Assembly (NCBI GenBank): GCA_050942925.1 | Contig: JBMNOF010000003.1 | Location: 25,314 to 89,313, forward strand | Source: Candidatus Spyradocola sp. | Lineage (GTDB): Bacteria; Bacillota; Clostridia; Christensenellales; UBA1750 | DNA length: 64,000 bases | Direction: 5' to 3' | Made by a program: the position numbers and the translations under genes | Part shown: positions 1 to 64,000 of the stretch, in pieces | Numbering within the stretch: the first letter of the stretch is position 1 | Layout of the letters: every line of letters starts with the position of its first letter | The notes under the pieces: model-generated | The model's input: only the letters and a program-made list of their open reading frames with translations | What the model was told of the DNA's origin: nothing | Database searches by the model: none

Positions 1-557
1 GTCACGGACCCATCCGACTTTTCGTGGGCGAGGATTTCGGCTTGGCCCTCGTTGAGGTAGGCGAAGTAGACGCGGTCGTCGTTCTCGCTCATGGCGGCGA
101 ACATGGCGCTTGCGCGCGGGGCGCGGACCCCCTCGGGGACGATGGTGCGGTCGAGCGGCGTGCCATAGAGCGAGCCGTTTTCATCCAGCGCCACCAGGAC
201 CGCGCGCAGGGCCTGCCGGTTGACCATGTCCATCTCAAAGCCCGCGACATAGATGTAATTGTCGCTCGTGACATAGATGTTCTGCACGACGAAGCGATCC
301 GCGTCCGTCAAAACGGGCAGCTCCTCGTCCACGATGAGGTTGCCCTGGTCGTCCACCTTGACGATGTGGTTGACGCCGCCGACGTTTTCGATGTAGTAGA
401 CGATGCCGTTCTCATCCATGGAGAGGGCGTATTGATTTCCCGCCGTCTCCTCGTCGGTCTGCCCGACGACGGCGCTGTACAGGTAGTCCCCCAGCGTCGT
501 GATGACGCATGTCAACACGCACAAGAGGATCAGCAAGAATGCGCCAACTTTTTTCAC
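1..557 (-). CDS. membrane-anchored protein, N-terminal part only (gene runs off the left edge)
   Basis: Absent from the ORF track because it has no stop in the window. Hand translation from GTG at 557 (GAGGAGGG upstream) gives VKKVGAFLLILLCVLTCVITTLGDYLYS..., a hydrophobic anchor followed by repeated beta-strand-like motifs (IVYYIEN, NYIYVAG, RVYFAY). The frame stays open to position 3. Confidence 0.5.
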   Translation of the reverse strand, partial: MKKVGAFLLILLCVLTCVITTLGDYLYSAVVGQTDEETAGNQYALSMDENGIVYYIENVGGVNHIVKVDDQGNLIVDEELPVLTDADRFVVQNIYVTSDNYIYVAGFEMDMVNRQALRAVLVALDENGSLYGTPLDRTIVPEGVRAPRASAMFAAMSENDDRVYFAYLNEGQAEILAHEKSDGSV

Positions 558-628
558 GGCCTATTCCCTCCTCGTCTGCGCCGGCGCGCGCGGCGCTCCG
601 GGCTTTGGGATCAATTCGTTTCTGCAGG

Positions 629-1411
629 TCAAAGCGCCTCCTCGCGCAAGCGCTTTTTCCTTGCGCGCTCCTCCTTGCGGCGCTTGCGCCAGCGGCGGAA
701 GGACCGCCTCAGGAACCGAATGAGCTTTTCCAGCAACCTTCCGCGCTTCCTGTCCTCCTCCATCTTGGGCAGCAACTCGCGCCAGGCCGAATACAGCGCG
801 CTCACCGACGCATACCCGCCGGCAGCTGCGCGGTCCAAAAAGTCGATCTGTTCGTCCGTCGCGCGCCAGGGTCTGCGCAGCACGCGTTCCAGCATCGGGG
901 AAAGCGCCCCCGGGACGCCGCCTCCCTGGGCCTTTTCCTCCCCGGCCACGGGCGGGAGGATGCAGTTGATGCAGACGCGGTTGTTCTTCCGCTGCACGGC
1001 CACATTCTCCGGCTGAAGCACGGCCGAGAGCAGCCGCGCCGGCATGGACGCGCACTCCAGCGCGCCGTGCAGAAGGCTTTCGGCAAAGGTTTCGCGCTCC
1101 TCAGCCGAAAGGGAGCCGCCGCGCTGGGGAAACACGTCCTCAAACGGCTCGCCCTCGTGCAGGGCAAATACGGCGGTAAAGCGGCCGTCCTCCGTATAGA
1201 CGCGAACGAAATCCGGGCACACTTCCGAATCCATGCCGTAGAACATGGGCACCATCTGCCGGACCGCGTCCGGGCCGAAATAGATGTTGAGCAATACCTG
1301 CGGCCGTGTGGAGACCTCGATGTCCAGGGCCGAATACGCCTCGTATCCCTCCGCCTCGTGCAGGCGGCGGATGAGCTTGTACCGCCCCACTCCTGCCATG
1401 TTCGTGCGCAT
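629..1411 (-). CDS. degenerate protein-kinase-like domain protein with polybasic C-terminal helix
   Basis: AAAGGAG RBS lies 10 nt before ATG 1411, 22 nt after the fibre-like gene. GRYKLIRRLHEAEGYEAYSALD resembles a kinase N-lobe and LQPENVAV resembles LKPENILL, but the Gly-loop, VAIK Lys, HRD and DFG are all absent. The C-terminus is RRSFRRWRKRRKEERARKKRLREEAL. Confidence 0.55.
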   Translation of the reverse strand: MRTNMAGVGRYKLIRRLHEAEGYEAYSALDIEVSTRPQVLLNIYFGPDAVRQMVPMFYGMDSEVCPDFVRVYTEDGRFTAVFALHEGEPFEDVFPQRGGSLSAEERETFAESLLHGALECASMPARLLSAVLQPENVAVQRKNNRVCINCILPPVAGEEKAQGGGVPGALSPMLERVLRRPWRATDEQIDFLDRAAAGGYASVSALYSAWRELLPKMEEDRKRGRLLEKLIRFLRRSFRRWRKRRKEERARKKRLREEAL

Positions 1412-1433
1412 CTCCCGCTTACTCCTTTACTGC

Positions 1434-3209
1434 TTACTCCTCCACGATGACAAAGGCGCTGACCTTGACCTCCGGGTTATAGCGGCTCGCCGCGACGATC
1501 TCGTAGGTGCCGCGTTCATCCGGTGCCTGGTAGAGGCCGTTTTGATCGATGGACCCGCCGTTCTTGTCCTTGACGGACCAGATCACCTCGCGGTCGTCGC
1601 AGCCGTAGACCGCGGCCTTGAGGTGCAGGCGCCCGCGCGCGGGCACGCGCTGCACTTCCGGCACGATGCGGACCGAGACGCTCTCCTCTTTCTTGACCGC
1701 GCTCAAATCGCGCGTGACCTTAGAGGCATAGTAGCGCACGCGCAACACCGAGCCCTCGACATTGTCCAGCAGCCAAACGCCGACCTTAAAGGTGCCCTTT
1801 TCCGGGTAGAGGATGGCTGCGGTCTGCACCTGCGGTGCGGCGGTGGCGCGGGACTTGAACACCTCGCGGTTGCCGAAGAACTGCGCCTTCTCCCCCGCCT
1901 CCTCAAACTCCACCGCAAGGCGGATGTCCACATTTCCAAGCCCCAGATTGTGGGGGATTTCTTCGGAGATGTAGCGCGCGTTGACGCGCAGGCCGCTGGA
2001 CATGGGGATCTCCACCACGCCGGAAGAGGTGGCGTAGTCATAATCCTGCGCGCGCGGAATGCCGAACTTAAAGTGCAGGGACTGGGTCGCGTGGCTGTAG
2101 CGGGCCTGCGCCTCGGGATTCTGCCAGCTCTTGAGGGTTTCGACCTCGCTGGTGACGTTGAGGGGGGCAAGGCCTTCGCCGGAGGACTGGCCCTCGGCGC
2201 GGCGCAGGCGCTGGTCAAAGGGCAGCGCGGTCACCGACCCGATCATGGTCATCGCGCCCGCGGGCAGAAGCTGGATCTTGGCCAAATACATCGGCAGGTC
2301 GTCCGCCTGCATACGGGTGCGAAGGTTGTCCTTGACGCTGCGGAAAGCGCGCAGCTCCTCCTCGCTGCCGCAGATCTGGGCCTTGGCGGGCAGGCGCAGG
2401 GCGATCTGCTCGCTGGTGTCGCCCAGGCGCACGTTGAGCAGACCACCGTTCGGCGCGAGCTCGGCGGAAACGCCCGCCAGGTTCGCCGCGTGCAGGTTGA
2501 CCTCCAGCGTCCGGATGTGGCGCTGCTCCAGCGGGTTTTCCTTGAAGCTGTAGGAGATGTGCGCATCCCCGCCCTCTCCGGTGAAGAACTCGCTCTCCAG
2601 GGACAGGTCCAGCGACACAGGCGTGGTGACGGAGGACTTGAGCACCAGGAGCCGCGCCGAAAAATCCTCGTCCGCCAGCACGGCCTGCGGCATGGCAAAG
2701 GCCACCGTCAAGTCCTTGCTCTGGTAGAGGAGGCTCACATTCTCATAGCCCGACGCCGTCAGCAGCCGTGGGATATCCGGCTCCTCCACATCCAGGTACA
2801 GGCGGTAGCTCTCCTCGGTCTTGTTGAACTGGTTCTCCTGCGCCTCGGCCGCCACGACGCCGACGGGCTCCGCCTCGTGCTCCTCGTACTTCAGGCACAG
2901 ATAGCACTGGGGCGCGCTTCCCAGCTTGTCATATCCTTCCAGCATCTGGAGTCGCCGCACCACGGGCGCGTCGACCACGATCTCCCGGCCCAGGTAGTCC
3001 AGCGCCAGGCCGCTTTCCACAAGGAGGGTATAGTCGTCCGCCTGCGTAACCCCCAGGCCGCACACGACCCCTGCGCCGAGAACCGCGCGGTTGATCAGGC
3101 GGCGCTTGTTGTTCATATAGGTTTGTTCCAGCTCAAAGTCGCGCACGGTCAGGAGTTTGCCGTAGAAGTAGCGGTTGCGCTCCAGCGGAAAAATGCTTGC
3201 GTTCTTCAA
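1434..3209 (-). CDS. eCIS/phage distal baseplate or tail-fibre-like protein with C-terminal Ig-like domain
   Basis: Its start overlaps the upstream stop by 4 nt (ATGA). The N-terminus FPLERNRYFYGKLLTVRDFELEQ is recalled from proteins following gpI-like genes in tail-like loci. The C-terminus (LHLKAAVYGCDDREVIWSVKDKNGGSIDQNGLYQAPDERGTYEIVAAS) looks like a bacterial Ig-like (Big_2-type) domain. Confidence 0.6.
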   Translation of the reverse strand: MKNASIFPLERNRYFYGKLLTVRDFELEQTYMNNKRRLINRAVLGAGVVCGLGVTQADDYTLLVESGLALDYLGREIVVDAPVVRRLQMLEGYDKLGSAPQCYLCLKYEEHEAEPVGVVAAEAQENQFNKTEESYRLYLDVEEPDIPRLLTASGYENVSLLYQSKDLTVAFAMPQAVLADEDFSARLLVLKSSVTTPVSLDLSLESEFFTGEGGDAHISYSFKENPLEQRHIRTLEVNLHAANLAGVSAELAPNGGLLNVRLGDTSEQIALRLPAKAQICGSEEELRAFRSVKDNLRTRMQADDLPMYLAKIQLLPAGAMTMIGSVTALPFDQRLRRAEGQSSGEGLAPLNVTSEVETLKSWQNPEAQARYSHATQSLHFKFGIPRAQDYDYATSSGVVEIPMSSGLRVNARYISEEIPHNLGLGNVDIRLAVEFEEAGEKAQFFGNREVFKSRATAAPQVQTAAILYPEKGTFKVGVWLLDNVEGSVLRVRYYASKVTRDLSAVKKEESVSVRIVPEVQRVPARGRLHLKAAVYGCDDREVIWSVKDKNGGSIDQNGLYQAPDERGTYEIVAASRYNPEVKVSAFVIVEE

Positions 3210-4324
3210 TTCTGTTCCCCTCCAATCACGGTGTCGTACTGAATGGCGGCCTTGCGGTCAATCGCCGCGCCGGTGTGGCCGGAGATGACGGAGTTGACGC
3301 CGAGATAGGTGTGCGTGTCCAGGTACACGCTGTCCTTGAGCGGCACGAGCTCCGCCTCCGTGTCCGCCGGGATGACCTGGGAGATCTTGTTGAGGAATTC
3401 CTTTGCCGCTTCCTGGGAGGGGAAGCAGCTCTCCGGCAGCAGGATGTGGAAGACGTTCTCCTGCGTGCCGAACAGGCGCGTATAGAGCGCGGCGTCCTTG
3501 CCGCTCTTCTGCATGGGCTCGACCTGGAAGTGCTCCACGAGGAACGGCCGGTGCCCGGTCATGCGCGCAATGCGCTTTTTGAGGCCTTCAGGCGTCTGGG
3601 CGCGCTCATAGTCTCCCACTGCGCCGCGCACGATGGACCGCAGCGTCTCGTCGCTTGCCTCGCTCTCGTTGACCCCCACCCAGGAGGCCAGGTATTGCAG
3701 CATTTCGCCGCCCTGCTTGTCAAAGTCGAGGTTCTCCTCGAAGTGGTCGATTCTCTCCTCCAGATCCTTGACCATCGCGTCAAAGATCGACAGGTATCGA
3801 AACAGGAATCCGTCCCTGTCGCTGCGGGCATAGACCGCGGGCAGGTAGTCCAGCATGTGGTCGCCGGAAAGGCGCGCGCGCACGGCCCGCAGAACGGGCG
3901 GCGGTCCGCCTGTTAGGACAATTTCGATCTTCAGGTACAAATACCTTCCCCGAAGGCCCAACAGAACGTCCCGTCCGTCTACAAACCCCGTGGTATAGAG
4001 GGGATCTGCCTGGCCCGCCTTGACGCTCGGGGAGACAAAGGGGTCCCGGAGGTACTCGCCCAGGGACATCCCCTCCTCCGGCAGGATGTCGTTGTCCGCC
4101 GCAAACGCGGCCACGCGCACCATGCCCTCGAAATCGTCTATGTCCAGCGTAAGGCGCGTCCACGCAAAGTCCCGCCTGCCCGAGTCCAGCCGGGGAAGGT
4201 AGGCGCAGCCCCGCGCAATGCCCTCGGCGCTGCGCAGGGTCAAGCCCTCGCCCTCGGGGCGGAGGTTCACGAGCAATCCGCCCGTAAAATCGCTCCTGCG
4301 GTTGATGACAAGATAGGTATCCAT
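3206..4324 (-). CDS. phage tail protein I-like baseplate protein (P2 gpI / Afp12-region equivalent)
   Basis: Carries the motif YLPAVYARSDRDGFLFRYLSIFDAMVKDLEERIDHFEENLD...MLQYLASWVG typical of P2 gpI-type tail proteins. GGGGAGGAG RBS; sits within the baseplate gene block. Confidence 0.7.
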   Translation of the reverse strand: MDTYLVINRRSDFTGGLLVNLRPEGEGLTLRSAEGIARGCAYLPRLDSGRRDFAWTRLTLDIDDFEGMVRVAAFAADNDILPEEGMSLGEYLRDPFVSPSVKAGQADPLYTTGFVDGRDVLLGLRGRYLYLKIEIVLTGGPPPVLRAVRARLSGDHMLDYLPAVYARSDRDGFLFRYLSIFDAMVKDLEERIDHFEENLDFDKQGGEMLQYLASWVGVNESEASDETLRSIVRGAVGDYERAQTPEGLKKRIARMTGHRPFLVEHFQVEPMQKSGKDAALYTRLFGTQENVFHILLPESCFPSQEAAKEFLNKISQVIPADTEAELVPLKDSVYLDTHTYLGVNSVISGHTGAAIDRKAAIQYDTVIGGEQN

Positions 4325-4335
4325 GGCTCCTCCCC

Positions 4336-6387
4336 TCAGCGGTACACCTCAAGCGCGCCGAGCTCCGGCAGCGCGTGCGGCGGCAGGACGATGTCCCCCG
4401 CCGGTGTGCGGCCCGCCCGCGCACTTTCGGCCGTCATGAGCAGTGACTTGACTCCCAACACGCCGCGGACCTGGCCGATGGCCCCCGCGATCTCCCCTTC
4501 GGTGATGCGCTCGCCCAGGCGCCAACCGGTTTCGTCGCTGGCAAAGCAGCCCTCCACGGCGCGGCGGATGCCCGCCTCCACGTCCTGCGCGCCCACGCGG
4601 GTGAGCACCGTGACGCTGATGTGAATGCGGATGTAGAGCGGCGCCACCGCCTTGACCCGCGTGCAGACGGGCCGCACCGCCTCCAGCTGCGCCTGCACCT
4701 TTTGCAGGAAATCCGCATCCGGCAGGGGCCGGGGGCCGGTGCTGTAGGGCAGCACCGCAACCGTCACGCAGCGGTCTGCGCCCAGGGGCCGGTCGGGGTC
4801 GTAGCCCGCGATGGCGCCCGCCTGCATGACGCGCAGGCCCGGTGTGCGCTTGGCAAAGGCCGCATAGTCCGCCTCCGTCACCGCGCGGGAGGGTTCCCGG
4901 AGGCGGCGCATGAGCCGCGCGCGCACCGCCTGTGCGCTCTCCCGGTCCTGCCCCTCCTGAAAGTCGCCGGCGCGCACCGTGATTTCCGTCCCGTTCACCT
5001 GCAGGTTCTTGGCCGCCGGGAAGTGCCCCTGGCCGCCCATCGTCAGCGAAAAGTCCGCCAACAGCAGCGCGTCCTGCCCGCGCGGCGCGACCTCGCCGCG
5101 CTCGTTGTCCCCGAACAGGAAGGCGCCCTGCTCGGGATCGTAGGAAAAGCAGCGGTCAAACGGGGTCAGGGCGTTGAGGTCCGGCGCGTACGTCCACTCG
5201 ACATACCGGTCCCCGCCCGGGGTGCGCGCCTTGCCCAGGATGCGGACCGCGCCCACGTCCGGGACCTGCCCATCCACGGGCAGGGGCCAGGCGAACCCGC
5301 TCTGCCCCTCTCCGTCGGACGTCAAGTGCGGCGCCATCCATTCCTCATAGAAGATTGCGCGCAGGTTCGGCTCGCCGTCCTCGGCCGGGTCAAAGGGCAG
5401 CTCCGCCTCGACGGTCTCCGCCGCATAGCGGATCTGCTCCACCGCGCGCCAGCCGTGCGCGTCCCGCGCCAGAAGGAAGCACTTTCCCTGCTTTTCCAGC
5501 ACGCCGCGCCGTGGAATGCGCGCCTGTCGGCCTTCCGCAAAGAAATCGCCGCTGCGGACCAGCGTCTTTCTCTGCGTGGCCTGGGCAAAGGCGGCGCACA
5601 CGTCCTGAATCTGCGGCTCCTCCTCGCAGCCGGGGCGCTCCTGCGAAATGCGGACCCAGGTCCGCACCCCGCGGCCCAGGGGATCTGTTTCCCCCTCCGC
5701 CGAGGCGTCCAGCGCGAGCACACCGGTCTTGGACAGGGCGCACGTGCCGTCCTGCAGGACCGGCAGCTCCGCGCCCGATCCGCCAAAGACGCGGATCTTC
5801 CGGCCGGCCGTTTCCCCCGGCGCAAAGGGATTGCGGGGGACGGGGTACTCGTCCGCCACCGTCAGGAGGAGCGAAAGCGGTCCCGGCCCGCCGCTGCGCG
5901 CAAGGCCGATCCAAAGGTCTGCCCCGCCGTGGAAGGCGCGGATCTTCATCTGGTCGCGGAGGATGAGCTCGGTGATGTCGGTGACATCCTCTCCCCGCTG
6001 CAGGAGCAGGGCCTCGACGCGGTCGCCGCCGACGCGCGCATCCTCGTCAAAGGTAAAGGTGGCCCCGCCCGGCGCGGAGATCTCGTCTCCCGCCGTGATC
6101 TGGAACTCGCCGGCCAGGTTCAGGAAGCAAACCGTGGCCCGTGCAGGCGCAATGTCCCTGCGCTCCATGCCCAGCAGCTTGAGGTACATGTTCATCGCCC
6201 GCTCCGTCGGGCAGTTCAGGTGGTATTGCTGCATTTCCTTGTACCAGCTGAAGAGCTCAAGGAGCGTGATGCCGGGGTCATGGGCGTTGTGGTCCGTCCA
6301 CTCGGGAAAGACCGTCGGAATGGACTTGACCGCCTCCTCCACGATCTCGGCAAAGGTCTGGTCGTCCAGGTTTTCGGTGCGGAGCAT
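4336..6387 (-). CDS. Baseplate_J-like baseplate wedge protein
   Basis: N-terminus DDQTFAEIVEEAVKSIPTVFPEWTDHNAHDPGITLLELFSW and later RAVTEADYAAFAKRTPGLRVMQAGAI match the gpJ/gp6-like pattern. Confidence 0.75.
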   Translation of the reverse strand: MLRTENLDDQTFAEIVEEAVKSIPTVFPEWTDHNAHDPGITLLELFSWYKEMQQYHLNCPTERAMNMYLKLLGMERRDIAPARATVCFLNLAGEFQITAGDEISAPGGATFTFDEDARVGGDRVEALLLQRGEDVTDITELILRDQMKIRAFHGGADLWIGLARSGGPGPLSLLLTVADEYPVPRNPFAPGETAGRKIRVFGGSGAELPVLQDGTCALSKTGVLALDASAEGETDPLGRGVRTWVRISQERPGCEEEPQIQDVCAAFAQATQRKTLVRSGDFFAEGRQARIPRRGVLEKQGKCFLLARDAHGWRAVEQIRYAAETVEAELPFDPAEDGEPNLRAIFYEEWMAPHLTSDGEGQSGFAWPLPVDGQVPDVGAVRILGKARTPGGDRYVEWTYAPDLNALTPFDRCFSYDPEQGAFLFGDNERGEVAPRGQDALLLADFSLTMGGQGHFPAAKNLQVNGTEITVRAGDFQEGQDRESAQAVRARLMRRLREPSRAVTEADYAAFAKRTPGLRVMQAGAIAGYDPDRPLGADRCVTVAVLPYSTGPRPLPDADFLQKVQAQLEAVRPVCTRVKAVAPLYIRIHISVTVLTRVGAQDVEAGIRRAVEGCFASDETGWRLGERITEGEIAGAIGQVRGVLGVKSLLMTAESARAGRTPAGDIVLPPHALPELGALEVYR

Positions 6388-6418
6388 GGGCTCACCTCGC
6401 TTTTCTTACCGCATTGCG

Positions 6419-9370
6419 CTAAATGCGCAGGATGTGCCGGCCGCTGCGAGGCACGGCAAAGGGATAGGAGCTGTCCACGTCCAACGCGACGACGCGGCTC
6501 CGGTTGTAGTCGTAATAGCTGCTCTCCAGGAGCACGTCGCGCACGGCCAGGATGTGCGGCACGCGGCGCAGCGCCGCGTAGAGGTCCGTAAGGCCCGGCA
6601 GCACGCCGATGGGGTTGCCAGCCTTGGCGCGGAAGGGATCGAGAAGCTCCTCCAGGCAGGCCTGCGCGGCGCGCTCGGCCGCGACGGCGTTGTCCGGGGA
6701 ATCGACCTCGACCGAGGCGGTGACGTTGATGGTCATCACCATGGCGGGCAGGACATGCAGTCCCTCCCGCGCAAGCCGGCTGTCGCAAAGCCCGCGCAGG
6801 TAGCGCTCCACCTGCTCGCACACGGCGATGGTGTGCGCCTCGCTGTCGTAGTCGCCGGTCAGCAGCACCACCGTCACGTGCCCGGGGTGGTGCGCGCCGG
6901 TCTCGTCCGTGTTGGGGAAGCAGCGCACGGCCCGGACCTCGGAAAACTCCTCCAGGACCAAGGCCTCAAAGTCCGCCCGGGTGACGGCGCGCCCCCTGTG
7001 GCGCAGGCGCTTTGGGCCCAGGCGCTCGACCAGCTCCACGCTCTGCATGTCGTTTCCGCCGCAGATGGGCAGGAAGTTGTACGCCCGCGTGATGCCGGCA
7101 GCGGTCGTCGTGATGCCGGTGATCTGGTCCGCATCGATGTTGCCGCGGCTGCCGCCGCCAAAGGAGTAGCGCACGCGGATGTTGTCCTCGCCCGCGGGCG
7201 GGATGGCGCCGTGCACGCCGTCGCCAAAGTCGATGCGCGACTCCTCCGCGTCCAGCTCATAGACGCGGTCCTGCGGGCCGCACAGCGCCAGGGACTCCGT
7301 CCGCTCCCACCGCACGAACAGGCGGTTGAGCCGGCCATCGCCCGTGTACTCGGCCTGCACGCGGTCCGGCGCCTCGCGGCGCAGGGCCTCCGCCTCGCGC
7401 TCGCTGCGCGCGGGCAGCTCATCCACCCAGACCTCGGCCTCGAGTACCGGCCCCTCGTCCAGGCGCAGGCGCTTGCCCGATTCATGGATTTCGGTGGAAA
7501 AGGTTTCCTCCGGCGCGCGCTCGCGCTGGGTGACGTGCGCGCAGTTGGGCACGATGCGGCGGATGCGCGGGCAGTCGGGCTGCGGCCGCCCCGTGCGGTC
7601 CACGATGCGCACAAAGTACCCCGAGAGGCCAAAGACCTCCGTTCGGGCCAAGAGCTTGGGAAGATAGCAGTGGAGCACGCCGCTGTGCGTGCAGTCCTCC
7701 ATGTCGTCCCGGAAGGGGACGTCCTCAAACTCGCGGCCGAGGAACGCCTCCACACCGATGCGGCGCAGGCCCTTTGCCCGCCCCTGCATCTCAAAATAGA
7801 AGGGCACGGGAAAGCCCGCCGGCGGGGCGTCAAAGCAGAGATAGAGCGCGGGGCGCGCATCCGGAAGGGGGGCGTAGAGCGTGGCGCCCGCCTCTCCCTG
7901 GCCCGACGCAAAGGCGGTGCGGGCCAAATTGTTTTCCGCGACGAGCGCCTGGACGGGCCGGGGCGCGCGATAGCGGAAGGAGAAGCGGATGCCCGTGACA
8001 AACGGCAGCAGCCTTGTGGCATAGAGCTGAAACGCATTCTCGATCCGGGTGGCGCGCGCGCGGACCCACAGCCGCTCCACCGCCCCGACGGTCGTGCTCT
8101 GCATGTCCTCGGGAAGGGTGAAGGTCACGCGCTTGGTGCCCTCCGCCTCCTCCCCAAAGGGATTGGCGTCGCCGGCCACGGAAAGGTGCGTCCAGCCCAG
8201 GCCGTTCCAATACTCCCAGGTGACGTCGGCAACGTAGCGCCGGGGCGGCTCCGGGGGATTGGGCTCCTTTTCGATGACCATCTTGTCCCGGAACTCGTAG
8301 CGCGCCTGCTCCTGCTCGGACTTATGGACCAGGGTGTGCATGTCCAGCGCCAGCGTGATGTCCGCGCCGCGCTTGCAAAGCACCTCGTCCGCGGCCACGT
8401 AGAACGCGTCATAGGGCATCATGTCGTCCGTAAAGCAGTAGCCGCCGCGCTCGGCGTCCAGGCGGACGTCGTTGGCATAGGCCTCGCTGCAGGGAATGCT
8501 CTCCCCTTCGGCGTACGCGCTCTGCACGCGCAGGGACCGGACGGTGATGCGCGTGCCCTCCTTGGTGCGGCGCATGGTGCAGCGGACGCACGGGCCGCCT
8601 TGGAGCTCCTCGCCCTCCTCCTCCGCGCAGGGCAGGAGCTCCAGGGCGCTGCGCTTTTCCAACACGATGCAGTCGCCGTCGGTGGAAACGCCGTCAAAGG
8701 CGTGCCACCCGTCCTGTGCGCGGTACTCCCACGTTGCAAACGCCGGATCACTCAGGCGCTGGGCCGTCTGCTGGGCCAAATACTCCGCGCTGTCGCCCAC
8801 CTGCACGCGGATGGACCCCGGCCGGGACAGGCGGAGCACCTCGTCCTGCCGGAGGAAGAAGACGTGGCGCTGGCGGTTCTGCTCCTCCGGAACGGAAAAC
8901 AGGTCGAAGGCCTCCTGTCCCTGCTCGCGCACGGCGACGGCGTCCTGAACGGGGTCCACGGTGACCATGCCGGTGATGCGCGCGGGCGTGGCAAAAATCG
9001 TCTCGTCCGTCAGATAGTTGATTCGCTCGCCGTCCTCGCCGTCGTGAAAGAGAGGGGTATCCTTGGGCAGCTCCACCGACTCTTCGGTTCCCGGCGCGAT
9101 GTCCACGGCGATGTAGCCGGTGGCCGGGGTGACGGGCTTTTGCCGGACGGAGAGCAGGTTGAGGAACTCGATGTAGTCCTTGTGGAGCACGCGGTTATAG
9201 CGGTCCACGGTCTGGCTGAAGAGATGGGAAAAGATGGCGGCCAGGGCGCCGCCGGCGTCCCTGTCCTCGGGGTCGTTCTTCCACTCGGGCGTATAGCTAC
9301 GCGCGCGGCGGCGGATCTCCTCCAGGAGCGCCTGCTCGTCGCGAGGGTCGAGGATGGGCGTCTTTTTCAT
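6419..9370 (-). CDS. large Baseplate_J/gp6-like baseplate assembly protein
   Basis: 983 aa. N-terminus RSYTPEWKNDPEDRDAGGALAAIFSHLF; C-terminal block GGGSRGNIDADQITGITTTAAGITRAYNFLPICGGNDMQSVE...RGRAVTRADFEALVLEEF is gpJ-like. Its start overlaps the gp25 stop. Confidence 0.75.
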   Translation of the reverse strand: MKKTPILDPRDEQALLEEIRRRARSYTPEWKNDPEDRDAGGALAAIFSHLFSQTVDRYNRVLHKDYIEFLNLLSVRQKPVTPATGYIAVDIAPGTEESVELPKDTPLFHDGEDGERINYLTDETIFATPARITGMVTVDPVQDAVAVREQGQEAFDLFSVPEEQNRQRHVFFLRQDEVLRLSRPGSIRVQVGDSAEYLAQQTAQRLSDPAFATWEYRAQDGWHAFDGVSTDGDCIVLEKRSALELLPCAEEEGEELQGGPCVRCTMRRTKEGTRITVRSLRVQSAYAEGESIPCSEAYANDVRLDAERGGYCFTDDMMPYDAFYVAADEVLCKRGADITLALDMHTLVHKSEQEQARYEFRDKMVIEKEPNPPEPPRRYVADVTWEYWNGLGWTHLSVAGDANPFGEEAEGTKRVTFTLPEDMQSTTVGAVERLWVRARATRIENAFQLYATRLLPFVTGIRFSFRYRAPRPVQALVAENNLARTAFASGQGEAGATLYAPLPDARPALYLCFDAPPAGFPVPFYFEMQGRAKGLRRIGVEAFLGREFEDVPFRDDMEDCTHSGVLHCYLPKLLARTEVFGLSGYFVRIVDRTGRPQPDCPRIRRIVPNCAHVTQRERAPEETFSTEIHESGKRLRLDEGPVLEAEVWVDELPARSEREAEALRREAPDRVQAEYTGDGRLNRLFVRWERTESLALCGPQDRVYELDAEESRIDFGDGVHGAIPPAGEDNIRVRYSFGGGSRGNIDADQITGITTTAAGITRAYNFLPICGGNDMQSVELVERLGPKRLRHRGRAVTRADFEALVLEEFSEVRAVRCFPNTDETGAHHPGHVTVVLLTGDYDSEAHTIAVCEQVERYLRGLCDSRLAREGLHVLPAMVMTINVTASVEVDSPDNAVAAERAAQACLEELLDPFRAKAGNPIGVLPGLTDLYAALRRVPHILAVRDVLLESSYYDYNRSRVVALDVDSSYPFAVPRSGRHILRI

Positions 9371-18308: not shown

Positions 18309-18695
18309 TCAGGCCTGTTCGGTCAAAAAATCCAGCGGCACCTCAATGGTCTCCCCGCACTTGGGGCAGGTGATGTGATAGGCTGGAACATCCTCCATGT
18401 TGATGCGCTGGTAGAGATCCTGCAGGTAGGCGATGTCCACCGTGAACAGGTTCTCGATGACGCGGGTCGAGATGGAGGGCAGCGTTCCCAGCTTGGTCAC
18501 CACGCGCGAGAGGAGGATGATGGAAAGGTATCCGCCGTTCTGCTGCACGCGCGGGTCCTTCAGGGGCAGGATCTCGTCCGCCGCCGTGGCAAGGCGCATC
18601 ACGCCGTTGCGGTGCACGTTGCCCTCGCCATCCACGTAGCCCTTCGGAAGCGTAAATTCAAATTCGGTTTGCATTGTATCCATCCTCGTTTCCAT
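18309..18695 (-). CDS. gpE-like tail assembly chaperone with C-terminal zinc-ribbon
   Basis: Sits between tube genes. GVMRLATAADEILPLKDPRVQQNGGYLSIILLSRVVTKLGTLPSISTRVIENLFTVDIAYLQDLY resembles P2 gpE-type chaperones. C-terminus HITCPKCGETIEVP. The start may be the third ATG (18674), which has a better-spaced GAGGA. Confidence 0.5.
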   Translation of the reverse strand: METRMDTMQTEFEFTLPKGYVDGEGNVHRNGVMRLATAADEILPLKDPRVQQNGGYLSIILLSRVVTKLGTLPSISTRVIENLFTVDIAYLQDLYQRINMEDVPAYHITCPKCGETIEVPLDFLTEQA

Positions 18696-18819
18696 CTAGG
18701 ATTACAAACAGTATAGCGAATGGAAAACAGTACGGCAAGCACTTTGCGCATGCCTGCCGTACCGCACAATTTGAGTTATCGTTTCACCGGCTCAGCGAGC
18801 CGGTGCGGCGCGCGCGGCA

Positions 18820-19305
18820 TTAGACCTCAGAGGCTGTCGCGGCGTCCTCGCCGGTGGCGACGCGGGCCAGGCCCTCGTGCGCGAATTCCACGGACTCCAC
18901 CGCGACTTCCGCCGACAAGGCGTTGAAGTCGGGAATGGAGTAGCGGCACGGCCAAGCGTTGATGATCAGCCATTCCGGTCCGGGGTTGCCTGCGTCGTCG
19001 ATCAGGCGAACGGTGATGTTGCGCCGCTCGATGCCCGTGGGGCCTGCCTGCTCGCTGGCGGCCACGGTGTAGATCCAATCCAGGAACTCAAAGTCGCCAA
19101 CCAGGCCCCAGCGCAGGGTGATGTTGCCGTACTTGGTCAGGCCCGGCAGCTTGCGGGGCGTGTTGCGCAGATCGTTGCCCTCGCGGTATTCCACGACGTC
19201 CACGTTGAGGTCGAAGCCCGACACCTCGGAGAAACCGCCGCGGGTTACGCCGTCAATTTCCACTTCAAATCGGAACGTTCTATAGGGATAGCGAATTTCT
19301 GACAT
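18820..19305 (-). CDS. gp19-type tail tube protein, paralogue 1 (Afp1-like)
   Basis: MSEIRYPYRTFRFEVEIDGVTRGGFSEVSGFDLNVDVVEYREGNDLRNTPRKLPGLTKYGNITLRWGLV is the canonical T4 gp19/eCIS tube signature. Confidence 0.9.
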   Translation of the reverse strand: MSEIRYPYRTFRFEVEIDGVTRGGFSEVSGFDLNVDVVEYREGNDLRNTPRKLPGLTKYGNITLRWGLVGDFEFLDWIYTVAASEQAGPTGIERRNITVRLIDDAGNPGPEWLIINAWPCRYSIPDFNALSAEVAVESVEFAHEGLARVATGEDAATASEV

Positions 19306-19347
19306 AAGCTAAATCGTCCTTTCCGATGCGCTCTGTGGCACCTGATT

Positions 19348-21144
19348 TTACTCGCCGCCGCCGGCTTCTGCCGTGTGCTGCGTGATGCGGAAGATCACGA
19401 ACTCGGCGGGCTTGACCGGCGCAATGCCGATGTTGCAAATCAGCCGGCCGTTGTCGATGTCGTCCTGCGTCATGGTCGTGCGGCCGATCTCAACGAAGAA
19501 CGCCTCGGAAGGAGAATTGCCCGCCAGCGCGCCGGAGCGCCACATGGAGGCCAGGAACATCTCCACCGTGCGGCGGACGCGGGACCACAGCGCCTCGCTG
19601 TTGGGCTCAAAGACGACCCAGTTGGTGTTCGCACGGATCGTCTCCTCCGTGTAGATGAAGAGACGGCGCACGTTGACGTACTTCCACAGCGCGTTGGAGG
19701 AAACCGTGCGCGCACCCCAGACGCGGATGCCGCGGCCGGTGAAGGCGCGGATCAGGTTCACGCCCTGGGGATTGAGCAGATCCTGCTCTCTCTCGTTGTA
19801 GGGGGTGGACAGGCCCGTGCAGCCGCGAACGACTTCGTTGGCCGGGGCCTTGTGCACGCCGCGCTCGGTGTCGCAGCGGGCGTAAATGCCCATCACCGCG
19901 CCAGAGGGCGGCATGTAGGCGCTGCGCTTGGTCAGCGCGTCGAAGCACTCCAGCCACGGATGGTACACCGCCGCGTAGCTCGAATCAAAGATGTCGCGCT
20001 GCTCGAGCAGTTCGTCCACCTTCGTGGCGGAAAGGGGCATATCCAGCACCGCAAAGCGGGACTTGAGGTTCTCGCAGTGCGCAACCAGCGAAAGCTGCAC
20101 GTCCGCGTCCGTCACGCCCGGCACCGCCATGATGGAGACCACGGCGTTCTCCAGGAACGCCTGGATGCCCGTGCGCTTGCCGGGGCCGTTGTCCACGCCG
20201 ATGTACTCCGCCGCGGTCACGCCCGCGATGTTGCCATCGGAACCGTTGTCCAGGGAGACGAGGAGCATGCCGCCCTTGCCGCCGACGGCCGCAAAGGGAG
20301 ACACAACGCCGGCCGCCGCCGCAACGGGCGCGGGAGCGGGCTCTTCCTTGCCGTCCTTGCCCTTGACGGGCGCGGGAGCGGCGGGCTTGGCAGCGGGCGC
20401 AGCCGCGCCAACCGCAACCTTGACCAGGTCGCTCTTCTGCATGCGGGCAACGATATAGTTAGAAGCCTCTGCATTGAAGGAAACCGCGTCGTACTCTTCC
20501 GAAGCATCCTCGTACTTGACGGTGACCTTGATCTCCGCCGTGCGGATGTACTTCATCGGGCGCAGGTTCTTGTCCACAACGTCCGCCGTCACCGGGCTCT
20601 CAAAGACGATGATATTGTCCTGAGAGGACTTGATCACCGCGTAGGAAGAGGCCTTGCCGTCGAACAGCTCGACGACATCGCCCGCGTTGAAGCCATCGCA
20701 GGACTTCACCTTCAGGGCGTTGTCGGCGACCTTCTCGTAAACCTGGGTGCGGGCCTTGGAGGCGGGCTCCAGAATCACGCGGATGGCGTTGCCCCACATG
20801 CCGGGATTGGCAGCGGTAAAGGTCAGGCGGCCGGCCGAAGCGGTCGCGGGCTTGGCGTCTTCGGGCGCGACGCGCATGATGAAGGCGCGGGCACCACCGT
20901 TGAGGAAGAACTGCTCCACTGCGTAGGGCAGGAAGCGCTTATCCCCGTACTTGGCTTCCGAAAGGTAGCCGCCGTAGGTGCGCTGGTAGTCCGCAAAGCT
21001 GGTCACAAGCTGGGGCTTGCCGATGACGGGTCCCCGCATCGCCATGCCGATGAAGCCTGCCGTCGAGGTGCTGACTGCCTCCATGGGCACCGCACCGGAG
21101 TCAAATTCTTCGACGTAAACACCGGGGGAAAGATATTCTGGCAT
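19348..21144 (-). CDS. contractile tail sheath protein
   Basis: N-terminus MPEYLSPGVYVEEFDSGAVPMEAVSTSTAGFIGMA; C-terminal GVNLIRAFTGRGIRVWGARTVSSNALWKYVNVRRLF...FEPN is typical of the sheath family. 598 aa, with an internal Ala/Pro-rich insertion. Confidence 0.9.
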   Translation of the reverse strand: MPEYLSPGVYVEEFDSGAVPMEAVSTSTAGFIGMAMRGPVIGKPQLVTSFADYQRTYGGYLSEAKYGDKRFLPYAVEQFFLNGGARAFIMRVAPEDAKPATASAGRLTFTAANPGMWGNAIRVILEPASKARTQVYEKVADNALKVKSCDGFNAGDVVELFDGKASSYAVIKSSQDNIIVFESPVTADVVDKNLRPMKYIRTAEIKVTVKYEDASEEYDAVSFNAEASNYIVARMQKSDLVKVAVGAAAPAAKPAAPAPVKGKDGKEEPAPAPVAAAAGVVSPFAAVGGKGGMLLVSLDNGSDGNIAGVTAAEYIGVDNGPGKRTGIQAFLENAVVSIMAVPGVTDADVQLSLVAHCENLKSRFAVLDMPLSATKVDELLEQRDIFDSSYAAVYHPWLECFDALTKRSAYMPPSGAVMGIYARCDTERGVHKAPANEVVRGCTGLSTPYNEREQDLLNPQGVNLIRAFTGRGIRVWGARTVSSNALWKYVNVRRLFIYTEETIRANTNWVVFEPNSEALWSRVRRTVEMFLASMWRSGALAGNSPSEAFFVEIGRTTMTQDDIDNGRLICNIGIAPVKPAEFVIFRITQHTAEAGGGE

Positions 21145-21278
21145 GTTCGTTTCTGACCCGCTGCTTGCGCGTGGATCAGAGTCCTCCTCTCGCCTTGTTT
21201 TTTTGCCGCACGCCGTATTCGGGCGCGCAGCTCTATCTCTTGGGACCCTTCCGCTGTGCGGCCGAATCCCTCAAGCAT

Positions 21279-21662
21279 CTACAGTTCCAGTGCGCCAAGG
21301 CACTGCTCGATCAGCGCTCTTTGCCGGGCGAGCGCATGCTCCAGCGTCCACCGGGCGCCAAGCTCGTCCTCGTAGTAAAGCGTCTGCTTCAGGTACGCGC
21401 GCCCCGCCTCGTCCGCAACGAGACAACCGTCTCCAAGTGTGCGGTTCAAGCGGTTGCAGCGCAAGGCCATGTCCGTGGGTTCCGCCTGCGCCGGCAGGCG
21501 CGCATAGAGCGCAAACCGTCCCGCGCGGCATCGAAGCACGACTGGCACCTTGCCCCGCCGGCTTTGCGCGCAAAGGCAGAGCTCTTCCCCATGCCGTTCA
21601 AAGGGGATCTCCATCGCCTGCAGCGCGTCCTGCGCCAGCGGCAGCGGGTCTTCCCTCTCCAT
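21279..21662 (-). CDS. YbjN / type-III-secretion-chaperone-like (TY-Chap-like) small protein
   Basis: Start trimmed to ATG 21662 (GGCGAGGTG RBS). The pattern LAQDALQAMEIPFERHGEELCLCA...VPVVLRCRAGRFALYARLP...ALRCNRLNRTLGDGCLVADEAGRAYLKQTLYYED resembles YbjN/CesT-like chaperone folds. The call rests on recollection only. Confidence 0.4.
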   Translation of the reverse strand: MEREDPLPLAQDALQAMEIPFERHGEELCLCAQSRRGKVPVVLRCRAGRFALYARLPAQAEPTDMALRCNRLNRTLGDGCLVADEAGRAYLKQTLYYEDELGARWTLEHALARQRALIEQCLGALEL

Positions 21663-21993
21663 GGGTATGCACCTCGCCTTCCGAACTGTCGTCGGGGTCA
21701 TCGTCGAATTCGGGGATGCACTCGGGGACGACGGCTTCCGGATTTCCCTCCACCGGGACCCAGTCCGCTGCCGGTTCCTCCGGCAAGCGCTCGGGCCGGA
21801 CCGAATCCGCGCCCACGCTGCGCTCGAACAGGTGCAGCGCAGCGGCGTTGCCCGCGCACAGTCCCACAGCTTGTATCGCCGCTGCGGACAATCGCGCGCC
21901 CCCCCCCTTGCAGGGCGCGCAGGGACTGTCCGACCGCGCCGCGCTGCCGCGGTGCTTTCCTGCTGCGGACGCTTTCCTCCTTATTCTCCTCAA
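21598..21993 (-). CDS. possible small acidic protein; start unresolved, contains a G9 homopolymer
   Basis: This is the only coding-like frame (GC3-rich) across 21700-21900: ..FERSVGADSVRPERLPEEPAADWVPVEGNPEAVVPECIPEFDDDPDDSSEGEV. There is no good RBS at the TTG 21993 start, and it overlaps the next gene by 64 nt. Confidence 0.3.
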   Translation of the reverse strand: MRRIRRKASAAGKHRGSAARSDSPCAPCKGGGARLSAAAIQAVGLCAGNAAALHLFERSVGADSVRPERLPEEPAADWVPVEGNPEAVVPECIPEFDDDPDDSSEGEVHTHGEGRPAAAGAGRAAGDGDPL

Positions 21994-22937
21994 TTCGCTG
22001 TTTTTCCTGCTTTTGTTCCAACATTTTCTGTGATTTCCGTCTCCGGATCGGGAGATTGTGAAATGTCCGTGAACCCTTCATCGGAATCCTGGAAAAATTC
22101 TGCTTCCATTCGTGCAAAAAGGGATTCTGCTGCACGCGCATTTGCCAGCATGGACTCCAATTTGGTTAAGAAGTCCCGTTTTCTTTGCTCTTTCTTTTGC
22201 AAGAGCGCGCGTGCGCGCACAAGAGCGCGGTCCACGATGCGGATCTCTTCCGAGGATGCGTTCCACATTCTGCGCCGCTTTTCCGAAAGCGCCTCCACAA
22301 GCCCCCGATCCTCCTCCGTAAAGAGGAAGGGGAAGGTTTCGCGCAGCGTGTTCACGCCCTGCCCCTCCAGGGCCAGCGCGGACTTCTGCACCGCGGATAG
22401 CGCGCGGGTTGCGGCGGCCGTCGCGCGCAGCGTCACCGCCACGGCGGCATGTGCATCCCCGCCAAACCGAACGCGAACGCTGCTCTGGGGAACGGGTCTC
22501 TCGTCCGCCAGGCTGTCGATGCGCCTGCGCGACTCCGTGCGGGGCAAGCCCCGTCCTGCGGCACGCTCCATGCAGGCATACAGCATCATCTCGCCCTGGC
22601 CGCGGAGAACGGCGCCCGCCATGCGTCCGCTTTGGAACGCATAGGACACAAACCGGCGAAGGCCCCCCTGCTCGTCGTTTTCAACGAGTTCCCGCATGTC
22701 GGTTTTCTGCGGTTCCTTAGGCGCCTTTCCGGCCAAGATCTGTGCGCTCTGCGTGCCGACAAGGTCAAAAACGCAGGAAAATCCGTCGCTCAAGGCATAG
22801 ACAGGGTCCCGATTGGGCGCATAGTCCACGCCCGCATTCTTGCGCAGCAGCGCAAGCAATCGTTCCTCTGCACGAATATCCGGTCTTTCCGGCCCAGCCT
22901 TGTGCGCTTCCTGTCGCTTTGTGCGATAGATGCTCAT
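21990..22937 (-). CDS. hypothetical protein, first gene of the tail-like operon
   Basis: Start trimmed to ATG 22937 (GGAGGAG RBS), about 75 nt downstream of the predicted promoter. 315 aa, no TM segment and no motif I recognise. Acidic C-terminus FFQDSDEGFTDISQSPDPETE. Confidence 0.65.
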   Translation of the reverse strand: MSIYRTKRQEAHKAGPERPDIRAEERLLALLRKNAGVDYAPNRDPVYALSDGFSCVFDLVGTQSAQILAGKAPKEPQKTDMRELVENDEQGGLRRFVSYAFQSGRMAGAVLRGQGEMMLYACMERAAGRGLPRTESRRRIDSLADERPVPQSSVRVRFGGDAHAAVAVTLRATAAATRALSAVQKSALALEGQGVNTLRETFPFLFTEEDRGLVEALSEKRRRMWNASSEEIRIVDRALVRARALLQKKEQRKRDFLTKLESMLANARAAESLFARMEAEFFQDSDEGFTDISQSPDPETEITENVGTKAGKTAN

Positions 22938-23018
22938 TTTCTCCTCCTGCTGTTCTGTTCCCACCGGAGGCACGAGCAAAGCGTTCTTTTTTCTATATTA
23001 CGGCTTCAGCCCTTTTTC

Positions 23019-23048
23019 ATTATAGCACTTGGATTTTTTCGTTGTCAA
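23019..23048 (-). promoter_or_regulatory. sigma-70-type promoter of the tail-like operon (TTGACA-18-TGcTATAAT)
   Basis: The minus strand reads ggaTTGACAacgaaaaaatccaagTGcTATAATgaaaaag. It is embedded in an obviously AT-rich ~200-bp island (22985-23190) in otherwise GC-rich DNA. Confidence 0.7.
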
Positions 23049-23247
23049 TCCCTTCCTTTTTGATGAAAATCTTCACATTTATCCTGTTTTTACTGCAATT
23101 ACTTTCGAAAAATAATATTTTACCATTTTATATAGGCTGCATTTATTTTATTCCCTAAACGAATACGTAAATTTCCCTTTTTCTGTCTATGCAGACAAAC
23201 GTCCCGGGCAAAAGCCACCCGTGGACGTTTGTCAAGAGATCTCGGCA

Positions 23248-24249
23248 TCAGGGCTTTGCGCGCGAATAGCGCTGGGCAATCCGCAGCACGTCCTTGCGCA
23301 CCTGCTCGCGCAGCTCTTCGGGGGCGAGGACCTCGCAGACGCTGGCGTATTGCAGGGCGAAAAAGCGCATGTTTTCCAAGCTGGAGCGCAGATGCACCTC
23401 CATCATCTCCCCATCCTCGCAGGGGATCATCTGCGCGTAGTGGCCGAAGGCGTCGTAGACCTGTCCGGCAGCGGTCACAGGCATGCGCAACGTCACGCGC
23501 ACGGGCTCGCCGCTGTACATATAGCGGTGCTCGGCCGCATAGCGCGCCATGTCCACGCCCCCGCGAAACTCCGGAAGGTCATAGGGCGTCATGGCGCCAA
23601 GGTCGGTGACGACCAAGTCGCGCATGTGGTCCACGCGGAAGTGGCGGAGTTCCTTGGAGCCCTCGTAGCAGGCGAGCAGGTAGTACTGCCCTTGCGCACA
23701 GAGCAGCGCCAACGGGTGCGCCTGCCGGACGCGGCCGTCTGGAACCAGCTCCCCGTCCAGCCCGATGTGGCAATAGAGGAAGCGCACCTGCAAGTGCTCG
23801 TGCACCGCGCGGCTGAGACCGTCCATGCAGTCAAAGAAATCGCGGTGGTGCATCCGGTGCCACTTGTCCACGGCGTGCACGTCCTGCACGCCGCTGGAAA
23901 AGCCCGCGCGGCCCAGATCCGTCAGCTTGCCGATGAGCTCGCGCGCCTCCTGCGAGGGAATGTACCGGCTGAGCAGCACGCTGTCGATGAGCACGCGCAG
24001 CTCCATGTCGGAGAAGAGCGGCTCCAGGTACGCGCCCTTTCCGCCCGGGCCGGTGCGAATGGGATAGCGCATCTCCCGCAGGAGGGAGAGATTCCGGGAG
24101 ATGGCATTTCGCCCCGCCTCCATGCCGAAGTCCTTCTCGATGTACTCCTCCATCTGCGCAATCGTCAGGGGGCGCTCACTGGACGAATGGGCCCGGAGCA
24201 CCTTGAGGATGCACAGCGCAAGACCTTTCTTTCCACTCAATGTCGTCAT
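23248..24249 (-). CDS. WYL-domain transcriptional regulator (HTH-WYL-WCX architecture)
   Basis: N-terminal wHTH-like KKGLALCILKVLRAHSSSERPLTIAQMEEYIEKDFG. WYL core PLALLCAQGQYYLLACYEGSKELRHFRVDHMRDLVV. Confidence 0.8.
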   Translation of the reverse strand: MTTLSGKKGLALCILKVLRAHSSSERPLTIAQMEEYIEKDFGMEAGRNAISRNLSLLREMRYPIRTGPGGKGAYLEPLFSDMELRVLIDSVLLSRYIPSQEARELIGKLTDLGRAGFSSGVQDVHAVDKWHRMHHRDFFDCMDGLSRAVHEHLQVRFLYCHIGLDGELVPDGRVRQAHPLALLCAQGQYYLLACYEGSKELRHFRVDHMRDLVVTDLGAMTPYDLPEFRGGVDMARYAAEHRYMYSGEPVRVTLRMPVTAAGQVYDAFGHYAQMIPCEDGEMMEVHLRSSLENMRFFALQYASVCEVLAPEELREQVRKDVLRIAQRYSRAKP

Positions 24250-24283
24250 GTGCGCACACCTCCTCTTCCCTTGAAGCAGGGGT

Positions 24284-24308
24284 TTCTATACTCACTTTCA
24301 GTATAGAA
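24284..24308. promoter_or_regulatory. perfect 9-bp inverted repeat (TTCTATACT-N7-AGTATAGAA) in the WYL gene 5' region
   Basis: Lies 35-59 nt upstream of the WYL start codon and overlaps TATACT-like -10 hexamers on both strands. It is a candidate operator. Confidence 0.4.
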
Positions 24309-24452
24309 CATCTTCCCGAAAAAAGGAAGGGCTGACGCGCGTTTTTTCCTTAAATTTAGGGATAATTCGCGGTCGTCTCCGGCGTACGCCGCACTGAAAA
24401 TGGTGCTTTCATCTCCACACAGGGGCCACTTTGCACCAAAAAGAGGGAAGCC

Positions 24453-24938
24453 TTACTTCAAGAACTTTTCCGGCAGGCGGCGGCGCAGAAGCGCAAGCAG
24501 CGGCAGGCCCAGAACATAGCACACCACCGCCTGGCCCAGGGCGACGGAGCCCATGCCCAGTAGAAGCGGCGTGCCATAGGCCACGTTCAAGACCCAGCCC
24601 ACGACAAGGCCGTTGACCACGACCACGGGCAGAAGCGCCACCCAGGCCGGGAACTTGCGAAGGGCATAGGTCAGGATTCCCGCCAGCAGCGTTGCCAGCG
24701 ATCCAAAGACAATGTCCAGGATTCCCGCTCCGCCGATCAGGTTGGCGATCAGGCAGCCGACGAACAGCCCCGGAATCGCCTCCGGCATCAGCAGCGGCAG
24801 AATCGTCAGCGCCTCGCTGATGCGGAACTGCACTTCTCCATAGGAAATGGGGGCCAGCGCCGCGCACAGCACGGCATAGATCGCAGCGATCAGCGCGCCG
24901 CGCACCAGCCGGCGCAGCGCCTTTCTGTCTTCCGTCAT
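24453..24938 (-). CDS. queT: queuosine-precursor transporter QueT (ECF S-component-like)
   Basis: Start trimmed to ATG 24938 (GGAGAAGGAG RBS). Multi-TM sequence ...APISYGEVQFRISEALTILPLL...CLIANLIGGAGILDIVFGSLATLLAG is typical of QueT. A preQ1 riboswitch lies upstream. Confidence 0.8.
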   Translation of the reverse strand: MTEDRKALRRLVRGALIAAIYAVLCAALAPISYGEVQFRISEALTILPLLMPEAIPGLFVGCLIANLIGGAGILDIVFGSLATLLAGILTYALRKFPAWVALLPVVVVNGLVVGWVLNVAYGTPLLLGMGSVALGQAVVCYVLGLPLLALLRRRLPEKFLK

Positions 24939-24980
24939 ACAAACTCTCTCCTTCTCCGGCACATGGCCGAAATTCTCACG

Positions 24981-25013
24981 CAAAAAAGAGGGGAGCATGA
25001 ACCGCTCCCCTCT
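24981..25013 (-). terminator. intrinsic terminator in the queT leader (riboswitch expression platform)
   Basis: The minus strand reads AGAGGGGAGCggttcatGCTCCCCTCTTTTTTTG. Confidence 0.7.
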
Positions 25014-25080
25014 GCAAAACGTGCGCACGACACAAAACGCCTGCGCACCCCCGAAGTTCGGGGGGCGCATGGCGGTGCAG

Positions 25081-25122
25081 TCCGTAGTTTTTTTTCACGA
25101 CGGGATGGTCACGAACCGTCTA
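25081..25122 (-). promoter_or_regulatory. preQ1-I riboswitch aptamer
   Basis: The minus strand reads GACGGUUCGUGACCAUCCCGUCGUGAAAAAAAACUACGGA. Compare B. subtilis queC AGAGGUUCUAGCUACACCCUCUAUAAAAAACUAAGG: it shares the P1 stem, GGUUC, CCC and the A-rich tail with CUA. Confidence 0.8.
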
Positions 25123-25198
25123 TTGCGTTGTCGAAAAAGAGTATACCAGATTCCGTCGCCGCTGTGTGTTAGGTTTGTGTGAAGCCCGCGTCCCCTGT

Positions 25199-25912
25199 TC
25201 AGGCGCAGAAGATCTGGACCCAGTGCGCCACGCCGGCGCCATCCACGTAGTAGCCCACGCCGATCGAGGTGAACGCATCGTTGAGGATGTTGGCACGGTG
25301 GCCCTCAGAGTGCATCCACCCGTCTATGACCGCCTCCGGCGTCTGCGAGCCCTTGGCAATGTTCTCGCCAACGGCGCGGTAGGAGATCCCGAATTCCTTC
25401 AGAATCGTAAAGCAAGAGGTGCCGTCCGGACGCGTATGAGAAAAGCTCTGCGCAATCTCCTCCGCGCGCGCCTGCGCCGCCGCGCACAGCGTTTCATCCA
25501 GCTGGAGCGCCGTAAGTCCCGCGGACTGCCGGGCCTCGTTGACCAATGCGGCCACCGCCTCGGCCTCGCTCTGCACCGTTTCCTCCTCCCCGGTCTCCGG
25601 GGTCTCTTCGGAGGGATTTTCCTCAGAGGGCTTCTCCTCGGAGGGTTCGTCCTGCGGCGGAACTTCTTCCGCCGGGGGCGTGGAGGGCTCCTGTGTTACC
25701 GGCGGCAGGTTCGGACAGATCTCCGGCCAGTCCGGCAGAGAACATCCCTGCCAGTCCCCGCAGATGCAGATGCAAGGGCACCGCTCTGCCGTGAACGGTG
25801 CGCAGGTCTGGGTGGGCTCCACGCATGCGGCCGACGCAGCCGGCGTCGCGGCAAAGAGCGTTCCCGTGCACAGGATGGCTGCAGATGTCAGGATTGCAGA
25901 AATTTTGAACAT
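25199..25912 (-). CDS. secreted CAP/SCP (YkwD-like) domain protein
   Basis: Signal peptide MFKISAILTSAAILCTGTLFAATPAASA, then a Cys-rich stretch and a Pro/Glu-rich linker. CAP motifs: LVNEARQSAGLTALQLDETLCAAAQARAEE...GENIA...GWMHSEGHRANIL. Confidence 0.8.
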   Translation of the reverse strand: MFKISAILTSAAILCTGTLFAATPAASAACVEPTQTCAPFTAERCPCICICGDWQGCSLPDWPEICPNLPPVTQEPSTPPAEEVPPQDEPSEEKPSEENPSEETPETGEEETVQSEAEAVAALVNEARQSAGLTALQLDETLCAAAQARAEEIAQSFSHTRPDGTSCFTILKEFGISYRAVGENIAKGSQTPEAVIDGWMHSEGHRANILNDAFTSIGVGYYVDGAGVAHWVQIFCA

Positions 25913-26112
25913 TTGGTCTTACCTCCCTATTTGTTTTCCATTATGCTAGCACCATATTCCATTTCAATCAATGGTTCATCTTTCCAATTCGCTACTTTTT
26001 TGGATTTCTTGCAAATTTGAAACAACTTTTTATCAACTTCTTTCGCTTGCATCGGGGGCCGAGTTCTTGTACAATAGGGCGGATGAGACACAGGAAAGAG
26101 GTCCGTTTTGCC

Positions 26113-26793
26113 ATGAAAAAGCCCTTGATTGCCATTGCCTCTCTGATCTACGGCGACGAGTTTCCGCCGGGAACCAACTACAGCAACGCGGTGGAACGCG
26201 CCGGCGGCCGGCCGCTGTTTGTCTGCCGCGCCCTGGAGCAGGAGGACGTGGACTTTGTCCTACAGCACTTCGACGGTCTGCTGCTCACCGGCGGAGGCGA
26301 TCTGTGCCCGGAGACGCTGGGCTGCCCCGCACACGAGAAGACCGAACCCGTTCCCCTGGACCGCGACCGGACGGAAATCGCCCTCGCGCGCGCCTTTTTT
26401 GCAGCAGGCAAGCCCATTCTGGCCATCTGCCGCGGCGAACAGGTGCTCAACGTCGCCATGGGGGGAACGCATTGCCAGCACATCTTTGACCGCCCGCAGG
26501 TGCATCTGGCGCACCAGAACCGCGAGACGCGGCACGAGGTCCAGGTGGTCCCCGGCACGCATTTGCAGCGCATCTTCGGCGGCGCAAGCGTGCTGCGCGT
26601 CAACTCGACGCACCACCAGGCCGTCGAGACGCTCGCTCCCTGCTTTACGCTGGCCGCCACGAGCCCGGACGGCGTGATCGAGGCCTATGAGGCCGGCGAG
26701 AACGTCCTTGCGACCCAGTGGCACCCCGAGCGCTTGCTGGACGAGGGCATGATGCCCATTTGGGATTGGTTTGTCGGAACCTGCAGGGGCTGA
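26113..26793 (+). CDS. gamma-glutamyl hydrolase / peptidase C26-type class I glutamine amidotransferase
   Basis: Start trimmed to ATG 26113. LLLTGGGDL, ILAICRGEQVLNVAMGGT (nucleophile Cys), HHQAV and QWHPE. Confidence 0.75.
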   Translation: MKKPLIAIASLIYGDEFPPGTNYSNAVERAGGRPLFVCRALEQEDVDFVLQHFDGLLLTGGGDLCPETLGCPAHEKTEPVPLDRDRTEIALARAFFAAGKPILAICRGEQVLNVAMGGTHCQHIFDRPQVHLAHQNRETRHEVQVVPGTHLQRIFGGASVLRVNSTHHQAVETLAPCFTLAATSPDGVIEAYEAGENVLATQWHPERLLDEGMMPIWDWFVGTCRG

Positions 26794-26850
26794 CGTCCGC
26801 CCGAAATCTTCGGGGGCTTGACGCCCATCTTCGGAAAGAGAGGGATACGC

Positions 26851-27828
26851 ATGCGTTTTGCCGTCATCGGCACCGGGGCGATCGTGGAAAAGTTTCTTTC
26901 CGCCGGAAGCCAAGTGCCGGATTTTTCCCTATACGCGGTCTACAGCCGCACCAAGGAGCGGGGACAGGCCTTTGCCGCGGCGCATGGCGCGCAGCAAAGC
27001 TTTGACAACCTGGAGGAGCTCGCCGCCTGCCCCCAGGTCGACGCCGTCTACATCGCCAGCCCGAACTACGCGCACTGCCGCCAGGCGCTGCTCCTGCTCG
27101 CGGCGGGCAAGCACGTGCTGTGCGAAAAACCCATGGCCAGCAATGCTTCCGAGGTCCGCAAAATGCAGGCCTGCGCGCGGGAGCACAACGTCCTTCTCCT
27201 GGAAGCGATGAAGTCCGCCTTTGTGCCCGGATTTGCCGCCCTCTCGCAGAGCCTTTCGCTGATCGGGCGCCTGCGGCGGATCACGGCTTCCTACTGCCAG
27301 TATTCTTCGCGCTACGACAAGTTCAAGCAGGGCATCGTCCTCAACGCCTTTGACCCCAAGCTGTCCAACGGCGCGCTGATGGACATCGGCGTGTACTGTG
27401 TGTATCCCGTGGTCAAGCTCTTTGGCATGCCGCGGACGATCCAGGGCACGGCGGTCAAGCTCACCGGCGGCGTGGACGGCGCGGGAAGCATCCTGCTCGG
27501 GTACGGCGACTTCCAGGCGGATCTTCTCTACTCCAAGATCACGGACGGAGCGCTGCCCAGCGAATTCCAGGGCGAGGGCGGCAGCCTGCTCGTGGACCGC
27601 ATCAGCGAGCCGCAGTCGATTTCGATTCGCCCGCGCGGACAGGAGACGCGCTCGCTCTACGCGCAGCCGGAATCCACTCCCATGCGCTATGAGATCGAGG
27701 CCTTCCAGCGCCTTGCGCTCGAACCCGCTTCTGCCGAAAGCTATAGCCGCGCCACCTTGGAGACCGCCATGGTCATGGAGGAAGCCCGCCGGCAGATGGG
27801 CATTGTCTTCCCCGCGGATGCACAGTAG
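26851..27828 (+). CDS. Gfo/Idh/MocA-family oxidoreductase
   Basis: Start trimmed to ATG 26851. MRFAVIGTGAIVEKF (Rossmann) and AAGKHVLCEKPMASN. Confidence 0.8.
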   Translation: MRFAVIGTGAIVEKFLSAGSQVPDFSLYAVYSRTKERGQAFAAAHGAQQSFDNLEELAACPQVDAVYIASPNYAHCRQALLLLAAGKHVLCEKPMASNASEVRKMQACAREHNVLLLEAMKSAFVPGFAALSQSLSLIGRLRRITASYCQYSSRYDKFKQGIVLNAFDPKLSNGALMDIGVYCVYPVVKLFGMPRTIQGTAVKLTGGVDGAGSILLGYGDFQADLLYSKITDGALPSEFQGEGGSLLVDRISEPQSISIRPRGQETRSLYAQPESTPMRYEIEAFQRLALEPASAESYSRATLETAMVMEEARRQMGIVFPADAQ

Positions 27829-27905
27829 GGCGCAGACTTTTTGTCGTTTTTTCTTGACAACGGCCCGGGATGGTGCTATAGTAATACCGCGTCAAGCACC
27901 GGAAC

Positions 27906-27982
27906 GGGTCGCTAGCTCAGTTGGTTAGAGCACACGCCTGATAAGCGTGAGGTCGGTAGTTCGAGTCTACTGCGACCCACCA
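27906..27982 (+). tRNA. tRNA-Ile(GAU): tRNA-Ile (anticodon GAU)
   Basis: GGGTCGCTAGCTCAGTTGGTTAGAGCACACGCCTGATAAGCGTGAGGTCGGTAGTTCGAGTCTACTGCGACCCACCA. The 7-bp acceptor stem pairs, the loop is CU-GAU-AA, a T-loop GTTCGAG is present and CCA is encoded. Confidence 0.9.
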
Positions 27983-27985
27983 AGC

Positions 27986-28030
27986 AAAAACTGCAATTCC
28001 AAGAAGATTGGAATTGCAGTTTTCTTTTTC
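27986..28030. terminator. bidirectional intrinsic terminator
   Basis: ACTGCAATTCCAAgaagaTTGGAATTGCAGT is flanked by an A-run on the left and TTTCTTTTTC on the right. It serves both the tRNA (+) and the glycine-rich gene (-). Confidence 0.8.
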
Positions 28031-28065
28031 TCCGCGCGCTTTCCCGCAGAGGCGGCGCCCTTCCT

Positions 28066-28749
28066 CTAGGCCTTGACGCGCAGAACCAGCGCCCCCTGGT
28101 TGCCCGGGCCCACGCCCGACTGGTGAAAGGACCCGCCGCCGCCATAGCCGCAGCCGTTTTGTCCCTCGTTGGCGCGCCAGTGCAGCCATCCCCCGCCGCC
28201 CGCGCCGCCGTTGGGCTTGGCCGTTCCGCCGTCGCCCGCGTCGGCCGCCTTGCAGGGGGCCCGGAACCGGCAGATCGGCTGTCCATCTCCCGACCCGCCG
28301 GAGCCGCTGGAGCCGTTGCTTCCGCCGTTCACGCCGCCCGAAGAGCCGCCGGACCCGCCGTTGGAGTAGTTGGGCGAGCCGCCCCCGCCCGCGCAGGTCA
28401 ACAGGCTCCCCAGCGTGGTGCTGCCGCCCGCCTCGCGGTGCGCGCCCCCCGCCCCGATCGTCACGGGGACGGCTCCGCTCAGCGACAGGTTCAGCGCCAT
28501 GTTCGTGTACCCGCTGCCGCCGCCCTGCGACATGTTGCAGCCGCCCCCGCCGCCAATGCCCCAGGCGTCGCCCTGGATCGTTCCCGTCACGGAAAGCGTG
28601 CCGGAAGTATACAGCACCGCCTCCCAGTATGCCTCGCCGTCGTAATCCTCCACGTGCCAGCCCGACCATTTTCCGCTGTAGGTTGCCGCGGGCGCAGCGG
28701 AAACGTCGATTCCGCCGCCTTTCGCCCCGCCCATGAGAAATGCTTTCAT
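28066..28749 (-). CDS. glycine-rich-domain protein (phage-fibre-type Gly-rich domain), orphan
   Basis: Start trimmed to ATG 28749 (GGGAGGAAG RBS). GIGGGGGCNMSQGGGSGY...VPVTIGAGGA...GGSTTLGSLLTCAGGGG...ALVLRVKA. No signal peptide is seen. Confidence 0.6.
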   Translation of the reverse strand: MKAFLMGGAKGGGIDVSAAPAATYSGKWSGWHVEDYDGEAYWEAVLYTSGTLSVTGTIQGDAWGIGGGGGCNMSQGGGSGYTNMALNLSLSGAVPVTIGAGGAHREAGGSTTLGSLLTCAGGGGSPNYSNGGSGGSSGGVNGGSNGSSGSGGSGDGQPICRFRAPCKAADAGDGGTAKPNGGAGGGGWLHWRANEGQNGCGYGGGGSFHQSGVGPGNQGALVLRVKA

Positions 28750-28866
28750 ACTCGCTTCCTCCCTTCCGAATCCATTGTAGGGAGCAGGCGCCCGTATGCC
28801 GCGCCGGACCGCGGCGAACAAAAGCACAAAAAAAGGACCGCGACGCGGTCCTTTTTTGAAAAGTGC

Positions 28867-30234
28867 TTATTCGCCAAGGGGCTTGATCTTGGTCCGGTAC
28901 GCGTGCAGGAAGAAGAGCGTGCACAGCGCGCAGGAAGCCAATTCCGCGATGGGGAATGCCCACCAGACGTTGTTGACCTGACCGGTGAGCGAAAGCAGCC
29001 AGGCGGCGGGCAGGAGCACGACGAGCTGGCGCGCAACCGAGATGACAAGGCTGGGAATGCCGTCTCCCAAGGCCTGGAAGACCGAGCTGATGACGATGGA
29101 ATAGGCCGCGACGAGGAAGTGCACGCTGATGATCCGCAGCGCGGAAACGCCGAGCTCCTGCATGGCGGTGGAGGCGTCAAACAGCCGCATGAGCTGCGCC
29201 GGAAGGAGCTGGAAGATGAGCACGCCCACCGCCATGATGATCAACGCGTAGAGCACGGACAACTTGATCGTGCCCAGGATGCGCGACTTTTTGCGCGCGC
29301 CGTAGTTGTAGGAGATGATGGGGACCATTCCGTTGTTCAGGCCGAATACGGGCATGAACACAAAGGACTGCAGCTTGAAGTAGACGCCAAAGACCGCCGC
29401 CGCCGTCGAGGAGAAGCTGATGAGGATCTTGTTCATGCCAAAGGTCATCACCGAGGAGATGGAGGCCATGATGATGGAGGGCACGCCCACGGCATAGATG
29501 CGGCCGATGGCCTTTCCATCCGGGCGGAAATGGCGGAAGGAGAGATGGATGTCGTGGTTCAGCTTGTGGTTGAACAGGATGCCCAGCCCAAAGCCGGCGA
29601 TCTGTCCGATGACCGTGGCCAGCGCCGCGCCCGTAACCCCCATTTTCGGGAATCCGAGCAGGCCAAAGATCATGATGGGGTCCAGGATGATGTTGATGAT
29701 CGCGCCCACGCCCTGGGTAATCATGGTGTAGAAGGTCCGGCCCGTGGCCTGCAGCAGGCGCTCAAACGCGATCTGCCCGAAGATGCCGAAGCTCAGGATC
29801 GTCACCACCCGCAGGTAGTCCTCGCCATAGTCCACGATCTCGGGAATGTCCGTCTGCCAGAGCATAAACTGCCGGGAGAAGAACACGCCGAACAGAATGA
29901 AGAGCACGGAGGTCAGCAGCATGACGAACACGCCGTTGTCGGCCGCGCGGTTGGCGCTGTCAAAATCCTTCGCGCCCAGCGAGCGGGAGAGCAGCGCGTT
30001 GATGCCGACGCCCGTGCCCGTCGCAAAGGCAATCATCAGGTTCTGGATCGGGAAGGCCAGGGAGACCGCCGTCAGCGCGTTTTCACTGATGCGCGCGACG
30101 AATACCGAGTCCACGACGTTGTAGAGCGCCTGCACCAGCATGGAAATCATGATCGGCAGGGACATGCTCAGAAGCAGCTTGTTGATGGGCATTACGCCCA
30201 TCTTGTTTTCCTGTGCGGGTACTTCGCTTTGCAT
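28867..30234 (-). CDS. MATE-family efflux transporter
   Basis: PINKLLLSMSLPIMISMLVQALYNVVDSVFVARISENALTAVSLAFPIQ with 12-TM-like hydrophobicity. The start is probably ATG 30234 (AGGAGG 7 nt upstream). Confidence 0.85.
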   Translation of the reverse strand: MQSEVPAQENKMGVMPINKLLLSMSLPIMISMLVQALYNVVDSVFVARISENALTAVSLAFPIQNLMIAFATGTGVGINALLSRSLGAKDFDSANRAADNGVFVMLLTSVLFILFGVFFSRQFMLWQTDIPEIVDYGEDYLRVVTILSFGIFGQIAFERLLQATGRTFYTMITQGVGAIINIILDPIMIFGLLGFPKMGVTGAALATVIGQIAGFGLGILFNHKLNHDIHLSFRHFRPDGKAIGRIYAVGVPSIIMASISSVMTFGMNKILISFSSTAAAVFGVYFKLQSFVFMPVFGLNNGMVPIISYNYGARKKSRILGTIKLSVLYALIIMAVGVLIFQLLPAQLMRLFDASTAMQELGVSALRIISVHFLVAAYSIVISSVFQALGDGIPSLVISVARQLVVLLPAAWLLSLTGQVNNVWWAFPIAELASCALCTLFFLHAYRTKIKPLGE

Positions 30235-30255
30235 GAAGATCCTCCTCATTCTCTC

Positions 30256-30807
30256 TTAATTGATCTCAATTCTTTTTACTTCAGCATCGAGGAACACCTT
30301 CGAGCCTGTGGCGCCTCGCTGTCTTTGGTACTTGCCGTCATAGGGATGCAACGCCGCACCGTCCAGCTTGGCAAACACCAGCTGACCAATCCGGCGCCCC
30401 GCCCGCAGCTCGATGGCGCAGCGGTTGGCGTTGAAGAGTTCCAACGTGATCTCCCCTTCAAACCCCGGGTCCACCCATCCGGCGTTCTGGATGAACAGCC
30501 CCATGCGCCCAAGGGAGCTCCGCCCCTCGACAAACGCGGTGAGATCGTCCGGCAGGGCGACGTATTCCATCGTCGTGGCCAGGACGAATTGATTGGGCAG
30601 CAGGACGAATCGCTCCGTCTGGATGGTCCGGTAGTCGCTCTCCCGGTCCAGCGTGACGAGCCCATCCGGCGAAGCCTCCACAACGCTGAAGGTGTTCCCC
30701 AGCCGAATGTCCACGCTTGCGGGCTGCACCTGCTCCCTTTCCAGCGGGGAGACGACCAACTCGCCCGACTCCAGCATGCGCAGAATCGTCCGATCCGACA
30801 GGATCAC
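30256..30807 (-). CDS. dcd: dCTP deaminase
   Basis: MILSDRTILRMLESGELVVSPL...QPASVDIRLGN...EGRSSLGRMGLFIQNAGWVDPGFEGEITLELFN. Confidence 0.85.
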   Translation of the reverse strand: MILSDRTILRMLESGELVVSPLEREQVQPASVDIRLGNTFSVVEASPDGLVTLDRESDYRTIQTERFVLLPNQFVLATTMEYVALPDDLTAFVEGRSSLGRMGLFIQNAGWVDPGFEGEITLELFNANRCAIELRAGRRIGQLVFAKLDGAALHPYDGKYQRQRGATGSKVFLDAEVKRIEIN

Positions 30808-30891
30808 GGTTTCTCCTCCTCTCCAGTTTGCAAGAGAAACTCCCCCCGCGCAAACTCCGCATAAGGGGGGAGGTCCTTGCCGCGCCGGCGC

Positions 30892-31659
30892 TTAGGCGCC
30901 CCGCGCGGCAAAGTGGGCCAGGGCCAACGCGATGGCAAAATGCCCTACGTCGTGCTGTGAGCCCTCCTTTTGCCCGGCCGCAAGGCGCGCATCCCATTCC
31001 GGTGCGTCGAGCAGGTCGCCGCTTGTGAAAAAGGCATACAGCTCCTTTTTCCGAAAGTCGCACACGGCCTGCACCGCGGCGCACTCCATTTCAACGGAAA
31101 TGCAGCCCTCGGCCTTGCGCTTTTCAAAATTCCCGCGCGTCTCGCGGTAGAGGGCGTCTGTGGTCCAGGTCTTTCCCAACACGCACGGAATCCCATTCTC
31201 CCGCATGCAGGCCGCGACGGTTTCCGCATTGCGCACCGGAATGTAGTCCGCGGGCGGCGCGTAGTGGTACGAGGTTCCCTCGTCGCGGTAGGCCGCCGTG
31301 GGGACCATGACCTTGCCCCGCGCGATTTCCTTGTTCAGGCAGCCTGCGCCTCCAAAGAGGATGTACTTGTCCGTTTGAAAGACGGCGAAGCTGTCCTCGA
31401 TCGTGCCTACACAGGCCGGCGCGCCGACGCTCGTCTTGAAGAAAGCAAAGGTGTTCCCCTCGTGCTGCATCCGCCAGACCGGCGTCTCCCCCGTGACGGA
31501 GTAGAGCGCGCCGATCCGCTCACAGGCATAGGTTTGCAGGACAAAGTCCTCAATCTCGTGAGAAAAGGTCAAGATGCAGGCATCCACCTGCGGCGCATCC
31601 GGCTCCACGCGAGGCTGGAGGATGGCGGGCGTGCATTCGTCAAAGGATTCCGTAATCAT
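30892..31659 (-). CDS. nucleoside phosphorylase-family protein (PNP/UDP type)
   Basis: Start trimmed to ATG 31659 (GGAAGGGGG RBS). FKTSVGAPACVGTIEDS...ILFGGAGCL...GKTWTTDALYRET...EGCISVEMECAAV. Confidence 0.7.
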   Translation of the reverse strand: MITESFDECTPAILQPRVEPDAPQVDACILTFSHEIEDFVLQTYACERIGALYSVTGETPVWRMQHEGNTFAFFKTSVGAPACVGTIEDSFAVFQTDKYILFGGAGCLNKEIARGKVMVPTAAYRDEGTSYHYAPPADYIPVRNAETVAACMRENGIPCVLGKTWTTDALYRETRGNFEKRKAEGCISVEMECAAVQAVCDFRKKELYAFFTSGDLLDAPEWDARLAAGQKEGSQHDVGHFAIALALAHFAARGA

Positions 31660-31853
31660 ACAGGATTCCCCCTTCCACGGGCAAACTGACTGTATTATAC
31701 AGAGTTCTTCCCCCCTTTTCAAGCGAGAGTGGGTAAATTTTCTCCTGCAACGGCATTCGTTCTAAATTTCCGGATTTCCCTCCGAAAAAAATGCGCCCGG
31801 AAGGCGGAAAAATTCCGTCTTCCGGGCGCCATCGCAGTGCGCAGCCGCAGGGA

Positions 31854-32921
31854 TTAGATCGAGCAGGCAACGGAATGCCCGCACTCTGCCGAAGCAAAGA
31901 TCGTCTCGATGAGCTGGAGCACGCGCCGGACCTGTTCGGGCTTGACGATGAGCTCCGCGCCGTTGTCGAGGACATCCACCAGGTTGCGGTACAGGCTCGT
32001 CCAATCGGCGTCGCTCGTGGGCAGGGGCAGCTCCTCGCGCGTCTCCGGCGGGCGGGGGGCCATCATGCGGGTGGGGCCAGCGGGCGTCTGCACGACGACC
32101 GGGGCGACCTTCCCCTCGGTGCCGAAGCGGGGCCGCGTGATGCCGCCCTTTTCCGCCGTAAAGTCGTCGATCTCCAGGGTTCCGCCCGCGCCGATGCAGT
32201 ACCAGCGGGGCAGCGCGCGGAAGGCGTAAGAGCCGACCTCCACGGTCAGCACCGGACCGCCTTCGAGCTTGAGCAGGACCTTGAAGTAGTCGTCGACCTC
32301 CTTGTTGGCCTCCAGGATCGACATCAGCTCCGCCTTGACGTCCACGATCTTCTTGTCCGGGTACATCCACAGCAGCTGGTCAAACATGTGCACGCCCCAG
32401 TCGTACACCATGCCGCCGCCATAGGCCTTAAAGGCGCGCCAGCCGTACATCGCGCCCACGGTGCCAAAGACGCGGCTCTCGATGGAGTAGACCTTGCCGA
32501 TCGTGCCGCTCTCGACCACCTCGCGCATGATGCGGTAGTCCTTGTCCCAGCGGCGGTTCTGGTGCACGGTCAGAAGCTTGCCGCACTCGCGGCTGACGGC
32601 CACCATCTCGTCCCAGTCGGCGACAGAGAGCGTCGCGGGCTTTTCCGTCATGACGTTCTTTCCCGCGCGCAGGGCCGCAATGACCAGTTCCTTGTGCACC
32701 TGGTTGGGGGTTGCCACCAGGACAAAGTTGATCTCCTCGATGGAGAGGAGCTCTTCCAGCGTCTTGCACGGACGCATGCCAAACTCTTCCTTTGCGGAAG
32801 CCAGCTGCTTTTCGTCTACGTCGTAGGCCGCGAGGAACTGAACGCCCGGGATCTTCGAGGCGTTCGTCGCATGCCAATGGGCCATGCCGCCAAATCCAAT
32901 GATGCCAATGCGCAAACTCAT
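31854..32921 (-). CDS. Gfo/Idh/MocA-family oxidoreductase
   Basis: MSLRIGIIGFGGMAHWH and ALRAGKNVMTEKP. Confidence 0.8.
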   Translation of the reverse strand: MSLRIGIIGFGGMAHWHATNASKIPGVQFLAAYDVDEKQLASAKEEFGMRPCKTLEELLSIEEINFVLVATPNQVHKELVIAALRAGKNVMTEKPATLSVADWDEMVAVSRECGKLLTVHQNRRWDKDYRIMREVVESGTIGKVYSIESRVFGTVGAMYGWRAFKAYGGGMVYDWGVHMFDQLLWMYPDKKIVDVKAELMSILEANKEVDDYFKVLLKLEGGPVLTVEVGSYAFRALPRWYCIGAGGTLEIDDFTAEKGGITRPRFGTEGKVAPVVVQTPAGPTRMMAPRPPETREELPLPTSDADWTSLYRNLVDVLDNGAELIVKPEQVRRVLQLIETIFASAECGHSVACSI

Positions 32922-32988
32922 GCGTATTCCCTTCCTTCTGTCGGGGCTCGGCGCGCGCCGTCCCCGCGTTCTAAACGCTTTCTATCTG

Positions 32989-34869
32989 TCATTCCCGCGC
33001 GCAGGGGAACTGCGCGATCCGCAGCGGCGCCTGTGCGTAGGGCACGAGCGCGATCTGCTCCACCTCTGCGCCGTTGCGCAGCGGACGCACGGGTGGGTCG
33101 TCCGCCGATCCGCCTTTTTCCGTCCACTGCGGGCAGCGGAAGGCCGAGCAGGTGATCCGCGCGCCCTCCGCCTCCACGGCAAAGCCGCGTTCCGGCATCA
33201 GGGCATAATTCCAGGGTCCCGCAGGCTCCGCCCAGCGGTCGCACAGGGGCAGCTCGCCCTTGTACTCCCACCGCGCCGGGATCGGCAGGGCGTAGAGCAC
33301 CGGCCCGCGGCAAACCGCGAGCGTCTGGTGATGCCACTTCTCCGTGCGCACGTCCATGGGCAGCGTCAAGTCGATCTCGTCGCCGTCCTGCCAGGTTCTC
33401 TCGATGCGGAGATACTCGCCCGCCACGCCGGAAAATCTCTCCTCGCCCACCTGCGCGCAAGCGCCCTGGGCCCAGCCCGGGATGCGCAGCCAGATCGGGA
33501 AGCGCTCCTCGCCCTCCATCTTCAGTCGGATGCGCACCCGCCCGCTCGTGGGGTAGTCGCCCTCCACCGTCAGGCGCACGCGGGTCTGCCCCACGCGCCA
33601 GATCACCTCGCACGGCGCATAGGATTGCGCCGCCAGGCCGCCGCCCCGCACCGCCATCCACAGGTGGGCGACAAACTTGGGGTAGCCCTGGTGCAGGTTC
33701 GCCGTGCAGCAGCCGAAGTTCGGCTCCAACCCAAACACGGTGGCGTCCGGGCCGTTGTTGTACCAGGCGCGCGGATAGCGGTCAATGCGGATCTGATTGA
33801 CCTGCTGGTCGTACTGGTGCGCCCAGCCGTCGGGCGAGAGCGCTGCAGGCAGCGCATTGTAGGCAATGCGCTCCCAGAGATCGCCGATGGAAGCCTCTCC
33901 GGTCATGGCCAGCACCCGCTCCAGGGAGTAGAGCGTTTCCACCACCGCGCAGGTCTCCGTGCCCTGCGAAGGGTTAGCGCCCGACAGATGCTCGTCCCCG
34001 GTGAACATGCCGTTGGCCACGCCGTGGTAGCGCTGGAGCTTCTCCCAGCCGGCGCGGAAGGCGTCCGCTTGCTTGGTGCCGCCGTGCAGCGCATGCTCGA
34101 CCTGCGGCGTCTTGAGCGCCATGGCCACGTTCACCACGTGCGTGCGCTGGTGAATCTGCCAAGCCTCCGACCACGGATCGGCGTCCGCCTTCAGGCACGG
34201 TTCGAGCTTGTCCCAGGGATGCGCGCGCTTCTGATCCTGCTCATCGGGGAAGTTGTGAAACAGGCGCGTCCAGTCCATGGACTGCTCCAAGATCTTATCG
34301 CAGAGCTTGAGCAAGCTGGCGCGGCCCGTGATGTCGTAGAGCCAAAGGATCACGTCCACGCAGTCGCCCGCCCGCGCGATGGCCCACAGCCCGAGGGGCT
34401 GCTCGTCCAACTTTCGGGCCATATACGCGCAGTACTTTGTCAAGAAGACCAGGATCTTTTTGTCGCCCGTGATGGAAAAGAACTGCTGCAAGGCCTTGAG
34501 CACGACCATGCGCGGCCACCAGTCGGGGTTGTCCCGCGGGCCGAAGAACCCCTCCTCGTCCTGAGAGGCGAGGATCCAGTCCACAAAGCGCCTGGCGGTT
34601 TTCTGCAGCTCCTCGTCCTCCAGCTGCCAGGCCAGGGGGATCAGGCCGTCCAGATAGTAGGGGCCGCGTTCCCAGTTTTCGCCTTTTCCGCCCATCCAGG
34701 CGCTGTCGCGCAAGCCGTCCCAAACGCGGGTGATTTGGCCGCCCAGCCCGTTGGCCTGCGCCCGCTCCGCCGCAAGAAGGTAGCCGCGCGGCTTTACGGC
34801 GCCGATGGGCAGGGGGGCAAAGGCATCGCGCGCCAGCGGCGCGCGATGGAAGATCGCCCTGTCAATCAT
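32989..34869 (-). CDS. glycoside hydrolase family 127-like (beta-L-arabinofuranosidase-type)
   Basis: Start trimmed to ATG 34869 (AAAGGAGAA RBS). GPYYLDGL, GTETCAVVE and LEPNFGCCTANLHQGYPKF match the Cys/Glu zinc-site motifs recalled for GH127/DUF1680. Confidence 0.7.
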   Translation of the reverse strand: MIDRAIFHRAPLARDAFAPLPIGAVKPRGYLLAAERAQANGLGGQITRVWDGLRDSAWMGGKGENWERGPYYLDGLIPLAWQLEDEELQKTARRFVDWILASQDEEGFFGPRDNPDWWPRMVVLKALQQFFSITGDKKILVFLTKYCAYMARKLDEQPLGLWAIARAGDCVDVILWLYDITGRASLLKLCDKILEQSMDWTRLFHNFPDEQDQKRAHPWDKLEPCLKADADPWSEAWQIHQRTHVVNVAMALKTPQVEHALHGGTKQADAFRAGWEKLQRYHGVANGMFTGDEHLSGANPSQGTETCAVVETLYSLERVLAMTGEASIGDLWERIAYNALPAALSPDGWAHQYDQQVNQIRIDRYPRAWYNNGPDATVFGLEPNFGCCTANLHQGYPKFVAHLWMAVRGGGLAAQSYAPCEVIWRVGQTRVRLTVEGDYPTSGRVRIRLKMEGEERFPIWLRIPGWAQGACAQVGEERFSGVAGEYLRIERTWQDGDEIDLTLPMDVRTEKWHHQTLAVCRGPVLYALPIPARWEYKGELPLCDRWAEPAGPWNYALMPERGFAVEAEGARITCSAFRCPQWTEKGGSADDPPVRPLRNGAEVEQIALVPYAQAPLRIAQFPCARE

Positions 34870-34999
34870 GTGGGAGTTCTCCTTTCTCCGAGGTGGGGGG
34901 AGAGCCGGCACTGTCTCCGGCGTCCTCCCTTTATCTTGCAATATTCTACCCTTTTCCCCTCCATTTCGCAAGCAATATTCCGGTAAAGTGCGATGCCGG

Positions 35000-35818
35000 T
35001 CATTCCGCCTGGACGGACGCGCGCAGCCGTTTCTCCCAAAGGGCAATGGCCAGGTACATCAGCGCCGCAAACAGGCACAGCACGGCCGTTCCGGCCATGA
35101 CCAGGTCGAGCTTAAACACCTGTCCGCCGTACACGATCAGGTACCCCAGGCCTGCGCGCGAGACGAGGAACTCGCCCACGATCACGCCGACCCACGTCAT
35201 GCCGATTCCGAGCTTGAGGGCGGAAACCGTGTTGGCCAACGCCCCGGGAAAGACCACCATCGTAAACGTCTGCAGCTTGCTCGCGCCAAAGGACCGAAGG
35301 AGCGTCAGCTTCTCCGGCTCCACCGCGAGGAAGCCGTTCAGCACTGTCACCAGCATCACGATGACCGAAACCAGCAGCGACATCGTGATAATGGCGGGCA
35401 TGCCCGCGCCGATCCAGACGATCAGCACAGGGCCCAACGCGATCTTCGGCAGGGCGTTGAGCACCACGAGATACGGGTCCAGGATCTTCGTGAGCGTGTC
35501 CGACCACCACAGGGCAATCGCCAGCGCAATTCCCAGGATCGATCCCAGGACAAAGCCCACGACCGTCTCCCACAGCGTCGTTCCCAAGTGCAGCCACAGC
35601 TCCCCTGTGGAGAGGAGCTCCCCGATCGTGGCTACCATCCTCGACGGACTCGAGAGCAGAAAGGCGTCGATCACCCCCACCCGCGCCAAGACTTCCCAGA
35701 GCAGCAAAAATCCCACGAGGATGCCGTACCGCGCCAGGGTAATGCCGCGCGCACGGCGCCGGCGCTGCCGTCTATAGCGCGCCTGTGCCGGGGATTCTGC
35801 CCGCATTTCATTGCACAT
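35000..35818 (-). CDS. ABC transporter permease (NitT/TauT-type)
   Basis: LLWEVLARVGVIDAFLLSSPSRM...LNALPKIALGPVLIVWIG...SFGASKLQTFTMVVFPGALA. Start uncertain among ATGs at 35824, 35818 and 35806. Confidence 0.75.
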   Translation of the reverse strand: MCNEMRAESPAQARYRRQRRRRARGITLARYGILVGFLLLWEVLARVGVIDAFLLSSPSRMVATIGELLSTGELWLHLGTTLWETVVGFVLGSILGIALAIALWWSDTLTKILDPYLVVLNALPKIALGPVLIVWIGAGMPAIITMSLLVSVIVMLVTVLNGFLAVEPEKLTLLRSFGASKLQTFTMVVFPGALANTVSALKLGIGMTWVGVIVGEFLVSRAGLGYLIVYGGQVFKLDLVMAGTAVLCLFAALMYLAIALWEKRLRASVQAE

Positions 35819-36575
35819 GTACATCCAGCTCCTTCCAAATGCGGTCAAAGTAGTCCTTAAACTCTGCGCTGCGCCGGCGCTCCATGGGCGAGCCGGGCAG
35901 ATCGATCCGGTGTTCGGACCGGATGGTGGCCGGCCGCCGGGTCAGCACCACGACGCGGTCTGCCATGGAGATGGCTTCGCTGACGTCGTGGGTCACGAGA
36001 ATGGTGGCGCGATCGCCCCCGGCCAACTGCTGCTTCACCTCGTCCGAAAGCTGGATGCGCGTCTGCGCGTCCAGCGCGGAAAACGGTTCGTCCAGCAGCA
36101 AAAAGTCCGGCTCCACCGCAAGCGTGCGCACCAGCGCAACCCGCTGCCGCATTCCGCCGGAGAGCTGGCCCGGCATGGCGTCCGCAAAGTCCGAAAGGCC
36201 GCAAGCCGCAAGCAGATCCTCCACGTGCTGGCGCTGCCGGGCCGAGGGCTGGCGCTGCCGCACGCGGATGCCCAGCAGCGCGTTTTCCCGCACCGTGAGC
36301 CAGGGAAACAGGTGGTCTCGCTGGAGCATGTAGCCCATGTGGAGTGGCGGCCGGCGAATCTCCTGTCCGCGCAGCGTCACGCGCCCACTGTCCGGCTGAA
36401 GCAGCCCGGAAGCCAGGGACAAGACCGTGGACTTTCCGCACCCGCTCGGCCCCAACAGCGCCAAAAACTCCCCGCTGTCCACCCGCAATGTAAAGTCGGA
36501 GAGCACTTCCGTCTCCCCGTTGTCGTCGTGATAACACATGGAAACCCGATCAAAAAACAGCAATGGCTGATCCAT
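35808..36575 (-). CDS. ABC transporter ATP-binding protein (NitT/TauT-type)
   Basis: Start trimmed to ATG 36575. Walker A GPSGCGKST, signature LSGGMRQRV, Walker B LLLDEPFSALD. Confidence 0.85.
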   Translation of the reverse strand: MDQPLLFFDRVSMCYHDDNGETEVLSDFTLRVDSGEFLALLGPSGCGKSTVLSLASGLLQPDSGRVTLRGQEIRRPPLHMGYMLQRDHLFPWLTVRENALLGIRVRQRQPSARQRQHVEDLLAACGLSDFADAMPGQLSGGMRQRVALVRTLAVEPDFLLLDEPFSALDAQTRIQLSDEVKQQLAGGDRATILVTHDVSEAISMADRVVVLTRRPATIRSEHRIDLPGSPMERRRSAEFKDYFDRIWKELDVHVQ

Positions 36576-36696
36576 TTTTATCCCCTTCCTTGTGCATGGG
36601 ACTCCGTACAGTGGACAGCATATGCGCCCGGGCTGCATGGTGTGAAAAAGCGCCCCCAGCGCGGAACTTCCGCACCGGGGGCGCTCTTTTTGCGGC

Positions 36697-38433
36697 TTAG
36701 GCGATGGCGCTGTTTTGGATTCGGTTCATGCGGGCGTAAATTCCGCCGCGCGCGACGAGTTCTTCGTGGGTGCCGGACTCCGCGATGCGCCCGTCCTGGA
36801 TGACCAGGATGAGGTCCGCGCTGCGGATGGTCGAGAGCCGGTGCGCGATGGCCAGGATCGTGCTCTTGCCCGCAATGGCGGAGATGGCCTTCTGGATCTG
36901 GCGCTCGGTTTCCACGTCCACGGAGGCGGTCGCCTCGTCCAGGATGATGATGGGGCTGGCGCGCAGGATCGCGCGGGCAATGGCCACGCGCTGCTTCTGT
37001 CCGCCGGAAAGGCGCAGGCCGCGCTCGCCAACGTGTGTTTCATAGCCCTCCGGCATGGCCTCGATGTCGTCGTGAATATTGGCCGCCCGGGCTGCGGCGA
37101 CGATCTCCTCGTGCGTGGCGTTGGGCTTGGCATAGCCAATGTTTTCCTCGATGGTGCCGTTAAAGAGGAAGGTATCCTGCAGGACCGGCGAGATGTTTCG
37201 CCGCAGGCTTTCCACCGTCACGTCCTGTATGTCCTGCCCGTCGATGCAGATTCGGCCGCTGGTCGGCTCGTAAAAGCGCGAAATGAGCTGCGTAAGCGTG
37301 GTCTTTCCCACGCCCGTGGGCCCAACGAGCGCCACCATCATGCCCGGCTTGCACGAAAAGCTGATGTCCTGCAAGACCGGCTCGCCCTCCTTGTAGGAGA
37401 AGGAGACGTGCTCAAACGAAATGGCACCCTGGGGATTTTGCAGGGGCTTGGCCCCCTTCTTGTCCTGAATGCGGGAAGGGGTATCCAGCACCATCATCAC
37501 GCGCTCGGCCCCGGCCATGGACTGCTGCATGTTCTCCAGCAGCGTCGCCAGGCCCGAAATCGGCGCATAGAAGAGGCTCAGGTACAGCACAAAGGAGACG
37601 ATGTCCTCCACGGAGAGATTCCCCTGGTAGGCCAGCAGCCCGCCAAAGGCCACGACCAGGATCGTGCCGATGGAAGAAAGGAACTCCACCGAAGGATGGA
37701 ACACCGCGCTGATCTTGAGGGCCTTGAGCATTGCGCGCACGTGATCGAAGTTTTTCTCGTCCACGCGCGTCGTCTCATAGCTCTCCTGCCCAAAGGACTG
37801 AATCTCGTGAATGCCGGAGAGATTGTCCTGCAATTTTCCGCTCAGTTCTCCCATCTTGCGCTGGGAGACGCGGAAGTACGGCCGCACCTTCTTGGCAAAG
37901 ATCACGCCGGAAATCAGGATGAGCGGGATCGGGAAGCAGGTGATGAGGGCGAGCTTCCAGTTGATGAACAGAAGGATCGCCAAAACCCCGAGGAAGGTCA
38001 CGACGTTCGTGATCATCTCCGGGATGATGTGCGCATAGAGCAGCTCAAAGTCGCGCGTGTCGTTGACCACGCGGCTCATCAGGTCGCCGGTCTGCTTGTC
38101 GTGGAAGAAACCCAGGTCCAATCTCTCGAGCTTGTCGTAGATCTTGGTGCGCAGATCCCCCACGAGATACCAGGCGGCCTTGTGCGCCAGGTAGTTGCTC
38201 AGGAACCGGAAGGCCACGCGCAGCAGGTACAGCGCGAGCAGGATCACCGTCAGCCAGCCAATCGCCGAAAGCGACGAATCGTCCATGCCCCGCTCCACGA
38301 TGCCGGTCATGGACGAAAGCACGCGCGGCGCCGCCAGGTTCACGGCCGTGAGCCCCAGCGTGGACAGGATCGCGACCACGTAGAGGTTTCTGTAGCGGAT
38401 CGCCTCGCGGCTCAGCCTCCACAAGAGTTTCAT
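36697..38433 (-). CDS. ABC exporter, fused permease/ATPase (MsbA/multidrug type)
   Basis: Start trimmed to ATG 38433. Six-TM N-terminal half, then GPTGVGKTT, LSGGQKQRVAIARA and IILDEATASVD. Confidence 0.85.
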   Translation of the reverse strand: MKLLWRLSREAIRYRNLYVVAILSTLGLTAVNLAAPRVLSSMTGIVERGMDDSSLSAIGWLTVILLALYLLRVAFRFLSNYLAHKAAWYLVGDLRTKIYDKLERLDLGFFHDKQTGDLMSRVVNDTRDFELLYAHIIPEMITNVVTFLGVLAILLFINWKLALITCFPIPLILISGVIFAKKVRPYFRVSQRKMGELSGKLQDNLSGIHEIQSFGQESYETTRVDEKNFDHVRAMLKALKISAVFHPSVEFLSSIGTILVVAFGGLLAYQGNLSVEDIVSFVLYLSLFYAPISGLATLLENMQQSMAGAERVMMVLDTPSRIQDKKGAKPLQNPQGAISFEHVSFSYKEGEPVLQDISFSCKPGMMVALVGPTGVGKTTLTQLISRFYEPTSGRICIDGQDIQDVTVESLRRNISPVLQDTFLFNGTIEENIGYAKPNATHEEIVAAARAANIHDDIEAMPEGYETHVGERGLRLSGGQKQRVAIARAILRASPIIILDEATASVDVETERQIQKAISAIAGKSTILAIAHRLSTIRSADLILVIQDGRIAESGTHEELVARGGIYARMNRIQNSAIA

Positions 38434-38483
38434 GTGCGCTTCACTCCCCTTTGTCTTTTTCGTTCTGGAAAAGGCCAATAGAA

Positions 38484-38517
38484 AGAAAAAAAGCTCGAAA
38501 GCCATTGCTTTCGAGCT
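38484..38517 (-). terminator. intrinsic terminator after the tRNA pair
   Basis: The minus strand reads AGCTCGAAAGcaatggCTTTCGAGCTTTTTTTCTTTC. Confidence 0.75.
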
Positions 38518-38519
38518 AC

Positions 38520-38595
38520 TGGCACCTCCAAGGGGATTCGAACCCCTGTTGCCGCCGTGAGAGGGCGGTGTCCTAGGCCACTAGACCATGGAGGC
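38520..38595 (-). tRNA. tRNA-Glu(CUC): tRNA-Glu (anticodon CUC)
   Basis: The reverse complement is GCCTCCATGGTCTAGTGGCCTAGGACACCGCCCTCTCACGGCGGCAACAGGGGTTCGAATCCCCTTGGAGGTGCCA. Anticodon loop CU-CUC-AC. Confidence 0.85.
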
Positions 38596-38603
38596 AAACA
38601 AGA

Positions 38604-38677
38604 TGGCAGCGGGACTAGGATTCGAACCTAGGCAATACGAGTCAGAGTCGTAGGTGCTACCGTTACACCATCCCGCT
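38604..38677 (-). tRNA. tRNA-Gln(CUG): tRNA-Gln (anticodon CUG)
   Basis: The reverse complement is AGCGGGATGGTGTAACGGTAGCACCTACGACTCTGACTCGTATTGCCTAGGTTCGAATCCTAGTCCCGCTGCCA. Anticodon loop CU-CUG-AC. Confidence 0.85.
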
Positions 38678-38715
38678 ATTTGCCGTGTCGACGCGTTGCC
38701 GTGTCAACGTTGATT

Positions 38716-38744
38716 ATTATAACAGGGGGCCCTCCGCTTGTCAA
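38716..38744 (-). promoter_or_regulatory. consensus sigma-70 promoter for the tRNA-Gln/tRNA-Glu operon
   Basis: The minus strand reads TTGACAagcggagggccccctgtTATAAT (17-nt spacer), about 40 nt upstream of tRNA-Gln. Confidence 0.7.
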
Positions 38745-39100
38745 CACCTTTTTTTCAGATTTTGCAATTTCTTTGGGCCTCATTTCCGGAGAAAAAAAGA
38801 AAAACCCCAAAGTGCCGCTCGCCCTATTTTGACACCTGCTACTCAAGCAGGGTGGTGCCCTGCGAACATCCGCTGCGGTCCACTGGCCGCCCGAAGGCGG
38901 GTGGCATGGCATTGGGGAGTCCGACGTGGGCTCCATTTAACGTCTGTAGGTTCAAAATCAGGACGTTACGCACACCCCAGGATTTCTTGGTTTTCATTAT
39001 AGCAACGTGTCCTACACTTTGTCAAGCGGACAAAAGCGGAAAGGAAGGCGGCCCCGCGTTTGGGCGGCGCTGCCTTCCTTTTTCTTCCGGGGCGCCCGCT

Positions 39101-39129
39101 TTGACGGCCGGGTCCGTCCCTGCTATACT
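39101..39129 (+). promoter_or_regulatory. candidate vanR-vanS promoter
   Basis: TTGACGgccgggtccgtccctgcTATACT (17-nt spacer), 32 nt upstream of the vanR ATG. Confidence 0.55.
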
Positions 39130-39160
39130 AGAGCCTGGGAAAGGGGGAACACAATCCGCC

Positions 39161-39859
39161 ATGAAAGAGAACATCCTGGTTGTGGACGACGAGACCGCCA
39201 TCGCAGACCTCGTGGGGGTATATCTTACAAACGAGGGCTACACGGTGTTCCCGTGCGGCACGGCGGAACAGGCGCTGCAAATCGTGGCGCGGGAGGAGCT
39301 CAGCCTCGCCATTCTGGACGTGATGCTGCCGGACATGGACGGGTTCACGCTCTGTCAGCGCATTCGGGAAACGCACTTCTTTCCCATCCTGATGCTGACC
39401 GCGCGCGGCGAGGACATGGACAAGATCACGGGCCTGACCCTGGGTGCGGACGATTACATCACCAAGCCCTTCAACCCACTGGAGCTCGTGGCGCGCGTCA
39501 AGACGCAGCTCCGGCGCTATCTGCGCTACAACGGCGGGGAAGGCGCCATGCCGGAGGATGAGATCGACATCCGCGGCCTGACCATTTCGCAGTCGCGGCA
39601 CCGCTGCACGCTCAACGGACAGGAGCTCAAGCTGACGCCCCTGGAGTTCCGCATCCTGTGGATGCTGTGCAAGCACTGCGGCAGCGTTGTATCCTCGGAG
39701 GCGCTCTTTGAGAGCGTTTGGGGCGAGAAGTATCTCGAGAACAACAACAATACCGTCATGGCGCACATCGCTCGCCTGCGCGAAAAGATGCGCGAGCCTG
39801 CGCGCCACCCGAAATTCATTCGGACCGTTTGGGGGGTGGGGTACACCATTGACCCGTGA
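39161..39859 (+). CDS. vanR: VanR-type OmpR-family response regulator
   Basis: Start trimmed to ATG 39161. MKENILVVDDETAIADLV...LAILDVMLPDMDGFTLCQRIRE...ILMLTARGEDMDKITGLTLGADDYITKPFNPLELVARV. The C-terminal winged helix is FIRTVWGVGYTI. Sits in a van operon. Confidence 0.8.
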   Translation: MKENILVVDDETAIADLVGVYLTNEGYTVFPCGTAEQALQIVAREELSLAILDVMLPDMDGFTLCQRIRETHFFPILMLTARGEDMDKITGLTLGADDYITKPFNPLELVARVKTQLRRYLRYNGGEGAMPEDEIDIRGLTISQSRHRCTLNGQELKLTPLEFRILWMLCKHCGSVVSSEALFESVWGEKYLENNNNTVMAHIARLREKMREPARHPKFIRTVWGVGYTIDP

Positions 39860-40982
39860 AAACAACCGTCGCCGCGCGAACCGCAAGGGCCTGCGCAGCC
39901 GGCTGACGCGCCGCATCGCCGCGCTGTACCTGCTGTCGCTGTTCGTATTCGTGTCCTTGGTACTGCTGTGCCTCTTCTTTAGCTGGCAGGTCTGCGCCTC
40001 CATCACCTGGTATCCGGACGACCCGCTCTACCGGATTCTCTCCCTTCTGCGGGACTACCTGCCGCTGACGCTCGGCGTGCCGCTGTTCCTGGGCTGGGCG
40101 ATCCTCACCTATGCGTTCATGGGCCTGCCCTTGCGCTACCTGGATGAAGTGATCGACGCCTCGGAGCAGCTCGTCTCCTCGCGCGAGCAGCCCATCTTCC
40201 TGAGCACGCCCTTGCAGGGCGTGCAGGAGGAGCTCAACCGCTTCCGGGAACAGGCCCTTTCCAGCGAGCGTGCCGCACAGGAAGCGGAGCAGCGCAAGAC
40301 CGAGCTGATCGTCTACCTTGCGCACGATCTCAAGACGCCGCTGACCAGCGTCATCGGATATTTGACGCTCCTTCGGGACGAGCCCAACCTCTCCCTGGAG
40401 TCGCGCGCCCGCTTCACGGGCATTGCGCTCTCCAAGGCCGAGCGCCTGGAGGACCTGATCAACGAGTTCTTTGACATCACGCGCTTTAGCCTGACGACGC
40501 TCACCCTGGAGCGGAAGACCATCCACTTCAGCCGCATGCTGGAGCAGATCGCCTTTGAATTCCGGCCCCTGCTTTCGGAGCGCAACCTGGAAATGGACCT
40601 GCAAATCCCGCCGGGGGAAACCGCGTTTCTGGACCCGGACAAGATGGAGCGGGTCCTGGACAACCTTCTGCGCAACGCGGCGCACTACGCCACGGCGGGC
40701 ACCAAAATCCGCCTATCCCTGCGCCGCCTGCCCGCGGGCCTGGAGATCCGGGTGGAAAACCAGGGAAAGACCATCCCCAAGGAAAAGCTGGACCACATCT
40801 TTGAGCGGTTCTTCCGCCTGGACGACGCGCGCTCCTCGGACACGGGCGGCGCAGGTCTTGGCCTTGCCATCGCCAAGGAGATCGTGGAGCAGCACGGCGG
40901 CACCATCGCCGCCGAGAGCCGGGAGGGGAGCATCGCCTTTACCGTCTTTCTTCCCCAGCGCCCCGAAAGCGCCCCCACGTGA
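39849..40982 (+). CDS. vanS: VanS-type sensor histidine kinase
   Basis: H-box AEQRKTELIVYLAHDLKTPLTSVIGYLTLLRDEP and ATP-lid RLDDARSSDTGGAGLGLAIAKEIVEQHGG closely track VanS sequences as I recall them. The start is taken as TTG 39849 (no in-frame ATG before the TM segments) and is uncertain. Confidence 0.75.
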   Translation: MTRENNRRRANRKGLRSRLTRRIAALYLLSLFVFVSLVLLCLFFSWQVCASITWYPDDPLYRILSLLRDYLPLTLGVPLFLGWAILTYAFMGLPLRYLDEVIDASEQLVSSREQPIFLSTPLQGVQEELNRFREQALSSERAAQEAEQRKTELIVYLAHDLKTPLTSVIGYLTLLRDEPNLSLESRARFTGIALSKAERLEDLINEFFDITRFSLTTLTLERKTIHFSRMLEQIAFEFRPLLSERNLEMDLQIPPGETAFLDPDKMERVLDNLLRNAAHYATAGTKIRLSLRRLPAGLEIRVENQGKTIPKEKLDHIFERFFRLDDARSSDTGGAGLGLAIAKEIVEQHGGTIAAESREGSIAFTVFLPQRPESAPT

Positions 40983-41052
40983 CCTTCAGAAAATCGCAAG
41001 AAATTCCTCACAAAACCACAAGGCTTTGGAAAGAAAGCGCGAAACCCTTTTT

Positions 41053-41098
41053 CGCCCCGTTCGACTACAATGGCAATGTCGAACGGGGCGGTTTTCGT
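41053..41098 (+). terminator. 13-bp-stem hairpin with T-tract between vanS and vanW
   Basis: CGCCCCGTTCGACtacaatggcaatGTCGAACGGGGCGgttttcgt. The loop contains TACAAT, so the hairpin may overlap the vanW-operon promoter. Confidence 0.55.
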
Positions 41099-41121
41099 AT
41101 GCGCCCCGGGAAAGGAGCACC

Positions 41122-41982
41122 ATGCGGAACTTTCGCCTCACCGAGCGCTTTCCGTTTCTCTTGCCGCTGCGCGTCTTTCAGCGGCGCCTCTTTTTCTACT
41201 TGCGAATGCGGTTGGACGGCCGCAGATACTGCCGCGCGCACAGCGCGCAGGATCTGCCCCACCTCGTCTACGCCTCCGCCTCGCCCCTCTACAACACCGA
41301 GACGGGCTTCCCCATGCTTTACCAGGAAAACAAGGTCCACAATCTGCGCCTTGCCGCCCAAAAACTCGACGGCTTGCTCCTCCGGCCAGGGGAAACCTTC
41401 TCCTTCTTTCGGAGCATCCGCGGCGCGGACCGAACCGAGCCCTACAAGGACGGCTTGACCGTCCTCAACGGCAAGCTCGTCCCCGCGCCGGGGGGCGGAA
41501 TGTGCCAGATGAGCAATCTGCTCTATTGGCTCTTCCTCCACGCGCCGCTGCGGGTCGTGGAGCGCCACGGGCATCGGGTGAAGGACTTCCCCGATCCCCC
41601 GAGCGACGCGCCGCACGGCGTGGACGCCACGCTGCACGAGGGCTGGCTGGACCTGAAGGTGCAAAACCCCACGGAAACCACCTATGAGATCCGCCTGGAC
41701 TTTGCGGGCGACCAGCTCATCGGCCGCTTGCTTTCGGACCGGGACGACGGCCTCGCCCTGGAGGTGCGCAACGGAGAGATCGCCTATGTGCGGCGCAAGG
41801 GCGAGATCTATGAGGAAGCCGACGTCCTGCGCCGCGTCCTGGACCGGCGCACGGGGGCGTGCCTGCGGGAGGAGAAGCTCTACCGCAACGTCTGCCGCGT
41901 GGGCTATGCGCTTGCGCCGGACACGCCCGTGCAGGAAGCGGATGGAGAGGGAAAAGGAGGAAACGAACCATGTCTCAACTGA
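41122..41982 (+). CDS. vanW: VanW-family protein
   Basis: Start ATG 41122 (GGAAAGGAG RBS). GETFSFFRSIRGADRTEPYKDG...GGGMCQMSNLLYWLFLHAPL is the VanW signature. Confidence 0.8.
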   Translation: MRNFRLTERFPFLLPLRVFQRRLFFYLRMRLDGRRYCRAHSAQDLPHLVYASASPLYNTETGFPMLYQENKVHNLRLAAQKLDGLLLRPGETFSFFRSIRGADRTEPYKDGLTVLNGKLVPAPGGGMCQMSNLLYWLFLHAPLRVVERHGHRVKDFPDPPSDAPHGVDATLHEGWLDLKVQNPTETTYEIRLDFAGDQLIGRLLSDRDDGLALEVRNGEIAYVRRKGEIYEEADVLRRVLDRRTGACLREEKLYRNVCRVGYALAPDTPVQEADGEGKGGNEPCLN

Positions 41983-43022
41983 ATGTCGCCGTGCTCTTTG
42001 GCGGGCGGTCGCCGGAGCACGAGGTTTCCCTGCAATCGGCCGCCTCTGTTCTGCGCAATCTGGACCGCAAGCGCTTTTGCCCGCTCCCCGTGGGCATCTC
42101 GAAGGCGGGGGATTGGTTCCTCTTCTCCGGAAACGAGGACGCCATCGCCGATGGGTCCTGGCTCTCGCTGCCGGAGTGCGAACCCTGCGTGCTCCTGCCG
42201 AACCGGAGCGCGCGCAGCCTGCTCGCGCACGCACCCGCAGGGGACAAGCACATCCCGATCCACGCGGTCTTTCCCGTGCTGCACGGCTCCAACGGCGAGG
42301 ACGGCACCGTGCAGGGCCTGGTGGAGCTCGCCGGCCTGCCGCTGGTGGGTTGCGGAACGCTCTCCTCCGCCCTTTGCATGGACAAGCACCGCGCGCACCA
42401 GCTGGCGTCCCTTGCGGGCGTGGCCGTTCCGCGCGGGCGCGTCGTGGACGCCCGCACGCCCCGGGAGGAGGTCCTGCGCTTCGCGCGGGAAATCGGCTAC
42501 CCGCTGTTCGTCAAGCCCGTGCGCGCCGGCTCCTCCTTTGGCATTGCGCGCGTGGAGGGACCGGAAGGTGTGCCCGACGCCTTGCAGCTCGCGCTGCGCT
42601 ACGACCGCGAAGCCCTTCTGGAAGAGGCGATTCCCGGCTTTGAAGTGGGCTGCGCCATCGTGGGCCGGGGCGCGGATCTCTGCCTGGGCGAGGTGGACGA
42701 AGTCGAACTCGCGTCCGGCTTCTTCGACTACGAGGAAAAGTACACGCTCAAGACCTCCGCCCTGCACGTGCCGGCGCGCCTTGCGCCCGCGGACGCCGCG
42801 CGCGTCCGGGAGGCGGCCGTCGCCGTCTACCGCGCGCTGGACTGCGCGGGCTTTGCGCGGGTGGATCTGTTCTTCACCCCGGAAGGCCGGGTCGTGTTCA
42901 ACGAAGTCAACACCATCCCCGGCTTTACGGAACACAGCCGGTTTCCCGGCATGTTGCGCGCGGCGGGGTACGGGTTTTCGGAAATCCTGACGCGGATGGT
43001 GGAGGAGGCGCTGCGCGCATGA
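41970..43022 (+). CDS. vanG: VanG-type D-alanine--D-serine ligase
   Basis: Start ATG 41970 (AAAGGAGG RBS). Long stretches match my recollection of VanG: VLFGGRSPEHEVSLQSA, VFPVLHGSNGEDGTVQGLVELAGLPLVGCGTLSSALCMDKHRAH, PLFVKPVRAGSSFGI, GFEVGCAIVG, SGFFDYEEKYTLKTS, VFNEVNTIPGFTEHSRFP. Confidence 0.8.
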   Translation: MSQLNVAVLFGGRSPEHEVSLQSAASVLRNLDRKRFCPLPVGISKAGDWFLFSGNEDAIADGSWLSLPECEPCVLLPNRSARSLLAHAPAGDKHIPIHAVFPVLHGSNGEDGTVQGLVELAGLPLVGCGTLSSALCMDKHRAHQLASLAGVAVPRGRVVDARTPREEVLRFAREIGYPLFVKPVRAGSSFGIARVEGPEGVPDALQLALRYDREALLEEAIPGFEVGCAIVGRGADLCLGEVDEVELASGFFDYEEKYTLKTSALHVPARLAPADAARVREAAVAVYRALDCAGFARVDLFFTPEGRVVFNEVNTIPGFTEHSRFPGMLRAAGYGFSEILTRMVEEALRA

Positions 43023-43801
43023 GGACGATTTCCCTCTCCCCCATGGATCTCCACCGCGGGGAGCTCATTCTGGTCAACGCCGCGCACGCCTGCTGCACCG
43101 GGGAGGCGCTCTCCCTGGTTCCCGCGCAGGAGGGCAGTTCCGTGCTCCTGCACCGCCGCGCGGCCGTGCTCCTCCACGCCCTCATGGCGGAGATCGACGG
43201 CTGGTCCGGCATTGTTCCGGTCAGCGGCTGGCGAAGCCACAATGCGCAAAAGCGCATCTATGCAGACTCTCTCTGGGAGAACGGCGCGGCCTTTACGCAG
43301 GCCTTTGTCGCCCTCCCCGGCCACAGCGAACACCAGACGGGGCTGGCCATCGACCTGGGCCTCCGGCAGGAGCGCGTGGACTTTCTCTGTCCGGACTTCC
43401 CGTATGAAGGCCTTTGCCAAACCTTTCGGGAGCGCGCGGCGGACTACGGCTTTGTGCTCCGCTACCCTGCGGGCAAGGAATCGGTCACGGGCATCGCGCA
43501 CGAGCCCTGGCACTTCCGCTTTGTGGGGATGCCGCATTCGTTCCTCCTTGCGCAGGAAAGACTCGTGCTGGAGGAGTACGTGGATCTGTTGCGCGGCCAT
43601 CCTCTGGGCCGTCCCCTCTGCGCGGAGATCCGCGGCCACGCATTCCGCATCTCGTTTCTGGACGCGCGCGAGCTCGCGCAGGCCCAACTTGCGGCGGACG
43701 ACGCGGCGCCCCTACACGTTTCCGGCAACAACGTCGACGGCTACATCCTGACGGAATGGGGGGAGACGCATGTGCGGCTCACAGCGCTTCGGGGCGCTTG
43801 A
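43019..43801 (+). CDS. vanXY: VanXY-type D,D-dipeptidase/D,D-carboxypeptidase (M15 family)
   Basis: Zinc-site motifs SGWRSHNAQ, SEHQTGLAIDL and EPWHFRFVG. ATGA overlap with the vanG stop. Confidence 0.8.
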   Translation: MRTISLSPMDLHRGELILVNAAHACCTGEALSLVPAQEGSSVLLHRRAAVLLHALMAEIDGWSGIVPVSGWRSHNAQKRIYADSLWENGAAFTQAFVALPGHSEHQTGLAIDLGLRQERVDFLCPDFPYEGLCQTFRERAADYGFVLRYPAGKESVTGIAHEPWHFRFVGMPHSFLLAQERLVLEEYVDLLRGHPLGRPLCAEIRGHAFRISFLDARELAQAQLAADDAAPLHVSGNNVDGYILTEWGETHVRLTALRGA

Positions 43802-45920
43802 CCGGTTTCGCCCGCTCGCCGCGCTGCTGGTCATCGCCCTGCACACCTATCCCCTTGCGGACCTCAGCGCGGACGCCGAATTCCTCCTCACGCGCGTGCT
43901 TGCGCGGCTGGCCGTGCCCTTTTTCCTGATGGCGACCGGACAGTTCACCGTTCTTCCCTTGCTGGAGGCGGGCGAGCAGGCCCGCGCGGGGCTTGGGCGC
44001 TTTCTGCGCAAGACGGGCCTGTTCTACGGCGTCTGCATCCTTCTCTACCTGCCGCTCGGGATCTACGGCGGCCGGTACGAAGGGCTGACGCCGCTTTCCG
44101 CGCTGCGCCTTCTCCTCTTTGACGGTACCTACTACCACCTCTGGTACTTTCCCGCATCGATGCTGGGCGCCTCCATTGCGCTCCTGCTCCGGCGCGCGCT
44201 CGGGCGAAGGGGCGCGCTGGCCGCATCCGCCCTCCTCTACGCCCTGGGCCTGCTCGGGGACAGCTACTGGGGCTTGACCGCGCAAATTCCCGCCCTCTCC
44301 CGCGGGTACGAGGCGCTGTTTTCCCTCTCCACCTACGCGCGCAACGGGGTCTTTCTGGCCCCGGTGTTCCTGCTCCTGGGCGCGGAACTGGGCGGCGGCG
44401 CGCTTCGCCTGTCGCGCCGGGCAGCCGGCGCGAGCTTGGCGCTTTCCCTGGTGCTTTTTGGCGCGGAAGCGCTCCTGCTGCGCGCGCTCGGTTGGCCGCG
44501 ACACGACAGCATGGCGGTCTTCCTCCTGCCCGCATCGGCCTTTCTCTACCGCCTGCTGCTGGATCTGCCCTGCGCGTCCCGGCCGGAGCTGCGCGCCCTA
44601 TCGGGATGGGTGTACGCGCTGCACCCCCTGTGCATTTCCGGCGTCCGCGTCCTGGCACGGCTTCTGGGGCAAACCGACCTTTTCGTGGAGAACAACCTGG
44701 TGCACTTTCTTGCCGTAGCGCTCCTGTCATTCTGTCTCGCGTTCGCCGTCGCCGCCCTTCTGTCCTATCTGCGCGAACGACGCGCGCGCCCGGACCCCCG
44801 TCGGGCCCGCGCGTGGGTGGAGCTGGACGGCGCGGCGCTGCGGCACAATGCGCGGGCGCTGCAAGCCCTGCTGCCGCCGAATTGCGCGCTTCTTCCCGCG
44901 CTCAAGGCGGACGCCTATGGCCATGGCGCGGTGTTTGCGATGCGGGAACTCCAGCGCGCGGGCGTTTTCAACTTCTGCGTGGCGACCGCGCCGGAAGGGG
45001 CTGCGCTCCGCCGCGCGGGCGCGCGGGGGGAAATCCTTGTCCTGGGGTACACGCCGGAATCGCTCTTTCCCCTGCTTCGCCGCTGGCGGCTCTCGCAAGC
45101 GGTGGCGGACCTGGCGCATGCACAGCGCATGAACGCATACGGCCATCCCCTGCGCGCGCACGTGGCCGTCGACACCGGGATGCACCGCCTGGGCACGGAT
45201 GCGGGGGATGTCGAGGCGCTTCAACAGATCTTCTCCCTGCCCAACCTGCGCATCCGGGGGATCTTCACGCATCTGTGCGCTGCGGACGGCCGGAGTGCGC
45301 GGGACCGCGCCTACACACAGGAACAGATCCAAGCCTTCCAGTCGGCGCTGGACGCGCTCGCGGCGCGCGGCGTCGCCCTGCCCAAGCGCCATATTCTGGC
45401 CAGCGCCGGCCTATTCGCCTGCCCCGAGGCCGGCGGCGACTGGGCGCGGGCCGGCCTCGCGCTCTACGGCGTGCCCCCGGTCTTTGCGCGGGAAGCCGGC
45501 GCCGGATTGCGCCCGGTCCTCTCGCTGAAGGCGCGCATCGCGCTGGTGCGCACCCTTCCGCCGGGCGCGCACGCGGGATACGGCCTCGCCTTTACCGCCG
45601 CGCGGGAGAGCCGGATCGCGGTGCTCTGCATCGGATATGCGGATGGATTGCCGCGCGCGCTCTCCTGCGGCGCGGGCTGCGCGCTCGTCCACGGCCGCCG
45701 CGCCCCGATCGTCGGGCGGATCTGCATGGACCAGACGCTCCTGGACGTGACGGACATCCCAGGCGTATCGCCAGGGGACGAGGCGGTTCTGCTGGGGGAG
45801 CAGGGCGGCGCTCGCCTGCACGCCTGGGATGTGGCCGGGGCCGCCGGCACGATCCCCAACGAGATTCTGAGCCGCCTGGGAAGCCGTCTGCCGCGCATTC
45901 CCCATTCGGAAGCGCGCTAG
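43770..45920 (+). CDS. vanT: VanT-type membrane-bound serine/alanine racemase
   Basis: The N-terminal ~330 aa form a multi-TM acyltransferase-like domain (FGALDRFRPLAALLVIALHTYP). The C-terminal PLP racemase has VELDGAALRHNARAL...LPALKADAYGHGA...ICMDQTLLDV. Confidence 0.8.
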   Translation: MCGSQRFGALDRFRPLAALLVIALHTYPLADLSADAEFLLTRVLARLAVPFFLMATGQFTVLPLLEAGEQARAGLGRFLRKTGLFYGVCILLYLPLGIYGGRYEGLTPLSALRLLLFDGTYYHLWYFPASMLGASIALLLRRALGRRGALAASALLYALGLLGDSYWGLTAQIPALSRGYEALFSLSTYARNGVFLAPVFLLLGAELGGGALRLSRRAAGASLALSLVLFGAEALLLRALGWPRHDSMAVFLLPASAFLYRLLLDLPCASRPELRALSGWVYALHPLCISGVRVLARLLGQTDLFVENNLVHFLAVALLSFCLAFAVAALLSYLRERRARPDPRRARAWVELDGAALRHNARALQALLPPNCALLPALKADAYGHGAVFAMRELQRAGVFNFCVATAPEGAALRRAGARGEILVLGYTPESLFPLLRRWRLSQAVADLAHAQRMNAYGHPLRAHVAVDTGMHRLGTDAGDVEALQQIFSLPNLRIRGIFTHLCAADGRSARDRAYTQEQIQAFQSALDALAARGVALPKRHILASAGLFACPEAGGDWARAGLALYGVPPVFAREAGAGLRPVLSLKARIALVRTLPPGAHAGYGLAFTAARESRIAVLCIGYADGLPRALSCGAGCALVHGRRAPIVGRICMDQTLLDVTDIPGVSPGDEAVLLGEQGGARLHAWDVAGAAGTIPNEILSRLGSRLPRIPHSEAR

Positions 45921-46038
45921 CCATACGGAGACGAAAACTTTCTCCGTTTCCGCTGGGAATCATTGGGGTATGTAAAAACATAGAGGGAACGCATTCCCTC
46001 TGGATTTCCCCTATGCCGCGCGCGGGAAGAAAAAGCGC

Positions 46039-46067
46039 TTGCAAAACGCCTTGCGACGTGGTATATT
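46039..46067 (+). promoter_or_regulatory. sigma-70 promoter (TTGCAA-17-TGgTATATT) for the hydrogenase-maturation genes
   Basis: cTTGCAAaacgccttgcgacgTGgTATATTgtc, about 185 nt upstream of the 46253 start. Confidence 0.65.
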
Positions 46068-46176
46068 GTCGATGCAAAGGCATTTCGCCTTCCTGACACC
46101 AAGTTTCCGCCGAATCGGCGGGTTCTGACGGAAAGGATGTGTGCGCCGCCTGCGCGTTTTTTTCGCGCAAAATCGG

Positions 46177-46220
46177 CTGCGTTCCTTCCTAAAGGTGGGG
46201 AAGGGCACGCAGCTTTTTTG
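46177..46220 (+). terminator. terminator-like hairpin inside the 5' leader (possible attenuator)
   Basis: CTGCGTtCCTTCCtaaaggtgGGGAAGGgcACGCAGCTTTTTTG, 33 nt before the start codon at 46253. Confidence 0.5.
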
Positions 46221-46252
46221 TTCCCACCGATGGGGACGGAAAGGAGGACAAC

Positions 46253-46510
46253 ATGTTGAAAAGAGTGGCCGTCATGGGCGTCATCGTAGAAAGGGAGGAA
46301 TCCGTCGAGCGACTCAACGCGCTCCTGCACGAATTCCGGGAGTACATCATCGGCCGAATGGGCATCCCCTACCGCACGCGGGGAATCAACATCATCTCCA
46401 TCTTCTTGGACGCGCCGCAGGACGCGATCTCTTCCCTGGCGGGAAAGATCGGGAATCTGGACGGCATCAGCGTAAAGACCGTCTGCTCCAACGTGCAGTA
46501 CACGGAATAG
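46253..46510 (+). CDS. TM1266-family putative iron-only hydrogenase system regulator
   Basis: VAVMGVIVEREESVERLNALLHEFREYIIGRMGIPYRTRGINIISIFLDAPQDAISSLAGKIGNLDGISVKT matches the small ACT-like family found beside hydE/F/G. GGAAAGGAGG RBS. Confidence 0.75.
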   Translation: MLKRVAVMGVIVEREESVERLNALLHEFREYIIGRMGIPYRTRGINIISIFLDAPQDAISSLAGKIGNLDGISVKTVCSNVQYTE

Positions 46511-46580
46511 CCAAAGCCCACGCGCAAATCCCACATTCTGACGGAAAGTGCACACTGACCGCAAGAAAGGAAGAAAACAA

Positions 46581-48029
46581 ATGGCAACCTACAATCCCAA
46601 GTCCATGCATGCGGACGAATTCATCAACGACGAGGAAATTCAGGAGACGCTCCGCTATGCGGAGGAGAACAAGAACAACGTCGAGCTCATCGACAGCCTT
46701 CTGGAAAAGGCGCGCCCCCGCAAGACTGCCAACGGCACGGTCTGCGCGGGCCTTACGCACCGCGAGGCTTCGGTCCTGCTGGCTTGCGAAATTCCGGAGA
46801 AGATCGAGCAGATGTACAAGCTCGCCGAGGAGATCAAGCTCGCCTTCTACGGCAACCGCATCGTGATGTTTGCGCCTCTGTATCTGTCCAACTACTGCGT
46901 CAACGGCTGCGTCTACTGTCCGTACCACAGCAAGAACAAGCACATCGCCCGCATCAAGCTCACCCAGGACGAGGTGCGCCGCGAGGTCATCGCCCTGCAG
47001 GACATGGGGCATAAGCGCCTGGCCATCGAGGCTGGCGAGGACCCGGTCAACAACCCCATCGAGTACATCCTGGAGTGCATTCACACCATCTACTCCATCA
47101 AGCACAAGAACGGCGCCATCCGCCGCGTGAACGTCAACATCGCGGCCACCACCGTCGAGGAATACCGCATGCTCAAGGAGGCCGGCATCGGCACCTACAT
47201 TCTCTTCCAGGAAACCTATCACAAGAAGAGCTACCTGGAGCTGCATCCCACCGGCCCCAAGCACGACTACGACTACCACACCGAGGCGATGGACCGCGCC
47301 ATGGCCGGCGGCATCGACGACGTGGGACTGGGCGTCCTCTTTGGCCTGGAGAAGTACAAGTACGAGTTTGCCGGCCTGCTCATGCACGCCGAACACCTCG
47401 AGGCGGTGCACGGCGTCGGCCCGCACACCATCTCCGTTCCGCGCGTCAAGCACGCGGATGACATCGATCCAGACGTCTTCGACAACGGCCTGTCCGACGA
47501 CATCTTCGAGAAGATCATCGCCTGCATCCGCATTGCCGTGCCCTATACCGGCATGATCATCTCCACCCGTGAGAACCAGGCCGTGCGCGAAAAGGTGCTG
47601 CACCTGGGCATCTCGCAGATCAGCGGCGGTTCGCGCACGTCGGTCGGCGGCTACACCGAGGAGGAGCGCCCCCACGACTCCGAGCAGTTCGACGTTTCCG
47701 ACCAGCGCACGCTGGACGAGGTTGTCCGCTGGCTGATGGAGATGGGCTTCATTCCCTCCTTCTGCACCGCCTGCTACCGCGAGGGCCGCACGGGCGACCG
47801 CTTCATGTCCCTGTGCAAGAGCGGCCAGATCCTCAACTGCTGCCACCCCAATGCGCTGATGACGCTGACCGAGTACCTCGTGGACTATGCCACCCCGGAG
47901 ACCCGCGCCGTCGGCTTCCCGCTCGTCGACCGCGAGCTGCAGCGGATTCCCAAGGACAAGGTCCGTCAGATCGCCACCGAGTACGTCGCGGACATCAAGA
48001 ACTCCAACCGCCGCGACTTCCGCTTCTAA
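46581..48029 (+). CDS. hydG: [FeFe]-hydrogenase maturase HydG (radical SAM tyrosine lyase)
   Basis: Start trimmed to ATG 46581. Radical-SAM CVNGCVYCPY; C-terminal cluster motif PSFCTACYR...GQILNCCHPNAL. Length and layout are typical of HydG. Confidence 0.85.
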   Translation: MATYNPKSMHADEFINDEEIQETLRYAEENKNNVELIDSLLEKARPRKTANGTVCAGLTHREASVLLACEIPEKIEQMYKLAEEIKLAFYGNRIVMFAPLYLSNYCVNGCVYCPYHSKNKHIARIKLTQDEVRREVIALQDMGHKRLAIEAGEDPVNNPIEYILECIHTIYSIKHKNGAIRRVNVNIAATTVEEYRMLKEAGIGTYILFQETYHKKSYLELHPTGPKHDYDYHTEAMDRAMAGGIDDVGLGVLFGLEKYKYEFAGLLMHAEHLEAVHGVGPHTISVPRVKHADDIDPDVFDNGLSDDIFEKIIACIRIAVPYTGMIISTRENQAVREKVLHLGISQISGGSRTSVGGYTEEERPHDSEQFDVSDQRTLDEVVRWLMEMGFIPSFCTACYREGRTGDRFMSLCKSGQILNCCHPNALMTLTEYLVDYATPETRAVGFPLVDRELQRIPKDKVRQIATEYVADIKNSNRRDFRF

Positions 48030-48060
48030 TCCCCGGGCTTGCCGGACAGAGGAAAAGCCA

Positions 48061-48102
48061 GGCCATCCGTCGAAAGACTTCTTTCGACGGATGGCCTTTT
48101 TG
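48061..48102 (+). terminator. intrinsic terminator after hydG
   Basis: GGCCATCCGTCGAAAGacttCTTTCGACGGATGGCCTTTTT. Confidence 0.85.
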
Positions 48103-48166
48103 CGCTGCGCAACGTTTTCTGCTCGCGCATCGTTCGCAAAATGTACGAAAAAAGGGAGGGACGGTC

Positions 48167-48844
48167 TTGTATCGCATTTTCATCGTCGAGGACGATTCGG
48201 GGCTAGCGGAAGGCATTGCGCAGATGGTGCGGGCTTGGGGCATGGAGGCGCGCGTGGCCGCGGACTTCCGCCGCGTCGCGGAGGAGTTTGCCGCGTATCG
48301 GCCGCACCTGGCGATTCTGGACATCTCCCTGCCCTTTTTCAACGGCTACTACTGGTGCCAGGAAATTCGCAAGTTCTCCAAGGCGCCCTTGCTCTTTCTC
48401 TCTTCCGCCGCAGACAACATGAACATCGTCATGGCCATGAATCTTGGGGCGGACGACTTTGTGGCCAAGCCCTTTGATACGGGGGTTTTGACAGCGAAGA
48501 TCCAGGCGCTGCTCCGGCGCGCCTACGATTTTGCCGAATCCGCCCCCCTGCTGGAACACCGCGGCGCCCGTCTCGACACCGGGGACGGCACGCTCCACTA
48601 CGAGGGCCAGCGCATAGAGCTGACCAAGAACGAGTTCCGCATTCTCCTCACCCTCATGGAGAACCGCGGCAAGGTCGTCAGCCGCGAAAAGCTCATGGAG
48701 CGCCTTTGGGCGACGGACAGCTTCGTGGATGAGAACACGCTCACCGTCAACGTCAACCGCTTGCGCCGCAAGCTCGAGGGGGCGGGGCTGGAAAACTTCG
48801 TCGTCACCAAATTTGGCGTGGGCTACGCCTTGGCACAGGACTAG
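48167..48844 (+). CDS. BceR-like OmpR-family response regulator
   Basis: TTG start at 48167 (AAGGGAGGG RBS). YRIFIVEDD...LAILDISLPFFNGYYWCQEIR...ADDFVAKPF...TKNEFRILLTLMEN...TKFGVGYAL. Confidence 0.8.
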   Translation: MYRIFIVEDDSGLAEGIAQMVRAWGMEARVAADFRRVAEEFAAYRPHLAILDISLPFFNGYYWCQEIRKFSKAPLLFLSSAADNMNIVMAMNLGADDFVAKPFDTGVLTAKIQALLRRAYDFAESAPLLEHRGARLDTGDGTLHYEGQRIELTKNEFRILLTLMENRGKVVSREKLMERLWATDSFVDENTLTVNVNRLRRKLEGAGLENFVVTKFGVGYALAQD

Positions 48845-48859
48845 GGAGGAGGAAGGACT

Positions 48860-49840
48860 TTGCGGTATCTCCAGAAATACAGGCTGGGAATCGGCCTGTT
48901 TTTTCTGTTTCTCGTGGTCTTTTTTGTCGTCTTTTCGCTGTACGGTCTGCCGCTGGGCGCCGTGTTCTATCCGGCCCTGGTGTTCTTGGTCTTCGGCTGC
49001 GCGGGGATTGCGCTGGACCTCACCTTGGAGAGGCGCAAGCACCGGCAGCTTGCGCGCCTTGCGACGCTTCCCGCGGCGCTGATGCGCGACTTTCCGAAGC
49101 CCAGCTCCCTCTGCGAGTCGGACTATCTGCGCATTGTGGAGGCCCTGCGCCAGGAGCAGGCCGAAACCCTGGACCGCATGAACCTGCGCTACCAGGACAT
49201 GGTGGACTATTACACCACCTGGGTGCATCAAATCAAGACGCCCATCGCCTCCATGCACCTGCTTCTGCAGGGCGAGGACTCCGACTTCTCCCGCCGCGTG
49301 GGCGAAGACCTCTTCCGCATCGAGCAATACGTGGAGATGGTGCTGGCCTTTCTCCGCCTGGACGCGGAGAGCACGGACTACGTCATCGCCCCCTGCGACC
49401 TGGATGCCGTCGTGCGCCAGGCGGTGCGCCGGTTCTCCTCTCCTTTTATCCGCAAGGGGATCTCCCTGCGCTACGAGCCCCTGCACGCCACGGCGGTGAC
49501 GGACGAAAAGTGGCTGCAATTCGTGCTGGAGCAGGTCCTTTCCAACGCCCTGAAGTACACGCTCCCGGGCGGCAGCATCGCCATCGACCTCGAGTCGCCC
49601 CTGACCCTTTGCGTCCGGGACACGGGCATCGGCATCGCGCCAGAGGACTTGCCCCGCGTCTTTGAAAAGGGCTTCACCGGCTACAACGGGCGGACGGACA
49701 AAAAGGCCAGTGGCATTGGGCTCTACCTCTGTCGCCGCATTCTGCGCGCCTTGAACCACGACATCCAGATTCTCTCCTCTCCGGGGAACGGAACCGTCGT
49801 GCGCATCCGCCTGGAGACCCGCCAGAAGCGCTTGGAGTGA
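48860..49840 (+). CDS. BceS-like intramembrane-sensing histidine kinase
   Basis: Two N-terminal TM helices with almost no loop, H-box WVHQIKTPIASMHLLLQ, and ATP lid GIGLYLCRRIL. TTG start after GGGAGGAGGAAGG. Confidence 0.8.
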   Translation: MRYLQKYRLGIGLFFLFLVVFFVVFSLYGLPLGAVFYPALVFLVFGCAGIALDLTLERRKHRQLARLATLPAALMRDFPKPSSLCESDYLRIVEALRQEQAETLDRMNLRYQDMVDYYTTWVHQIKTPIASMHLLLQGEDSDFSRRVGEDLFRIEQYVEMVLAFLRLDAESTDYVIAPCDLDAVVRQAVRRFSSPFIRKGISLRYEPLHATAVTDEKWLQFVLEQVLSNALKYTLPGGSIAIDLESPLTLCVRDTGIGIAPEDLPRVFEKGFTGYNGRTDKKASGIGLYLCRRILRALNHDIQILSSPGNGTVVRIRLETRQKRLE

Positions 49841-49858
49841 CGGCCCCGCCTGCGTCGC

Positions 49859-49874
49859 CTTACAGGAATGTAAG
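49859..49874 (+). promoter_or_regulatory. BceR-type response-regulator box (TTACA-GGAA-TGTAA)
   Basis: cTTACAggaaTGTAAg matches the TNACA-N4-TGTAA inverted repeat described for Bce-like regulators. A TACAAT -10 candidate sits at 49930..49935, upstream of the ABC ATPase gene. Confidence 0.6.
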
Positions 49875-49968
49875 AAGGCCGGCGCATTTTGTTCGTCCCT
49901 TCGATGGAATGGCGCCCGGCGGCTTTGCTACAATGGGTCCAGAAAAACGCAAGGAGGCAAGCAAAGCA

Positions 49969-50748
49969 ATGAGCATTTTGGAGGTCAAGGGCGTCCGGAA
50001 GGTCTACGTGCCGCGCTTTGGCGGCAGCCCGGTCGAGGCGCTGCGGAACGTCACCTTTTCGGTGGAAGAGGGGGAATACGTCTCCATCATGGGCGAGTCC
50101 GGGTCTGGAAAGACCACGCTGCTCAACATTTTGGCCGCGCTGGACAAGCCCACGGGCGGCGTTGTGCGCTTGGACGGGCAGGACCTAAGCAAGATCCGGG
50201 AGGACCGCGTGGCGGCCTTCCGCCGGGATTCTCTGGGCTTTGTCTTTCAGGAATTCAACCTGCTGGACACCTTTACCCTGGAGGACAACATCCTCCTGCC
50301 GCTGGTGTTGGCCAACCAGCCCTATGCGCAGATGCAGAAGCGCCTAAAGCCCCTTTCCGAACAGCTGGGGATTGCGGACCTTCTCAAGAAATACCCCTAT
50401 GAGGTTTCCGGCGGGCAGAAGCAGCGCGCAGCCGTGGCCCGTGCGCTGATCGCGGGTCCGCGCCTGGTGCTCGCGGACGAGCCCACCGGTGCGCTCGATT
50501 CCCGCGCGACGGACGATCTCCTGCGCCTGTTTGAACAGGTCAACCGCGCCGGGCAGACAATCCTGATGGTCACGCACTCGGTCAAGGCCGCGAGCCACGC
50601 CGGGCGCGTGCTCTTCATCAAGGACGGCGAGGTCTTTCACCAGATTTATCGCGGCAACAGCACCAACGAGCAGTTCTATGAAAAGATTTCCCACGCGCTG
50701 ACGCTGCTGACCACCGGGACCCCGCTGGAAGGCGGTGTGCGCGGATGA
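49969..50748 (+). CDS. BceA-like ABC transporter ATP-binding protein
   Basis: Start trimmed to ATG 49969 (AAGGAGG RBS). GESGSGKTTLLNIL, VSGGQKQRAAVARAL, LVLADEPTGALD. Confidence 0.85.
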   Translation: MSILEVKGVRKVYVPRFGGSPVEALRNVTFSVEEGEYVSIMGESGSGKTTLLNILAALDKPTGGVVRLDGQDLSKIREDRVAAFRRDSLGFVFQEFNLLDTFTLEDNILLPLVLANQPYAQMQKRLKPLSEQLGIADLLKKYPYEVSGGQKQRAAVARALIAGPRLVLADEPTGALDSRATDDLLRLFEQVNRAGQTILMVTHSVKAASHAGRVLFIKDGEVFHQIYRGNSTNEQFYEKISHALTLLTTGTPLEGGVRG

Positions 50749-52778
50749 AGGGACTCTATCGACGCTTGGCCTGGTCCGGCGTCACCAAGAACCGCAAGTT
50801 CTATCTGCCGTACCTGCTGACCTGCACCGGCATGACGACGATGTACTACATCCTCGCATTTCTGGCAAACAGCGAGATCCTTCTCTCCTTTCGCGGCGGG
50901 GAGATCCTGCGCACGATTCTCGTGCTGGGCTGCTTTGTCATGGCGGTGTTTGCGCTGATCTTCCTGTTTTACACCAACTCCTTCCTGATCCGCCGGCGAA
51001 AGCGCGAATTCGGCCTGTACAACGTTTTGGGCATGGGCAAGCGGCACCTTGCGGGCGTGGTGATTTGGGAAGCCCTGTTCCTTGCGGGCATATCGCTCGG
51101 CGCGGGGCTGTTTCTCGGCATTCTGCTCTCCAAGACGGCGGAGTTGGGGATGGTGCGCCTGGTGGCGACGCAGACGGATTTCCGAATGCGGATCGAGGTT
51201 CCCGCCATCCGGGAGACGATCGCGGTGTTCGGCATTCTCCACCTGCTGCTCTTGCTGAACTCCCTGCGGCAAATTCACCGGACGAATCCCCTTGCGCTTC
51301 TGCAGAGCGAGAGCGCGGGGGAAAAGCCGCCCAAGGCCAACTGGGTCCTGGCGCTGCTGGGCGCGGTGCTGCTGGGCTGCGCCTATGCGCTGGCCGTCTC
51401 CATCGAGGAGCCGATCTCTGCGCTCCTGTGGTTTTTCGTGGCGGTAATCCTGGTGATCCTGGGGACCTATCTGCTCTTCATCGCGGGATCGGTCGCCGCT
51501 TGCCGCCTGCTACAAAAGAACAAGCGCTACTACTATAAGACCAATCACTTTGTCTCCCTCTCCTCCATGCTCTATCGCATGAAGCGCAACGGCGCAAGCC
51601 TGGCCTCCATCTGCATCCTGTGCACGATGGTGCTGGTGATGGTCTCCTCCACGGTCTGCCTTTACATCGGCGCCGAGGACAGTCTGCTCGCGCGCTACCC
51701 GCGCTCCATCGTTCTGGAGACGGAGCTCGGCGGACTGGACGCCGAGGAAACCGCGCTTGCCAAGGCCGTGCAAGACTTTGTCCTGGACACGGCGGAGCAA
51801 AGCGGCCAAGAGGTGAGCAACGAGATCGACTACCGGATCGCGGGCGCGTCGGTCTACCTCCAGGGAAGCGAAGCGGACTTTCCCGGGACCGTGCCCATTT
51901 CCAATCGCACGCTCTGGGAGCTGCGGATCGTCCCGCTGGAGGACTACAACCGCATCACGGGGGAAAGCGCCGCACTTTCCGATGGACAGGCGCTGTTCTT
52001 TACCACGCAGAACGCCGCGTACCCCTTCGATTCGATCACCCTGCCGAGCGCAACCACGCTGGAGATCGCAGGCCGCGCGGACCGCTTTCTGCCCACGGGC
52101 AACGACATGGCCAACCTGTCGCCGGTGCTGTACCTATTCGTGCCGAACTTTGAGGAGGTGGTCGCCCCGCTTCTCTCCTTTGAAACCGACTATGGCGTCT
52201 ACCCCATGGGGCTGACGGCGTACTTTGGCTTTGACGTAAGCGGCAACGATCCGGCGCAGATCGCGCTCTACAACGAGATCGAGAGCGGGCTGGAATCGCT
52301 GGACCTCTCCTCTGCGAGCGCCGCCTTCCACGTGGACTGCTCGTGCCGGGTGGAACAGCGGGAAGGGTTTTACAGCCTCTACGGCGGCCTGTTCTTCCTG
52401 GGCATACTGCTCGGAATCGTGTTCCTATTTGCGGCGGTCCTGATGATCTACTACAAGCAGATTTCCGAAGGCTACGAGGACCAATCGCGCTTTGACATCA
52501 TGCAGCGCGTCGGCATGACGCGCCGGGAGATCCGAAAGAGCATCAACTCCCAGATTTTGACGGTGTTCTTCCTTCCTCTGCTGATGGCCGGGATTCACCT
52601 GGGCTTTGCCTTTCCGCTGATCTATCGGATGCTGATGCTCTTCGGCGTGTGGAACCTGCGCCTGCTGATCCTGACGACGGGGATCGGGTATCTCCTCTTT
52701 GCCGTGCTGTACACGGCGGTCTACCGCATCACATCGGGCGCGTATTATGGCATCGTCAGCGGGGCAAAACGAACCTAG
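50745..52778 (+). CDS. BceB-like FtsX-domain ABC permease (10-TM type with large extracellular domain)
   Basis: 677 aa. MKGLYRRLAWSGVTKNRKFYLPYLLTC...RRRKREFGLYNVLGMGKRHL; a second FtsX half has YEDQSRFDIMQRVGMTRREI. ATGA overlap with the ATPase gene. Confidence 0.85.
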   Translation: MKGLYRRLAWSGVTKNRKFYLPYLLTCTGMTTMYYILAFLANSEILLSFRGGEILRTILVLGCFVMAVFALIFLFYTNSFLIRRRKREFGLYNVLGMGKRHLAGVVIWEALFLAGISLGAGLFLGILLSKTAELGMVRLVATQTDFRMRIEVPAIRETIAVFGILHLLLLLNSLRQIHRTNPLALLQSESAGEKPPKANWVLALLGAVLLGCAYALAVSIEEPISALLWFFVAVILVILGTYLLFIAGSVAACRLLQKNKRYYYKTNHFVSLSSMLYRMKRNGASLASICILCTMVLVMVSSTVCLYIGAEDSLLARYPRSIVLETELGGLDAEETALAKAVQDFVLDTAEQSGQEVSNEIDYRIAGASVYLQGSEADFPGTVPISNRTLWELRIVPLEDYNRITGESAALSDGQALFFTTQNAAYPFDSITLPSATTLEIAGRADRFLPTGNDMANLSPVLYLFVPNFEEVVAPLLSFETDYGVYPMGLTAYFGFDVSGNDPAQIALYNEIESGLESLDLSSASAAFHVDCSCRVEQREGFYSLYGGLFFLGILLGIVFLFAAVLMIYYKQISEGYEDQSRFDIMQRVGMTRREIRKSINSQILTVFFLPLLMAGIHLGFAFPLIYRMLMLFGVWNLRLLILTTGIGYLLFAVLYTAVYRITSGAYYGIVSGAKRT

Positions 52779-52823
52779 TTGGCAAAACCCAGGCCGGAGC
52801 CTCGTTAACATAGAGAAGGGAAG

Positions 52824-53579
52824 GTGGAAGAGAACGTGAAACGATTCGCAAAAGGGGTCCTGCGCTTGGCGCTGGGGCTGATCAGCCTGGCGCTGGCCGC
52901 AGGGCTCGTGGTGGGCGCGGTCTTCGCCGTGCGCGGATACCGGCTGTACCGCGAAGCCGTGGAGGAGGTTCCCCTGGAAGAGATGGTTGCGGAAATCCAG
53001 TCCCAGGAGAACTACGTCCCCTTCACAGAGCTCCCCGACCTCTATGTGGACGCCGTCGTATCGGTAGAGGACAAGCGCTTCTGGTCGCACCCGGGCGTGG
53101 ACCCGGTGGCCATCTGCCGGGCGCTGCTGTACGACATCCGGACGCAATCCTTGGCGCAGGGCGGAAGCACCCTCACGCAGCAGGTGCTCAAGAACCTCTA
53201 CTTCACGCAGGAAAAGACGTTGGAGCGGAAGTTTGCGGAGGTCTTTGGGGCCTTTGCGCTGGAGCGCCTCTGCACAAAGGAAGAAATCTTCGCCCTCTAT
53301 GTCAACACCATCTACTTTGGCAGTGGGTATGTGGGCATCTCCAACGCCGCGCAGGGGTACTTTGACAAGGAGGTTTCCGCCCTGGACGCGGTGGAGTGCG
53401 TGATGCTGGCGGGCATCCCCAACGCGCCCTCGGCCTATTCGCCGGACGCGAGCCCCACGCTCACCGCCCAGCGAACCGAGCAAGTGCTCGAGCGCATGGC
53501 GGCCTGCAAGGCGCTCTCCGAGCAAGACGCGCAGGCGCTTGCCGAACAGACGGAGCGCCGGCTGGGGCTGATCCCCTAG
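52824..53579 (+). CDS. monofunctional peptidoglycan glycosyltransferase (GT51)
   Basis: N-terminal TM, then VSVEDKRFWSHPGVD, AQGGSTLTQQVLKNLY, LERKFAEVFGAFALER and YVNTIYFGSGYVGI. Confidence 0.8.
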   Translation: MEENVKRFAKGVLRLALGLISLALAAGLVVGAVFAVRGYRLYREAVEEVPLEEMVAEIQSQENYVPFTELPDLYVDAVVSVEDKRFWSHPGVDPVAICRALLYDIRTQSLAQGGSTLTQQVLKNLYFTQEKTLERKFAEVFGAFALERLCTKEEIFALYVNTIYFGSGYVGISNAAQGYFDKEVSALDAVECVMLAGIPNAPSAYSPDASPTLTAQRTEQVLERMAACKALSEQDAQALAEQTERRLGLIP

Positions 53580-53635
53580 GCGCAGACGGAATCCCACAGA
53601 CTGTCAAAAAACCTCCTCGGTTCCACAGGGGATGC

Positions 53636-53665
53636 AAGGAAGGGGCCGCGCCCCTTCCTTTTTCC
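53636..53665 (+). terminator. intrinsic terminator after the glycosyltransferase gene
   Basis: AAGGAAGGGGCcgcGCCCCTTCCTTTTTCC. Confidence 0.75.
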
Positions 53666-53795
53666 TTCCCAGCGGCGGCGTGTACGCCGCGAGGAGCGGC
53701 CCAGGCGGGCCGCTTCCGCTATCCTTTTCCGGCCGTCGCCGAAGGCGACAGGAAAAGGATGCAATTCCGGAAAATGACGAATTTATTTTCCGGAC

Positions 53796-53832
53796 AGACT
53801 TCCATCTTTTTCACAGAAAAAGATGGAAGTCT
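53796..53832. promoter_or_regulatory. perfect 16-bp inverted repeat just upstream of the -35 of the next promoter
   Basis: AGACTTCCATCTTTTTcacagAAAAAGATGGAAGTCT. It could be an operator or a second terminator. Confidence 0.4.
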
Positions 53833-53850
53833 TCTTTATGCGAAGTTTTC

Positions 53851-53880
53851 TTGACGGCTTCTGTCGGAAAATCGTATAAT
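53851..53880 (+). promoter_or_regulatory. sigma-70 promoter (TTGACG-18-TATAAT) for the 53918 ABC pair
   Basis: TTGACGgcttctgtcggaaaatcgTATAAT, 38 nt before the ATG. Confidence 0.65.
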
Positions 53881-53917
53881 AGCCTCAACGAAATACCAGG
53901 CAAGAGAGGAGAACCCC

Positions 53918-54628
53918 ATGCAATTCGTCATCGAACACCTGGAAAAGCGCTACGACAAGAAAGAGGTTCTGCGGGACGCGAGCTTCACCTTTGACAGTGG
54001 AAAGATCTATGGCCTGCTGGGCCGCAACGGAGCGGGCAAGACCACGCTGTTCAACTGCATCAATCGCGACATCCGGTCCGACGGCGGCTGCTTTTACCTG
54101 ATCAGCGAGGACGGCAGCCGGCGGGAGCTTTTGGCCCAGGATGTGGGCTATGTGCTCTCCACGCCGACGGTCCCCGAATTCCTCACCGCGCGGGAGTTCC
54201 TCAAGTTCTTTCTGGACATCAACGAGGGCAAGATCCCCGCGCCGCAGCCCCTGGACGACTACTTTGCGCGGATGAACATCGCGCCCGAGGACCGCGACAA
54301 GCTCCTGAAGGACTTCTCGCACGGCATGAAAAACAAGATGCAGATGCTCGTCAACCTCATCGCCGAGCCGACGCTCTTTTTGCTGGACGAACCCCTGACC
54401 TCGCTGGACGTGGTGGTGGCCGAAGAGATGAAGGACATGCTCCGCCGCCAAAAGGCCGGGCGCGTGACGATCTTTTCGACGCACATTCTTGACCTTGCGC
54501 TGGACCTGTGCGACGAGATCGTCCTGCTGAGCCACGGCGTGCTCGAGCGCGTGGAGAAGGCCAACCTGGACGACGAGGGCTTTAAGGAAAAGATCCTCGC
54601 CGCGCTCAAGGAGGAAGGCAATGAATAA
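53918..54628 (+). CDS. ABC transporter ATP-binding protein
   Basis: GRNGAGKTTLFNCI, FSHGMKNKMQML (degenerate signature), LFLLDEPLTSLD. Confidence 0.8.
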   Translation: MQFVIEHLEKRYDKKEVLRDASFTFDSGKIYGLLGRNGAGKTTLFNCINRDIRSDGGCFYLISEDGSRRELLAQDVGYVLSTPTVPEFLTAREFLKFFLDINEGKIPAPQPLDDYFARMNIAPEDRDKLLKDFSHGMKNKMQMLVNLIAEPTLFLLDEPLTSLDVVVAEEMKDMLRRQKAGRVTIFSTHILDLALDLCDEIVLLSHGVLERVEKANLDDEGFKEKILAALKEEGNE

Positions 54629-56192
54629 GACGCTGCGCCTCTCCTTCTCGCTGCGAAATGCCTATCGCGTCAACGCCATACTCTACGCGATCAAGCAAAT
54701 CCCCTTGCTCCGGCGCGCGCTGCCCGACTCGCTCTACGCCTGCCGCGGTCTCAAGGTTCTGGGGCAGGTCCTGGCCATCCTGTGGGAGGTCGTTTCCGTC
54801 TTTGCCGGAAAATTCCTCTACTTCCTGACGATGGTGGTTGGGATCGGGTTTCTCTACGAACAAGCGCCGGCGGACCGCGCCTTTTTGCACATTCTCGTGC
54901 TTCTGACGTTCATCGGCGCGTTCCTCAACACCTACTTGTTCAACCCCACGCGGGACAAATACTACGCCGTGGTGCTCCTGCGCATGGACGCCCGGGAGTA
55001 CGCGCTGGTCAACTACTTCTACGATCTGCTGAAAGTACTCGTGGGCTTTCTCCCCTTCACGCTGCTCTTTGGCCTCCTGCGCGGCGTGCCGGTTTGGCTC
55101 TGCGTGCTCGCACCGTTCTTTGTCGCGGGGTGCAAGGCGGTCGTTGCGGCCGTCTCCCTTTGGGACTACGCGCGCCGGAGGAAGACGCCCAACGAAAACA
55201 AGCTGAGCCGGATCGGCTGGGCGATCGGCGGCTTTCTTCTCCTTGCGGCCTACGTTCCCCCGGCGCTGGGTTGGACGCTCCCCCTGCCGGTCGCGGCCGG
55301 GCTGTTCCTATTGGGGATCTTGGCGGGGGTGCCGTCGCTTCTGTACATCGCGCGCTTCCCCTACTACCGGCAGATGATGCAGGAAATGCTCTCCCAGTCC
55401 ATGCAGCAGATGGATGCCGCCAAGACGGCCACCCGGCGCGCCTCGTCCAAGGCCATCACCGCGGACGTTCGCATCACCAGCCGGCGCAAGGGCTTTGCGT
55501 ACCTGAACGAGCTGTTTGTCAAGCGGCACCGGAAGATCCTCTGGCAGAGCGCGCAGCGCATTGCCGCCGTGTGCCTGGCGCTTCTCGCGCTGTCCCTGCT
55601 CGCGCTCTTCCTCTATCCGGCCGCCAAGGCGCCGATCAACGAGATTCTGCTCTCGTTCCTGCCCTACTTTGTGTTCATCCTCTACGCGATCAACCGCGGC
55701 ATGGGCTTTACGCAGGCGCTGTTCATGAACTGCGACCGGAGCCTTTTGACGTACTCCTTCTACAAGCAGCCGGGCATGGTTTTGCGCCTGTTCGCCATCC
55801 GCCTGCGCGGGATCATCGCCGTCAACCTTCTTCCGGCGGCCGTGATCGGGTTTGGGCTTGCGCTTCTGCTCTATGTCACGGGCGGCACGGACAACCCGCT
55901 GAACTACGGAATCCTCATCGTCTCCATCCTGTGCATGAGCGTGTTCTTCTCCGTGCACTATCTGACGGTCTACTACCTGCTGCAGCCCTACAACGCGGGC
56001 ACAGAGATCAAGAGCGGCACCTACCGGATCGTGATGATGGTGACGTATCTCATCTGCTTCTTCCTGATGCAGCTGCGCATGTCGATTCCGCTTTTCGGGG
56101 CGATGTGCATTGCCTTCTGCGTGCTCTACTGCCTCATCGCCTGTCTTTTGGTGTACAAGTTCGCGCCGCGGACCTTCCGCCTGCGGGCCTAG
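54621..56192 (+). CDS. polytopic membrane protein, putative ABC exporter permease partner
   Basis: 523 aa with about 10-12 hydrophobic segments. Overlaps the ATPase stop by 8 nt. No motif I recognise. Confidence 0.6.
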   Translation: MNKTLRLSFSLRNAYRVNAILYAIKQIPLLRRALPDSLYACRGLKVLGQVLAILWEVVSVFAGKFLYFLTMVVGIGFLYEQAPADRAFLHILVLLTFIGAFLNTYLFNPTRDKYYAVVLLRMDAREYALVNYFYDLLKVLVGFLPFTLLFGLLRGVPVWLCVLAPFFVAGCKAVVAAVSLWDYARRRKTPNENKLSRIGWAIGGFLLLAAYVPPALGWTLPLPVAAGLFLLGILAGVPSLLYIARFPYYRQMMQEMLSQSMQQMDAAKTATRRASSKAITADVRITSRRKGFAYLNELFVKRHRKILWQSAQRIAAVCLALLALSLLALFLYPAAKAPINEILLSFLPYFVFILYAINRGMGFTQALFMNCDRSLLTYSFYKQPGMVLRLFAIRLRGIIAVNLLPAAVIGFGLALLLYVTGGTDNPLNYGILIVSILCMSVFFSVHYLTVYYLLQPYNAGTEIKSGTYRIVMMVTYLICFFLMQLRMSIPLFGAMCIAFCVLYCLIACLLVYKFAPRTFRLRA

Positions 56193-56273
56193 GCAGCGGA
56201 AAGAAAACAACGCCCCTGGCGCCGGAATATTTCCGGCGCCGGGGGCGTTTTCGCACTTCTGCGCGGTGTGGTC

Positions 56274-57197
56274 TTACTTCAAGAAGCCTGCGACGATGCG
56301 CGCCTCCGCCTCTTCCTCGGTCAGGCCCAGGGTGCGGAGCTTGGCGATCTGCTCGCCGGCGATCTTGCCGATGGCCGCCTCGTGGATGAGGGCCGCATCG
56401 TTGTTGTTCGCGGTGAGCTCCGGCGCGGCGTCTACGCGGCCGTTGCCCTCGATGATGGCGTCGCACTCGGAATGGCCTGCGCAGGGCGCATTGCCCACGA
56501 TCTTGGACCGGTAGGCCTGGTGCGAGTTATCCCGCGCCACCGAGCGGGAAACCAGGTTCACGCTCGAGTTTTCGCCGTTCATCTCCACGTCAAAGTCCGT
56601 GTGCGCCTCCTGCTCCTTTTCGGTCAGGATTCTCTCCCGGATGATGAGGTGGGCGTCCTTGCCGACCACGGCGGACGTCTTGCGGACCGTGGTGTCCACG
56701 CCGCCCAGCTGGAGGGAATCCATCTCCAGGCTGGCGCCCTCCTCCAGGTAGATCTCCGTCACCGGGTCGATGGAGCGGATGCCCAGGCCCGTGCCAACGC
56801 CCACGTGCTTCTCCTCGTAGAGGACGTGCGAGCCCTTCTGCAGGAAAAAGCGGTGAATGCCGTTGTGGCGGGCGGGTTCCCCGGTCTGCACGTGCACGCC
56901 GCAGCCTGCCACGATCAGCACGTCCGCGCCCTCGCCGATGTAGAAGTCGTTGTAGACCACATCGTCGATGTCGCCGTGCGTGACGCACGCGGGGATGGAG
57001 ACGCGTTCGCCCTTCGTGCCGGGCGCAACGTGGATCACAAGGCCGGGATTATCCGTCTTGCTGTCGATCTTGATGTGCTCTGTGGAGCGGCGCTCCACAC
57101 AGCTGCCGTTTTCGCGGATCGAATAGGCATCCGCGTAGCCCTTGCTGTCGTCATAATCCGAAACCATGCTCAAAAGCTGCTTGGTGATTTCATTCAT
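56274..57197 (-). CDS. SufB/SufD-family Fe-S cluster assembly protein
   Basis: Beta-helix-type repeats (HNGIHRFFLQKGSHVLYEEKH...) and the C-terminal motif DAALIHEAAIGKIAGEQIAKLRTLGLTEEEAEARIVAGF are typical of SufBD. Confidence 0.75.
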   Translation of the reverse strand: MNEITKQLLSMVSDYDDSKGYADAYSIRENGSCVERRSTEHIKIDSKTDNPGLVIHVAPGTKGERVSIPACVTHGDIDDVVYNDFYIGEGADVLIVAGCGVHVQTGEPARHNGIHRFFLQKGSHVLYEEKHVGVGTGLGIRSIDPVTEIYLEEGASLEMDSLQLGGVDTTVRKTSAVVGKDAHLIIRERILTEKEQEAHTDFDVEMNGENSSVNLVSRSVARDNSHQAYRSKIVGNAPCAGHSECDAIIEGNGRVDAAPELTANNNDAALIHEAAIGKIAGEQIAKLRTLGLTEEEAEARIVAGFLK

Positions 57198-57933
57198 GGC
57201 ATTCTCCTCCGTAACGGACCTCCTGTTTCGGGCAAATATCGCAGCTCTTTTCGCCGGAAAGGAGCTTGCCCATGATCTCCTGCGCCGGCCCCTGCGCGGT
57301 CACGCGGCCGCCTGCGATGACGATGATCTCGTCGGCAATGGCCAGAATCCGCTCCTGGTGGGAGATGATGACCATGGACCCATTGAGCGTCTTCTGCAAA
57401 TCCTGGAAAACCTCAATCAGGTTGTTGAAGCTCCAAAGGTCGATGCCGGCTTCCGGCTCGTCAAAGATGGAAAGGCGCGTGTGGCGCGCCAGAACCGTCG
57501 CCAGCTCGATCCGCTTGATCTCCCCGCCCGAAAGCGTGGCGTTGACCTCGCGGTCAATGTACTCCCGCGCGCACAAGCCCACGCGGCTCAGGTACTCGCA
57601 GGCCTCTGCCTTCTGGATCTTTCCTCCGGCAGCCAGCTCCAGCAGGTCCATCACCGTCAGGCCCTTAAAGCGCACCGGCTGCTGGAAGGCAAAGCTGATG
57701 CCCAGGCGCGCGCGCTCCGTGATGTTCAGGTTCGTGATGTCCTTCCCATCCAGTTCAATGGCGCCGGAATCCGGCTTCTCCAGGCCGACGATCATCTTGG
57801 CCAGCGTGGTCTTTCCCCCGCCGTTGGGGCCGGTGACCACGACGAGCTTGTGGTCCGGTATTTCCAAATTAATCCCCCGAAGGACTGCGTCGCCGTCGGG
57901 AGCCGCCCATTTTACATCGCGCAATGTCAACAC
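57190..57933 (-). CDS. sufC: SufC-like ABC ATPase
   Basis: GPNGGGKTTLAKMI, LSGGEIKRIELATVL, LSIFDEPEAGIDL. GTG start; overlaps the SufBD start by 8 nt. Confidence 0.7.
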   Translation of the reverse strand: MLTLRDVKWAAPDGDAVLRGINLEIPDHKLVVVTGPNGGGKTTLAKMIVGLEKPDSGAIELDGKDITNLNITERARLGISFAFQQPVRFKGLTVMDLLELAAGGKIQKAEACEYLSRVGLCAREYIDREVNATLSGGEIKRIELATVLARHTRLSIFDEPEAGIDLWSFNNLIEVFQDLQKTLNGSMVIISHQERILAIADEIIVIAGGRVTAQGPAQEIMGKLLSGEKSCDICPKQEVRYGGECHE

Positions 57934-58132
57934 GCGGCAACACCTCTTTCTCCCTATTTCTTCTGCGTATTTCTCTTTTCGAGCGCCGCGCCTTCCGCGC
58001 GGCCGTGAGGTCGAATTCCGACCCCTTTGCTATTATATCGCACAACCAATCGATTTGGAAGGTTTTTCTCGTAAAATCTCGAAAAAGACCGATTCCATCT
58101 TCCCTTTTATCATACCCCATCCCCGGGCATGC

Positions 58133-58176
58133 AAAACAGGGGAAACCGGCCCGCGGACCGATTTCCCCTGTTTTTT
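58133..58176. terminator. hairpin terminator downstream of the 58187 gene
   Basis: AAAACAGGGGAAAccggcccgcggaccgaTTTCCCCTGTTTTTT, with U-runs possible on both strands. Confidence 0.5.
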
Positions 58177-58186
58177 GTCGGAATTC

Positions 58187-59230
58187 CTACTTTTTCGGGA
58201 TTTTCTTTTTGAGCACCAGGGACGCCAGCAGCACCGTGAGGCCCGCGATGACGACCAATGCGATGAGGAACACCACGCCCGTGGGCAGCTGGAACCCGCC
58301 GCTCTCGCCGTCCACGGAGTAATCCGCCTGGGCAACGGACGTCACGGAAGCATCCGGCGTGAGGGCGGACAGATCGTCCGCGCGCAGAACCGAAGGCGAG
58401 AGGATGTTCTGCGAATCCGTGGAGGTCACGACCAGGGACCCGACCGCTTCAAAGTCCTTGGGCAAGTTAAAGACCACGACGTTGGTGTCCTGCACGAGCT
58501 CGCCATCCTCCAGCACCGTGTCGGTATTGCTGTCCAGGATGAGGTTGAGCCAAGGGGACTCCGCGGCCAGGTCGCGGGGCGTGTACTCGCCGTCATAGCC
58601 AAAGCTGGTCAACGCGATGAAATAGGTGCAGCCCGCGTCCGCCATCTCTTCATAGTAGATGTTGGCGATTCCGGAGGGCTTGTAGACGTTGCACCCTTCG
58701 GTGATATCGGGGTAGAGGTCGGCGATTTCCGGAGAAATCAGGCCAATGACGCCGATGCGCGTGCCGCCCACGTCGAAGATGGCGTACGGGTCAAAGAGGA
58801 CCTCACCGTCCTGGCGGAGCCAGTTCGCGCAGAGCAGCGGGAAATCCGCGATGCTGCTGAGCTCCTGCAAGCGCTCGATGCCCAGCGCGGCGTCCTCGGT
58901 GCCGATGGAAGCCGCATCATAGGTCGCGGCGCCCATGAGCTTGACGGTCTTCAGGCCGTCTCCATCCAAGGCGTTGCCGCTGTCGAGCAGGAGGGTGTCA
59001 TAGGCGCTGCGCGTGTTGTCCGCAAGCGCCCGCAGCAGGGGATAGCCGATGGAGTTCCCGCTGCGCACCTCGACGCCGTGGGTATCGCCCGTGTGCAGGA
59101 TGGCAAAGGTGGACGCCTCAGTCTGCGCGGCCGTTTCCGCCGGGGCGGACGGCGCAGGCGTCTCGTCTGCAAAAACCGCCGTCGGCAACAGCAGGAGGCA
59201 GAGCAGGAGGCAAAAAATTGCTTTTTTCAT
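58187..59230 (-). CDS. surface-anchored 5'-nucleotidase/metallophosphoesterase-like protein with degenerate active-site motifs
   Basis: Signal peptide MKKAIFCLLLCLLLLPTAVFA. ILHTGDTHG is retained, but DSGN replaces DxGD, GTEDA replaces GNHEF and SNTD replaces GHSH. C-terminal TM plus KKKIPKK. Confidence 0.65.
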   Translation of the reverse strand: MKKAIFCLLLCLLLLPTAVFADETPAPSAPAETAAQTEASTFAILHTGDTHGVEVRSGNSIGYPLLRALADNTRSAYDTLLLDSGNALDGDGLKTVKLMGAATYDAASIGTEDAALGIERLQELSSIADFPLLCANWLRQDGEVLFDPYAIFDVGGTRIGVIGLISPEIADLYPDITEGCNVYKPSGIANIYYEEMADAGCTYFIALTSFGYDGEYTPRDLAAESPWLNLILDSNTDTVLEDGELVQDTNVVVFNLPKDFEAVGSLVVTSTDSQNILSPSVLRADDLSALTPDASVTSVAQADYSVDGESGGFQLPTGVVFLIALVVIAGLTVLLASLVLKKKIPKK

Positions 59231-59444
59231 GATCCGTTTCGTCCTTTCGCAGTGTTCGCACGTTCTCTATCATTATATCCGATCCTGCAAGAGTTGCAAG
59301 TGAATGTTTTATGAATGGGTTAGGCGCGCTCAAAACTGTTAGGACTTCGTAAAGAAGGAAGGGAACGCGAAACTTTTTTCTTCAAGCCGCGTCCAATGCT
59401 GTGTAAAACATGAAAACCATTGGAAAGGCGGAGGAACCCAACCT

Positions 59445-59951
59445 ATGAAAAACCTGAACAAGATTCTGCTCCTTGTGCTTGCGCTTTGCCTTGCGTTTGC
59501 GGCCGTCGGCTGCACCCCTGCGGCGGAGGAGGCCGCGCCCGAAGTCAATGTTCCCGTGCAGGACATTGCGGACGAGCTGCTCGCGATGGACGACCAGTTC
59601 CCCTCCATGATGGACTTTGGCGAGGAGACCGTCACCGAGCTGTGCGGTCTGGACTACTCGATGCTGGAGGACTACTCCATCAACGACGCGATGATGAACG
59701 TGCACGCTCGCGCCCTGTACATTGCCAAGGTCAAGGACATGGCGGACATGGACGCGGTGAAGGAAGCGTTCCAGAAGCGCCTGGACCTTCTGCAGCAGTC
59801 GTTTGAGACCTATCTGCCCGACCAGTACGAGCTGGCGAAGGCGGGGCAGATCGTGAACAATGGCCGCTATGTGATGCTGGTCGTGTCCACGGATTCCCAG
59901 GCGGTCGTGGATCGCTTCAACGAGATTCTGTCCGAGGCTGCCGCGGCCTAA
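59445..59951 (+). CDS. DUF4358-like lipoprotein
   Basis: Lipobox LAFAAVGC. The rest (DYSINDAMMNVHARALYIAKVKDMADMDAVKEAFQKRLD...GRYVMLVVS) matches the small lipoprotein family usually found beside MBOAT/DHHW genes. Confidence 0.65.
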   Translation: MKNLNKILLLVLALCLAFAAVGCTPAAEEAAPEVNVPVQDIADELLAMDDQFPSMMDFGEETVTELCGLDYSMLEDYSINDAMMNVHARALYIAKVKDMADMDAVKEAFQKRLDLLQQSFETYLPDQYELAKAGQIVNNGRYVMLVVSTDSQAVVDRFNEILSEAAAA

Positions 59952-60062
59952 GGAGGAACGCCGGCTTGCCGGCCCCTTTGCAAAACCAAGACGGGAGCGG
60001 AAGGAAACCCATCCGCTCCCGTTATTTCTGAGAGTTAAATAGAACTGGAAAGGAGGGTGTGC

Positions 60063-61466
60063 ATGGTCTTCTCGAGTTTGAGCTTTCTTACGCTCTTTCT
60101 CCCGCTGACGATCCTCTTCTACTTTGCGGTGCCGCGGCGATGGCGAAACCTTCTGCTGTTTGTGGCCAGCCTGATCTTCTACGCCTGGGGCGAACCGGTG
60201 TACATCGTCTTGATGCTCTTTTCCTCCGTGGTGGACTATACCCACGGCCTTCTGATGGAAAAGTTCGACGCCCGCCCGGGCGTCCGCAAGGCGCTGCTCC
60301 TCTCCTCGGTGACGATCAACCTTGCGCTGCTGGGCTTCTTTAAGTACGCAGGGCTGCTGGTTTCCACCCTCAATGCGGCGTTTTCGCTCTCCCTGCCTGT
60401 TCCGGAGGTCGCCCTGCCGGTGGGCATCTCCTTTTACACGTTCCAAACCATGTCCTACACGATCGACGTCTACCGCCGCAACTGCCCGACGCAGCGGAAT
60501 CCGCTCTCCTTCGGTTGCTACGTGTCCATGTTCCCGCAGCTCATCGCGGGGCCGATCGTGCGGTACGTGGACGTCATGCGCGAAATCGACGACCGGCGCG
60601 AAACCTGGGAGGGGTTCTTTCTGGGCATTCGCCGGTTCCTCGTGGGGCTTGCCAAGAAGCTGATCCTGGCCAACGGCGTGGGCATGCTCTGGGATTCGGT
60701 ATCCGCCCAACCGGCCTCTTCGCTCTCCGCGCTGAGCGCCTGGCTCGGCATCCTGGCCTACGCCTTCCAGATCTACTTTGACTTCTCCGGCTATTCGGAC
60801 ATGGCCATCGGCATGGGGCAGATGTTTGGGTTCCACTTCCCGGAAAACTTCCGCTACCCCTACATCTCCCGCTCCGTCTCCGACTTTTGGCGGCGGTGGC
60901 ACATCACGCTCTCGACCTGGTTCCGGGAATATCTCTACATCCCCTTAGGGGGCAACCGCGTGAGCGTGCCGCGCAACATCCTGAACCTTGCCATTGTCTG
61001 GATGGCGACGGGGCTCTGGCACGGGGCGAGTTGGAACTTCCTGCTCTGGGGCGCGTATTTCGGCGCGGTGCTCATCGCCGAGAAGTTCGTCTACGGCAAG
61101 GCGCTGGCGCGCGCGCCGCGCTTTGTGGGCTGGCTCTACACGGCGCTGGTGGTTCTGGTGGGCTGGGTGTTCTTTGCGCTGGACGATCTGTCCAAGGGCG
61201 TGGCCTACCTGGGCGCCATGCTGGGGGGCGGGTCCGGCGCAGTGGACGCCTCTGCCCTGCGGGCGCTGCTCAACTATGGCGCGCTGCTGCTGACGTGCGT
61301 GGTGGCATCCACGCCTCTGCTCTCCCGGGCCTTTTCCCGTCTGGGCGACGGGAAGCCGCGCGTCCAGGCCGCGCTTGGCTACGCGCTGATGATCGCGGGG
61401 TTTGCGGTGTGCCTGATCTACGTGGTGGACGCCGGATACAATCCCTTCCTCTACTTCCGATTCTAG
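60063..61466 (+). CDS. MBOAT-family O-acyltransferase (AlgI/DltB-like)
   Basis: MVFSSLSFLTLFLPLTILFYF...GISFYTFQTMSYTIDVY...FWRRWHITLSTWFREYLYIPLGGNR (catalytic His region). Confidence 0.85.
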   Translation: MVFSSLSFLTLFLPLTILFYFAVPRRWRNLLLFVASLIFYAWGEPVYIVLMLFSSVVDYTHGLLMEKFDARPGVRKALLLSSVTINLALLGFFKYAGLLVSTLNAAFSLSLPVPEVALPVGISFYTFQTMSYTIDVYRRNCPTQRNPLSFGCYVSMFPQLIAGPIVRYVDVMREIDDRRETWEGFFLGIRRFLVGLAKKLILANGVGMLWDSVSAQPASSLSALSAWLGILAYAFQIYFDFSGYSDMAIGMGQMFGFHFPENFRYPYISRSVSDFWRRWHITLSTWFREYLYIPLGGNRVSVPRNILNLAIVWMATGLWHGASWNFLLWGAYFGAVLIAEKFVYGKALARAPRFVGWLYTALVVLVGWVFFALDDLSKGVAYLGAMLGGGSGAVDASALRALLNYGALLLTCVVASTPLLSRAFSRLGDGKPRVQAALGYALMIAGFAVCLIYVVDAGYNPFLYFRF

Positions 61467-61484
61467 CTCTGGGGAGGTGAAACC

Positions 61485-62582
61485 GTGAAGAAGGCCATTT
61501 GCATTGGATTTGTCGCCGTGCTCTTTGCGGCGCTGCTGCTGACGCTGCTCCTGCCGGACCAGGCGTTTTCGGACATGGAAAACCGATACCTGGCGAAAAA
61601 GCCGGAATTTTCGCTCTCGTCCGTGCTCTCGGGCAAGTGGATGAACGACATGGAGACCTATCTTGCCGACCAATTCCCGGGGCGGACATTCTTCGTACGG
61701 ACGAAGGCGACGATCAACTATCTTCTGGGACAGCGGGAGATCGGCGGGGCCTACCTTGGGGCGGACGGCCAGCTCTTTGAAGTCTTTGACAAGGACCCGG
61801 ATGCGGACCGTTTGGACAAGAACGCGGCGATTCTCTCGCAATTCGCGTCTGCCCAGACGGGATCGGTGTACTTTCTCCCCGTCTACTCCGCCTTTACGCT
61901 CTATCCGGACCGGCTCCCGGCCTTTGTCGAGGAACCGGACGAGCGGGAAATCCTCCTCTCCCTCGCCTTGCCGGACACGGTGACCGTCGCGAACGCCTAT
62001 GACGCGCTGATCGCGCACCGTTCCGAGGCGCTGTACTTCCGCACGGACCACCATTGGACGCAAGATGGCGCCTATCTGGCCTATGAAGCGTACTGTGCGG
62101 CCGCGGGTCTTTCTCCCGTGGAGGACCTTGTGCGCAAGGAGAGCGCGCAGCCGTTTTACGGTTCGCTCTTTTCCAAGGCGCCGATCTGGGGCCTTGCGGG
62201 GGACCGTCTATGGTATTATGAGATTCCGCGCCAGGTGCAGGTGACGTACGACCTGGACAAGGTCAGCGACAGCCTGTACACGTTCTCGGCTCTCGAAGAA
62301 AAGGACCAATACCGTTTCTTCCTGGACGGGAATCACGCCCGCGTGGACATCGAGACGGACGCGGGCACGGGGCGCACGCTCGTGGTCTTGCAGGACTCCT
62401 TTGCGCACGCGCTGATTCCCTTTCTGGCCAACCACTACGACCGGATCGTGGTGCTGGATCTGCGCTACTACAACCTGCCCGTCTCCGAAGTGCTGCAGGA
62501 GAATCCCGGGGCGGACATACTGCTGACGTACAATCTGAGCTGGCTTGCCCAGGACCAGAACCTGGTCAAGCTGCTGCGGTAA
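61485..62582 (+). CDS. DHHW-family protein (AlgX/AlgJ-like SGNH partner of MBOAT)
   Basis: N-terminal TM, then the eponymous motif EALYFRTDHHWTQDGAYLAYE. Confidence 0.8.
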   Translation: MKKAICIGFVAVLFAALLLTLLLPDQAFSDMENRYLAKKPEFSLSSVLSGKWMNDMETYLADQFPGRTFFVRTKATINYLLGQREIGGAYLGADGQLFEVFDKDPDADRLDKNAAILSQFASAQTGSVYFLPVYSAFTLYPDRLPAFVEEPDEREILLSLALPDTVTVANAYDALIAHRSEALYFRTDHHWTQDGAYLAYEAYCAAAGLSPVEDLVRKESAQPFYGSLFSKAPIWGLAGDRLWYYEIPRQVQVTYDLDKVSDSLYTFSALEEKDQYRFFLDGNHARVDIETDAGTGRTLVVLQDSFAHALIPFLANHYDRIVVLDLRYYNLPVSEVLQENPGADILLTYNLSWLAQDQNLVKLLR

Positions 62583-62585
62583 ACA

Positions 62586-62627
62586 AAAGTGGCCCCGCGC
62601 GCTGGTCTTGGCGCGCGGGGCCACTTT
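62586..62627. terminator. bidirectional hairpin between convergent genes
   Basis: AAAGTGGCCCCGCGCGCtggtcttgGCGCGCGGGGCCACTTT. Confidence 0.75.
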
Positions 62628-62646
62628 GTCCAAAGTCTCCTTGTAC

Positions 62647-64000
62647 TTAGAAGGCGATCTTTGCGGCGATGTACTCTTCCAGCTTGTCCACCGAGATGCG
62701 CTCCTGCTGCATGGTGTCGCGGTCGCGCACGGTGACGCAGTTGTCGTTCGCGGTATCAAAGTCCACGGTGATGCAAAGCGGCGTGCCGATTTCGTCCTGG
62801 CGGCGATAGCGCTTGCCGATGGAACCGGTCTCGTCGTAGTCCACGCTGAACTTCTTGCACAGGCGGTTGTAGATCTCGGTGGCCGCCTCGCCCAGCTTGT
62901 TCTTCTGCAGGGGCAGGACCGCCGCCTTGAAGGGCGCCAGCACGGGGTGCAGGTGCAGCACCACGCGCACGTCCGGGTTGCCCTTGGCGTCGGTGAGGGT
63001 CTCCTCCTCATAGGCGTCGCACAGGAGCGCCAGCGCCGCGCGGTCCGCGCCCAGCGAGGGCTCGATGCAGTAGGGGATGTAGCGCTCATTGGTCACGGGG
63101 TCGATGTACTCCATCGGCTGGCCGGAATGCTCCTGGTGCTGCTTGAGGTCGTAGTCCGTGCGGTCCGCAACGCCCCAGAGTTCGCCCCAGCCGAAGGGGA
63201 ACTTGTACTCAAAGTCCGTCGTCGCCTTGGAGTAGAAGGCCAGCTCCTCCTTCTCGTGGTCGCGCAGGCGCAGGTGCTCCGGGTCCACGCCCAGGCTCAG
63301 CAGCCAGTCGCGGCAGAATCCGCGCCAGTAGGTGAACCACTCCAGATCCTCGCCGGGCTTGCAGAAGAACTCCAGCTCCATCTGCTCAAACTCGCGCGTA
63401 CGGAAGGTGAAGTTGCCGGGCGTGATCTCGTTGCGGAAGGATTTGCCGATCTGCGCGATGCCAAAGGGGATCTTCTTGCGCGTGGTGCGGGCAACGTTCT
63501 TGAAGTTGACGAAGATGCCCTGCGCGGTCTCCGGGCGCAGGTAGATCTCATTCTGGCTGTCCTCGGTCACGCCCTGGAAGGTCTTGAACATCATGTTGAA
63601 CTTGCGGATGGGGGTGAAGTCGCTCTTGCCGCACTGGGGGCAGGCGACGTGGTTCTCCGCGATGTAGGCCTCGAGCTTTTCGTCGCTCCAGCCGTCTGCG
63701 CTGATTCCGCAGACCTGCTCGATGAGCTGGTCCGCGCGGTAGCGGCTCTTGCAGGCCTTGCAGTCGATGAGCGGATCGTTGAACGAGCCCACGTGTCCGG
63801 AGGCCACCCAAACCTCGCGGTTCATCAGGATCGCGCAGTCCACGCCGACGTTATAGGGGCTCTCCTGCACGAACTTCTGCCACCAGGCGCGCTTGACGTT
63901 GTTTTTGAACTCCACGCCCAGGGGGCCGTAGTCCCAGGTGTTGGCCAGGCCACCGTAAATCTCGGAGCCCGCAAAGATGAATCCCCGCCCCTTGCACAGG
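62647..64000 (-). CDS. glyQS: glycine--tRNA ligase (class II, GlyQS type), C-terminal ~450 aa; gene continues beyond the right edge
   Basis: [17 protein letters not shown]...[10 protein letters not shown]...[14 protein letters not shown]...[32 protein letters not shown]. The frame stays open upstream of the track's 'M' (a GTG Val) to position 64000: ..[26 protein letters not shown]. Confidence 0.9.

Follow-up and report, generated by a model that had tools for sequence, protein, structure and literature searches.

The 64,000-nucleotide stretch of DNA analyzed here (the window) is chromosomal DNA of an uncultured high-GC gut Clostridia bacterium related to Anaerotruncus. On its minus strand, about 20 co-directional genes run unbroken from an ATG at 22937 to past position 1 (Table 1), and adjacent genes share 4-nt start/stop overlaps at 17578-17581, 10585-10588, 9367-9370 and 3206-3209. 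This ORF layout agrees with an earlier note on this DNA, which had counted at least 19 co-directional genes with 4-nt overlaps from the same ATG. All operon genes are intact and tightly coupled, and the peptides quoted in the earlier note, MPEYLSPGVYVEE, YRTFRFEVEIDG and RGERVMRPDFG, were all found in the translations. Anaerotruncus colihominis has a syntenic operon, whose sheath is 71% identical.

Table 1. Features of the operon and of its upstream region in the window
Position	Strand	Feature	Basis
23248..24249	-	WYL/WCX-domain transcription regulator	Pfam WYL 5e-9, WCX 3e-8
23019..23048	-	predicted sigma-70 promoter, consensus	TTGACA, 18-nt spacer with TG, TATAAT; 12/12 match
21990..22937	-	first operon gene, 315 aa, function unassigned	helical, acidic C-terminus
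21279..21701	-	140-aa protein	position is that of the YbjN-family (chaperone-like) protein in A. colihominis
19348..21144	-	contractile sheath (Cis2/Afp2-like), 598 aa	Pfam Phage_sheath_1 8e-23, Phage_sheath_1C 1e-17
18820..19305	-	main inner tube protein (gp19/Cis1-type)	Phage_T4_gp19 1e-40
18727..18765	-	hairpin, 16-bp stem, in gap after sheath and tube genes	terminator-like scan
18309..18695	-	tail-assembly-chaperone-like protein, 128 aa	phrog_508, E 1.8e-6
18130..18276	-	DUF6760 small protein, 48 aa	translation; homologue annotated in A. colihominis and H. borinquense
17578..18114	-	tube paralogue 2 (Cis1b/Cis5-like)	Phage_T4_gp19 4e-26
17150..17581	-	tube paralogue 3	Phage_T4_gp19 4e-23
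12490..17088	-	1532-aa protein in tape-measure position	gene position between tubes and initiator
13247..15865	-	tandem array in candidate ruler gene	393-bp (131-aa) unit; 6.7 copies, a number that may reflect assembly
11722..12435	-	tube initiator, LysM-like C-terminus (Afp7/Cis7)	CIS_tube 2e-34
10585..11679	-	gp27/gpD-like hub, N-terminal half of split Afp8/VgrG	NCBIfam VgrG_rel 9e-14
9821..10588	-	gp5/gpV-like spike, C-terminal half of split Afp8	Phage_base_V 6e-22
9367..9786	-	gp25-like sheath initiator (Cis9)	GPW_gp25 8e-25
6419..9370	-	baseplate wedge, Afp11/Cis11 copy a, 983 aa	Baseplate_J 1e-7
4336..6387	-	baseplate wedge, Afp11/Cis11 copy b, 683 aa	Baseplate_J 4e-19
3206..4324	-	Tail_P2_I/Cis12-like baseplate adaptor, 372 aa	NCBIfam CIS12_fam 9e-27, TIGR02242 5e-20
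1434..3209	-	Cis13-like fibre or peripheral baseplate protein, 591 aa	NCBIfam CIS13_fam 7e-27, residues 9-146
629..1411	-	predicted pseudokinase, 260 aa, long basic C-terminal helix	AF2 model and Foldseek
1..557	-	multi-pass receptor, 888 aa, start only in window, off left edge	full gene on contig L001

The promoter lies 5' of the first operon gene, and an AGGAGG Shine-Dalgarno sequence was read 6 nt ahead of ATG 22937. Transcription of the operon probably starts at this promoter (23048-23019), and the hairpin is a possible attenuator that could set sheath/tube stoichiometry. The WYL/WCX regulator is treated as a neighbouring gene; it lies directly upstream of the operon and is co-directional with it, and it was absent from the equivalent position in A. 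colihominis. WYL regulators are often linked to stress responses. The 41 kb to the right hold this regulator, transporters, metabolic genes, a van-type cluster and tRNAs, in line with the regulator and housekeeping genes noted earlier for the 5' flank; no tRNA was found adjoining the operon.

The sheath was 47-54% identical to CIS sheaths (E 1e-90 to 1e-121), whereas its best match among deposited phages was only 37% identical (E 2e-52). The main tube protein matched the tCIS, AlgoCIS and PVC tubes in the PDB. A sheath, a tube and two tube paralogues had been proposed before, and Pfam supports one sheath and three Phage_T4_gp19 tubes. The proposed gpE-like chaperone is the 128-aa protein, which PHROGs also calls a tail assembly chaperone. 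It carries a C-terminal CxxC...CxxC zinc ribbon and is very highly conserved, with identities of 82% in A. colihominis, 66% in Paenibacillus and 58% in an archaeon (tblastn). The DUF6760 ORF behind it had been overlooked. For the 315-aa product of the first gene, no Pfam, NCBIfam, PHROG or PDB match was found; the 357-aa product of the A. colihominis gene at the equivalent position is a weak homologue (27% identity). The gap at 21701-21990, searched for a small acidic ORF, held only an overlapping ORF with ambiguous codon statistics. The 140-aa protein, proposed before to be chaperone-like, showed a weak pairwise match to the YbjN-family protein of A. colihominis (E 0.002), and its AF2 model had a pLDDT of 48.

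The giant repeat protein of the earlier note is the 1532-aa protein. Conservation with a 1286-aa A. colihominis protein covers ~100 aa at the N-terminus and ~175 aa at the C-terminus, and the middle part varies; the family is rare, spans 622-1532 aa and always has its conserved domain at the C-terminus. Copies of the array match at 86% (Tandem Repeats Finder), and each 131-aa unit contains about 18-19 collagen-like Gly-X-Y triplets (Pfam Collagen 1e-59). The parent contig of the short-read contig L001, described below, would end inside the array. Searches that included Pfam, NCBIfam and PHROG detected no homology to Afp14, gp29 or any known tape-measure family, and published eCIS subtyping reports lineage II to be without afp14. 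The 1532-aa protein is a candidate length ruler, predicted as such because of its gene position, its chaperone-like neighbour, its conserved termini and its lineage-specific repeated middle of variable length.

Pfam and NCBIfam profiles matched the series that had been read as a LysM tube-initiator, hub, spike, gp25, two Baseplate_J-like proteins and a gpI-like protein. LysM itself was matched in the window's initiator only at E 0.11; the 54%-identical A. colihominis orthologue matches it. An archaeal homologue of the hub carries the annotation VgrG/Pvc8 family, and both Cis11 copies found their best PDB match in Streptomyces Cis11 (9GTP; 5e-19 for copy a and 9e-16 for copy b). The Cis12-like adaptor showed a weak Pfam Tail_P2_I match (2e-3). 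Residues 493-574 of the Cis13-like protein matched a PHROG tail fibre (3.6e-4), and no Pfam match to an Ig fold was found in its tip, even at E≤1. This protein was 94, 80 and 78% identical to its relatives, with 83-98% in the C-terminal 40%; conservation of the tip is unusually high and exceeds that of the baseplate proteins.

The 260-aa protein had been called kinase-like. This held at the level of the fold, where the Foldseek top 50 were all kinases or pseudokinases, T7SS YukC/EssB included (AF2 model with pLDDT 69, and above 85 in the C-terminal half), but not at the level of sequence, where searches found no kinase signature and the catalytic Lys, Asp and Asp were replaced. The last gene, described as encoding a membrane protein, indeed encodes a multi-pass receptor according to a transmembrane scan, with two extracytoplasmic domains, a HAMP domain (5e-11) and a class III nucleotide-cyclase-like domain (PDB 2W01, 1e-6). 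The pseudokinase, this HAMP-cyclase receptor, a MORN protein and a further membrane protein form an envelope module that is conserved inside the operon. The order of these genes was kept in all relatives examined, and no gene homologous to the window's membrane proteins was found in the Halogeometricum loci searched (L007 and L008).

The public contig L001 is 100% identical to positions 1-11411 of the window and adds about 8.5 kb of the operon on its left. It carries the 888-aa HAMP receptor, the MORN protein and an OEP-like secreted protein; it also encodes a cap protein (Pvc16_N/DUF4255, 7e-23), a CarboxypepD_reg-like protein, a tip protein (DUF4280/PAAR-like, 2e-25) and a membrane protein, and it ends in the start of an ATPase gene (186-aa N-terminus, WHD 9e-11). 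In relatives L003, L010, L023 and L024 the ATPase gene is likewise the next gene and encodes a full-length WHD+AAA protein of 670-680 aa; from these relatives a full-length WHD-AAA+ ATPase is predicted for the window's own genome. It had been suggested that the ATPase, DUF4255 cap and PAAR tip might be truly absent, which would make the locus an atypical, possibly undescribed CIS lineage. All three do lie outside the window, but they are found just to the left on the identical contig and in the same order in the four relatives, and we give an atypical lineage of this kind practically no credence. That reading is refuted unless L001 is a chimeric assembly, which is unlikely because of the 11,411 identical bases and the conserved synteny.

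The order of sheath, tube, chaperone, large protein, hub, V, W, J, I and fibre resembles P2-like tails, and IMG/VR labels related loci viral, as would suit a prophage tail module or an R-type tailocin recently derived from one. Judged by synteny, however, the IMG/VR relatives are CIS loci too, and the cap (Pvc16_N), the ATPase (Afp15-type WHD-AAA) and the tube initiator (CIS_tube) of the operon speak against a phage. Neither the 41 kb to the right nor the about 8.5 kb to the left yielded genes for a head, packaging, integration or lysis; L001 continues the operon, and in the relatives the ATPase gene is its last, beyond which such genes, among them capsid, portal and terminase genes, were likewise not found. 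With the low similarity to phage sheaths, these data make a prophage or tailocin very improbable. The flanks, the left extension, the relatives and the sheath similarity all agree with the stand-alone CIS operon proposed earlier.

A decaying, non-functional remnant would be consistent with the literature, in which no expression or particle reports were found for this organism or for Anaerotruncus, and with fast evolution of some accessory genes, with identities to more distant relatives of 41-59% for p249, the OEP-like protein and the pseudokinase. Against decay stand the intact, overlapping genes, the consensus promoter with its Shine-Dalgarno sequence and the conservation among relatives: core proteins are 57-96% identical, order and content are kept down to 71% sheath identity, and the A. 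colihominis operon has all accessory genes but the OEP-like one. We regard decay as very improbable. The locus is very probably a complete CIS operon of at least ~31.5 kb and of lineage II, subtype IIa, of which the window has roughly the first 23 kb.

Published eCIS subtyping defines subtype IIa by two afp11 copies, a split afp8, PAAR and divergent afp12/13, and all of these are found at the locus. Because its cap, tip and ATPase are encoded directly outside the window, the system belongs, as an uncharacterised member, to a type that is already catalogued and is not a new kind. A 2026 receptor-binding-domain catalogue (PMC12923769), which is purely computational and covers fibres only, lists eBAP3-fibre eCIS loci of Firmicutes_A in An92, Anaerotruncus, Flavonifractor, Faecalibacterium and other genera. 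These loci share with the window the host group and the pairing of a Tail_P2_I adaptor with a fibre of about 590 aa behind it; the An92 example is a 584-aa fibre of class C3b/BIG. No description of the ruler or the envelope module was found in the catalogue text read.

The nearest solved sheath is that of the clade-IIa Halogeometricum borinquense CIS, the 'archaeal T6SS' (PDB 9EZM, 4e-121; PMC11566945), with 53% identity over the C-terminal half. H. borinquense shares the split hub/spike, two Cis11 copies, Cis12 and Cis13 homologues, the 128-aa chaperone-like protein (58% identical), DUF6760, the DUF4255 cap and the AAA ATPase, and its nearest relatives were reported to be from Bacillota (PMC11566945). 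Unlike the window, it has a true PAAR gene adjoining the spike and no large protein before the LysM gene; no tape measure but a putative membrane anchor, Hbor_38620, was reported (PMC11566945). About 8.7 kb with nine hypothetical genes interrupt its cluster (PMC11566945), and RefSeq annotates DUF4157 genes in this interspacing region. In the window's operon, in contrast, cap, tip and ATPase stand at the far 3' end, behind the envelope-protein module.

The second-best sheath match was the cytoplasmic CIS of Streptomyces coelicolor, subtype IId (PDB 8BKY, 7e-106; also 8BL4 and 9GTP; PMC10066040, PMC12237407), in which the membrane protein CisA is encoded after the baseplate genes and is required for firing. 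A Streptomyces plasmid locus shares with the operon the pair of cap and CarboxypepD_reg-like protein. In subtype IId, afp11 is single, afp8 is unsplit, and genes for a fibre and a tape measure are missing, whereas in the window Cis11 occurs twice, the spike is split, and a Cis13-type protein and the ruler candidate are present; the S. clavuligerus plasmid locus departs from the IId form in having two baseplate-J-type genes. Afp and PVC (subtype Ia) share the core of sheath, gp19 tubes, LysM initiator, spike, gp25 and Afp11, as well as the Afp15 ATPase and Afp16 cap, but lie considerably further away (sheath E about 1e-50 to 1e-54). They have a single Afp11 and an unsplit Afp8 but three paralogous sheaths; their fibres are adenovirus-like and are followed by a recognisable Afp14 tape measure, and their 3' end holds toxin cargo genes.

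By homology, the genes encode a phage-tail-like particle, in which the single-protein sheath would wrap a gp19-type tube nucleated by the LysM tube initiator and the tube paralogues. Inside the tube, the 1532-aa protein may act as the length ruler with the 128-aa chaperone-like and DUF6760 proteins, and its collagen-like repeats would suit a trimer. The baseplate would consist of gp25, the two Cis11 (Baseplate_J) paralogues and the Cis12/Tail_P2_I adaptor bearing the Cis13-type peripheral protein, with the gp27-like hub and the gp5-like spike, tipped by the DUF4280/PAAR-like protein, seated in it. The Pvc16_N/DUF4255 cap would terminate the particle, the WHD-AAA+ ATPase would help assembly or loading, and contraction of the sheath would drive spike and tube through a membrane.

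The earlier note had called the system extracellular; this is not established, since its nearest solved relatives are not Afp/PVC but the T6SS-like CIS of a haloarchaeon and the cytoplasmic CIS of Streptomyces, both of which work from inside the producing cell. A classical extracellular CIS would assemble in the cytoplasm, leave by lysis of a subpopulation, bind its target by the Cis13-type fibre and inject cargo, with the membrane proteins as regulators or unrelated passengers. The fibre-type protein on its Tail_P2_I adaptor, a class catalogued as eCIS fibres with Anaerotruncus loci listed, favours this, as do the ruler-like protein and cap, which imply discrete particles of fixed length, and the strong stand-alone promoter adjoining the WYL regulator. 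However, no holin or endolysin was recognised in or beside the operon of this thick-walled monoderm host, and no gene for a toxin or another cargo could be recognised. The fibre tip ranks with the best-conserved portions of the operon, which is not typical of receptor-binding tips, the closest relatives that have been studied are associated with the cell, and the envelope genes keep their order. We judge an extracellular particle a serious possibility, somewhat short of an even chance.

The particle may instead stay coupled to the producer's envelope through the pseudokinase, the HAMP-cyclase receptor, the MORN protein and the further membrane protein, a reading to which we give roughly even odds. 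We lean to it because four envelope proteins and the pseudokinase are conserved inside the operon, because no lysis genes were seen in or near it, because conservation is higher in the fibre tip than in the baseplate proteins and because both nearest studied systems act from inside the cell with membrane adaptors. Two features of the locus, its fibre-type Cis13 protein and its candidate ruler, speak against such coupling, and the 2026 catalogue treats such Firmicutes loci as extracellular, with target-binding fibres.

The T6SS offers a functional analogy only. T6SSs are controlled by threonine phosphorylation or membrane sensing, and in the window, too, genes for a kinase-fold protein and for envelope sensors accompany those of the contractile machine. 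Unlike in the T6SS, the kinase fold lacks catalytic residues and the receptor has a cyclase-like domain, and homology to PpkA, Fha or Tag proteins is absent. The analogy suggests that assembly or firing of this CIS may be signal-gated.

The minus strand from position 22937 to position 1 carries an unbroken array of genes with tiny gaps and four 4-nt start/stop overlaps, as seen from the ORF layout. The earlier note had described an uninterrupted co-directional contractile injection system (CIS) operon here; this operon is real, and almost every gene label was borne out by profile searches (see table). The matches to CIS12_fam and CIS13_fam were partial, and both lay under the NCBIfam cut-offs. 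The 128-aa protein after the first tube matched a PHROG tail assembly chaperone, and directly after it lies a 48-aa DUF6760 ORF that had been overlooked. The 315-aa product of the first gene had no match in Pfam, NCBIfam, PHROG or PDB sequence searches. The 140-aa protein labelled as chaperone-like had no match in Pfam, NCBIfam or PHROG, and its single-sequence AF2 model was poor. The Ig domain proposed for the fibre tip had no Pfam match even at E<=1. The 290-bp gap that separates the first gene from the 140-aa gene, where a small acidic ORF had been noted, contains an overlapping ORF of 131 aa, acidic at its tail and with coding-like GC3; the equivalent 326-bp gap in Anaerotruncus colihominis has no called gene.

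Features of the operon, of its left extension on the identical contig L001, and of the neighbouring sequence (window positions unless stated)
Feature	Position	Strand	Evidence or description
Promoter	23048-23019	-	Perfect TTGACA-18-TATAAT with TG extension
Gap with 131-aa ORF	21701-21990	-	First gene to 140-aa gene
Sheath	19348-21144	-	Phage_sheath_1 and Phage_sheath_1C profiles
Three gp19-type tubes	18820-19305, 17578-18114, 17150-17581	-	Profile matches
Hairpin	18727-18765	-	16-bp stem
DUF6760 ORF, 48 aa	18130-18276	-	Directly after 128-aa chaperone-like protein
Giant protein, 1532 aa	12490-17088	-	Candidate length ruler
Repeat array in giant gene	13247-15865	-	393-bp unit
CIS_tube initiator, LysM-like tail	11722-12435	-	Profile match; LysM shown via A. 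colihominis orthologue
gp27/gpD-like hub	10585-11679	-	Profile search
gp5/V-like spike	9821-10588	-	Profile search
gp25	9367-9786	-	Profile search
Baseplate_J (Afp11/Cis11) copies, 983 aa and 683 aa	6419-9370 and 4336-6387	-	Profile matches
Tail_P2_I/CIS12-like protein	3206-4324	-	Profile match
Cis13-like protein, 591 aa	1434-3209	-	N-terminus matches NCBIfam CIS13_fam
260-aa protein (p260)	629-1411	-	Putative pseudokinase
888-aa membrane protein	L001 10855-13521 (first in extension; start at window 557)		4 TM segments, HAMP, class III nucleotide cyclase-related C-terminal domain
MORN-repeat protein	L001 extension, second		Single-pass
Secreted coiled-coil protein	L001 extension, third		Weak OEP match
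Pvc16_N (DUF4255) cap	L001 extension, fourth		7e-23
CarboxypepD_reg-like protein	L001 extension, fifth (with the cap, L001 16504-17834)		
DUF4280/PAAR-motif protein	L001 extension, sixth		2e-25
Further membrane protein	L001 extension, seventh		
ATPase start	L001 extension, last		First 186 residues, with winged-helix domain (WHD) preceding AAA module
Inverted repeat	23194-23233	-	Perfect, 11 bp
Histidine kinase	39687-40982	+	vanG/vanC-type set
D-Ala-D-Ala ligase family protein	41859-43022	+	vanG/vanC-type set
VanY-type carboxypeptidase	43019-43801	+	vanG/vanC-type set
VanT-like fusion	43770-45920	+	vanG/vanC-type set; membrane acyltransferase domain and alanine/serine racemase

The AAA+ ATPase, the DUF4255 cap and the PAAR tip were not visible in the window, and true absence had been considered. 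The p260 protein is also encoded on a public short-read contig, L001, which matches window 1-11411 at 100% identity and extends the sequence leftwards by about 8.5 kb. All three genes lie on this contig, the ATPase as its N-terminus; they had seemed absent because the window edge cut the operon, and a lineage without cap, PAAR and ATPase was ruled out by the gene content of L001. The full length of the ATPase was taken from four relatives (the Clostridia MAG L003 and metagenomic contigs L010, L023, and L024), which encode a complete WHD+AAA protein of 670-680 aa at the same position. In L003, a MAG 60-79% identical, the CIS ATPase is followed by genes for an 839-aa alanine-racemase fusion, a solute-binding-like protein, an MFS fusion and a second WHD-AAA paralogue (L003 5557-13859), and a strand switch follows the ATPase in A. 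colihominis. Capsid, portal and terminase genes were not found past the ATPase in either.

The content of the operon was compared with the core set of CIS and extracellular CIS (eCIS) of Chen et al. (2019). The window encodes the sheath, gp19/Hcp-type tube, Afp7-type LysM initiator, Afp8 spike, gp25 and Afp11 Baseplate_J; the Afp16-type cap lies outside it on L001, and the Afp15-type AAA+ ATPase is represented by the WHD N-terminus on L001 and by the full proteins of the four relatives. In the same classification, subtype IIa has two afp11 genes, an afp8 split into gp27-like and gp5-like genes, a PAAR gene and divergent afp12/afp13, and afp14 was reported to be generally absent from lineage II. 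All four structural features of subtype IIa were found in the operon, the PAAR-type tip being the DUF4280/PAAR_motif protein on L001. As judged from sequence, the CIS operon is intact and complete, is of the subtype-IIa type and comes from a relative of Anaerotruncus; it belongs to a group that has been catalogued already. The suggestion of an atypical, undescribed CIS lineage was not upheld: the operon fits the published subtype, and its group appears in a 2026 fibre catalogue (PMC12923769).

The closest named sheaths were those of A. colihominis (71% identity), whose operon has the same gene order and the same accessory genes; only the OEP-like protein was found to have no homologue in that operon. 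In A. colihominis DSM 17241 an additional gene (L004 8481-9749) separates the membrane protein gene from the ATPase gene. Its 422-aa product contains an ABC substrate-binding-like domain, reminiscent of the solute-binding-like outer domain of CisA in Streptomyces, and the window genome has no counterpart at this position. Contig L023, whose p260 homologue is about 53% identical, has a GNAT acetyltransferase gene between the spike and gp25 (L023 1154-1573) that is absent from the window.

Among solved structures, the best match to the window sheath was that of the Halogeometricum borinquense CIS, which was placed in clade IIa by its authors, with Bacillota as its nearest relatives (PMC11566945). 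The archaeal plasmid shares with the window the chaperone-like protein (58% identity), DUF6760, both Cis11 proteins, Cis12 and the N-terminal domain of Cis13; no homologue of the window membrane proteins was found in the two haloarchaeal loci (L007 and L008). The Streptomyces Cis11 was the best solved-structure match for both window Cis11 copies. The Streptomyces cytoplasmic CIS (IId) has a single afp11, an unsplit afp8, no fibre gene and a CisA adaptor, and this type was ruled out by the two afp11 copies, the split afp8 and the Cis13-like gene of the window. A canonical T6SS, with its two-protein sheath (TssB/C), its TssJLM membrane complex and neither cap nor Afp11, was ruled out by the single sheath protein, Baseplate_J and Pvc16_N.

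A Paenibacillus locus (L009) has the same core, but its ATPase and cap lie upstream of the sheath. In the window lineage, the position of cap, tip and ATPase behind the fibre and envelope block represents a variation in gene order rather than a new type. A plasmid locus of Streptomyces clavuligerus has the same pair of a cap gene and, after it, a CarboxypepD_reg-like gene (pair at L011 18696-19990) as L001, and in Paenibacillus the corresponding slot after the DUF4255 cap is taken by an uncharacterised 291-aa ORF (cap and ORF at L009 18497-19956). These data suggest that the cap-following protein is an unnamed conserved component of lineage II; in the window lineage its gene is among the fastest-evolving of the operon (45-76% identity).

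The earlier note had read the locus as stand-alone and not as the tail module of a prophage, and the flanks, gene content and sheath similarity agreed with this. To the right of the operon lie genes for a WYL/WCX regulator, QueT, a CAP-domain protein, a C26 peptidase, oxidoreductases and MatE, together with a dCTP deaminase, a GH127 enzyme, ABC transporters, a van-type cluster, SufBD and others. The operon is not bordered by a tRNA, and no capsid, portal, terminase or integrase gene was found in the locus (window flank, L001 extension, and relatives past the ATPase). CIS sheaths encoded on haloarchaeal, Paenibacillus and Streptomyces plasmids shared 47-54% identity with the window sheath. In the PDB ranking, CIS structures (4e-121 to 1e-33) came before pyocin (2e-17) and T4 gp18 (2e-7); the best deposited phage sheath, that of Bacillus phage BCD7, was 37% identical, and phage matches of the large Cis11 protein were marginal only. 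A prophage or tailocin was ruled out by the flanks, the core gene content and this weak phage similarity. IMG/VR contigs with 43-58% identical sheaths were CIS loci by synteny: sheath, tube, LysM initiator and hub were present on all nine 'viral' contigs (L012-L020), and cap, spike, gp25 and Cis11 on most, as far as each contig reaches. By gene content, these nine look like CIS loci labelled as viruses.

The operon promoter was read in the sequence as a perfect consensus, and AGGAGG lies 6 nt before the ATG at 22937. The WYL/WCX regulator gene is directly upstream on the same strand, but a link to the operon is only a guess because A. colihominis does not have it at that position. Just past the stop codon of the regulator gene, and some 150 bp before the promoter is reached, is a perfect inverted repeat, GACAAACGTCC ... 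GGACGTTTGTC, which could be the terminator of the WYL gene or an operator. The hairpin downstream of the first tube gene, in the intergenic gap that follows sheath and tube, is a possible attenuator, which would lower read-through into the less abundant components and set the highly expressed sheath and tube genes apart. Farther to the right, the vanG/vanC-type gene set (39687-45920, plus strand) has a raised GC content of 0.68-0.70.

In gene order the giant protein follows the tubes and the chaperone and precedes the initiator and the hub, which is the tape-measure position of phage tails and P2-like systems. This position, its large size and its conserved C-terminus are those of a tape-measure gene. 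The gene contains 6.7 tandem copies of its repeat unit (86% matches), a copy number that may be assembly-sensitive: the parent contig of short-read L001 would end inside the array. In each unit, 18-19 Gly-X-Y triplets precede two further stretches, a short beta-rich one and a helical one. In comparison with the 1286-aa A. colihominis protein, in which the middle is of low complexity and collagen-free, conservation was confined to roughly the first 100 and the last 175 residues. When 1.8 billion proteins were searched exhaustively with the last 192 residues, no more than 16 representative clusters matched; the homologues were 622 to 1327 aa long, and the domain was C-terminal in every case. The collagen repeats are laid out differently in one homologue, and the tandem repeats of another, which comes from a low-GC organism, are helical and non-collagen; closer relatives gave Collagen matches too, but their ends are lost at contig ends. 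Conserved ends around a freely varying repeated middle are as expected of a ruler.

No homology to known tape-measure families (Afp14, gp29, and phage TMP in Pfam/PHROG) was found other than collagen-driven matches, and among solved structures the protein matched only collagens and one collagen-like fibril protein. A literature search found no report of a collagen-like tape measure. The giant protein was also considered as a tail fibre, which was ruled out: the PHROG fibre matches were due to the Gly-X-Y repeats alone, and the A. colihominis orthologue has no collagen. From its position and pattern of conservation, the giant protein is probably a length ruler. A collagen triple helix would suit a trimeric protein in the tube lumen. 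The middle of such a ruler would evolve by swapping and expanding tandem repeats, and the collagen-like segments of this operon would fit a trimer inside the tube. If this is true, lineage II, currently reported without a tape measure, would have one.

The 'kinase-like' description of p260 held at the level of fold only, as sequence searches gave no kinase match. In an AlphaFold model built from 18 homologues the C-terminal half was confident and the N-lobe was poorly modelled. The best 50 Foldseek matches were all kinases or pseudokinases, including MLKL, KSR1 and the T7SS membrane pseudokinase YukC/EssB, with probability up to 1.0 but E of 0.02-0.2 and TM of 0.3-0.4. By manual alignment, the beta-3 Lys, HRD Asp and DFG Asp are replaced by Asn42, Val and Asn149, and both Asn residues are invariant in the family alignment. 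We call p260 a putative pseudokinase because of these fold matches and the replaced catalytic residues. It forms a conserved block with four envelope proteins that have large extracytoplasmic domains, in the same order in every relative examined. In the 888-aa receptor, the extracytoplasmic parts were 48% identical to those of a more distant relative, whereas the HAMP-cyclase part was 68-72% identical, and this faster divergence is as expected for a sensor. The cyclase domain keeps both metal-binding Asp residues, and its transition-state Asn is replaced by Ser.

Release as a free extracellular particle would agree with the fibre-type protein on a Tail_P2_I adaptor and with the presence of a candidate ruler and a cap, and such loci are treated as eCIS in the 2026 fibre catalogue. 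In favour of a cell-associated device, both of the nearest studied systems operate from within the producing cell: the H. borinquense CIS is bound perpendicular to the membrane (PMC11566945), and the Streptomyces CIS needs the membrane protein CisA to fire (PMC12237407). The ordered retention of the pseudokinase and envelope block also argues against release, and no holin or endolysin was recognised in the operon, its left extension or the right flank. Furthermore, the fibre was among the best conserved proteins of the operon. Its identity to three relatives was 94, 80, and 78%, while that of the Cis11 proteins was 85% and 57-60% (measurable in two of the three), and the C-terminal 40% of the fibre was its best conserved part. 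Typical receptor-binding fibres have hypervariable tips, the opposite of what is seen here.

On this evidence, predicted from gene content and conservation, we give envelope-coupled use an even chance, regard release as free particles as a real possibility short of that, and leave the rest to neither. In envelope-coupled use, the pseudokinase, the HAMP-cyclase receptor, the MORN protein and the further membrane protein would recruit or trigger the CIS at the membrane, and this module would correspond to CisA or to the sensing pathways of the T6SS. The combined picture, in which monoderm gut Clostridia have a signal-gated, envelope-coupled CIS whose length is set by a new lineage-II ruler, is speculative and, taken whole, unlikely.

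A 2021 survey (PMC8213781) scored eCIS in 0/3 Anaerotruncus genomes (supplement file 9) and argued that eCIS are depleted from mammalian (gut) microbiomes, and a 2025 metagenome survey found human-gut CIS almost only in Bacteroidota. Contrary to the 2021 score, the full operon is present in A. colihominis (L004/L006), which suggests a detection gap in that survey for loci with cap and ATPase parted from the core by non-core genes. The 2026 catalogue lists loci of Anaerotruncus, An92, Flavonifractor, Faecalibacterium and other Firmicutes_A, with eBAP3-type fibres downstream of the Tail_P2_I adaptor, including a 584-aa example (PMC12923769). The family is therefore already catalogued computationally; a literature search on contractile injection, covering main texts, found no experimental work on the Anaerotruncus CIS, and no experimental study of Bacillota subtype-IIa systems was found.

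The interest of the operon lies in its candidate ruler with swappable repeats, its conserved sensing/anchoring module and its cultured relative. Since the same operon is carried by A. colihominis DSM 17241, a commensal of the human gut that is in culture and has a closed genome, the mode of action, the ruler and the sensing module are testable. The natural ruler variants, of 622-1532 aa and with different repeat types (among them one of 1161 aa whose layout differs), bear on what sets particle length in lineage II, and the operon opens the questions of what role the conserved sensing module has and whether a thick-walled monoderm uses a CIS outside or inside the cell.

Follow-up and report, generated by a model that had tools for sequence, protein, structure and literature searches.

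A predicted chaperone-fold protein and an undescribed protein family at the head of a Clostridia contractile injection system operon

Class I chaperones of type III secretion systems (T3SS), such as CesT, SicP, SycE/SycH, SpcU and InvB (Pfam clan CL0097 TypeIII_Chap), are proteins of ~120-150 aa with an alpha-beta-beta-beta-alpha-beta-beta-alpha fold and a pI that is usually 4-5, and they act as homodimers that bind an extended N-terminal segment of the cognate substrate. T3SS chaperones also take part in regulatory circuits, namely ExsC-ExsD-ExsE and SycH-YscM/LcrQ. Little is understood of how contractile injection systems (CIS) select their cargo and load it. Known eCIS cargo is encoded at the operon's 3' end and possesses a variable effector domain, often with DUF4157, and its loading requires a disordered N-terminal sequence and an AAA+ ATPase (10.64898/2026.05.27.728243), the cargo and ATPase being Pdp1/Pnf and Pvc15 in PVC, and Cgo1/Cgo2 and Alg15 in AlgoCIS. 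A search of the eCIS cargo-loading literature found no description of a dedicated chaperone. The YbjN family (PF10722; E. coli YbjN, 6VU7; D. radiodurans DR_1245, 4H5B; E. amylovora AmyR) is large but poorly understood (PMC13466201), and its known members are stand-alone factors of stress response or DNA repair, roles outside secretion and without a link to an injection machine (PMC5398634, PMC3575483, PMC13466201); a literature search found no paper connecting YbjN with contractile injection systems.

The locus described here lies in a 64,000-nt stretch of DNA from a Christensenellales MAG, analysed as a whole and hereafter called the window, and comprises a CIS operon with sheath, tube, baseplate, cap and AAA+ genes (Table 1). 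On the minus strand, the promoter of the operon is followed by ORF1, ORF2 and ORF3, and then by the sheath gene; promoter-type sites in the region number 4, as against 0.5 expected from shuffled sequence. The usual core CIS parts, including the cap and an Afp15-type AAA+ ATPase, are all assigned to other genes of the locus, with the cap and ATPase genes at the far end of the operon from ORF1. Candidate cargo genes, encoding an 803-aa protein, a MORN-repeat protein and HAMP proteins, occupy the 3' region, and the regulators directly upstream of the operon differ by lineage (WYL, TetR or a REC-like protein). All three leading ORFs are real genes. The earlier note's statement that they are not structural look-alikes holds, as searches of Pfam, PHROGs and NCBIfam found no match for ORF1, ORF2 or ORF3, and searching the PDB with sequence profiles of the three families likewise returned nothing. 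A tail terminator or cap identity (Afp16, Pvc16_N, DUF4255; PF14065) was considered for ORF1 and ORF3 and rejected: neither gave a match, ORF3 was found to have a chaperone fold instead, and the real cap, the sole Pvc16_N gene of the genome (G000:C134:19676-20188), is elsewhere in the same operon, about 5 kb beyond the window start. The leader of the sheath gene is near-invariant across four lineages, with a variable hairpin loop, and its predicted fold (MFE -19.5 kcal/mol, z -3.64) would place the Shine-Dalgarno near the sheath AUG (21144). An Rfam search of 20900-23400 found nothing, the sheath leader included.

Table 1. Features at the head of the CIS operon, in window coordinates
Feature	Position	Strand	Basis
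sigma-70-type promoter of the CIS operon: TTGACA, 18-nt spacer, TG-extended TATAAT	23019..23048	-	12/12 hexamer matches with TG
ORF1, 315 aa, RBS GGAGG	21990..22937	-	ORF call and homologues
ORF2, small acidic protein	21598..22024	-	conserved 125-163-aa gene in relatives
G9 homopolymer (C9 on + strand), +1 frameshift in ORF2	21899..21907	-	relatives: GGGGGCGG
ORF3, 127 aa, YbjN / type III secretion class I chaperone fold, pI 5.7	21279..21662	-	model and Foldseek
conserved leader 5' of the sheath gene	21152..21187	-	GGAGGA (21182..21187), then 8-bp hairpin (21152..21180)
sheath gene, first recognisable structural gene	19348..21144	-	Phage_sheath_1 and Phage_sheath_1C

The 127-aa start of ORF3 is taken to be correct because homologues start at the same point, and the protein (pI 5.73; 19 D+E versus 17 K+R) gives a confident AF2 model (pLDDT 90.8, pTM 0.83) consisting of a helix, four strands, a helix, two strands and a helix (H-E-E-E-E-H-E-E-H). 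Foldseek's 15 best matches in the PDB (E 1e-5 to 7e-3) all belong either to the YbjN family or to the class I chaperones of T3SS. Fold matches include DR_1245, SpcU, SicP, E. coli YbjN, SycH and SycN/YscB as well as SchA, InvB, STM2138, SigE and CesT, with TM up to 0.65, and the SycH-YscM2 and SycN/YscB-YopN complexes are among them. The best matches are to YbjN structures (4H5B at E 1e-5; 4H5B and 6VU7 at TM 0.64-0.65). At the sequence level, the window's own ORF3 falls below every Pfam threshold, whereas homologues from three lineages match PF10722 at 14-19 bits (E 0.0016-0.047), below the gathering score of 22, and the ORF3 profile, run against the 26,255 six-frame ORFs of its own genome, finds as its only other match (E 4e-4) a bona fide YbjN that scores 27.5 bits to PF10722. 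These sequence links are weak but consistent, and together with the model they indicate that ORF3 is a divergent member of the YbjN superfamily and folds like the T3SS class I chaperones, bearing out the earlier note, which had compared the 127-aa protein with YbjN, CesT and SycE and whose quoted segments are all found in it.

Like class I chaperones, ORF3 is small (about 130 aa) and shares the helix/strand/helix fold (TM 0.5-0.6 to SicP, SpcU, SchA and SycN), its gene adjoins that of a likely partner to which it is fused in one lineage, and it is found in an injection-machine operon with a dedicated ATPase. Unlike them, it is only mildly acidic, it has no detectable sequence similarity to them, and its machine is a phage-tail-like CIS of a Clostridia lineage. 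It differs from the known YbjN proteins in belonging to a branch fixed at the head of CIS operons.

The likely partner in that fusion is ORF2, which begins before ORF1 ends, runs on past the start of ORF3 and carries the motif '..xGN(A/S/Q)A(A/M/L)L..', followed by 'VPPERLP'. In the window the gene is split into an N-terminal part that begins at the ATG at 22024 and a C-terminal part that ends at 21598. The short acidic ORF of the earlier note belongs to this real and conserved gene. Nine of 11 same-species assemblies read GGGGGCGG and encode an intact 141-aa ORF2, and the G9 allele was found in one further assembly (L064, SRR31066337). Because it appears broken in the window's strain, ORF2 may be dispensable; the gene is also not present in an AT-rich lineage or in the related genomes G008 and G014.

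The ORF2-ORF3 fusion, seen in two independent assemblies of one lineage, is the only direct evidence for a partner of ORF3, and it points to ORF2 instead of to ORF1, the partner proposed in the earlier note. The fusion would fit an arrangement in which ORF3 chaperones nothing other than the product of the variable gene directly upstream of it, and ORF1, as a structural or assembly component of the particle, is unrelated to it. In genome G015, a 466-aa protein with Gly-rich hydrophobic segments, which would be the chaperoned protein there, is encoded between the ORF1-like gene and the final gene ahead of the sheath, and it is followed by a 199-aa protein that is YbjN-like by eye; the similarity of the latter to ORF3 is not significant, however, and it was discarded as a homologue. 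In the AT-rich lineage, moreover, the gene that precedes the YbjN-like gene is ORF1 itself. The likeness of the ORF2 motif to cargo tags is tentative. A resembling motif, L-Q-x-x-x-G-N-[QR]-[AGY]-V-x-x-L, is located upstream of DUF4157 in 4 of 12 Firmicutes DUF4157 proteins of cargo type. When the ORF2 family was compared with these four by hhalign, the motif was aligned at P 0.0034 but with a probability of only 9.5 %, and a genome-wide search with an HMM built from the four did not recover the window's ORF2. That ORF3 serves only its upstream neighbour is quite unlikely on this evidence.

ORF1, 315 aa long as the earlier note had stated, has a basic N-terminus, a mostly helical body and an acidic, disordered tail containing the quoted ...FFQDSDEGFTDISQSPDPETE..., with an overall pI of 9.05. 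Its family is previously undescribed, comprising 192 representative clusters at E<=1e-3 that align end to end, the acidic tail being the only variable part. Among 43 diverse members there is no Pfam domain, neither DUF4157 nor a toxin or enzyme domain, and no PDB match; PF13699 (DUF4157, eCIS_core) was not found anywhere in the genome. The model built from a 12-sequence alignment has a pLDDT of 54.7 and is confident only at residues ~200-280, with the basic residues 1-20 below 50. A fold search with this poor model gave generic helical and coiled-coil matches only (E >= 0.16), which were discarded.

The ORF1 family follows the injection machine closely, as the earlier note would have it: its profile matches 7 of 61 related genomes, exactly the sheath carriers (7/7 versus 0/54), and the gene is within the CIS locus wherever the contig extends far enough. 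A narrower profile found no further match in 400 evenly sampled Clostridia genomes, and the viral contigs searched contained no relative. The gene is beside the AAA+ ATPase gene in two gene orders; AAA+ - ORF1-like is the order in G008, G014 and G015, and one lineage, in which ORF1 is at 19-20 % identity, has ORF1 - YbjN-like - AAA+ - sheath. The pair in G014 is without a detectable YbjN-like gene, suggesting that members of the ORF1 family can do without the chaperone. Purifying selection acts on both ORF1 and ORF3, at dN/dS values of 0.08-0.37 (sheath, 0.04-0.10), and the two diverge faster than the sheath, with 44-55 % amino acid identity where the sheath has 92-95 %.

The earlier note suggested that ORF1 may be the payload; it would then be an injected effector that a dimer of ORF3 keeps partly unfolded and that is loaded into the lumen of the tube. 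Such a role would make sense of the chaperone fold of ORF3, of a basic N-terminus and low-confidence, probably disordered ends that resemble eCIS cargo leaders, of the rapid evolution of ORF1 and ORF3 relative to the sheath, and of the ORF1 - chaperone - AAA+ order of one lineage, which recalls effector - chaperone - ATPase. Other evidence argues against it. ORF1 is conserved throughout its length in about 190 clusters, lacks toxin, enzyme and DUF4157 domains and varies as a C-terminal module only in its acidic tail; it is found, like a core part, in every related CIS locus examined; it is encoded at the 5' head of the operon, whereas candidate cargo genes are in the usual 3' region; and it has no similarity to the GNxAV-type cargo motif. 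Full-length conservation without a toxin domain or cargo tag makes a classic payload role unlikely for ORF1, and the payload-plus-chaperone arrangement as a whole is improbable, with perhaps a minor chance of being correct.

With its chaperone-fold protein, its small protein and a helical protein of larger size, the trio is also analogous to ExsC-ExsD-ExsE and SycH-YscM/LcrQ, and by that analogy ORF3 might alternate between ORF2, as the loadable partner, and ORF1; expression or lysis would then respond to ORF2 being loaded into particles. The sizes and types are suitable, with one protein of chaperone fold, a small one whose motif is cargo-like and a helical one of ~300 aa; the complexes of SycH with YscM2 and of SycN/YscB with YopN are represented among the ORF3 fold matches, and lineage-specific regulators are encoded directly upstream. 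Yet ORF1 has no DNA-binding or anti-activator domain by Pfam, the trio is co-transcribed with structural genes, and ORF2 is missing from the AT-rich lineage and G008/G014 and broken in the window's strain. Neither ExsD nor ExsE was matched by sequence or by fold, and ExsD was not among the ORF1 fold matches, though the ORF1 model is poor. A partner switch of this kind is very unlikely. That the trio forms an ExsC/ExsD/ExsE-like checkpoint in a phage-tail-like machine of Gram-positives, in which AAA+ threading of a tagged ORF2 into the tube would free ORF3 to capture ORF1 and so couple particle filling to late expression or lysis, is, taken as a whole, a long shot.

The reading preferred here, to which we give roughly an even chance, is that the three genes constitute a conserved accessory module of Clostridia-type CIS and not the usual toxin/chaperone pair, in keeping with the alternative offered in the earlier note, assembly or regulatory factors specific to this lineage, which fits the data better than its payload proposal. 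Because the ORF1 family occurs in every related CIS machine checked, a supporting role in assembly or in the loading of cargo is likelier for ORF1 than a toxic one. ORF3 most likely serves as a chaperone or adaptor, small and probably dimeric, that would hold an extended segment of a partner protein, and the position of ORF2 directly upstream, its overlap with ORF3 and the fusion suggest that ORF2 is the closest partner. ORF1 would be a helical protein without enzymatic function, disordered at its ends and present across the clade, that works alongside the Afp15-type AAA+ ATPase when particles are assembled or cargo is loaded, be it as an always-loaded substrate or as an ATPase cofactor. ORF3 may bind ORF1, ORF2 or both, and the complex may be passed to the ATPase, a hand-over suggested by the docking of T3SS chaperone-substrate complexes on the export ATPase and by the requirement for the AAA+ ATPase in loading in PVC and AlgoCIS.

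At the head of gut Clostridia CIS operons, a protein that folds like type III chaperones would be a new player in cargo selection and loading, for which only the N-terminal disordered sequence and the AAA+ ATPase have been implicated so far, and equally new would be its unnamed, clade-wide partner family, ORF1, whose gene often adjoins that of the ATPase. For the engineering of CIS particles, an adaptor or chaperone of this kind could matter for the loading of non-native cargo. If the proposal is true, it would give the YbjN family a concrete, testable function within a secretion-like machine in Gram-positive bacteria.

The earlier note placed three non-structural genes between a promoter and the sheath gene, and the description holds: every peptide string quoted there can be located, and Pfam, PHROGs and NCBIfam gave no match for ORF1, ORF2 or ORF3. 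On the 3' side of the sheath gene the operon encodes three tube proteins of gp19 type, a small protein resembling tail-assembly chaperones and a DUF6760 protein. The gene in the tape-measure position comes next, and then those for a CIS_tube protein, the spike, a gp25-like protein and, to complete the baseplate set, two proteins of Baseplate_J and one of P2_I-like type. The operon extends past the window start. Its genes there specify a HAMP-domain protein, a MORN-repeat protein, a 293-aa protein whose N-terminus resembles a signal peptide, and the Pvc16_N cap and Afp15-type AAA+ ATPase, the last two flanking the gene for an unknown protein of 803 aa. The HAMP, MORN-repeat, 293-aa and 803-aa genes are the more usual candidates for cargo or accessory genes. 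Because the usual parts of a contractile injection system (CIS) are all found elsewhere in the operon, ORF1 to ORF3 are extras; the cap is among those parts, and neither ORF1 nor ORF3 is retained as a candidate cap.

Features of the operon and of related loci (window coordinates unless a locus is named)
Feature	Position	Strand	Details
Promoter	23048..23019	minus	TTGACA, 18-nt spacer, TG-extended TATAAT; 12/12 consensus match
ORF1	21990..22937	minus	315 aa; RBS GGAGG
ORF2	21598..22024	minus	small acidic gene between ORF1 and ORF3, overlapping both
G9 run	21899..21907		frame shift in the window's ORF2
ORF3	21279..21662	minus	127 aa
Conserved leader with hairpin	21152-21187	minus	in front of sheath AUG 21144
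Sheath gene	19348..21144	minus	after ORF3
Protein in tape-measure position	12490-17088		1532 aa; seven collagen triple-helix repeat blocks (Pfam Collagen E 1e-59)
3' operon part, L042 (G000:C134)	9378-17319		HAMP-domain protein 704 aa; MORN-repeat protein 681 aa
Stand-alone two-gene module of genome G014, L084 (G014:C41)	7876-11130		Afp15-type AAA+ ATPase and ORF1-like; sheath on other contig of the same genome
Two genes between ORF1-like gene and sheath, L027 (G015:C20)	5689-7648		466 aa and 199 aa

Upstream of the operon in the window lies a WYL/WCX regulator gene. On three metagenome contigs from distant relatives (L036, L038, L039) a stand-alone protein of 121-135 aa that weakly matches response-regulator receivers (E 0.009) precedes the ORF1 homologue instead, and the relative at 72 % identity carries an additional divergent TetR gene; thus the regulator differs between lineages. 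At the other end of the trio, the sole strong Shine-Dalgarno sequence (GGAGGA) lies ~40 nt upstream of the sheath start codon, and between the two sits a conserved 8-bp hairpin (CUCUGAUC/GGUCAGA..) whose stem is invariant across four lineages while its loop varies (folding z-score -3.64). Folding of the hairpin would draw the Shine-Dalgarno and the sheath AUG together; a search of Rfam with the leader gave no match.

The proposal that the 127-aa protein resembles YbjN and CesT/SycE-type chaperones is borne out by its predicted structure. A model of ORF3 built from a 10-sequence alignment is confident (pLDDT 90.8, pTM 0.83) and shows a helix and four strands followed by a second helix, two strands and a long helix; its best 15 PDB fold matches are all YbjN-family proteins (DR_1245, E 1e-5, TM 0.64; E. 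coli YbjN, TM 0.65) or type III secretion class I chaperones (SpcU, SicP, SycH, SycN/YscB, SchA, InvB, STM2138, SigE and CesT). At the sequence level the window's ORF3 matched nothing in the PDB or Pfam; homologues from three lineages gave sub-threshold YbjN (PF10722) matches across most of the domain (14-19 bits, cut-off 22), and when the family profile was run against the 26,255 six-frame ORFs of the genome, its single other match (E 4e-4) was a genuine YbjN protein with a PF10722 score of 27.5 bits. Fold matches and weak sequence signals together place the modelled ORF3 in a divergent branch of the YbjN / TypeIII_Chap superfamily. A fold of this kind would also fit a regulatory switch formed by the trio in the manner of ExsC/D/E, the regulatory chaperone circuit of type III secretion, a reading that we consider quite improbable.

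The ORF1 family is larger than the five homologues of a first search suggest: a profile run against 1.84 billion representatives matched 192 clusters; of these, 118 had E <= 1e-30, with lengths of mostly 320-430 aa. Its members align end to end, from a basic, KKRK-type N-terminus through the motifs RDPVYxxxExF..FD, FxxxAFxRGxLxAAVLxGxGKMMLxSCLKR, FNR..SAVGLVVD, TLxxxYPFL and KKxQM..F to a variable acidic tail in which PP(E/D)D is frequent. No consistent Pfam match emerged among 43 diverse members, and the family profile matched nothing in the PDB. Modelled as a monomer, ORF1 gave a poor prediction (pLDDT 54.7) whose one confident part is a helical hairpin spanning roughly residues 200-280; a fold search with this model was uninformative. 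Against relatives, dN/dS values of 0.08-0.37 indicate purifying selection on ORF1 and ORF3 and thus that both are real genes. The two diverge much more quickly than the sheath, at 44-55 % identity in comparisons in which it stays at 92-95 %.

Co-occurrence with CIS loci, which the earlier note had wanted checked, is exact: the ORF1-family profile matches 7 of 61 related genomes, precisely those with this sheath type (six genera, the genomes not being independent), and the gene lies in the CIS locus wherever the contig is long enough. A narrower profile matched none of 400 evenly sampled Clostridia genomes. Three gene orders occur, namely ORF1 - ORF2 - ORF3 - sheath in the window species and in lineages at 72, 55, 44 and 34 % identity; ORF1-like - 143-145-aa YbjN-like protein - AAA+ ATPase - sheath in an AT-rich lineage at 19-20 % identity; and AAA+ ATPase - ORF1-like in three genomes (G008, G014, G015). 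In L027, a locus of G015, the 466-aa protein has two Gly-rich hydrophobic segments and the look of a pore-former, and the 199-aa protein has a YbjN-like pattern by eye, its hhalign similarity not being significant. Of the payload-plus-chaperone pair once proposed, the chaperone half is supported by the predicted fold of ORF3. The payload half fares less well, since ORF1 shows conservation along its entire length, has no toxin domain, is present in every locus examined and often adjoins the ATPase gene; that it is a genuine injected payload seems unlikely. From its sequence and setting, ORF1 appears to behave like an accessory core part, not exchangeable cargo.

ORF2 in relatives is 125-163 aa long, overlaps the end of ORF1 and the start of ORF3, and carries a conserved motif, '...xGN(S/A/Q)A(M/L/A)L...', followed by 'VPPERLP'. 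The frame shift at the G9 run is a minority allele, shared by the window and one other assembly (SRR31066337); 9 of 11 same-species assemblies have GGGGGCGG at this site and an intact ORF2 of 141 aa. The run may be prone to slippage, or it may represent a knock-out that has become fixed. An 'LQRxxGNxAV' motif is common in the N-terminal region of DUF4157 (eCIS_core) proteins; it was present in 4 of 12 such proteins from sampled Firmicutes genomes, and none was found in ORF1. Aligned by hhalign, the DUF4157-protein motif and that of ORF2 gave P 0.0034 at a probability of only 9.5 %, and a genome-wide search with an HMM from those four proteins did not pick out the window's ORF2, so the likeness to a cargo motif stays a lead. 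In one lineage, represented by two independent assemblies, ORF2 and ORF3 form one reading frame, the best evidence that the two may act together. The same fusion would suit an ORF3 serving only the variable gene immediately upstream, with ORF1 a separate part of the machine, which we regard as improbable.

Class I chaperones of type III secretion grip an extended part of their substrate and hand it over to the export ATPase (PMC13466201). Loading of the extracellular systems PVC and AlgoCIS requires an AAA+ ATPase and a disordered N-terminal sequence (10.64898/2026.05.27.728243) and is described, in the papers searched, without a dedicated chaperone; a literature search found no paper joining a contractile injection system with YbjN. 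Taking fold, gene order and fusion together, we see about an even chance that ORF3 is a chaperone or adaptor, that its partners are ORF2 and/or ORF1, and that the module takes part in assembly or loading together with the AAA+ ATPase. What is new is a helper of predicted secretion-chaperone fold, together with an unnamed conserved partner family, in a Gram-positive contractile injection system.

Follow-up and report, generated by a model that had tools for sequence, protein, structure and literature searches.

How are the resistance genes of a vanG-type operon kept off where no VanU-type repressor is encoded? The question is raised by six genes, all intact and most of them overlapping (vanR, vanS, vanW, a ligase gene, vanXY and vanT), that span positions 39161–45920 of the window, by which we mean the whole 64-kb stretch of DNA that was analysed. 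These genes had been predicted to form a complete vanG-type operon composed of vanRS and vanW-G-XY-T, and six intact ORFs were found there in the canonical order. Stops and starts overlap at 4 of the junctions, by 11 nt (R/S), 13 nt (W/G), 4 nt (G/XY) and 32 nt (XY/T), and the motifs quoted in the original prediction are all present in the translations (SGFFDYEEKYTLKTS, SEHQTGLAIDL, EPWHFRF, LAHDLKTPLTS and DTGGAGLGLAIAKEIV). Upstream of vanR lie one 6S RNA gene and two tRNA genes. As had also been claimed, the operon contains neither a vanU-like gene nor vanY, and the interval from the 6S RNA gene to vanR is free of ORFs. Taken as a whole, the locus is probably an intact vanG-type operon for D-Ala-D-Ser glycopeptide resistance, borne on the chromosome of an uncultured gut Clostridia bacterium and inherited vertically; VanR would induce it, and vanRS transcription would end at a promoter-bearing hairpin. 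A second hairpin, 3' of vanT, is the probable end of the operon, with a presumed role on the plus strand.

Table 1. Features of the vanG-type operon, in coordinates of the window
Feature	Position	Strand	Evidence
vanR, OmpR-type response regulator, 232 aa	39161-39859	+	NCBIfam, Pfam
vanS, membrane sensor histidine kinase, 377 aa, putative TTG start	39849-40982	+	NCBIfam, Pfam
vanW, accessory protein, 286 aa	41122-41982	+	NCBIfam, Pfam
VanG-type D-Ala:D-Ser ligase, 350 aa	41970-43022	+	NCBIfam, PDB, omega loop, tree
vanXY, bifunctional D,D-dipeptidase/D,D-carboxypeptidase, M15 family, 260 aa	43019-43801	+	PDB, motifs, Pfam
vanT, serine racemase with membrane domain, 716 aa	43770-45920	+	NCBIfam, PDB, residues
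Candidate vanRS promoter, TTGACG-17-TATACT, TG ahead of -10	39101-39129	+	Consensus scan, 10/12 matches
Three phased VanR-box-like repeats	40983-41016	+	E. faecalis VanRG consensus scan
Hairpin and TTTT, read as vanRS terminator	41052-41095	+	Folding, covariance model R1
Predicted -10 hexamer TACAAT of VanR-dependent resistance promoter	41066-41071	+	Alignment, E. faecalis PYG
Hairpin 3' of vanT	45982-46001		Consensus scan: 8-bp stem, minus strand

The kinship of the ligase with VanG, asserted in the original prediction, was examined with profile models, structures and a tree. The best NCBIfam model is NF000091 VanG (479.7 bits), followed by generic Ddl at 352 bits, with D-Ala-D-Lac ligases at 331. 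The VanG score is 15 bits short of the model cut-off of 495, and under the NCBI naming rule the protein would receive no more specific name than D-Ala-D-Ala ligase family protein, from the model PRK01966.1-4 (cut-off 262, score 352 bits). The best PDB match is VanG itself (4FU0, 390 bits vs 287 for the VanA type); E. faecalis VanG aligns over residues 4–344 with no large gaps. The omega-loop segment GFFDYEEKYTLKTS is of the VanG type. Asp243, Phe252 and Arg324, considered as VanG markers from the VanG structure, are conserved here but are also kept in VanA and VanB in the alignment. Because these residues do not discriminate, the omega loop was relied on instead. A phylogeny against housekeeping Ddl enzymes, named beforehand as the refuting test, placed the ligase among VanG-type ligases, including 4FU0 and MAG proteins named VanG, with VanA and VanB on a separate long branch and the housekeeping Ddl of the genus as a distant outgroup. 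Within the tree the window ligase forms its own clade with the ligase of a congeneric genome, G003, and a metagenome fragment of 68% identity; identity to anything outside the genus is at most 68%. On these matches the ligase is a member of the VanG group of D-Ala:D-Ser ligases, and is neither a housekeeping Ddl nor a D-Ala:D-Lac ligase.

The remaining five proteins also match the assignments given to them, among which were VanW, VanS, an M15-family VanXY and a membrane-fused VanT. VanR exceeds the cut-off of NF033117 VanR-ABDEGLN (371.5 bits, cut-off 350) and contains the Pfam domains Response_reg and Trans_reg_C, and VanW exceeds that of NF033128 vanW-gen (373 bits vs 365) and matches Pfam VanW. 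VanS has NF033091 VanS as its best match, just under the cut-off (373.8 bits vs 400), together with Pfam HisKA and HATPase_c. Gene callers give the G003 orthologue of vanS a start with the identical 11-nt overlap. By eye, the VanS N-terminus reads as a pair of membrane-spanning segments joined by a short loop (about 24 aa). VanXY aligns at full length with its best PDB match, VanXYg 4F78 (211 bits), is identical to it in the zinc and catalytic motifs SEHQTGLAIDLG and EPWHFR, and reaches the cut-off of Pfam VanY, with NCBIfam scores below the cut-offs of both vanXY_G (203 vs 500) and vanXY (192.5 vs 250). No VanXY paralogue was found in the genome. The catalytic part of VanT exceeds the NF033131 VanT-G cut-off (467.6 bits vs 460), the score with the full-length VanT model is 512, well short of its cut-off (900), and the best PDB match is VanTg 4ECL (333.6 bits, with the best alanine racemase at 222); Pfam Acyl_transf_3 covers the membrane domain (residues 9–328).

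Criteria for serine racemases, including Asn at VanTG position 696, have been published (PMC4542195; bioRxiv 10.64898/2026.10.22.760690). VanT of the window retains Lys376, Tyr603 and the specificity residue Asn696 (N697 here). It differs from E. faecalis VanT in having Ala, Pro and Pro in place of the usual Tyr543, Ser567 and Thr695, and two of these are alanine-racemase residues. The ligase, VanS and VanXY fall below curated cut-offs and therefore point to a divergent lineage of the operon, which on the sequence evidence is probably functional. The locus thus provides an example of curated cut-offs and active-site rules meeting a divergent, probably functional lineage.

Comparison with congeners bears on where the operon came from. 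G003 carries the cluster at a syntenic site, and the same site is empty in another congener, G005. Against the syntenic G003 orthologues, dN/dS is 0.10–0.33 for all six genes, indicating purifying selection across two species, and dS of the cluster is like that of the flanking genes. A mobile element was considered and rejected: with the empty G005 site and the syntenic G003 cluster for comparison, no mobility genes (recombinase, transfer gene) or border repeats were found. The region, with the tRNA/6S genes on one side and hydrogenase-maturation genes on the other, is simply variable, and in G003 it has two extra genes, one LacI-type and one flavodoxin-like. The lack of mobility genes together with flank-like dS points to vertical descent. 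The operon is chromosomal and not visibly mobile, making it a poor candidate for a transferable reservoir, and the suggestion that it might be a reservoir gains no support.

Three known systems stand closest. The vanG operon of E. faecalis BM4518 (vanU-R-S / vanY-W-G-XY-T) shares the order R-S then W-G-XY-T, and its structures 4FU0, 4F78 and 4ECL are the best matches of the ligase, VanXY and VanT; it has a vanU repressor, vanY and a transferable element, whereas the window operon is without all three. The vanG-like cluster of C. difficile (vanR-S / vanG-XY-T) is likewise chromosomal, non-mobile, controlled by VanRS and of the D-Ala-D-Ser type in anaerobic Clostridia, but lacks the vanW found here. 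Clusters of gut Lachnospiraceae and Oscillospiraceae (Acetatifactor, Roseburia, Papillibacter, Subdoligranulum) share the enzyme set of the window, with only 51–62% identity between the ligases. Related ligase loci number at least 549 among species-representative genomes. Among 83 sampled related loci the W-less order is the commonest and vanW occurs in only about 11; the identical R-S-W-G-XY-T order was seen in a few loci (L039, L041, L082 and L105). The operon is an ordinary addition to the known vanG type, which is very common in gut Clostridia, and by itself adds little.

The operon is predicted to confer glycopeptide resistance via D-Ala-D-Ser and to be inducible. It could also be intact and inducible but silent, so that the vancomycin MIC would not rise in its host, which is the situation of most C. 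difficile strains. In that species about 85% of strains have a functional vanG cluster yet are not clinically resistant, the cluster is often silent, and resistance needs constitutive VanSR mutations (PMC8868222). The atypical supporting residues of VanT and the three proteins under curated cut-offs would suit such silence. Purifying selection on all six genes in two species and the retention of every catalytic residue tested argue against it, and we consider it somewhat unlikely. At the sequence level a silent operon is compatible with the main explanation, from which it differs in phenotype only.

A hairpin with a 13-bp stem and a T-tract had been reported between vanS and vanW and taken to separate two transcription units. 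Folding located it as listed in Table 1, with 13 Watson-Crick pairs (41053–41065 with 41078–41090) and one U-G pair, 14 in all, around a 12-nt loop (41066–41077). The fold has an energy of −27.6 kcal/mol (z = −3.9), a stability reached by 0 of 200 shuffles. The T-tract 3' of it has only 4 T (41092–41095) and is displaced by 7 nt in G003. Because it accepts loops of 8 nt at most, a simple terminator scan did not list the hairpin. The covariance model R1 has a single match in the window, at 41050–41101 (33.6 bits, E 2.5e-5), and no known RNA family of Rfam was found at this place. The homologous helix has compensatory changes in 14 of 16 pairs (20 loci). In the hairpin alignment 89.6% of cells are paired vs 71.9% in shuffles, a percentage that is biased because the best hairpin per spacer was used as input, and 66 cells are double changes vs 20.7 in shuffles; the covariance-model search is less biased. 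R1 matches 48 of the 83 related vanG-type loci, 30 of which had not been used to train it, and every match sits 13–343 nt 5' of a resistance gene. There were no R1 matches in the 8 loci with divergent vanRS, an absence that fits an insulator against read-through. Recurrence of the vanS-vanW hairpin in many related operons, with compensatory changes in the stem, sustains the claim of two transcription units. The predicted function of the hairpin is intrinsic termination of vanRS transcripts, against which the short T-tract and its displacement in G003 can be held.

The same segment appears to hold the resistance promoter. Three VanR boxes with 11-bp spacing, CCTTCAGAAAAT, TCGCAAGAAATT and TCCTCACAAAAC, begin directly 3' of the vanS stop and, relative to the predicted transcription start, lie at roughly −95 to −62. 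They have 2, 1 and 4 mismatches to the E. faecalis VanRG consensus YCGTANGAAAWT (PMC4405338), the first two compared by scan and the third by eye. Only 2 sites in the 64-kb window have ≤1 mismatch to this consensus, and G003 shares the first two boxes. The -10 hexamer falls inside the hairpin loop, and the -35 position (41043–41048, AACCCT) is poor. The mapped PYG promoter of E. faecalis likewise combines a TACAAT -10 with a poor -35, and phased VanR boxes precede it (PMC4405338). The predicted start of the resistance transcript is at about 41077–41080, in the 3' arm of the hairpin. The original prediction had overlooked the -10 in the loop. Upstream of the candidate vanRS promoter no VanR box in direct orientation was found, and VanRG of E. 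faecalis does not bind its own promoter (PMC4405338); the candidate vanRS promoter is probably constitutive.

We tentatively propose, with close to an even chance of being right, that a bifunctional element is common to the vanG-type operons of Clostridia, an intrinsic terminator for constitutive vanRS transcripts that carries a VanR-dependent -10 in its loop. Read-through would be stopped and induced transcripts would escape, so that the resistance genes would be tightly off without a VanU-type repressor. For the operon of the window itself such a course of events is likely: vanRS would be transcribed from its near-consensus promoter and the transcript would terminate at the hairpin. Upon cell-wall or glycopeptide stress VanS would phosphorylate VanR, which on the three 11-bp boxes would recruit RNA polymerase to the promoter with the poor -35. 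Because the resistance transcripts would begin in the 3' arm, the 5' arm would be missing from them and the terminator could not form. VanT would then make D-Ser, the ligase would join D-Ala-D-Ser, and VanXY would remove D-Ala-D-Ala and D-Ala-ending precursors, with VanW as an accessory. In a partial search of the literature no stem-loop or terminator described at vanG promoters was found, so a prior description is possible; the E. faecalis promoter paper makes no mention of a promoter hairpin (PMC4405338). If confirmed, the hairpin with its promoter would account for the silence of vanG-type operons without a repressor, and would offer a natural part in which terminator and promoter are compactly joined, as well as a sequence marker by which VanR-controlled promoters could be recognised in metagenomes.

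A stem followed by a T-run just 5' of the first resistance gene, at the 13–343 nt seen in relatives, is also what a leader attenuator would look like. The promoter would then lie 5' of the hairpin and transcription would be stopped unless some factor relieved it. However, the 20-sequence alignment is invariant only at T, A and the last T of the -10 hexamer, where the 5' arm meets the loop. In the window no TAnnnT hexamer was seen in the interval from the VanR boxes to the hairpin, the distance from the boxes to the -10 agrees with the footprinted E. faecalis promoter (PMC4405338), and the hairpin is without an alternative antiterminator pairing. Attenuation is improbable on these grounds.

The inverted repeat could instead act as DNA rather than as an RNA structure, serving as an operator at which a dimeric repressor would occlude the -10. 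A perfect palindrome does flank the -10, and the E. faecalis repressor VanU binds over the resistance promoter (PMC4405338). We regard an operator as very improbable: a vanU-like gene is absent here, and among loci the arms vary widely in sequence and length (10–24 bp) yet remain complementary, with G-U pairs tolerated. Moreover, the T-run is nearly always 3' of the repeat and the element is missing where vanRS is divergent. A promoter-bearing terminator remains the preferred reading.

That the vanG-type ligase might serve a housekeeping role as the only D-Ala-D-X ligase of the cell, as could be supposed from ligase, PF07478 and TIGR01205 searches that found no second Ddl in the 93%-complete assembly, is extremely improbable and was rejected, because all seven congeners (7/7) have a separate housekeeping ddl and the orthologues of its two neighbour genes break off where contigs C48 and C133 end, placing the missing gene in an assembly gap.

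The original prediction described six overlapping van genes. Six intact ORFs were found on the + strand, with overlaps of 11 nt (vanR/vanS), 13 nt (vanW/ligase gene), 4 nt (ligase gene/vanXY) and 32 nt (vanXY/vanT), and every peptide motif quoted in the prediction is present in the translations. VanG is the best NCBIfam model for the ligase, followed by generic Ddl (352 bits), D-Ala-D-Lac (331 bits) and generic D-Ala-D-Ser (329 bits). Pfam assignments are consistent for every domain, among them the acyltransferase-3 membrane domain in VanT. For the ligase, VanXY and VanT, the best PDB match comes from the E. faecalis VanG cluster: 4FU0 (VanG; 390 bits vs 287 bits for a VanA-type ligase), 4F78 (VanXYg; 211 bits, full length, with SEHQTGLAIDLG and EPWHFR identical) and 4ECL (VanTg; 333.6 bits vs 222 bits for the best alanine racemase).

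Features of the van locus and of loci in related genomes, with NCBIfam scores in bits against the model cut-off
Feature	Position	Strand	Description	NCBIfam score
vanR	39161-39859	+	intact ORF	VanR-ABDEGLN, 371.5 vs 350 (above)
vanS	39849-40982	+	intact ORF, TTG start inferred	VanS, 373.8 vs 400 (below)
VanR-box-like repeats (three)	40983-41016	+	CCTTCAGAAAAT, TCGCAAGAAATT, TCCTCACAAAAC; 11-bp spacing, directly after vanS stop	
vanS-vanW hairpin	41052-41091	+	13 Watson-Crick pairs and one U-G, 12-nt loop, then TTTT	
TACAAT hexamer (candidate -10)	41066-41071	+	61 bp past second box, inside hairpin loop	
vanW	41122-41982	+	intact ORF	vanW-gen, 373 vs 365 (above)
VanG-type ligase gene	41970-43022	+	intact ORF	VanG, 479.7 vs 495 (below)
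vanXY	43019-43801	+	intact ORF	VanXY-G, 203 vs 500 (below); VanXY, 192.5 vs 250 (below)
vanT	43770-45920	+	intact ORF	VanT-G catalytic part, 467.6 vs 460 (above); full-length VanT, 512 vs 900 (below)
Left neighbours			ABC exporter, tRNA-Glu, tRNA-Gln, 6S RNA gene	
Right neighbours			TM1266-type regulator, hydG	
6S RNA match	38800-38986	-	Rfam RF00013, full length	
6S RNA promoter	39025-38996	-	perfect TTGACA-18-TATAAT, directly precedes 6S match	
LacI-type gene, G003	L017 4737-5924		flanks van cluster	
Flavodoxin-like gene, G003	L017 12672-13550		flanks van cluster	
Housekeeping Ddl, G003	L019 3824-5050	-	omega-loop insertion	
Housekeeping Ddl, G007	L018 6594-7832	-	omega-loop insertion	

The original prediction named comparison of the ligase with housekeeping Ddl as one of its own refuting tests. 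A maximum-likelihood tree pairs the window ligase with that of G003, another genome of the genus (support 96/97); the two next join a 68% metagenome fragment with weaker support (81/93). Around this group is an unresolved VanG-type cloud, with 4FU0 and MAG proteins bearing the VanG name among its members. VanA and VanB occupy a separate long branch, and the housekeeping Ddl of two congeners form a distant outgroup. Because the ligase groups with VanG-type enzymes, far from Ddl, the test does not refute the prediction. No second ddl was found in the window's own assembly (2.54 Mb, 172 contigs, 93% complete). Since 7/7 congeners have a housekeeping ddl, and the genes that flank it in G003 have orthologues here that break off where contig C48 ends and contig C133 begins, the absence of ddl is an assembly gap between these contigs. 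A housekeeping alanine racemase lies on contig C35.

The omega loop normally closes over the ligase active site. The omega-loop segment of the window ligase, GFFDYEEKYTLKTS, is of the VanG type, unlike VanA/VanB (GIFRIHQE...) and the genus's own Ddl. In the latter this region is extended by an inserted stretch of about 30 aa with many Gly, Lys and Ala residues (GGKGGKGGKLGPAKAMPAKGAPVKAGGAKG). Asp243, Phe252 and Arg324, regarded as VanG specificity residues, are conserved in the window ligase but, as alignment revealed, also in VanA and VanB, and were rejected as discriminators.

VanT residues were judged by published criteria (PMC4542195; bioRxiv 10.64898/2026.10.22.760690). The window VanT keeps catalytic Lys376 and Tyr603 as well as Asn696 (VanTG numbering), whose change to Tyr lowers serine turnover about 30-fold (PMC4542195). 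At the supporting positions Tyr543, Ser567 and Thr695 the window enzyme has Ala, Pro and Pro; at 2/3 of them, 543 and 567, the residue is that of alanine racemases. Among about 76 VanT sequences sampled, only those of the window and G003 have this A/P/P/N signature. Because single mutation of the three supporting residues had no direct effect on specificity (PMC4542195), we read the window VanT as a putative serine racemase.

In G003 the cluster occupies the corresponding site; the van proteins of window and G003 are 77–87% identical and the flanking proteins 87–95%. The site is empty in congener G005, where homology to the window ends at about 39026, at the 6S promoter, and restarts at about 46240. 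Between G000, the window's genome, and G003, dN/dS is 0.10–0.33 for van genes and 0.08–0.19 for flanking genes, and dS is similar in both sets. Low dN/dS, with dS like that of flanking genes, argues that the cluster was vertically inherited from the common ancestor of the two genomes and maintained by purifying selection. No recombinase or transfer gene was found adjoining it.

Upstream of the G003 cluster lies a gene for a LacI-type regulator and downstream of it a flavodoxin-like gene, both absent from the window; G005 (locus L107) keeps only the flavodoxin-like gene. Another vanG-like cluster, different from this one, lies elsewhere in congener G001 (L016 6280-12241); its order is R-S-W-G-T, and no vanXY was detected in it. 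Its ligase is 53% identical to the window ligase and sister to E. faecalis VanG (support 100/100). The 6S RNA match scores 46.0 bits (E 6e-7) vs a gathering score of 46.4. The divergent promoters of 6S RNA and vanR are separated by a hairpin at 39045-39090 (GGAAGGC...GCCTTCC then TTTTTCTT), which may insulate them.

At least 549 related ligase loci occur among species-representative genomes, mostly of Lachnospiraceae and Oscillospiraceae, with ligases 51–62% identical to that of the window. Because such loci are so many, this is a well-known kind of operon. The commonest gene order among 83 loci is R-S-G-XY-T; vanW is found in about 11/83, and the exact order R-S-W-G-XY-T in about 5 complete ones. 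Judged from sequence, the window operon is of an ordinary kind, has a divergent sequence and is not visibly mobile, and the vanG-type interpretation was upheld overall, phenotype apart. In C. difficile, vanG-type clusters can be silent (PMC8868222).

The spacer between vanS and vanW resembles the E. faecalis resistance promoter, which has a mapped -10 TACAAT, a poor -35 and boxes from -100 to -56 (PMC4405338). The window's candidate -10 is identical. The first and second boxes of the window have 2 and 1 mismatches, respectively, to the footprinted VanRG consensus YCGTANGAAAWT (PMC4405338), and the whole 64-kb window holds two sites with ≤1 mismatch. The predicted hairpin with a 13-bp stem was also recovered, its T-tract being only 4 T. 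With a folding energy of -27.6 kcal/mol (z = -3.9), it is matched by 0/200 shuffles. A consensus terminator scan missed it because the scan's loop limit is 8 nt.

In diverse genomes, 35 spacers between vanS and the first resistance gene were surveyed. In 26/35 the strongest perfect hairpin has a TAnnnT -10-like hexamer at the junction of 5' arm and loop, vs 8/70 control regions downstream of vanT. Stems reach 24 bp, sequences differ and a T-run usually follows. When 20 non-redundant examples are aligned, no column is invariant except the hexamer's T, A and final T, and RNAalifold folds the set into a consensus helix of 16 pairs, 14 of which show compensatory changes. Among these sequences, which were preselected as hairpins, 89.6% of cells are paired vs 71.9% in shuffles (0/500 reach the observed value), double-change cells number 66 vs 20.7, and slid controls are 40–49% paired.

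A less biased test is a search with R1, a covariance model of the hairpin (1.21 Mb: window and 83 loci, both strands; E ≤ 0.01). Plus-strand matches were found in 48 loci, 30 of them outside the training set, every match preceding a resistance gene (vanG, vanW or vanXY) by 13–343 nt and usually following vanS by 48–150 nt. The 64-kb window has a single match, 41050-41101. R1 found no match in any of the 8 loci whose vanRS is oriented divergently, which is consistent with an element that blocks read-through coming from a co-directional unit upstream. The T-run, short in the window and displaced in G003, is the weak point of reading the hairpin as a terminator. A leader attenuator is a less likely role for the hairpin, as is a protein operator for the inverted repeat.

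As a promoter within a terminator, the element would work as follows. The vanRS transcripts would end at the hairpin. Phosphorylated VanR on the boxes would bring RNA polymerase to the -10 within the loop, and induced transcripts would start in the 3' arm, at a predicted 41077-41080 or thereabouts, and because they begin there could not form the terminator. A search of part of the literature turned up no account of this arrangement. The operon itself belongs to a well-known kind, and of the locus's features only the promoter-in-terminator element may be new.

The element may also mark VanR-controlled promoters in general. The sole R1 match not upstream of a main operon (L029 12245-12296, + strand) lies downstream of its cluster and precedes a second vanXY/vanY-like gene by 113 nt.
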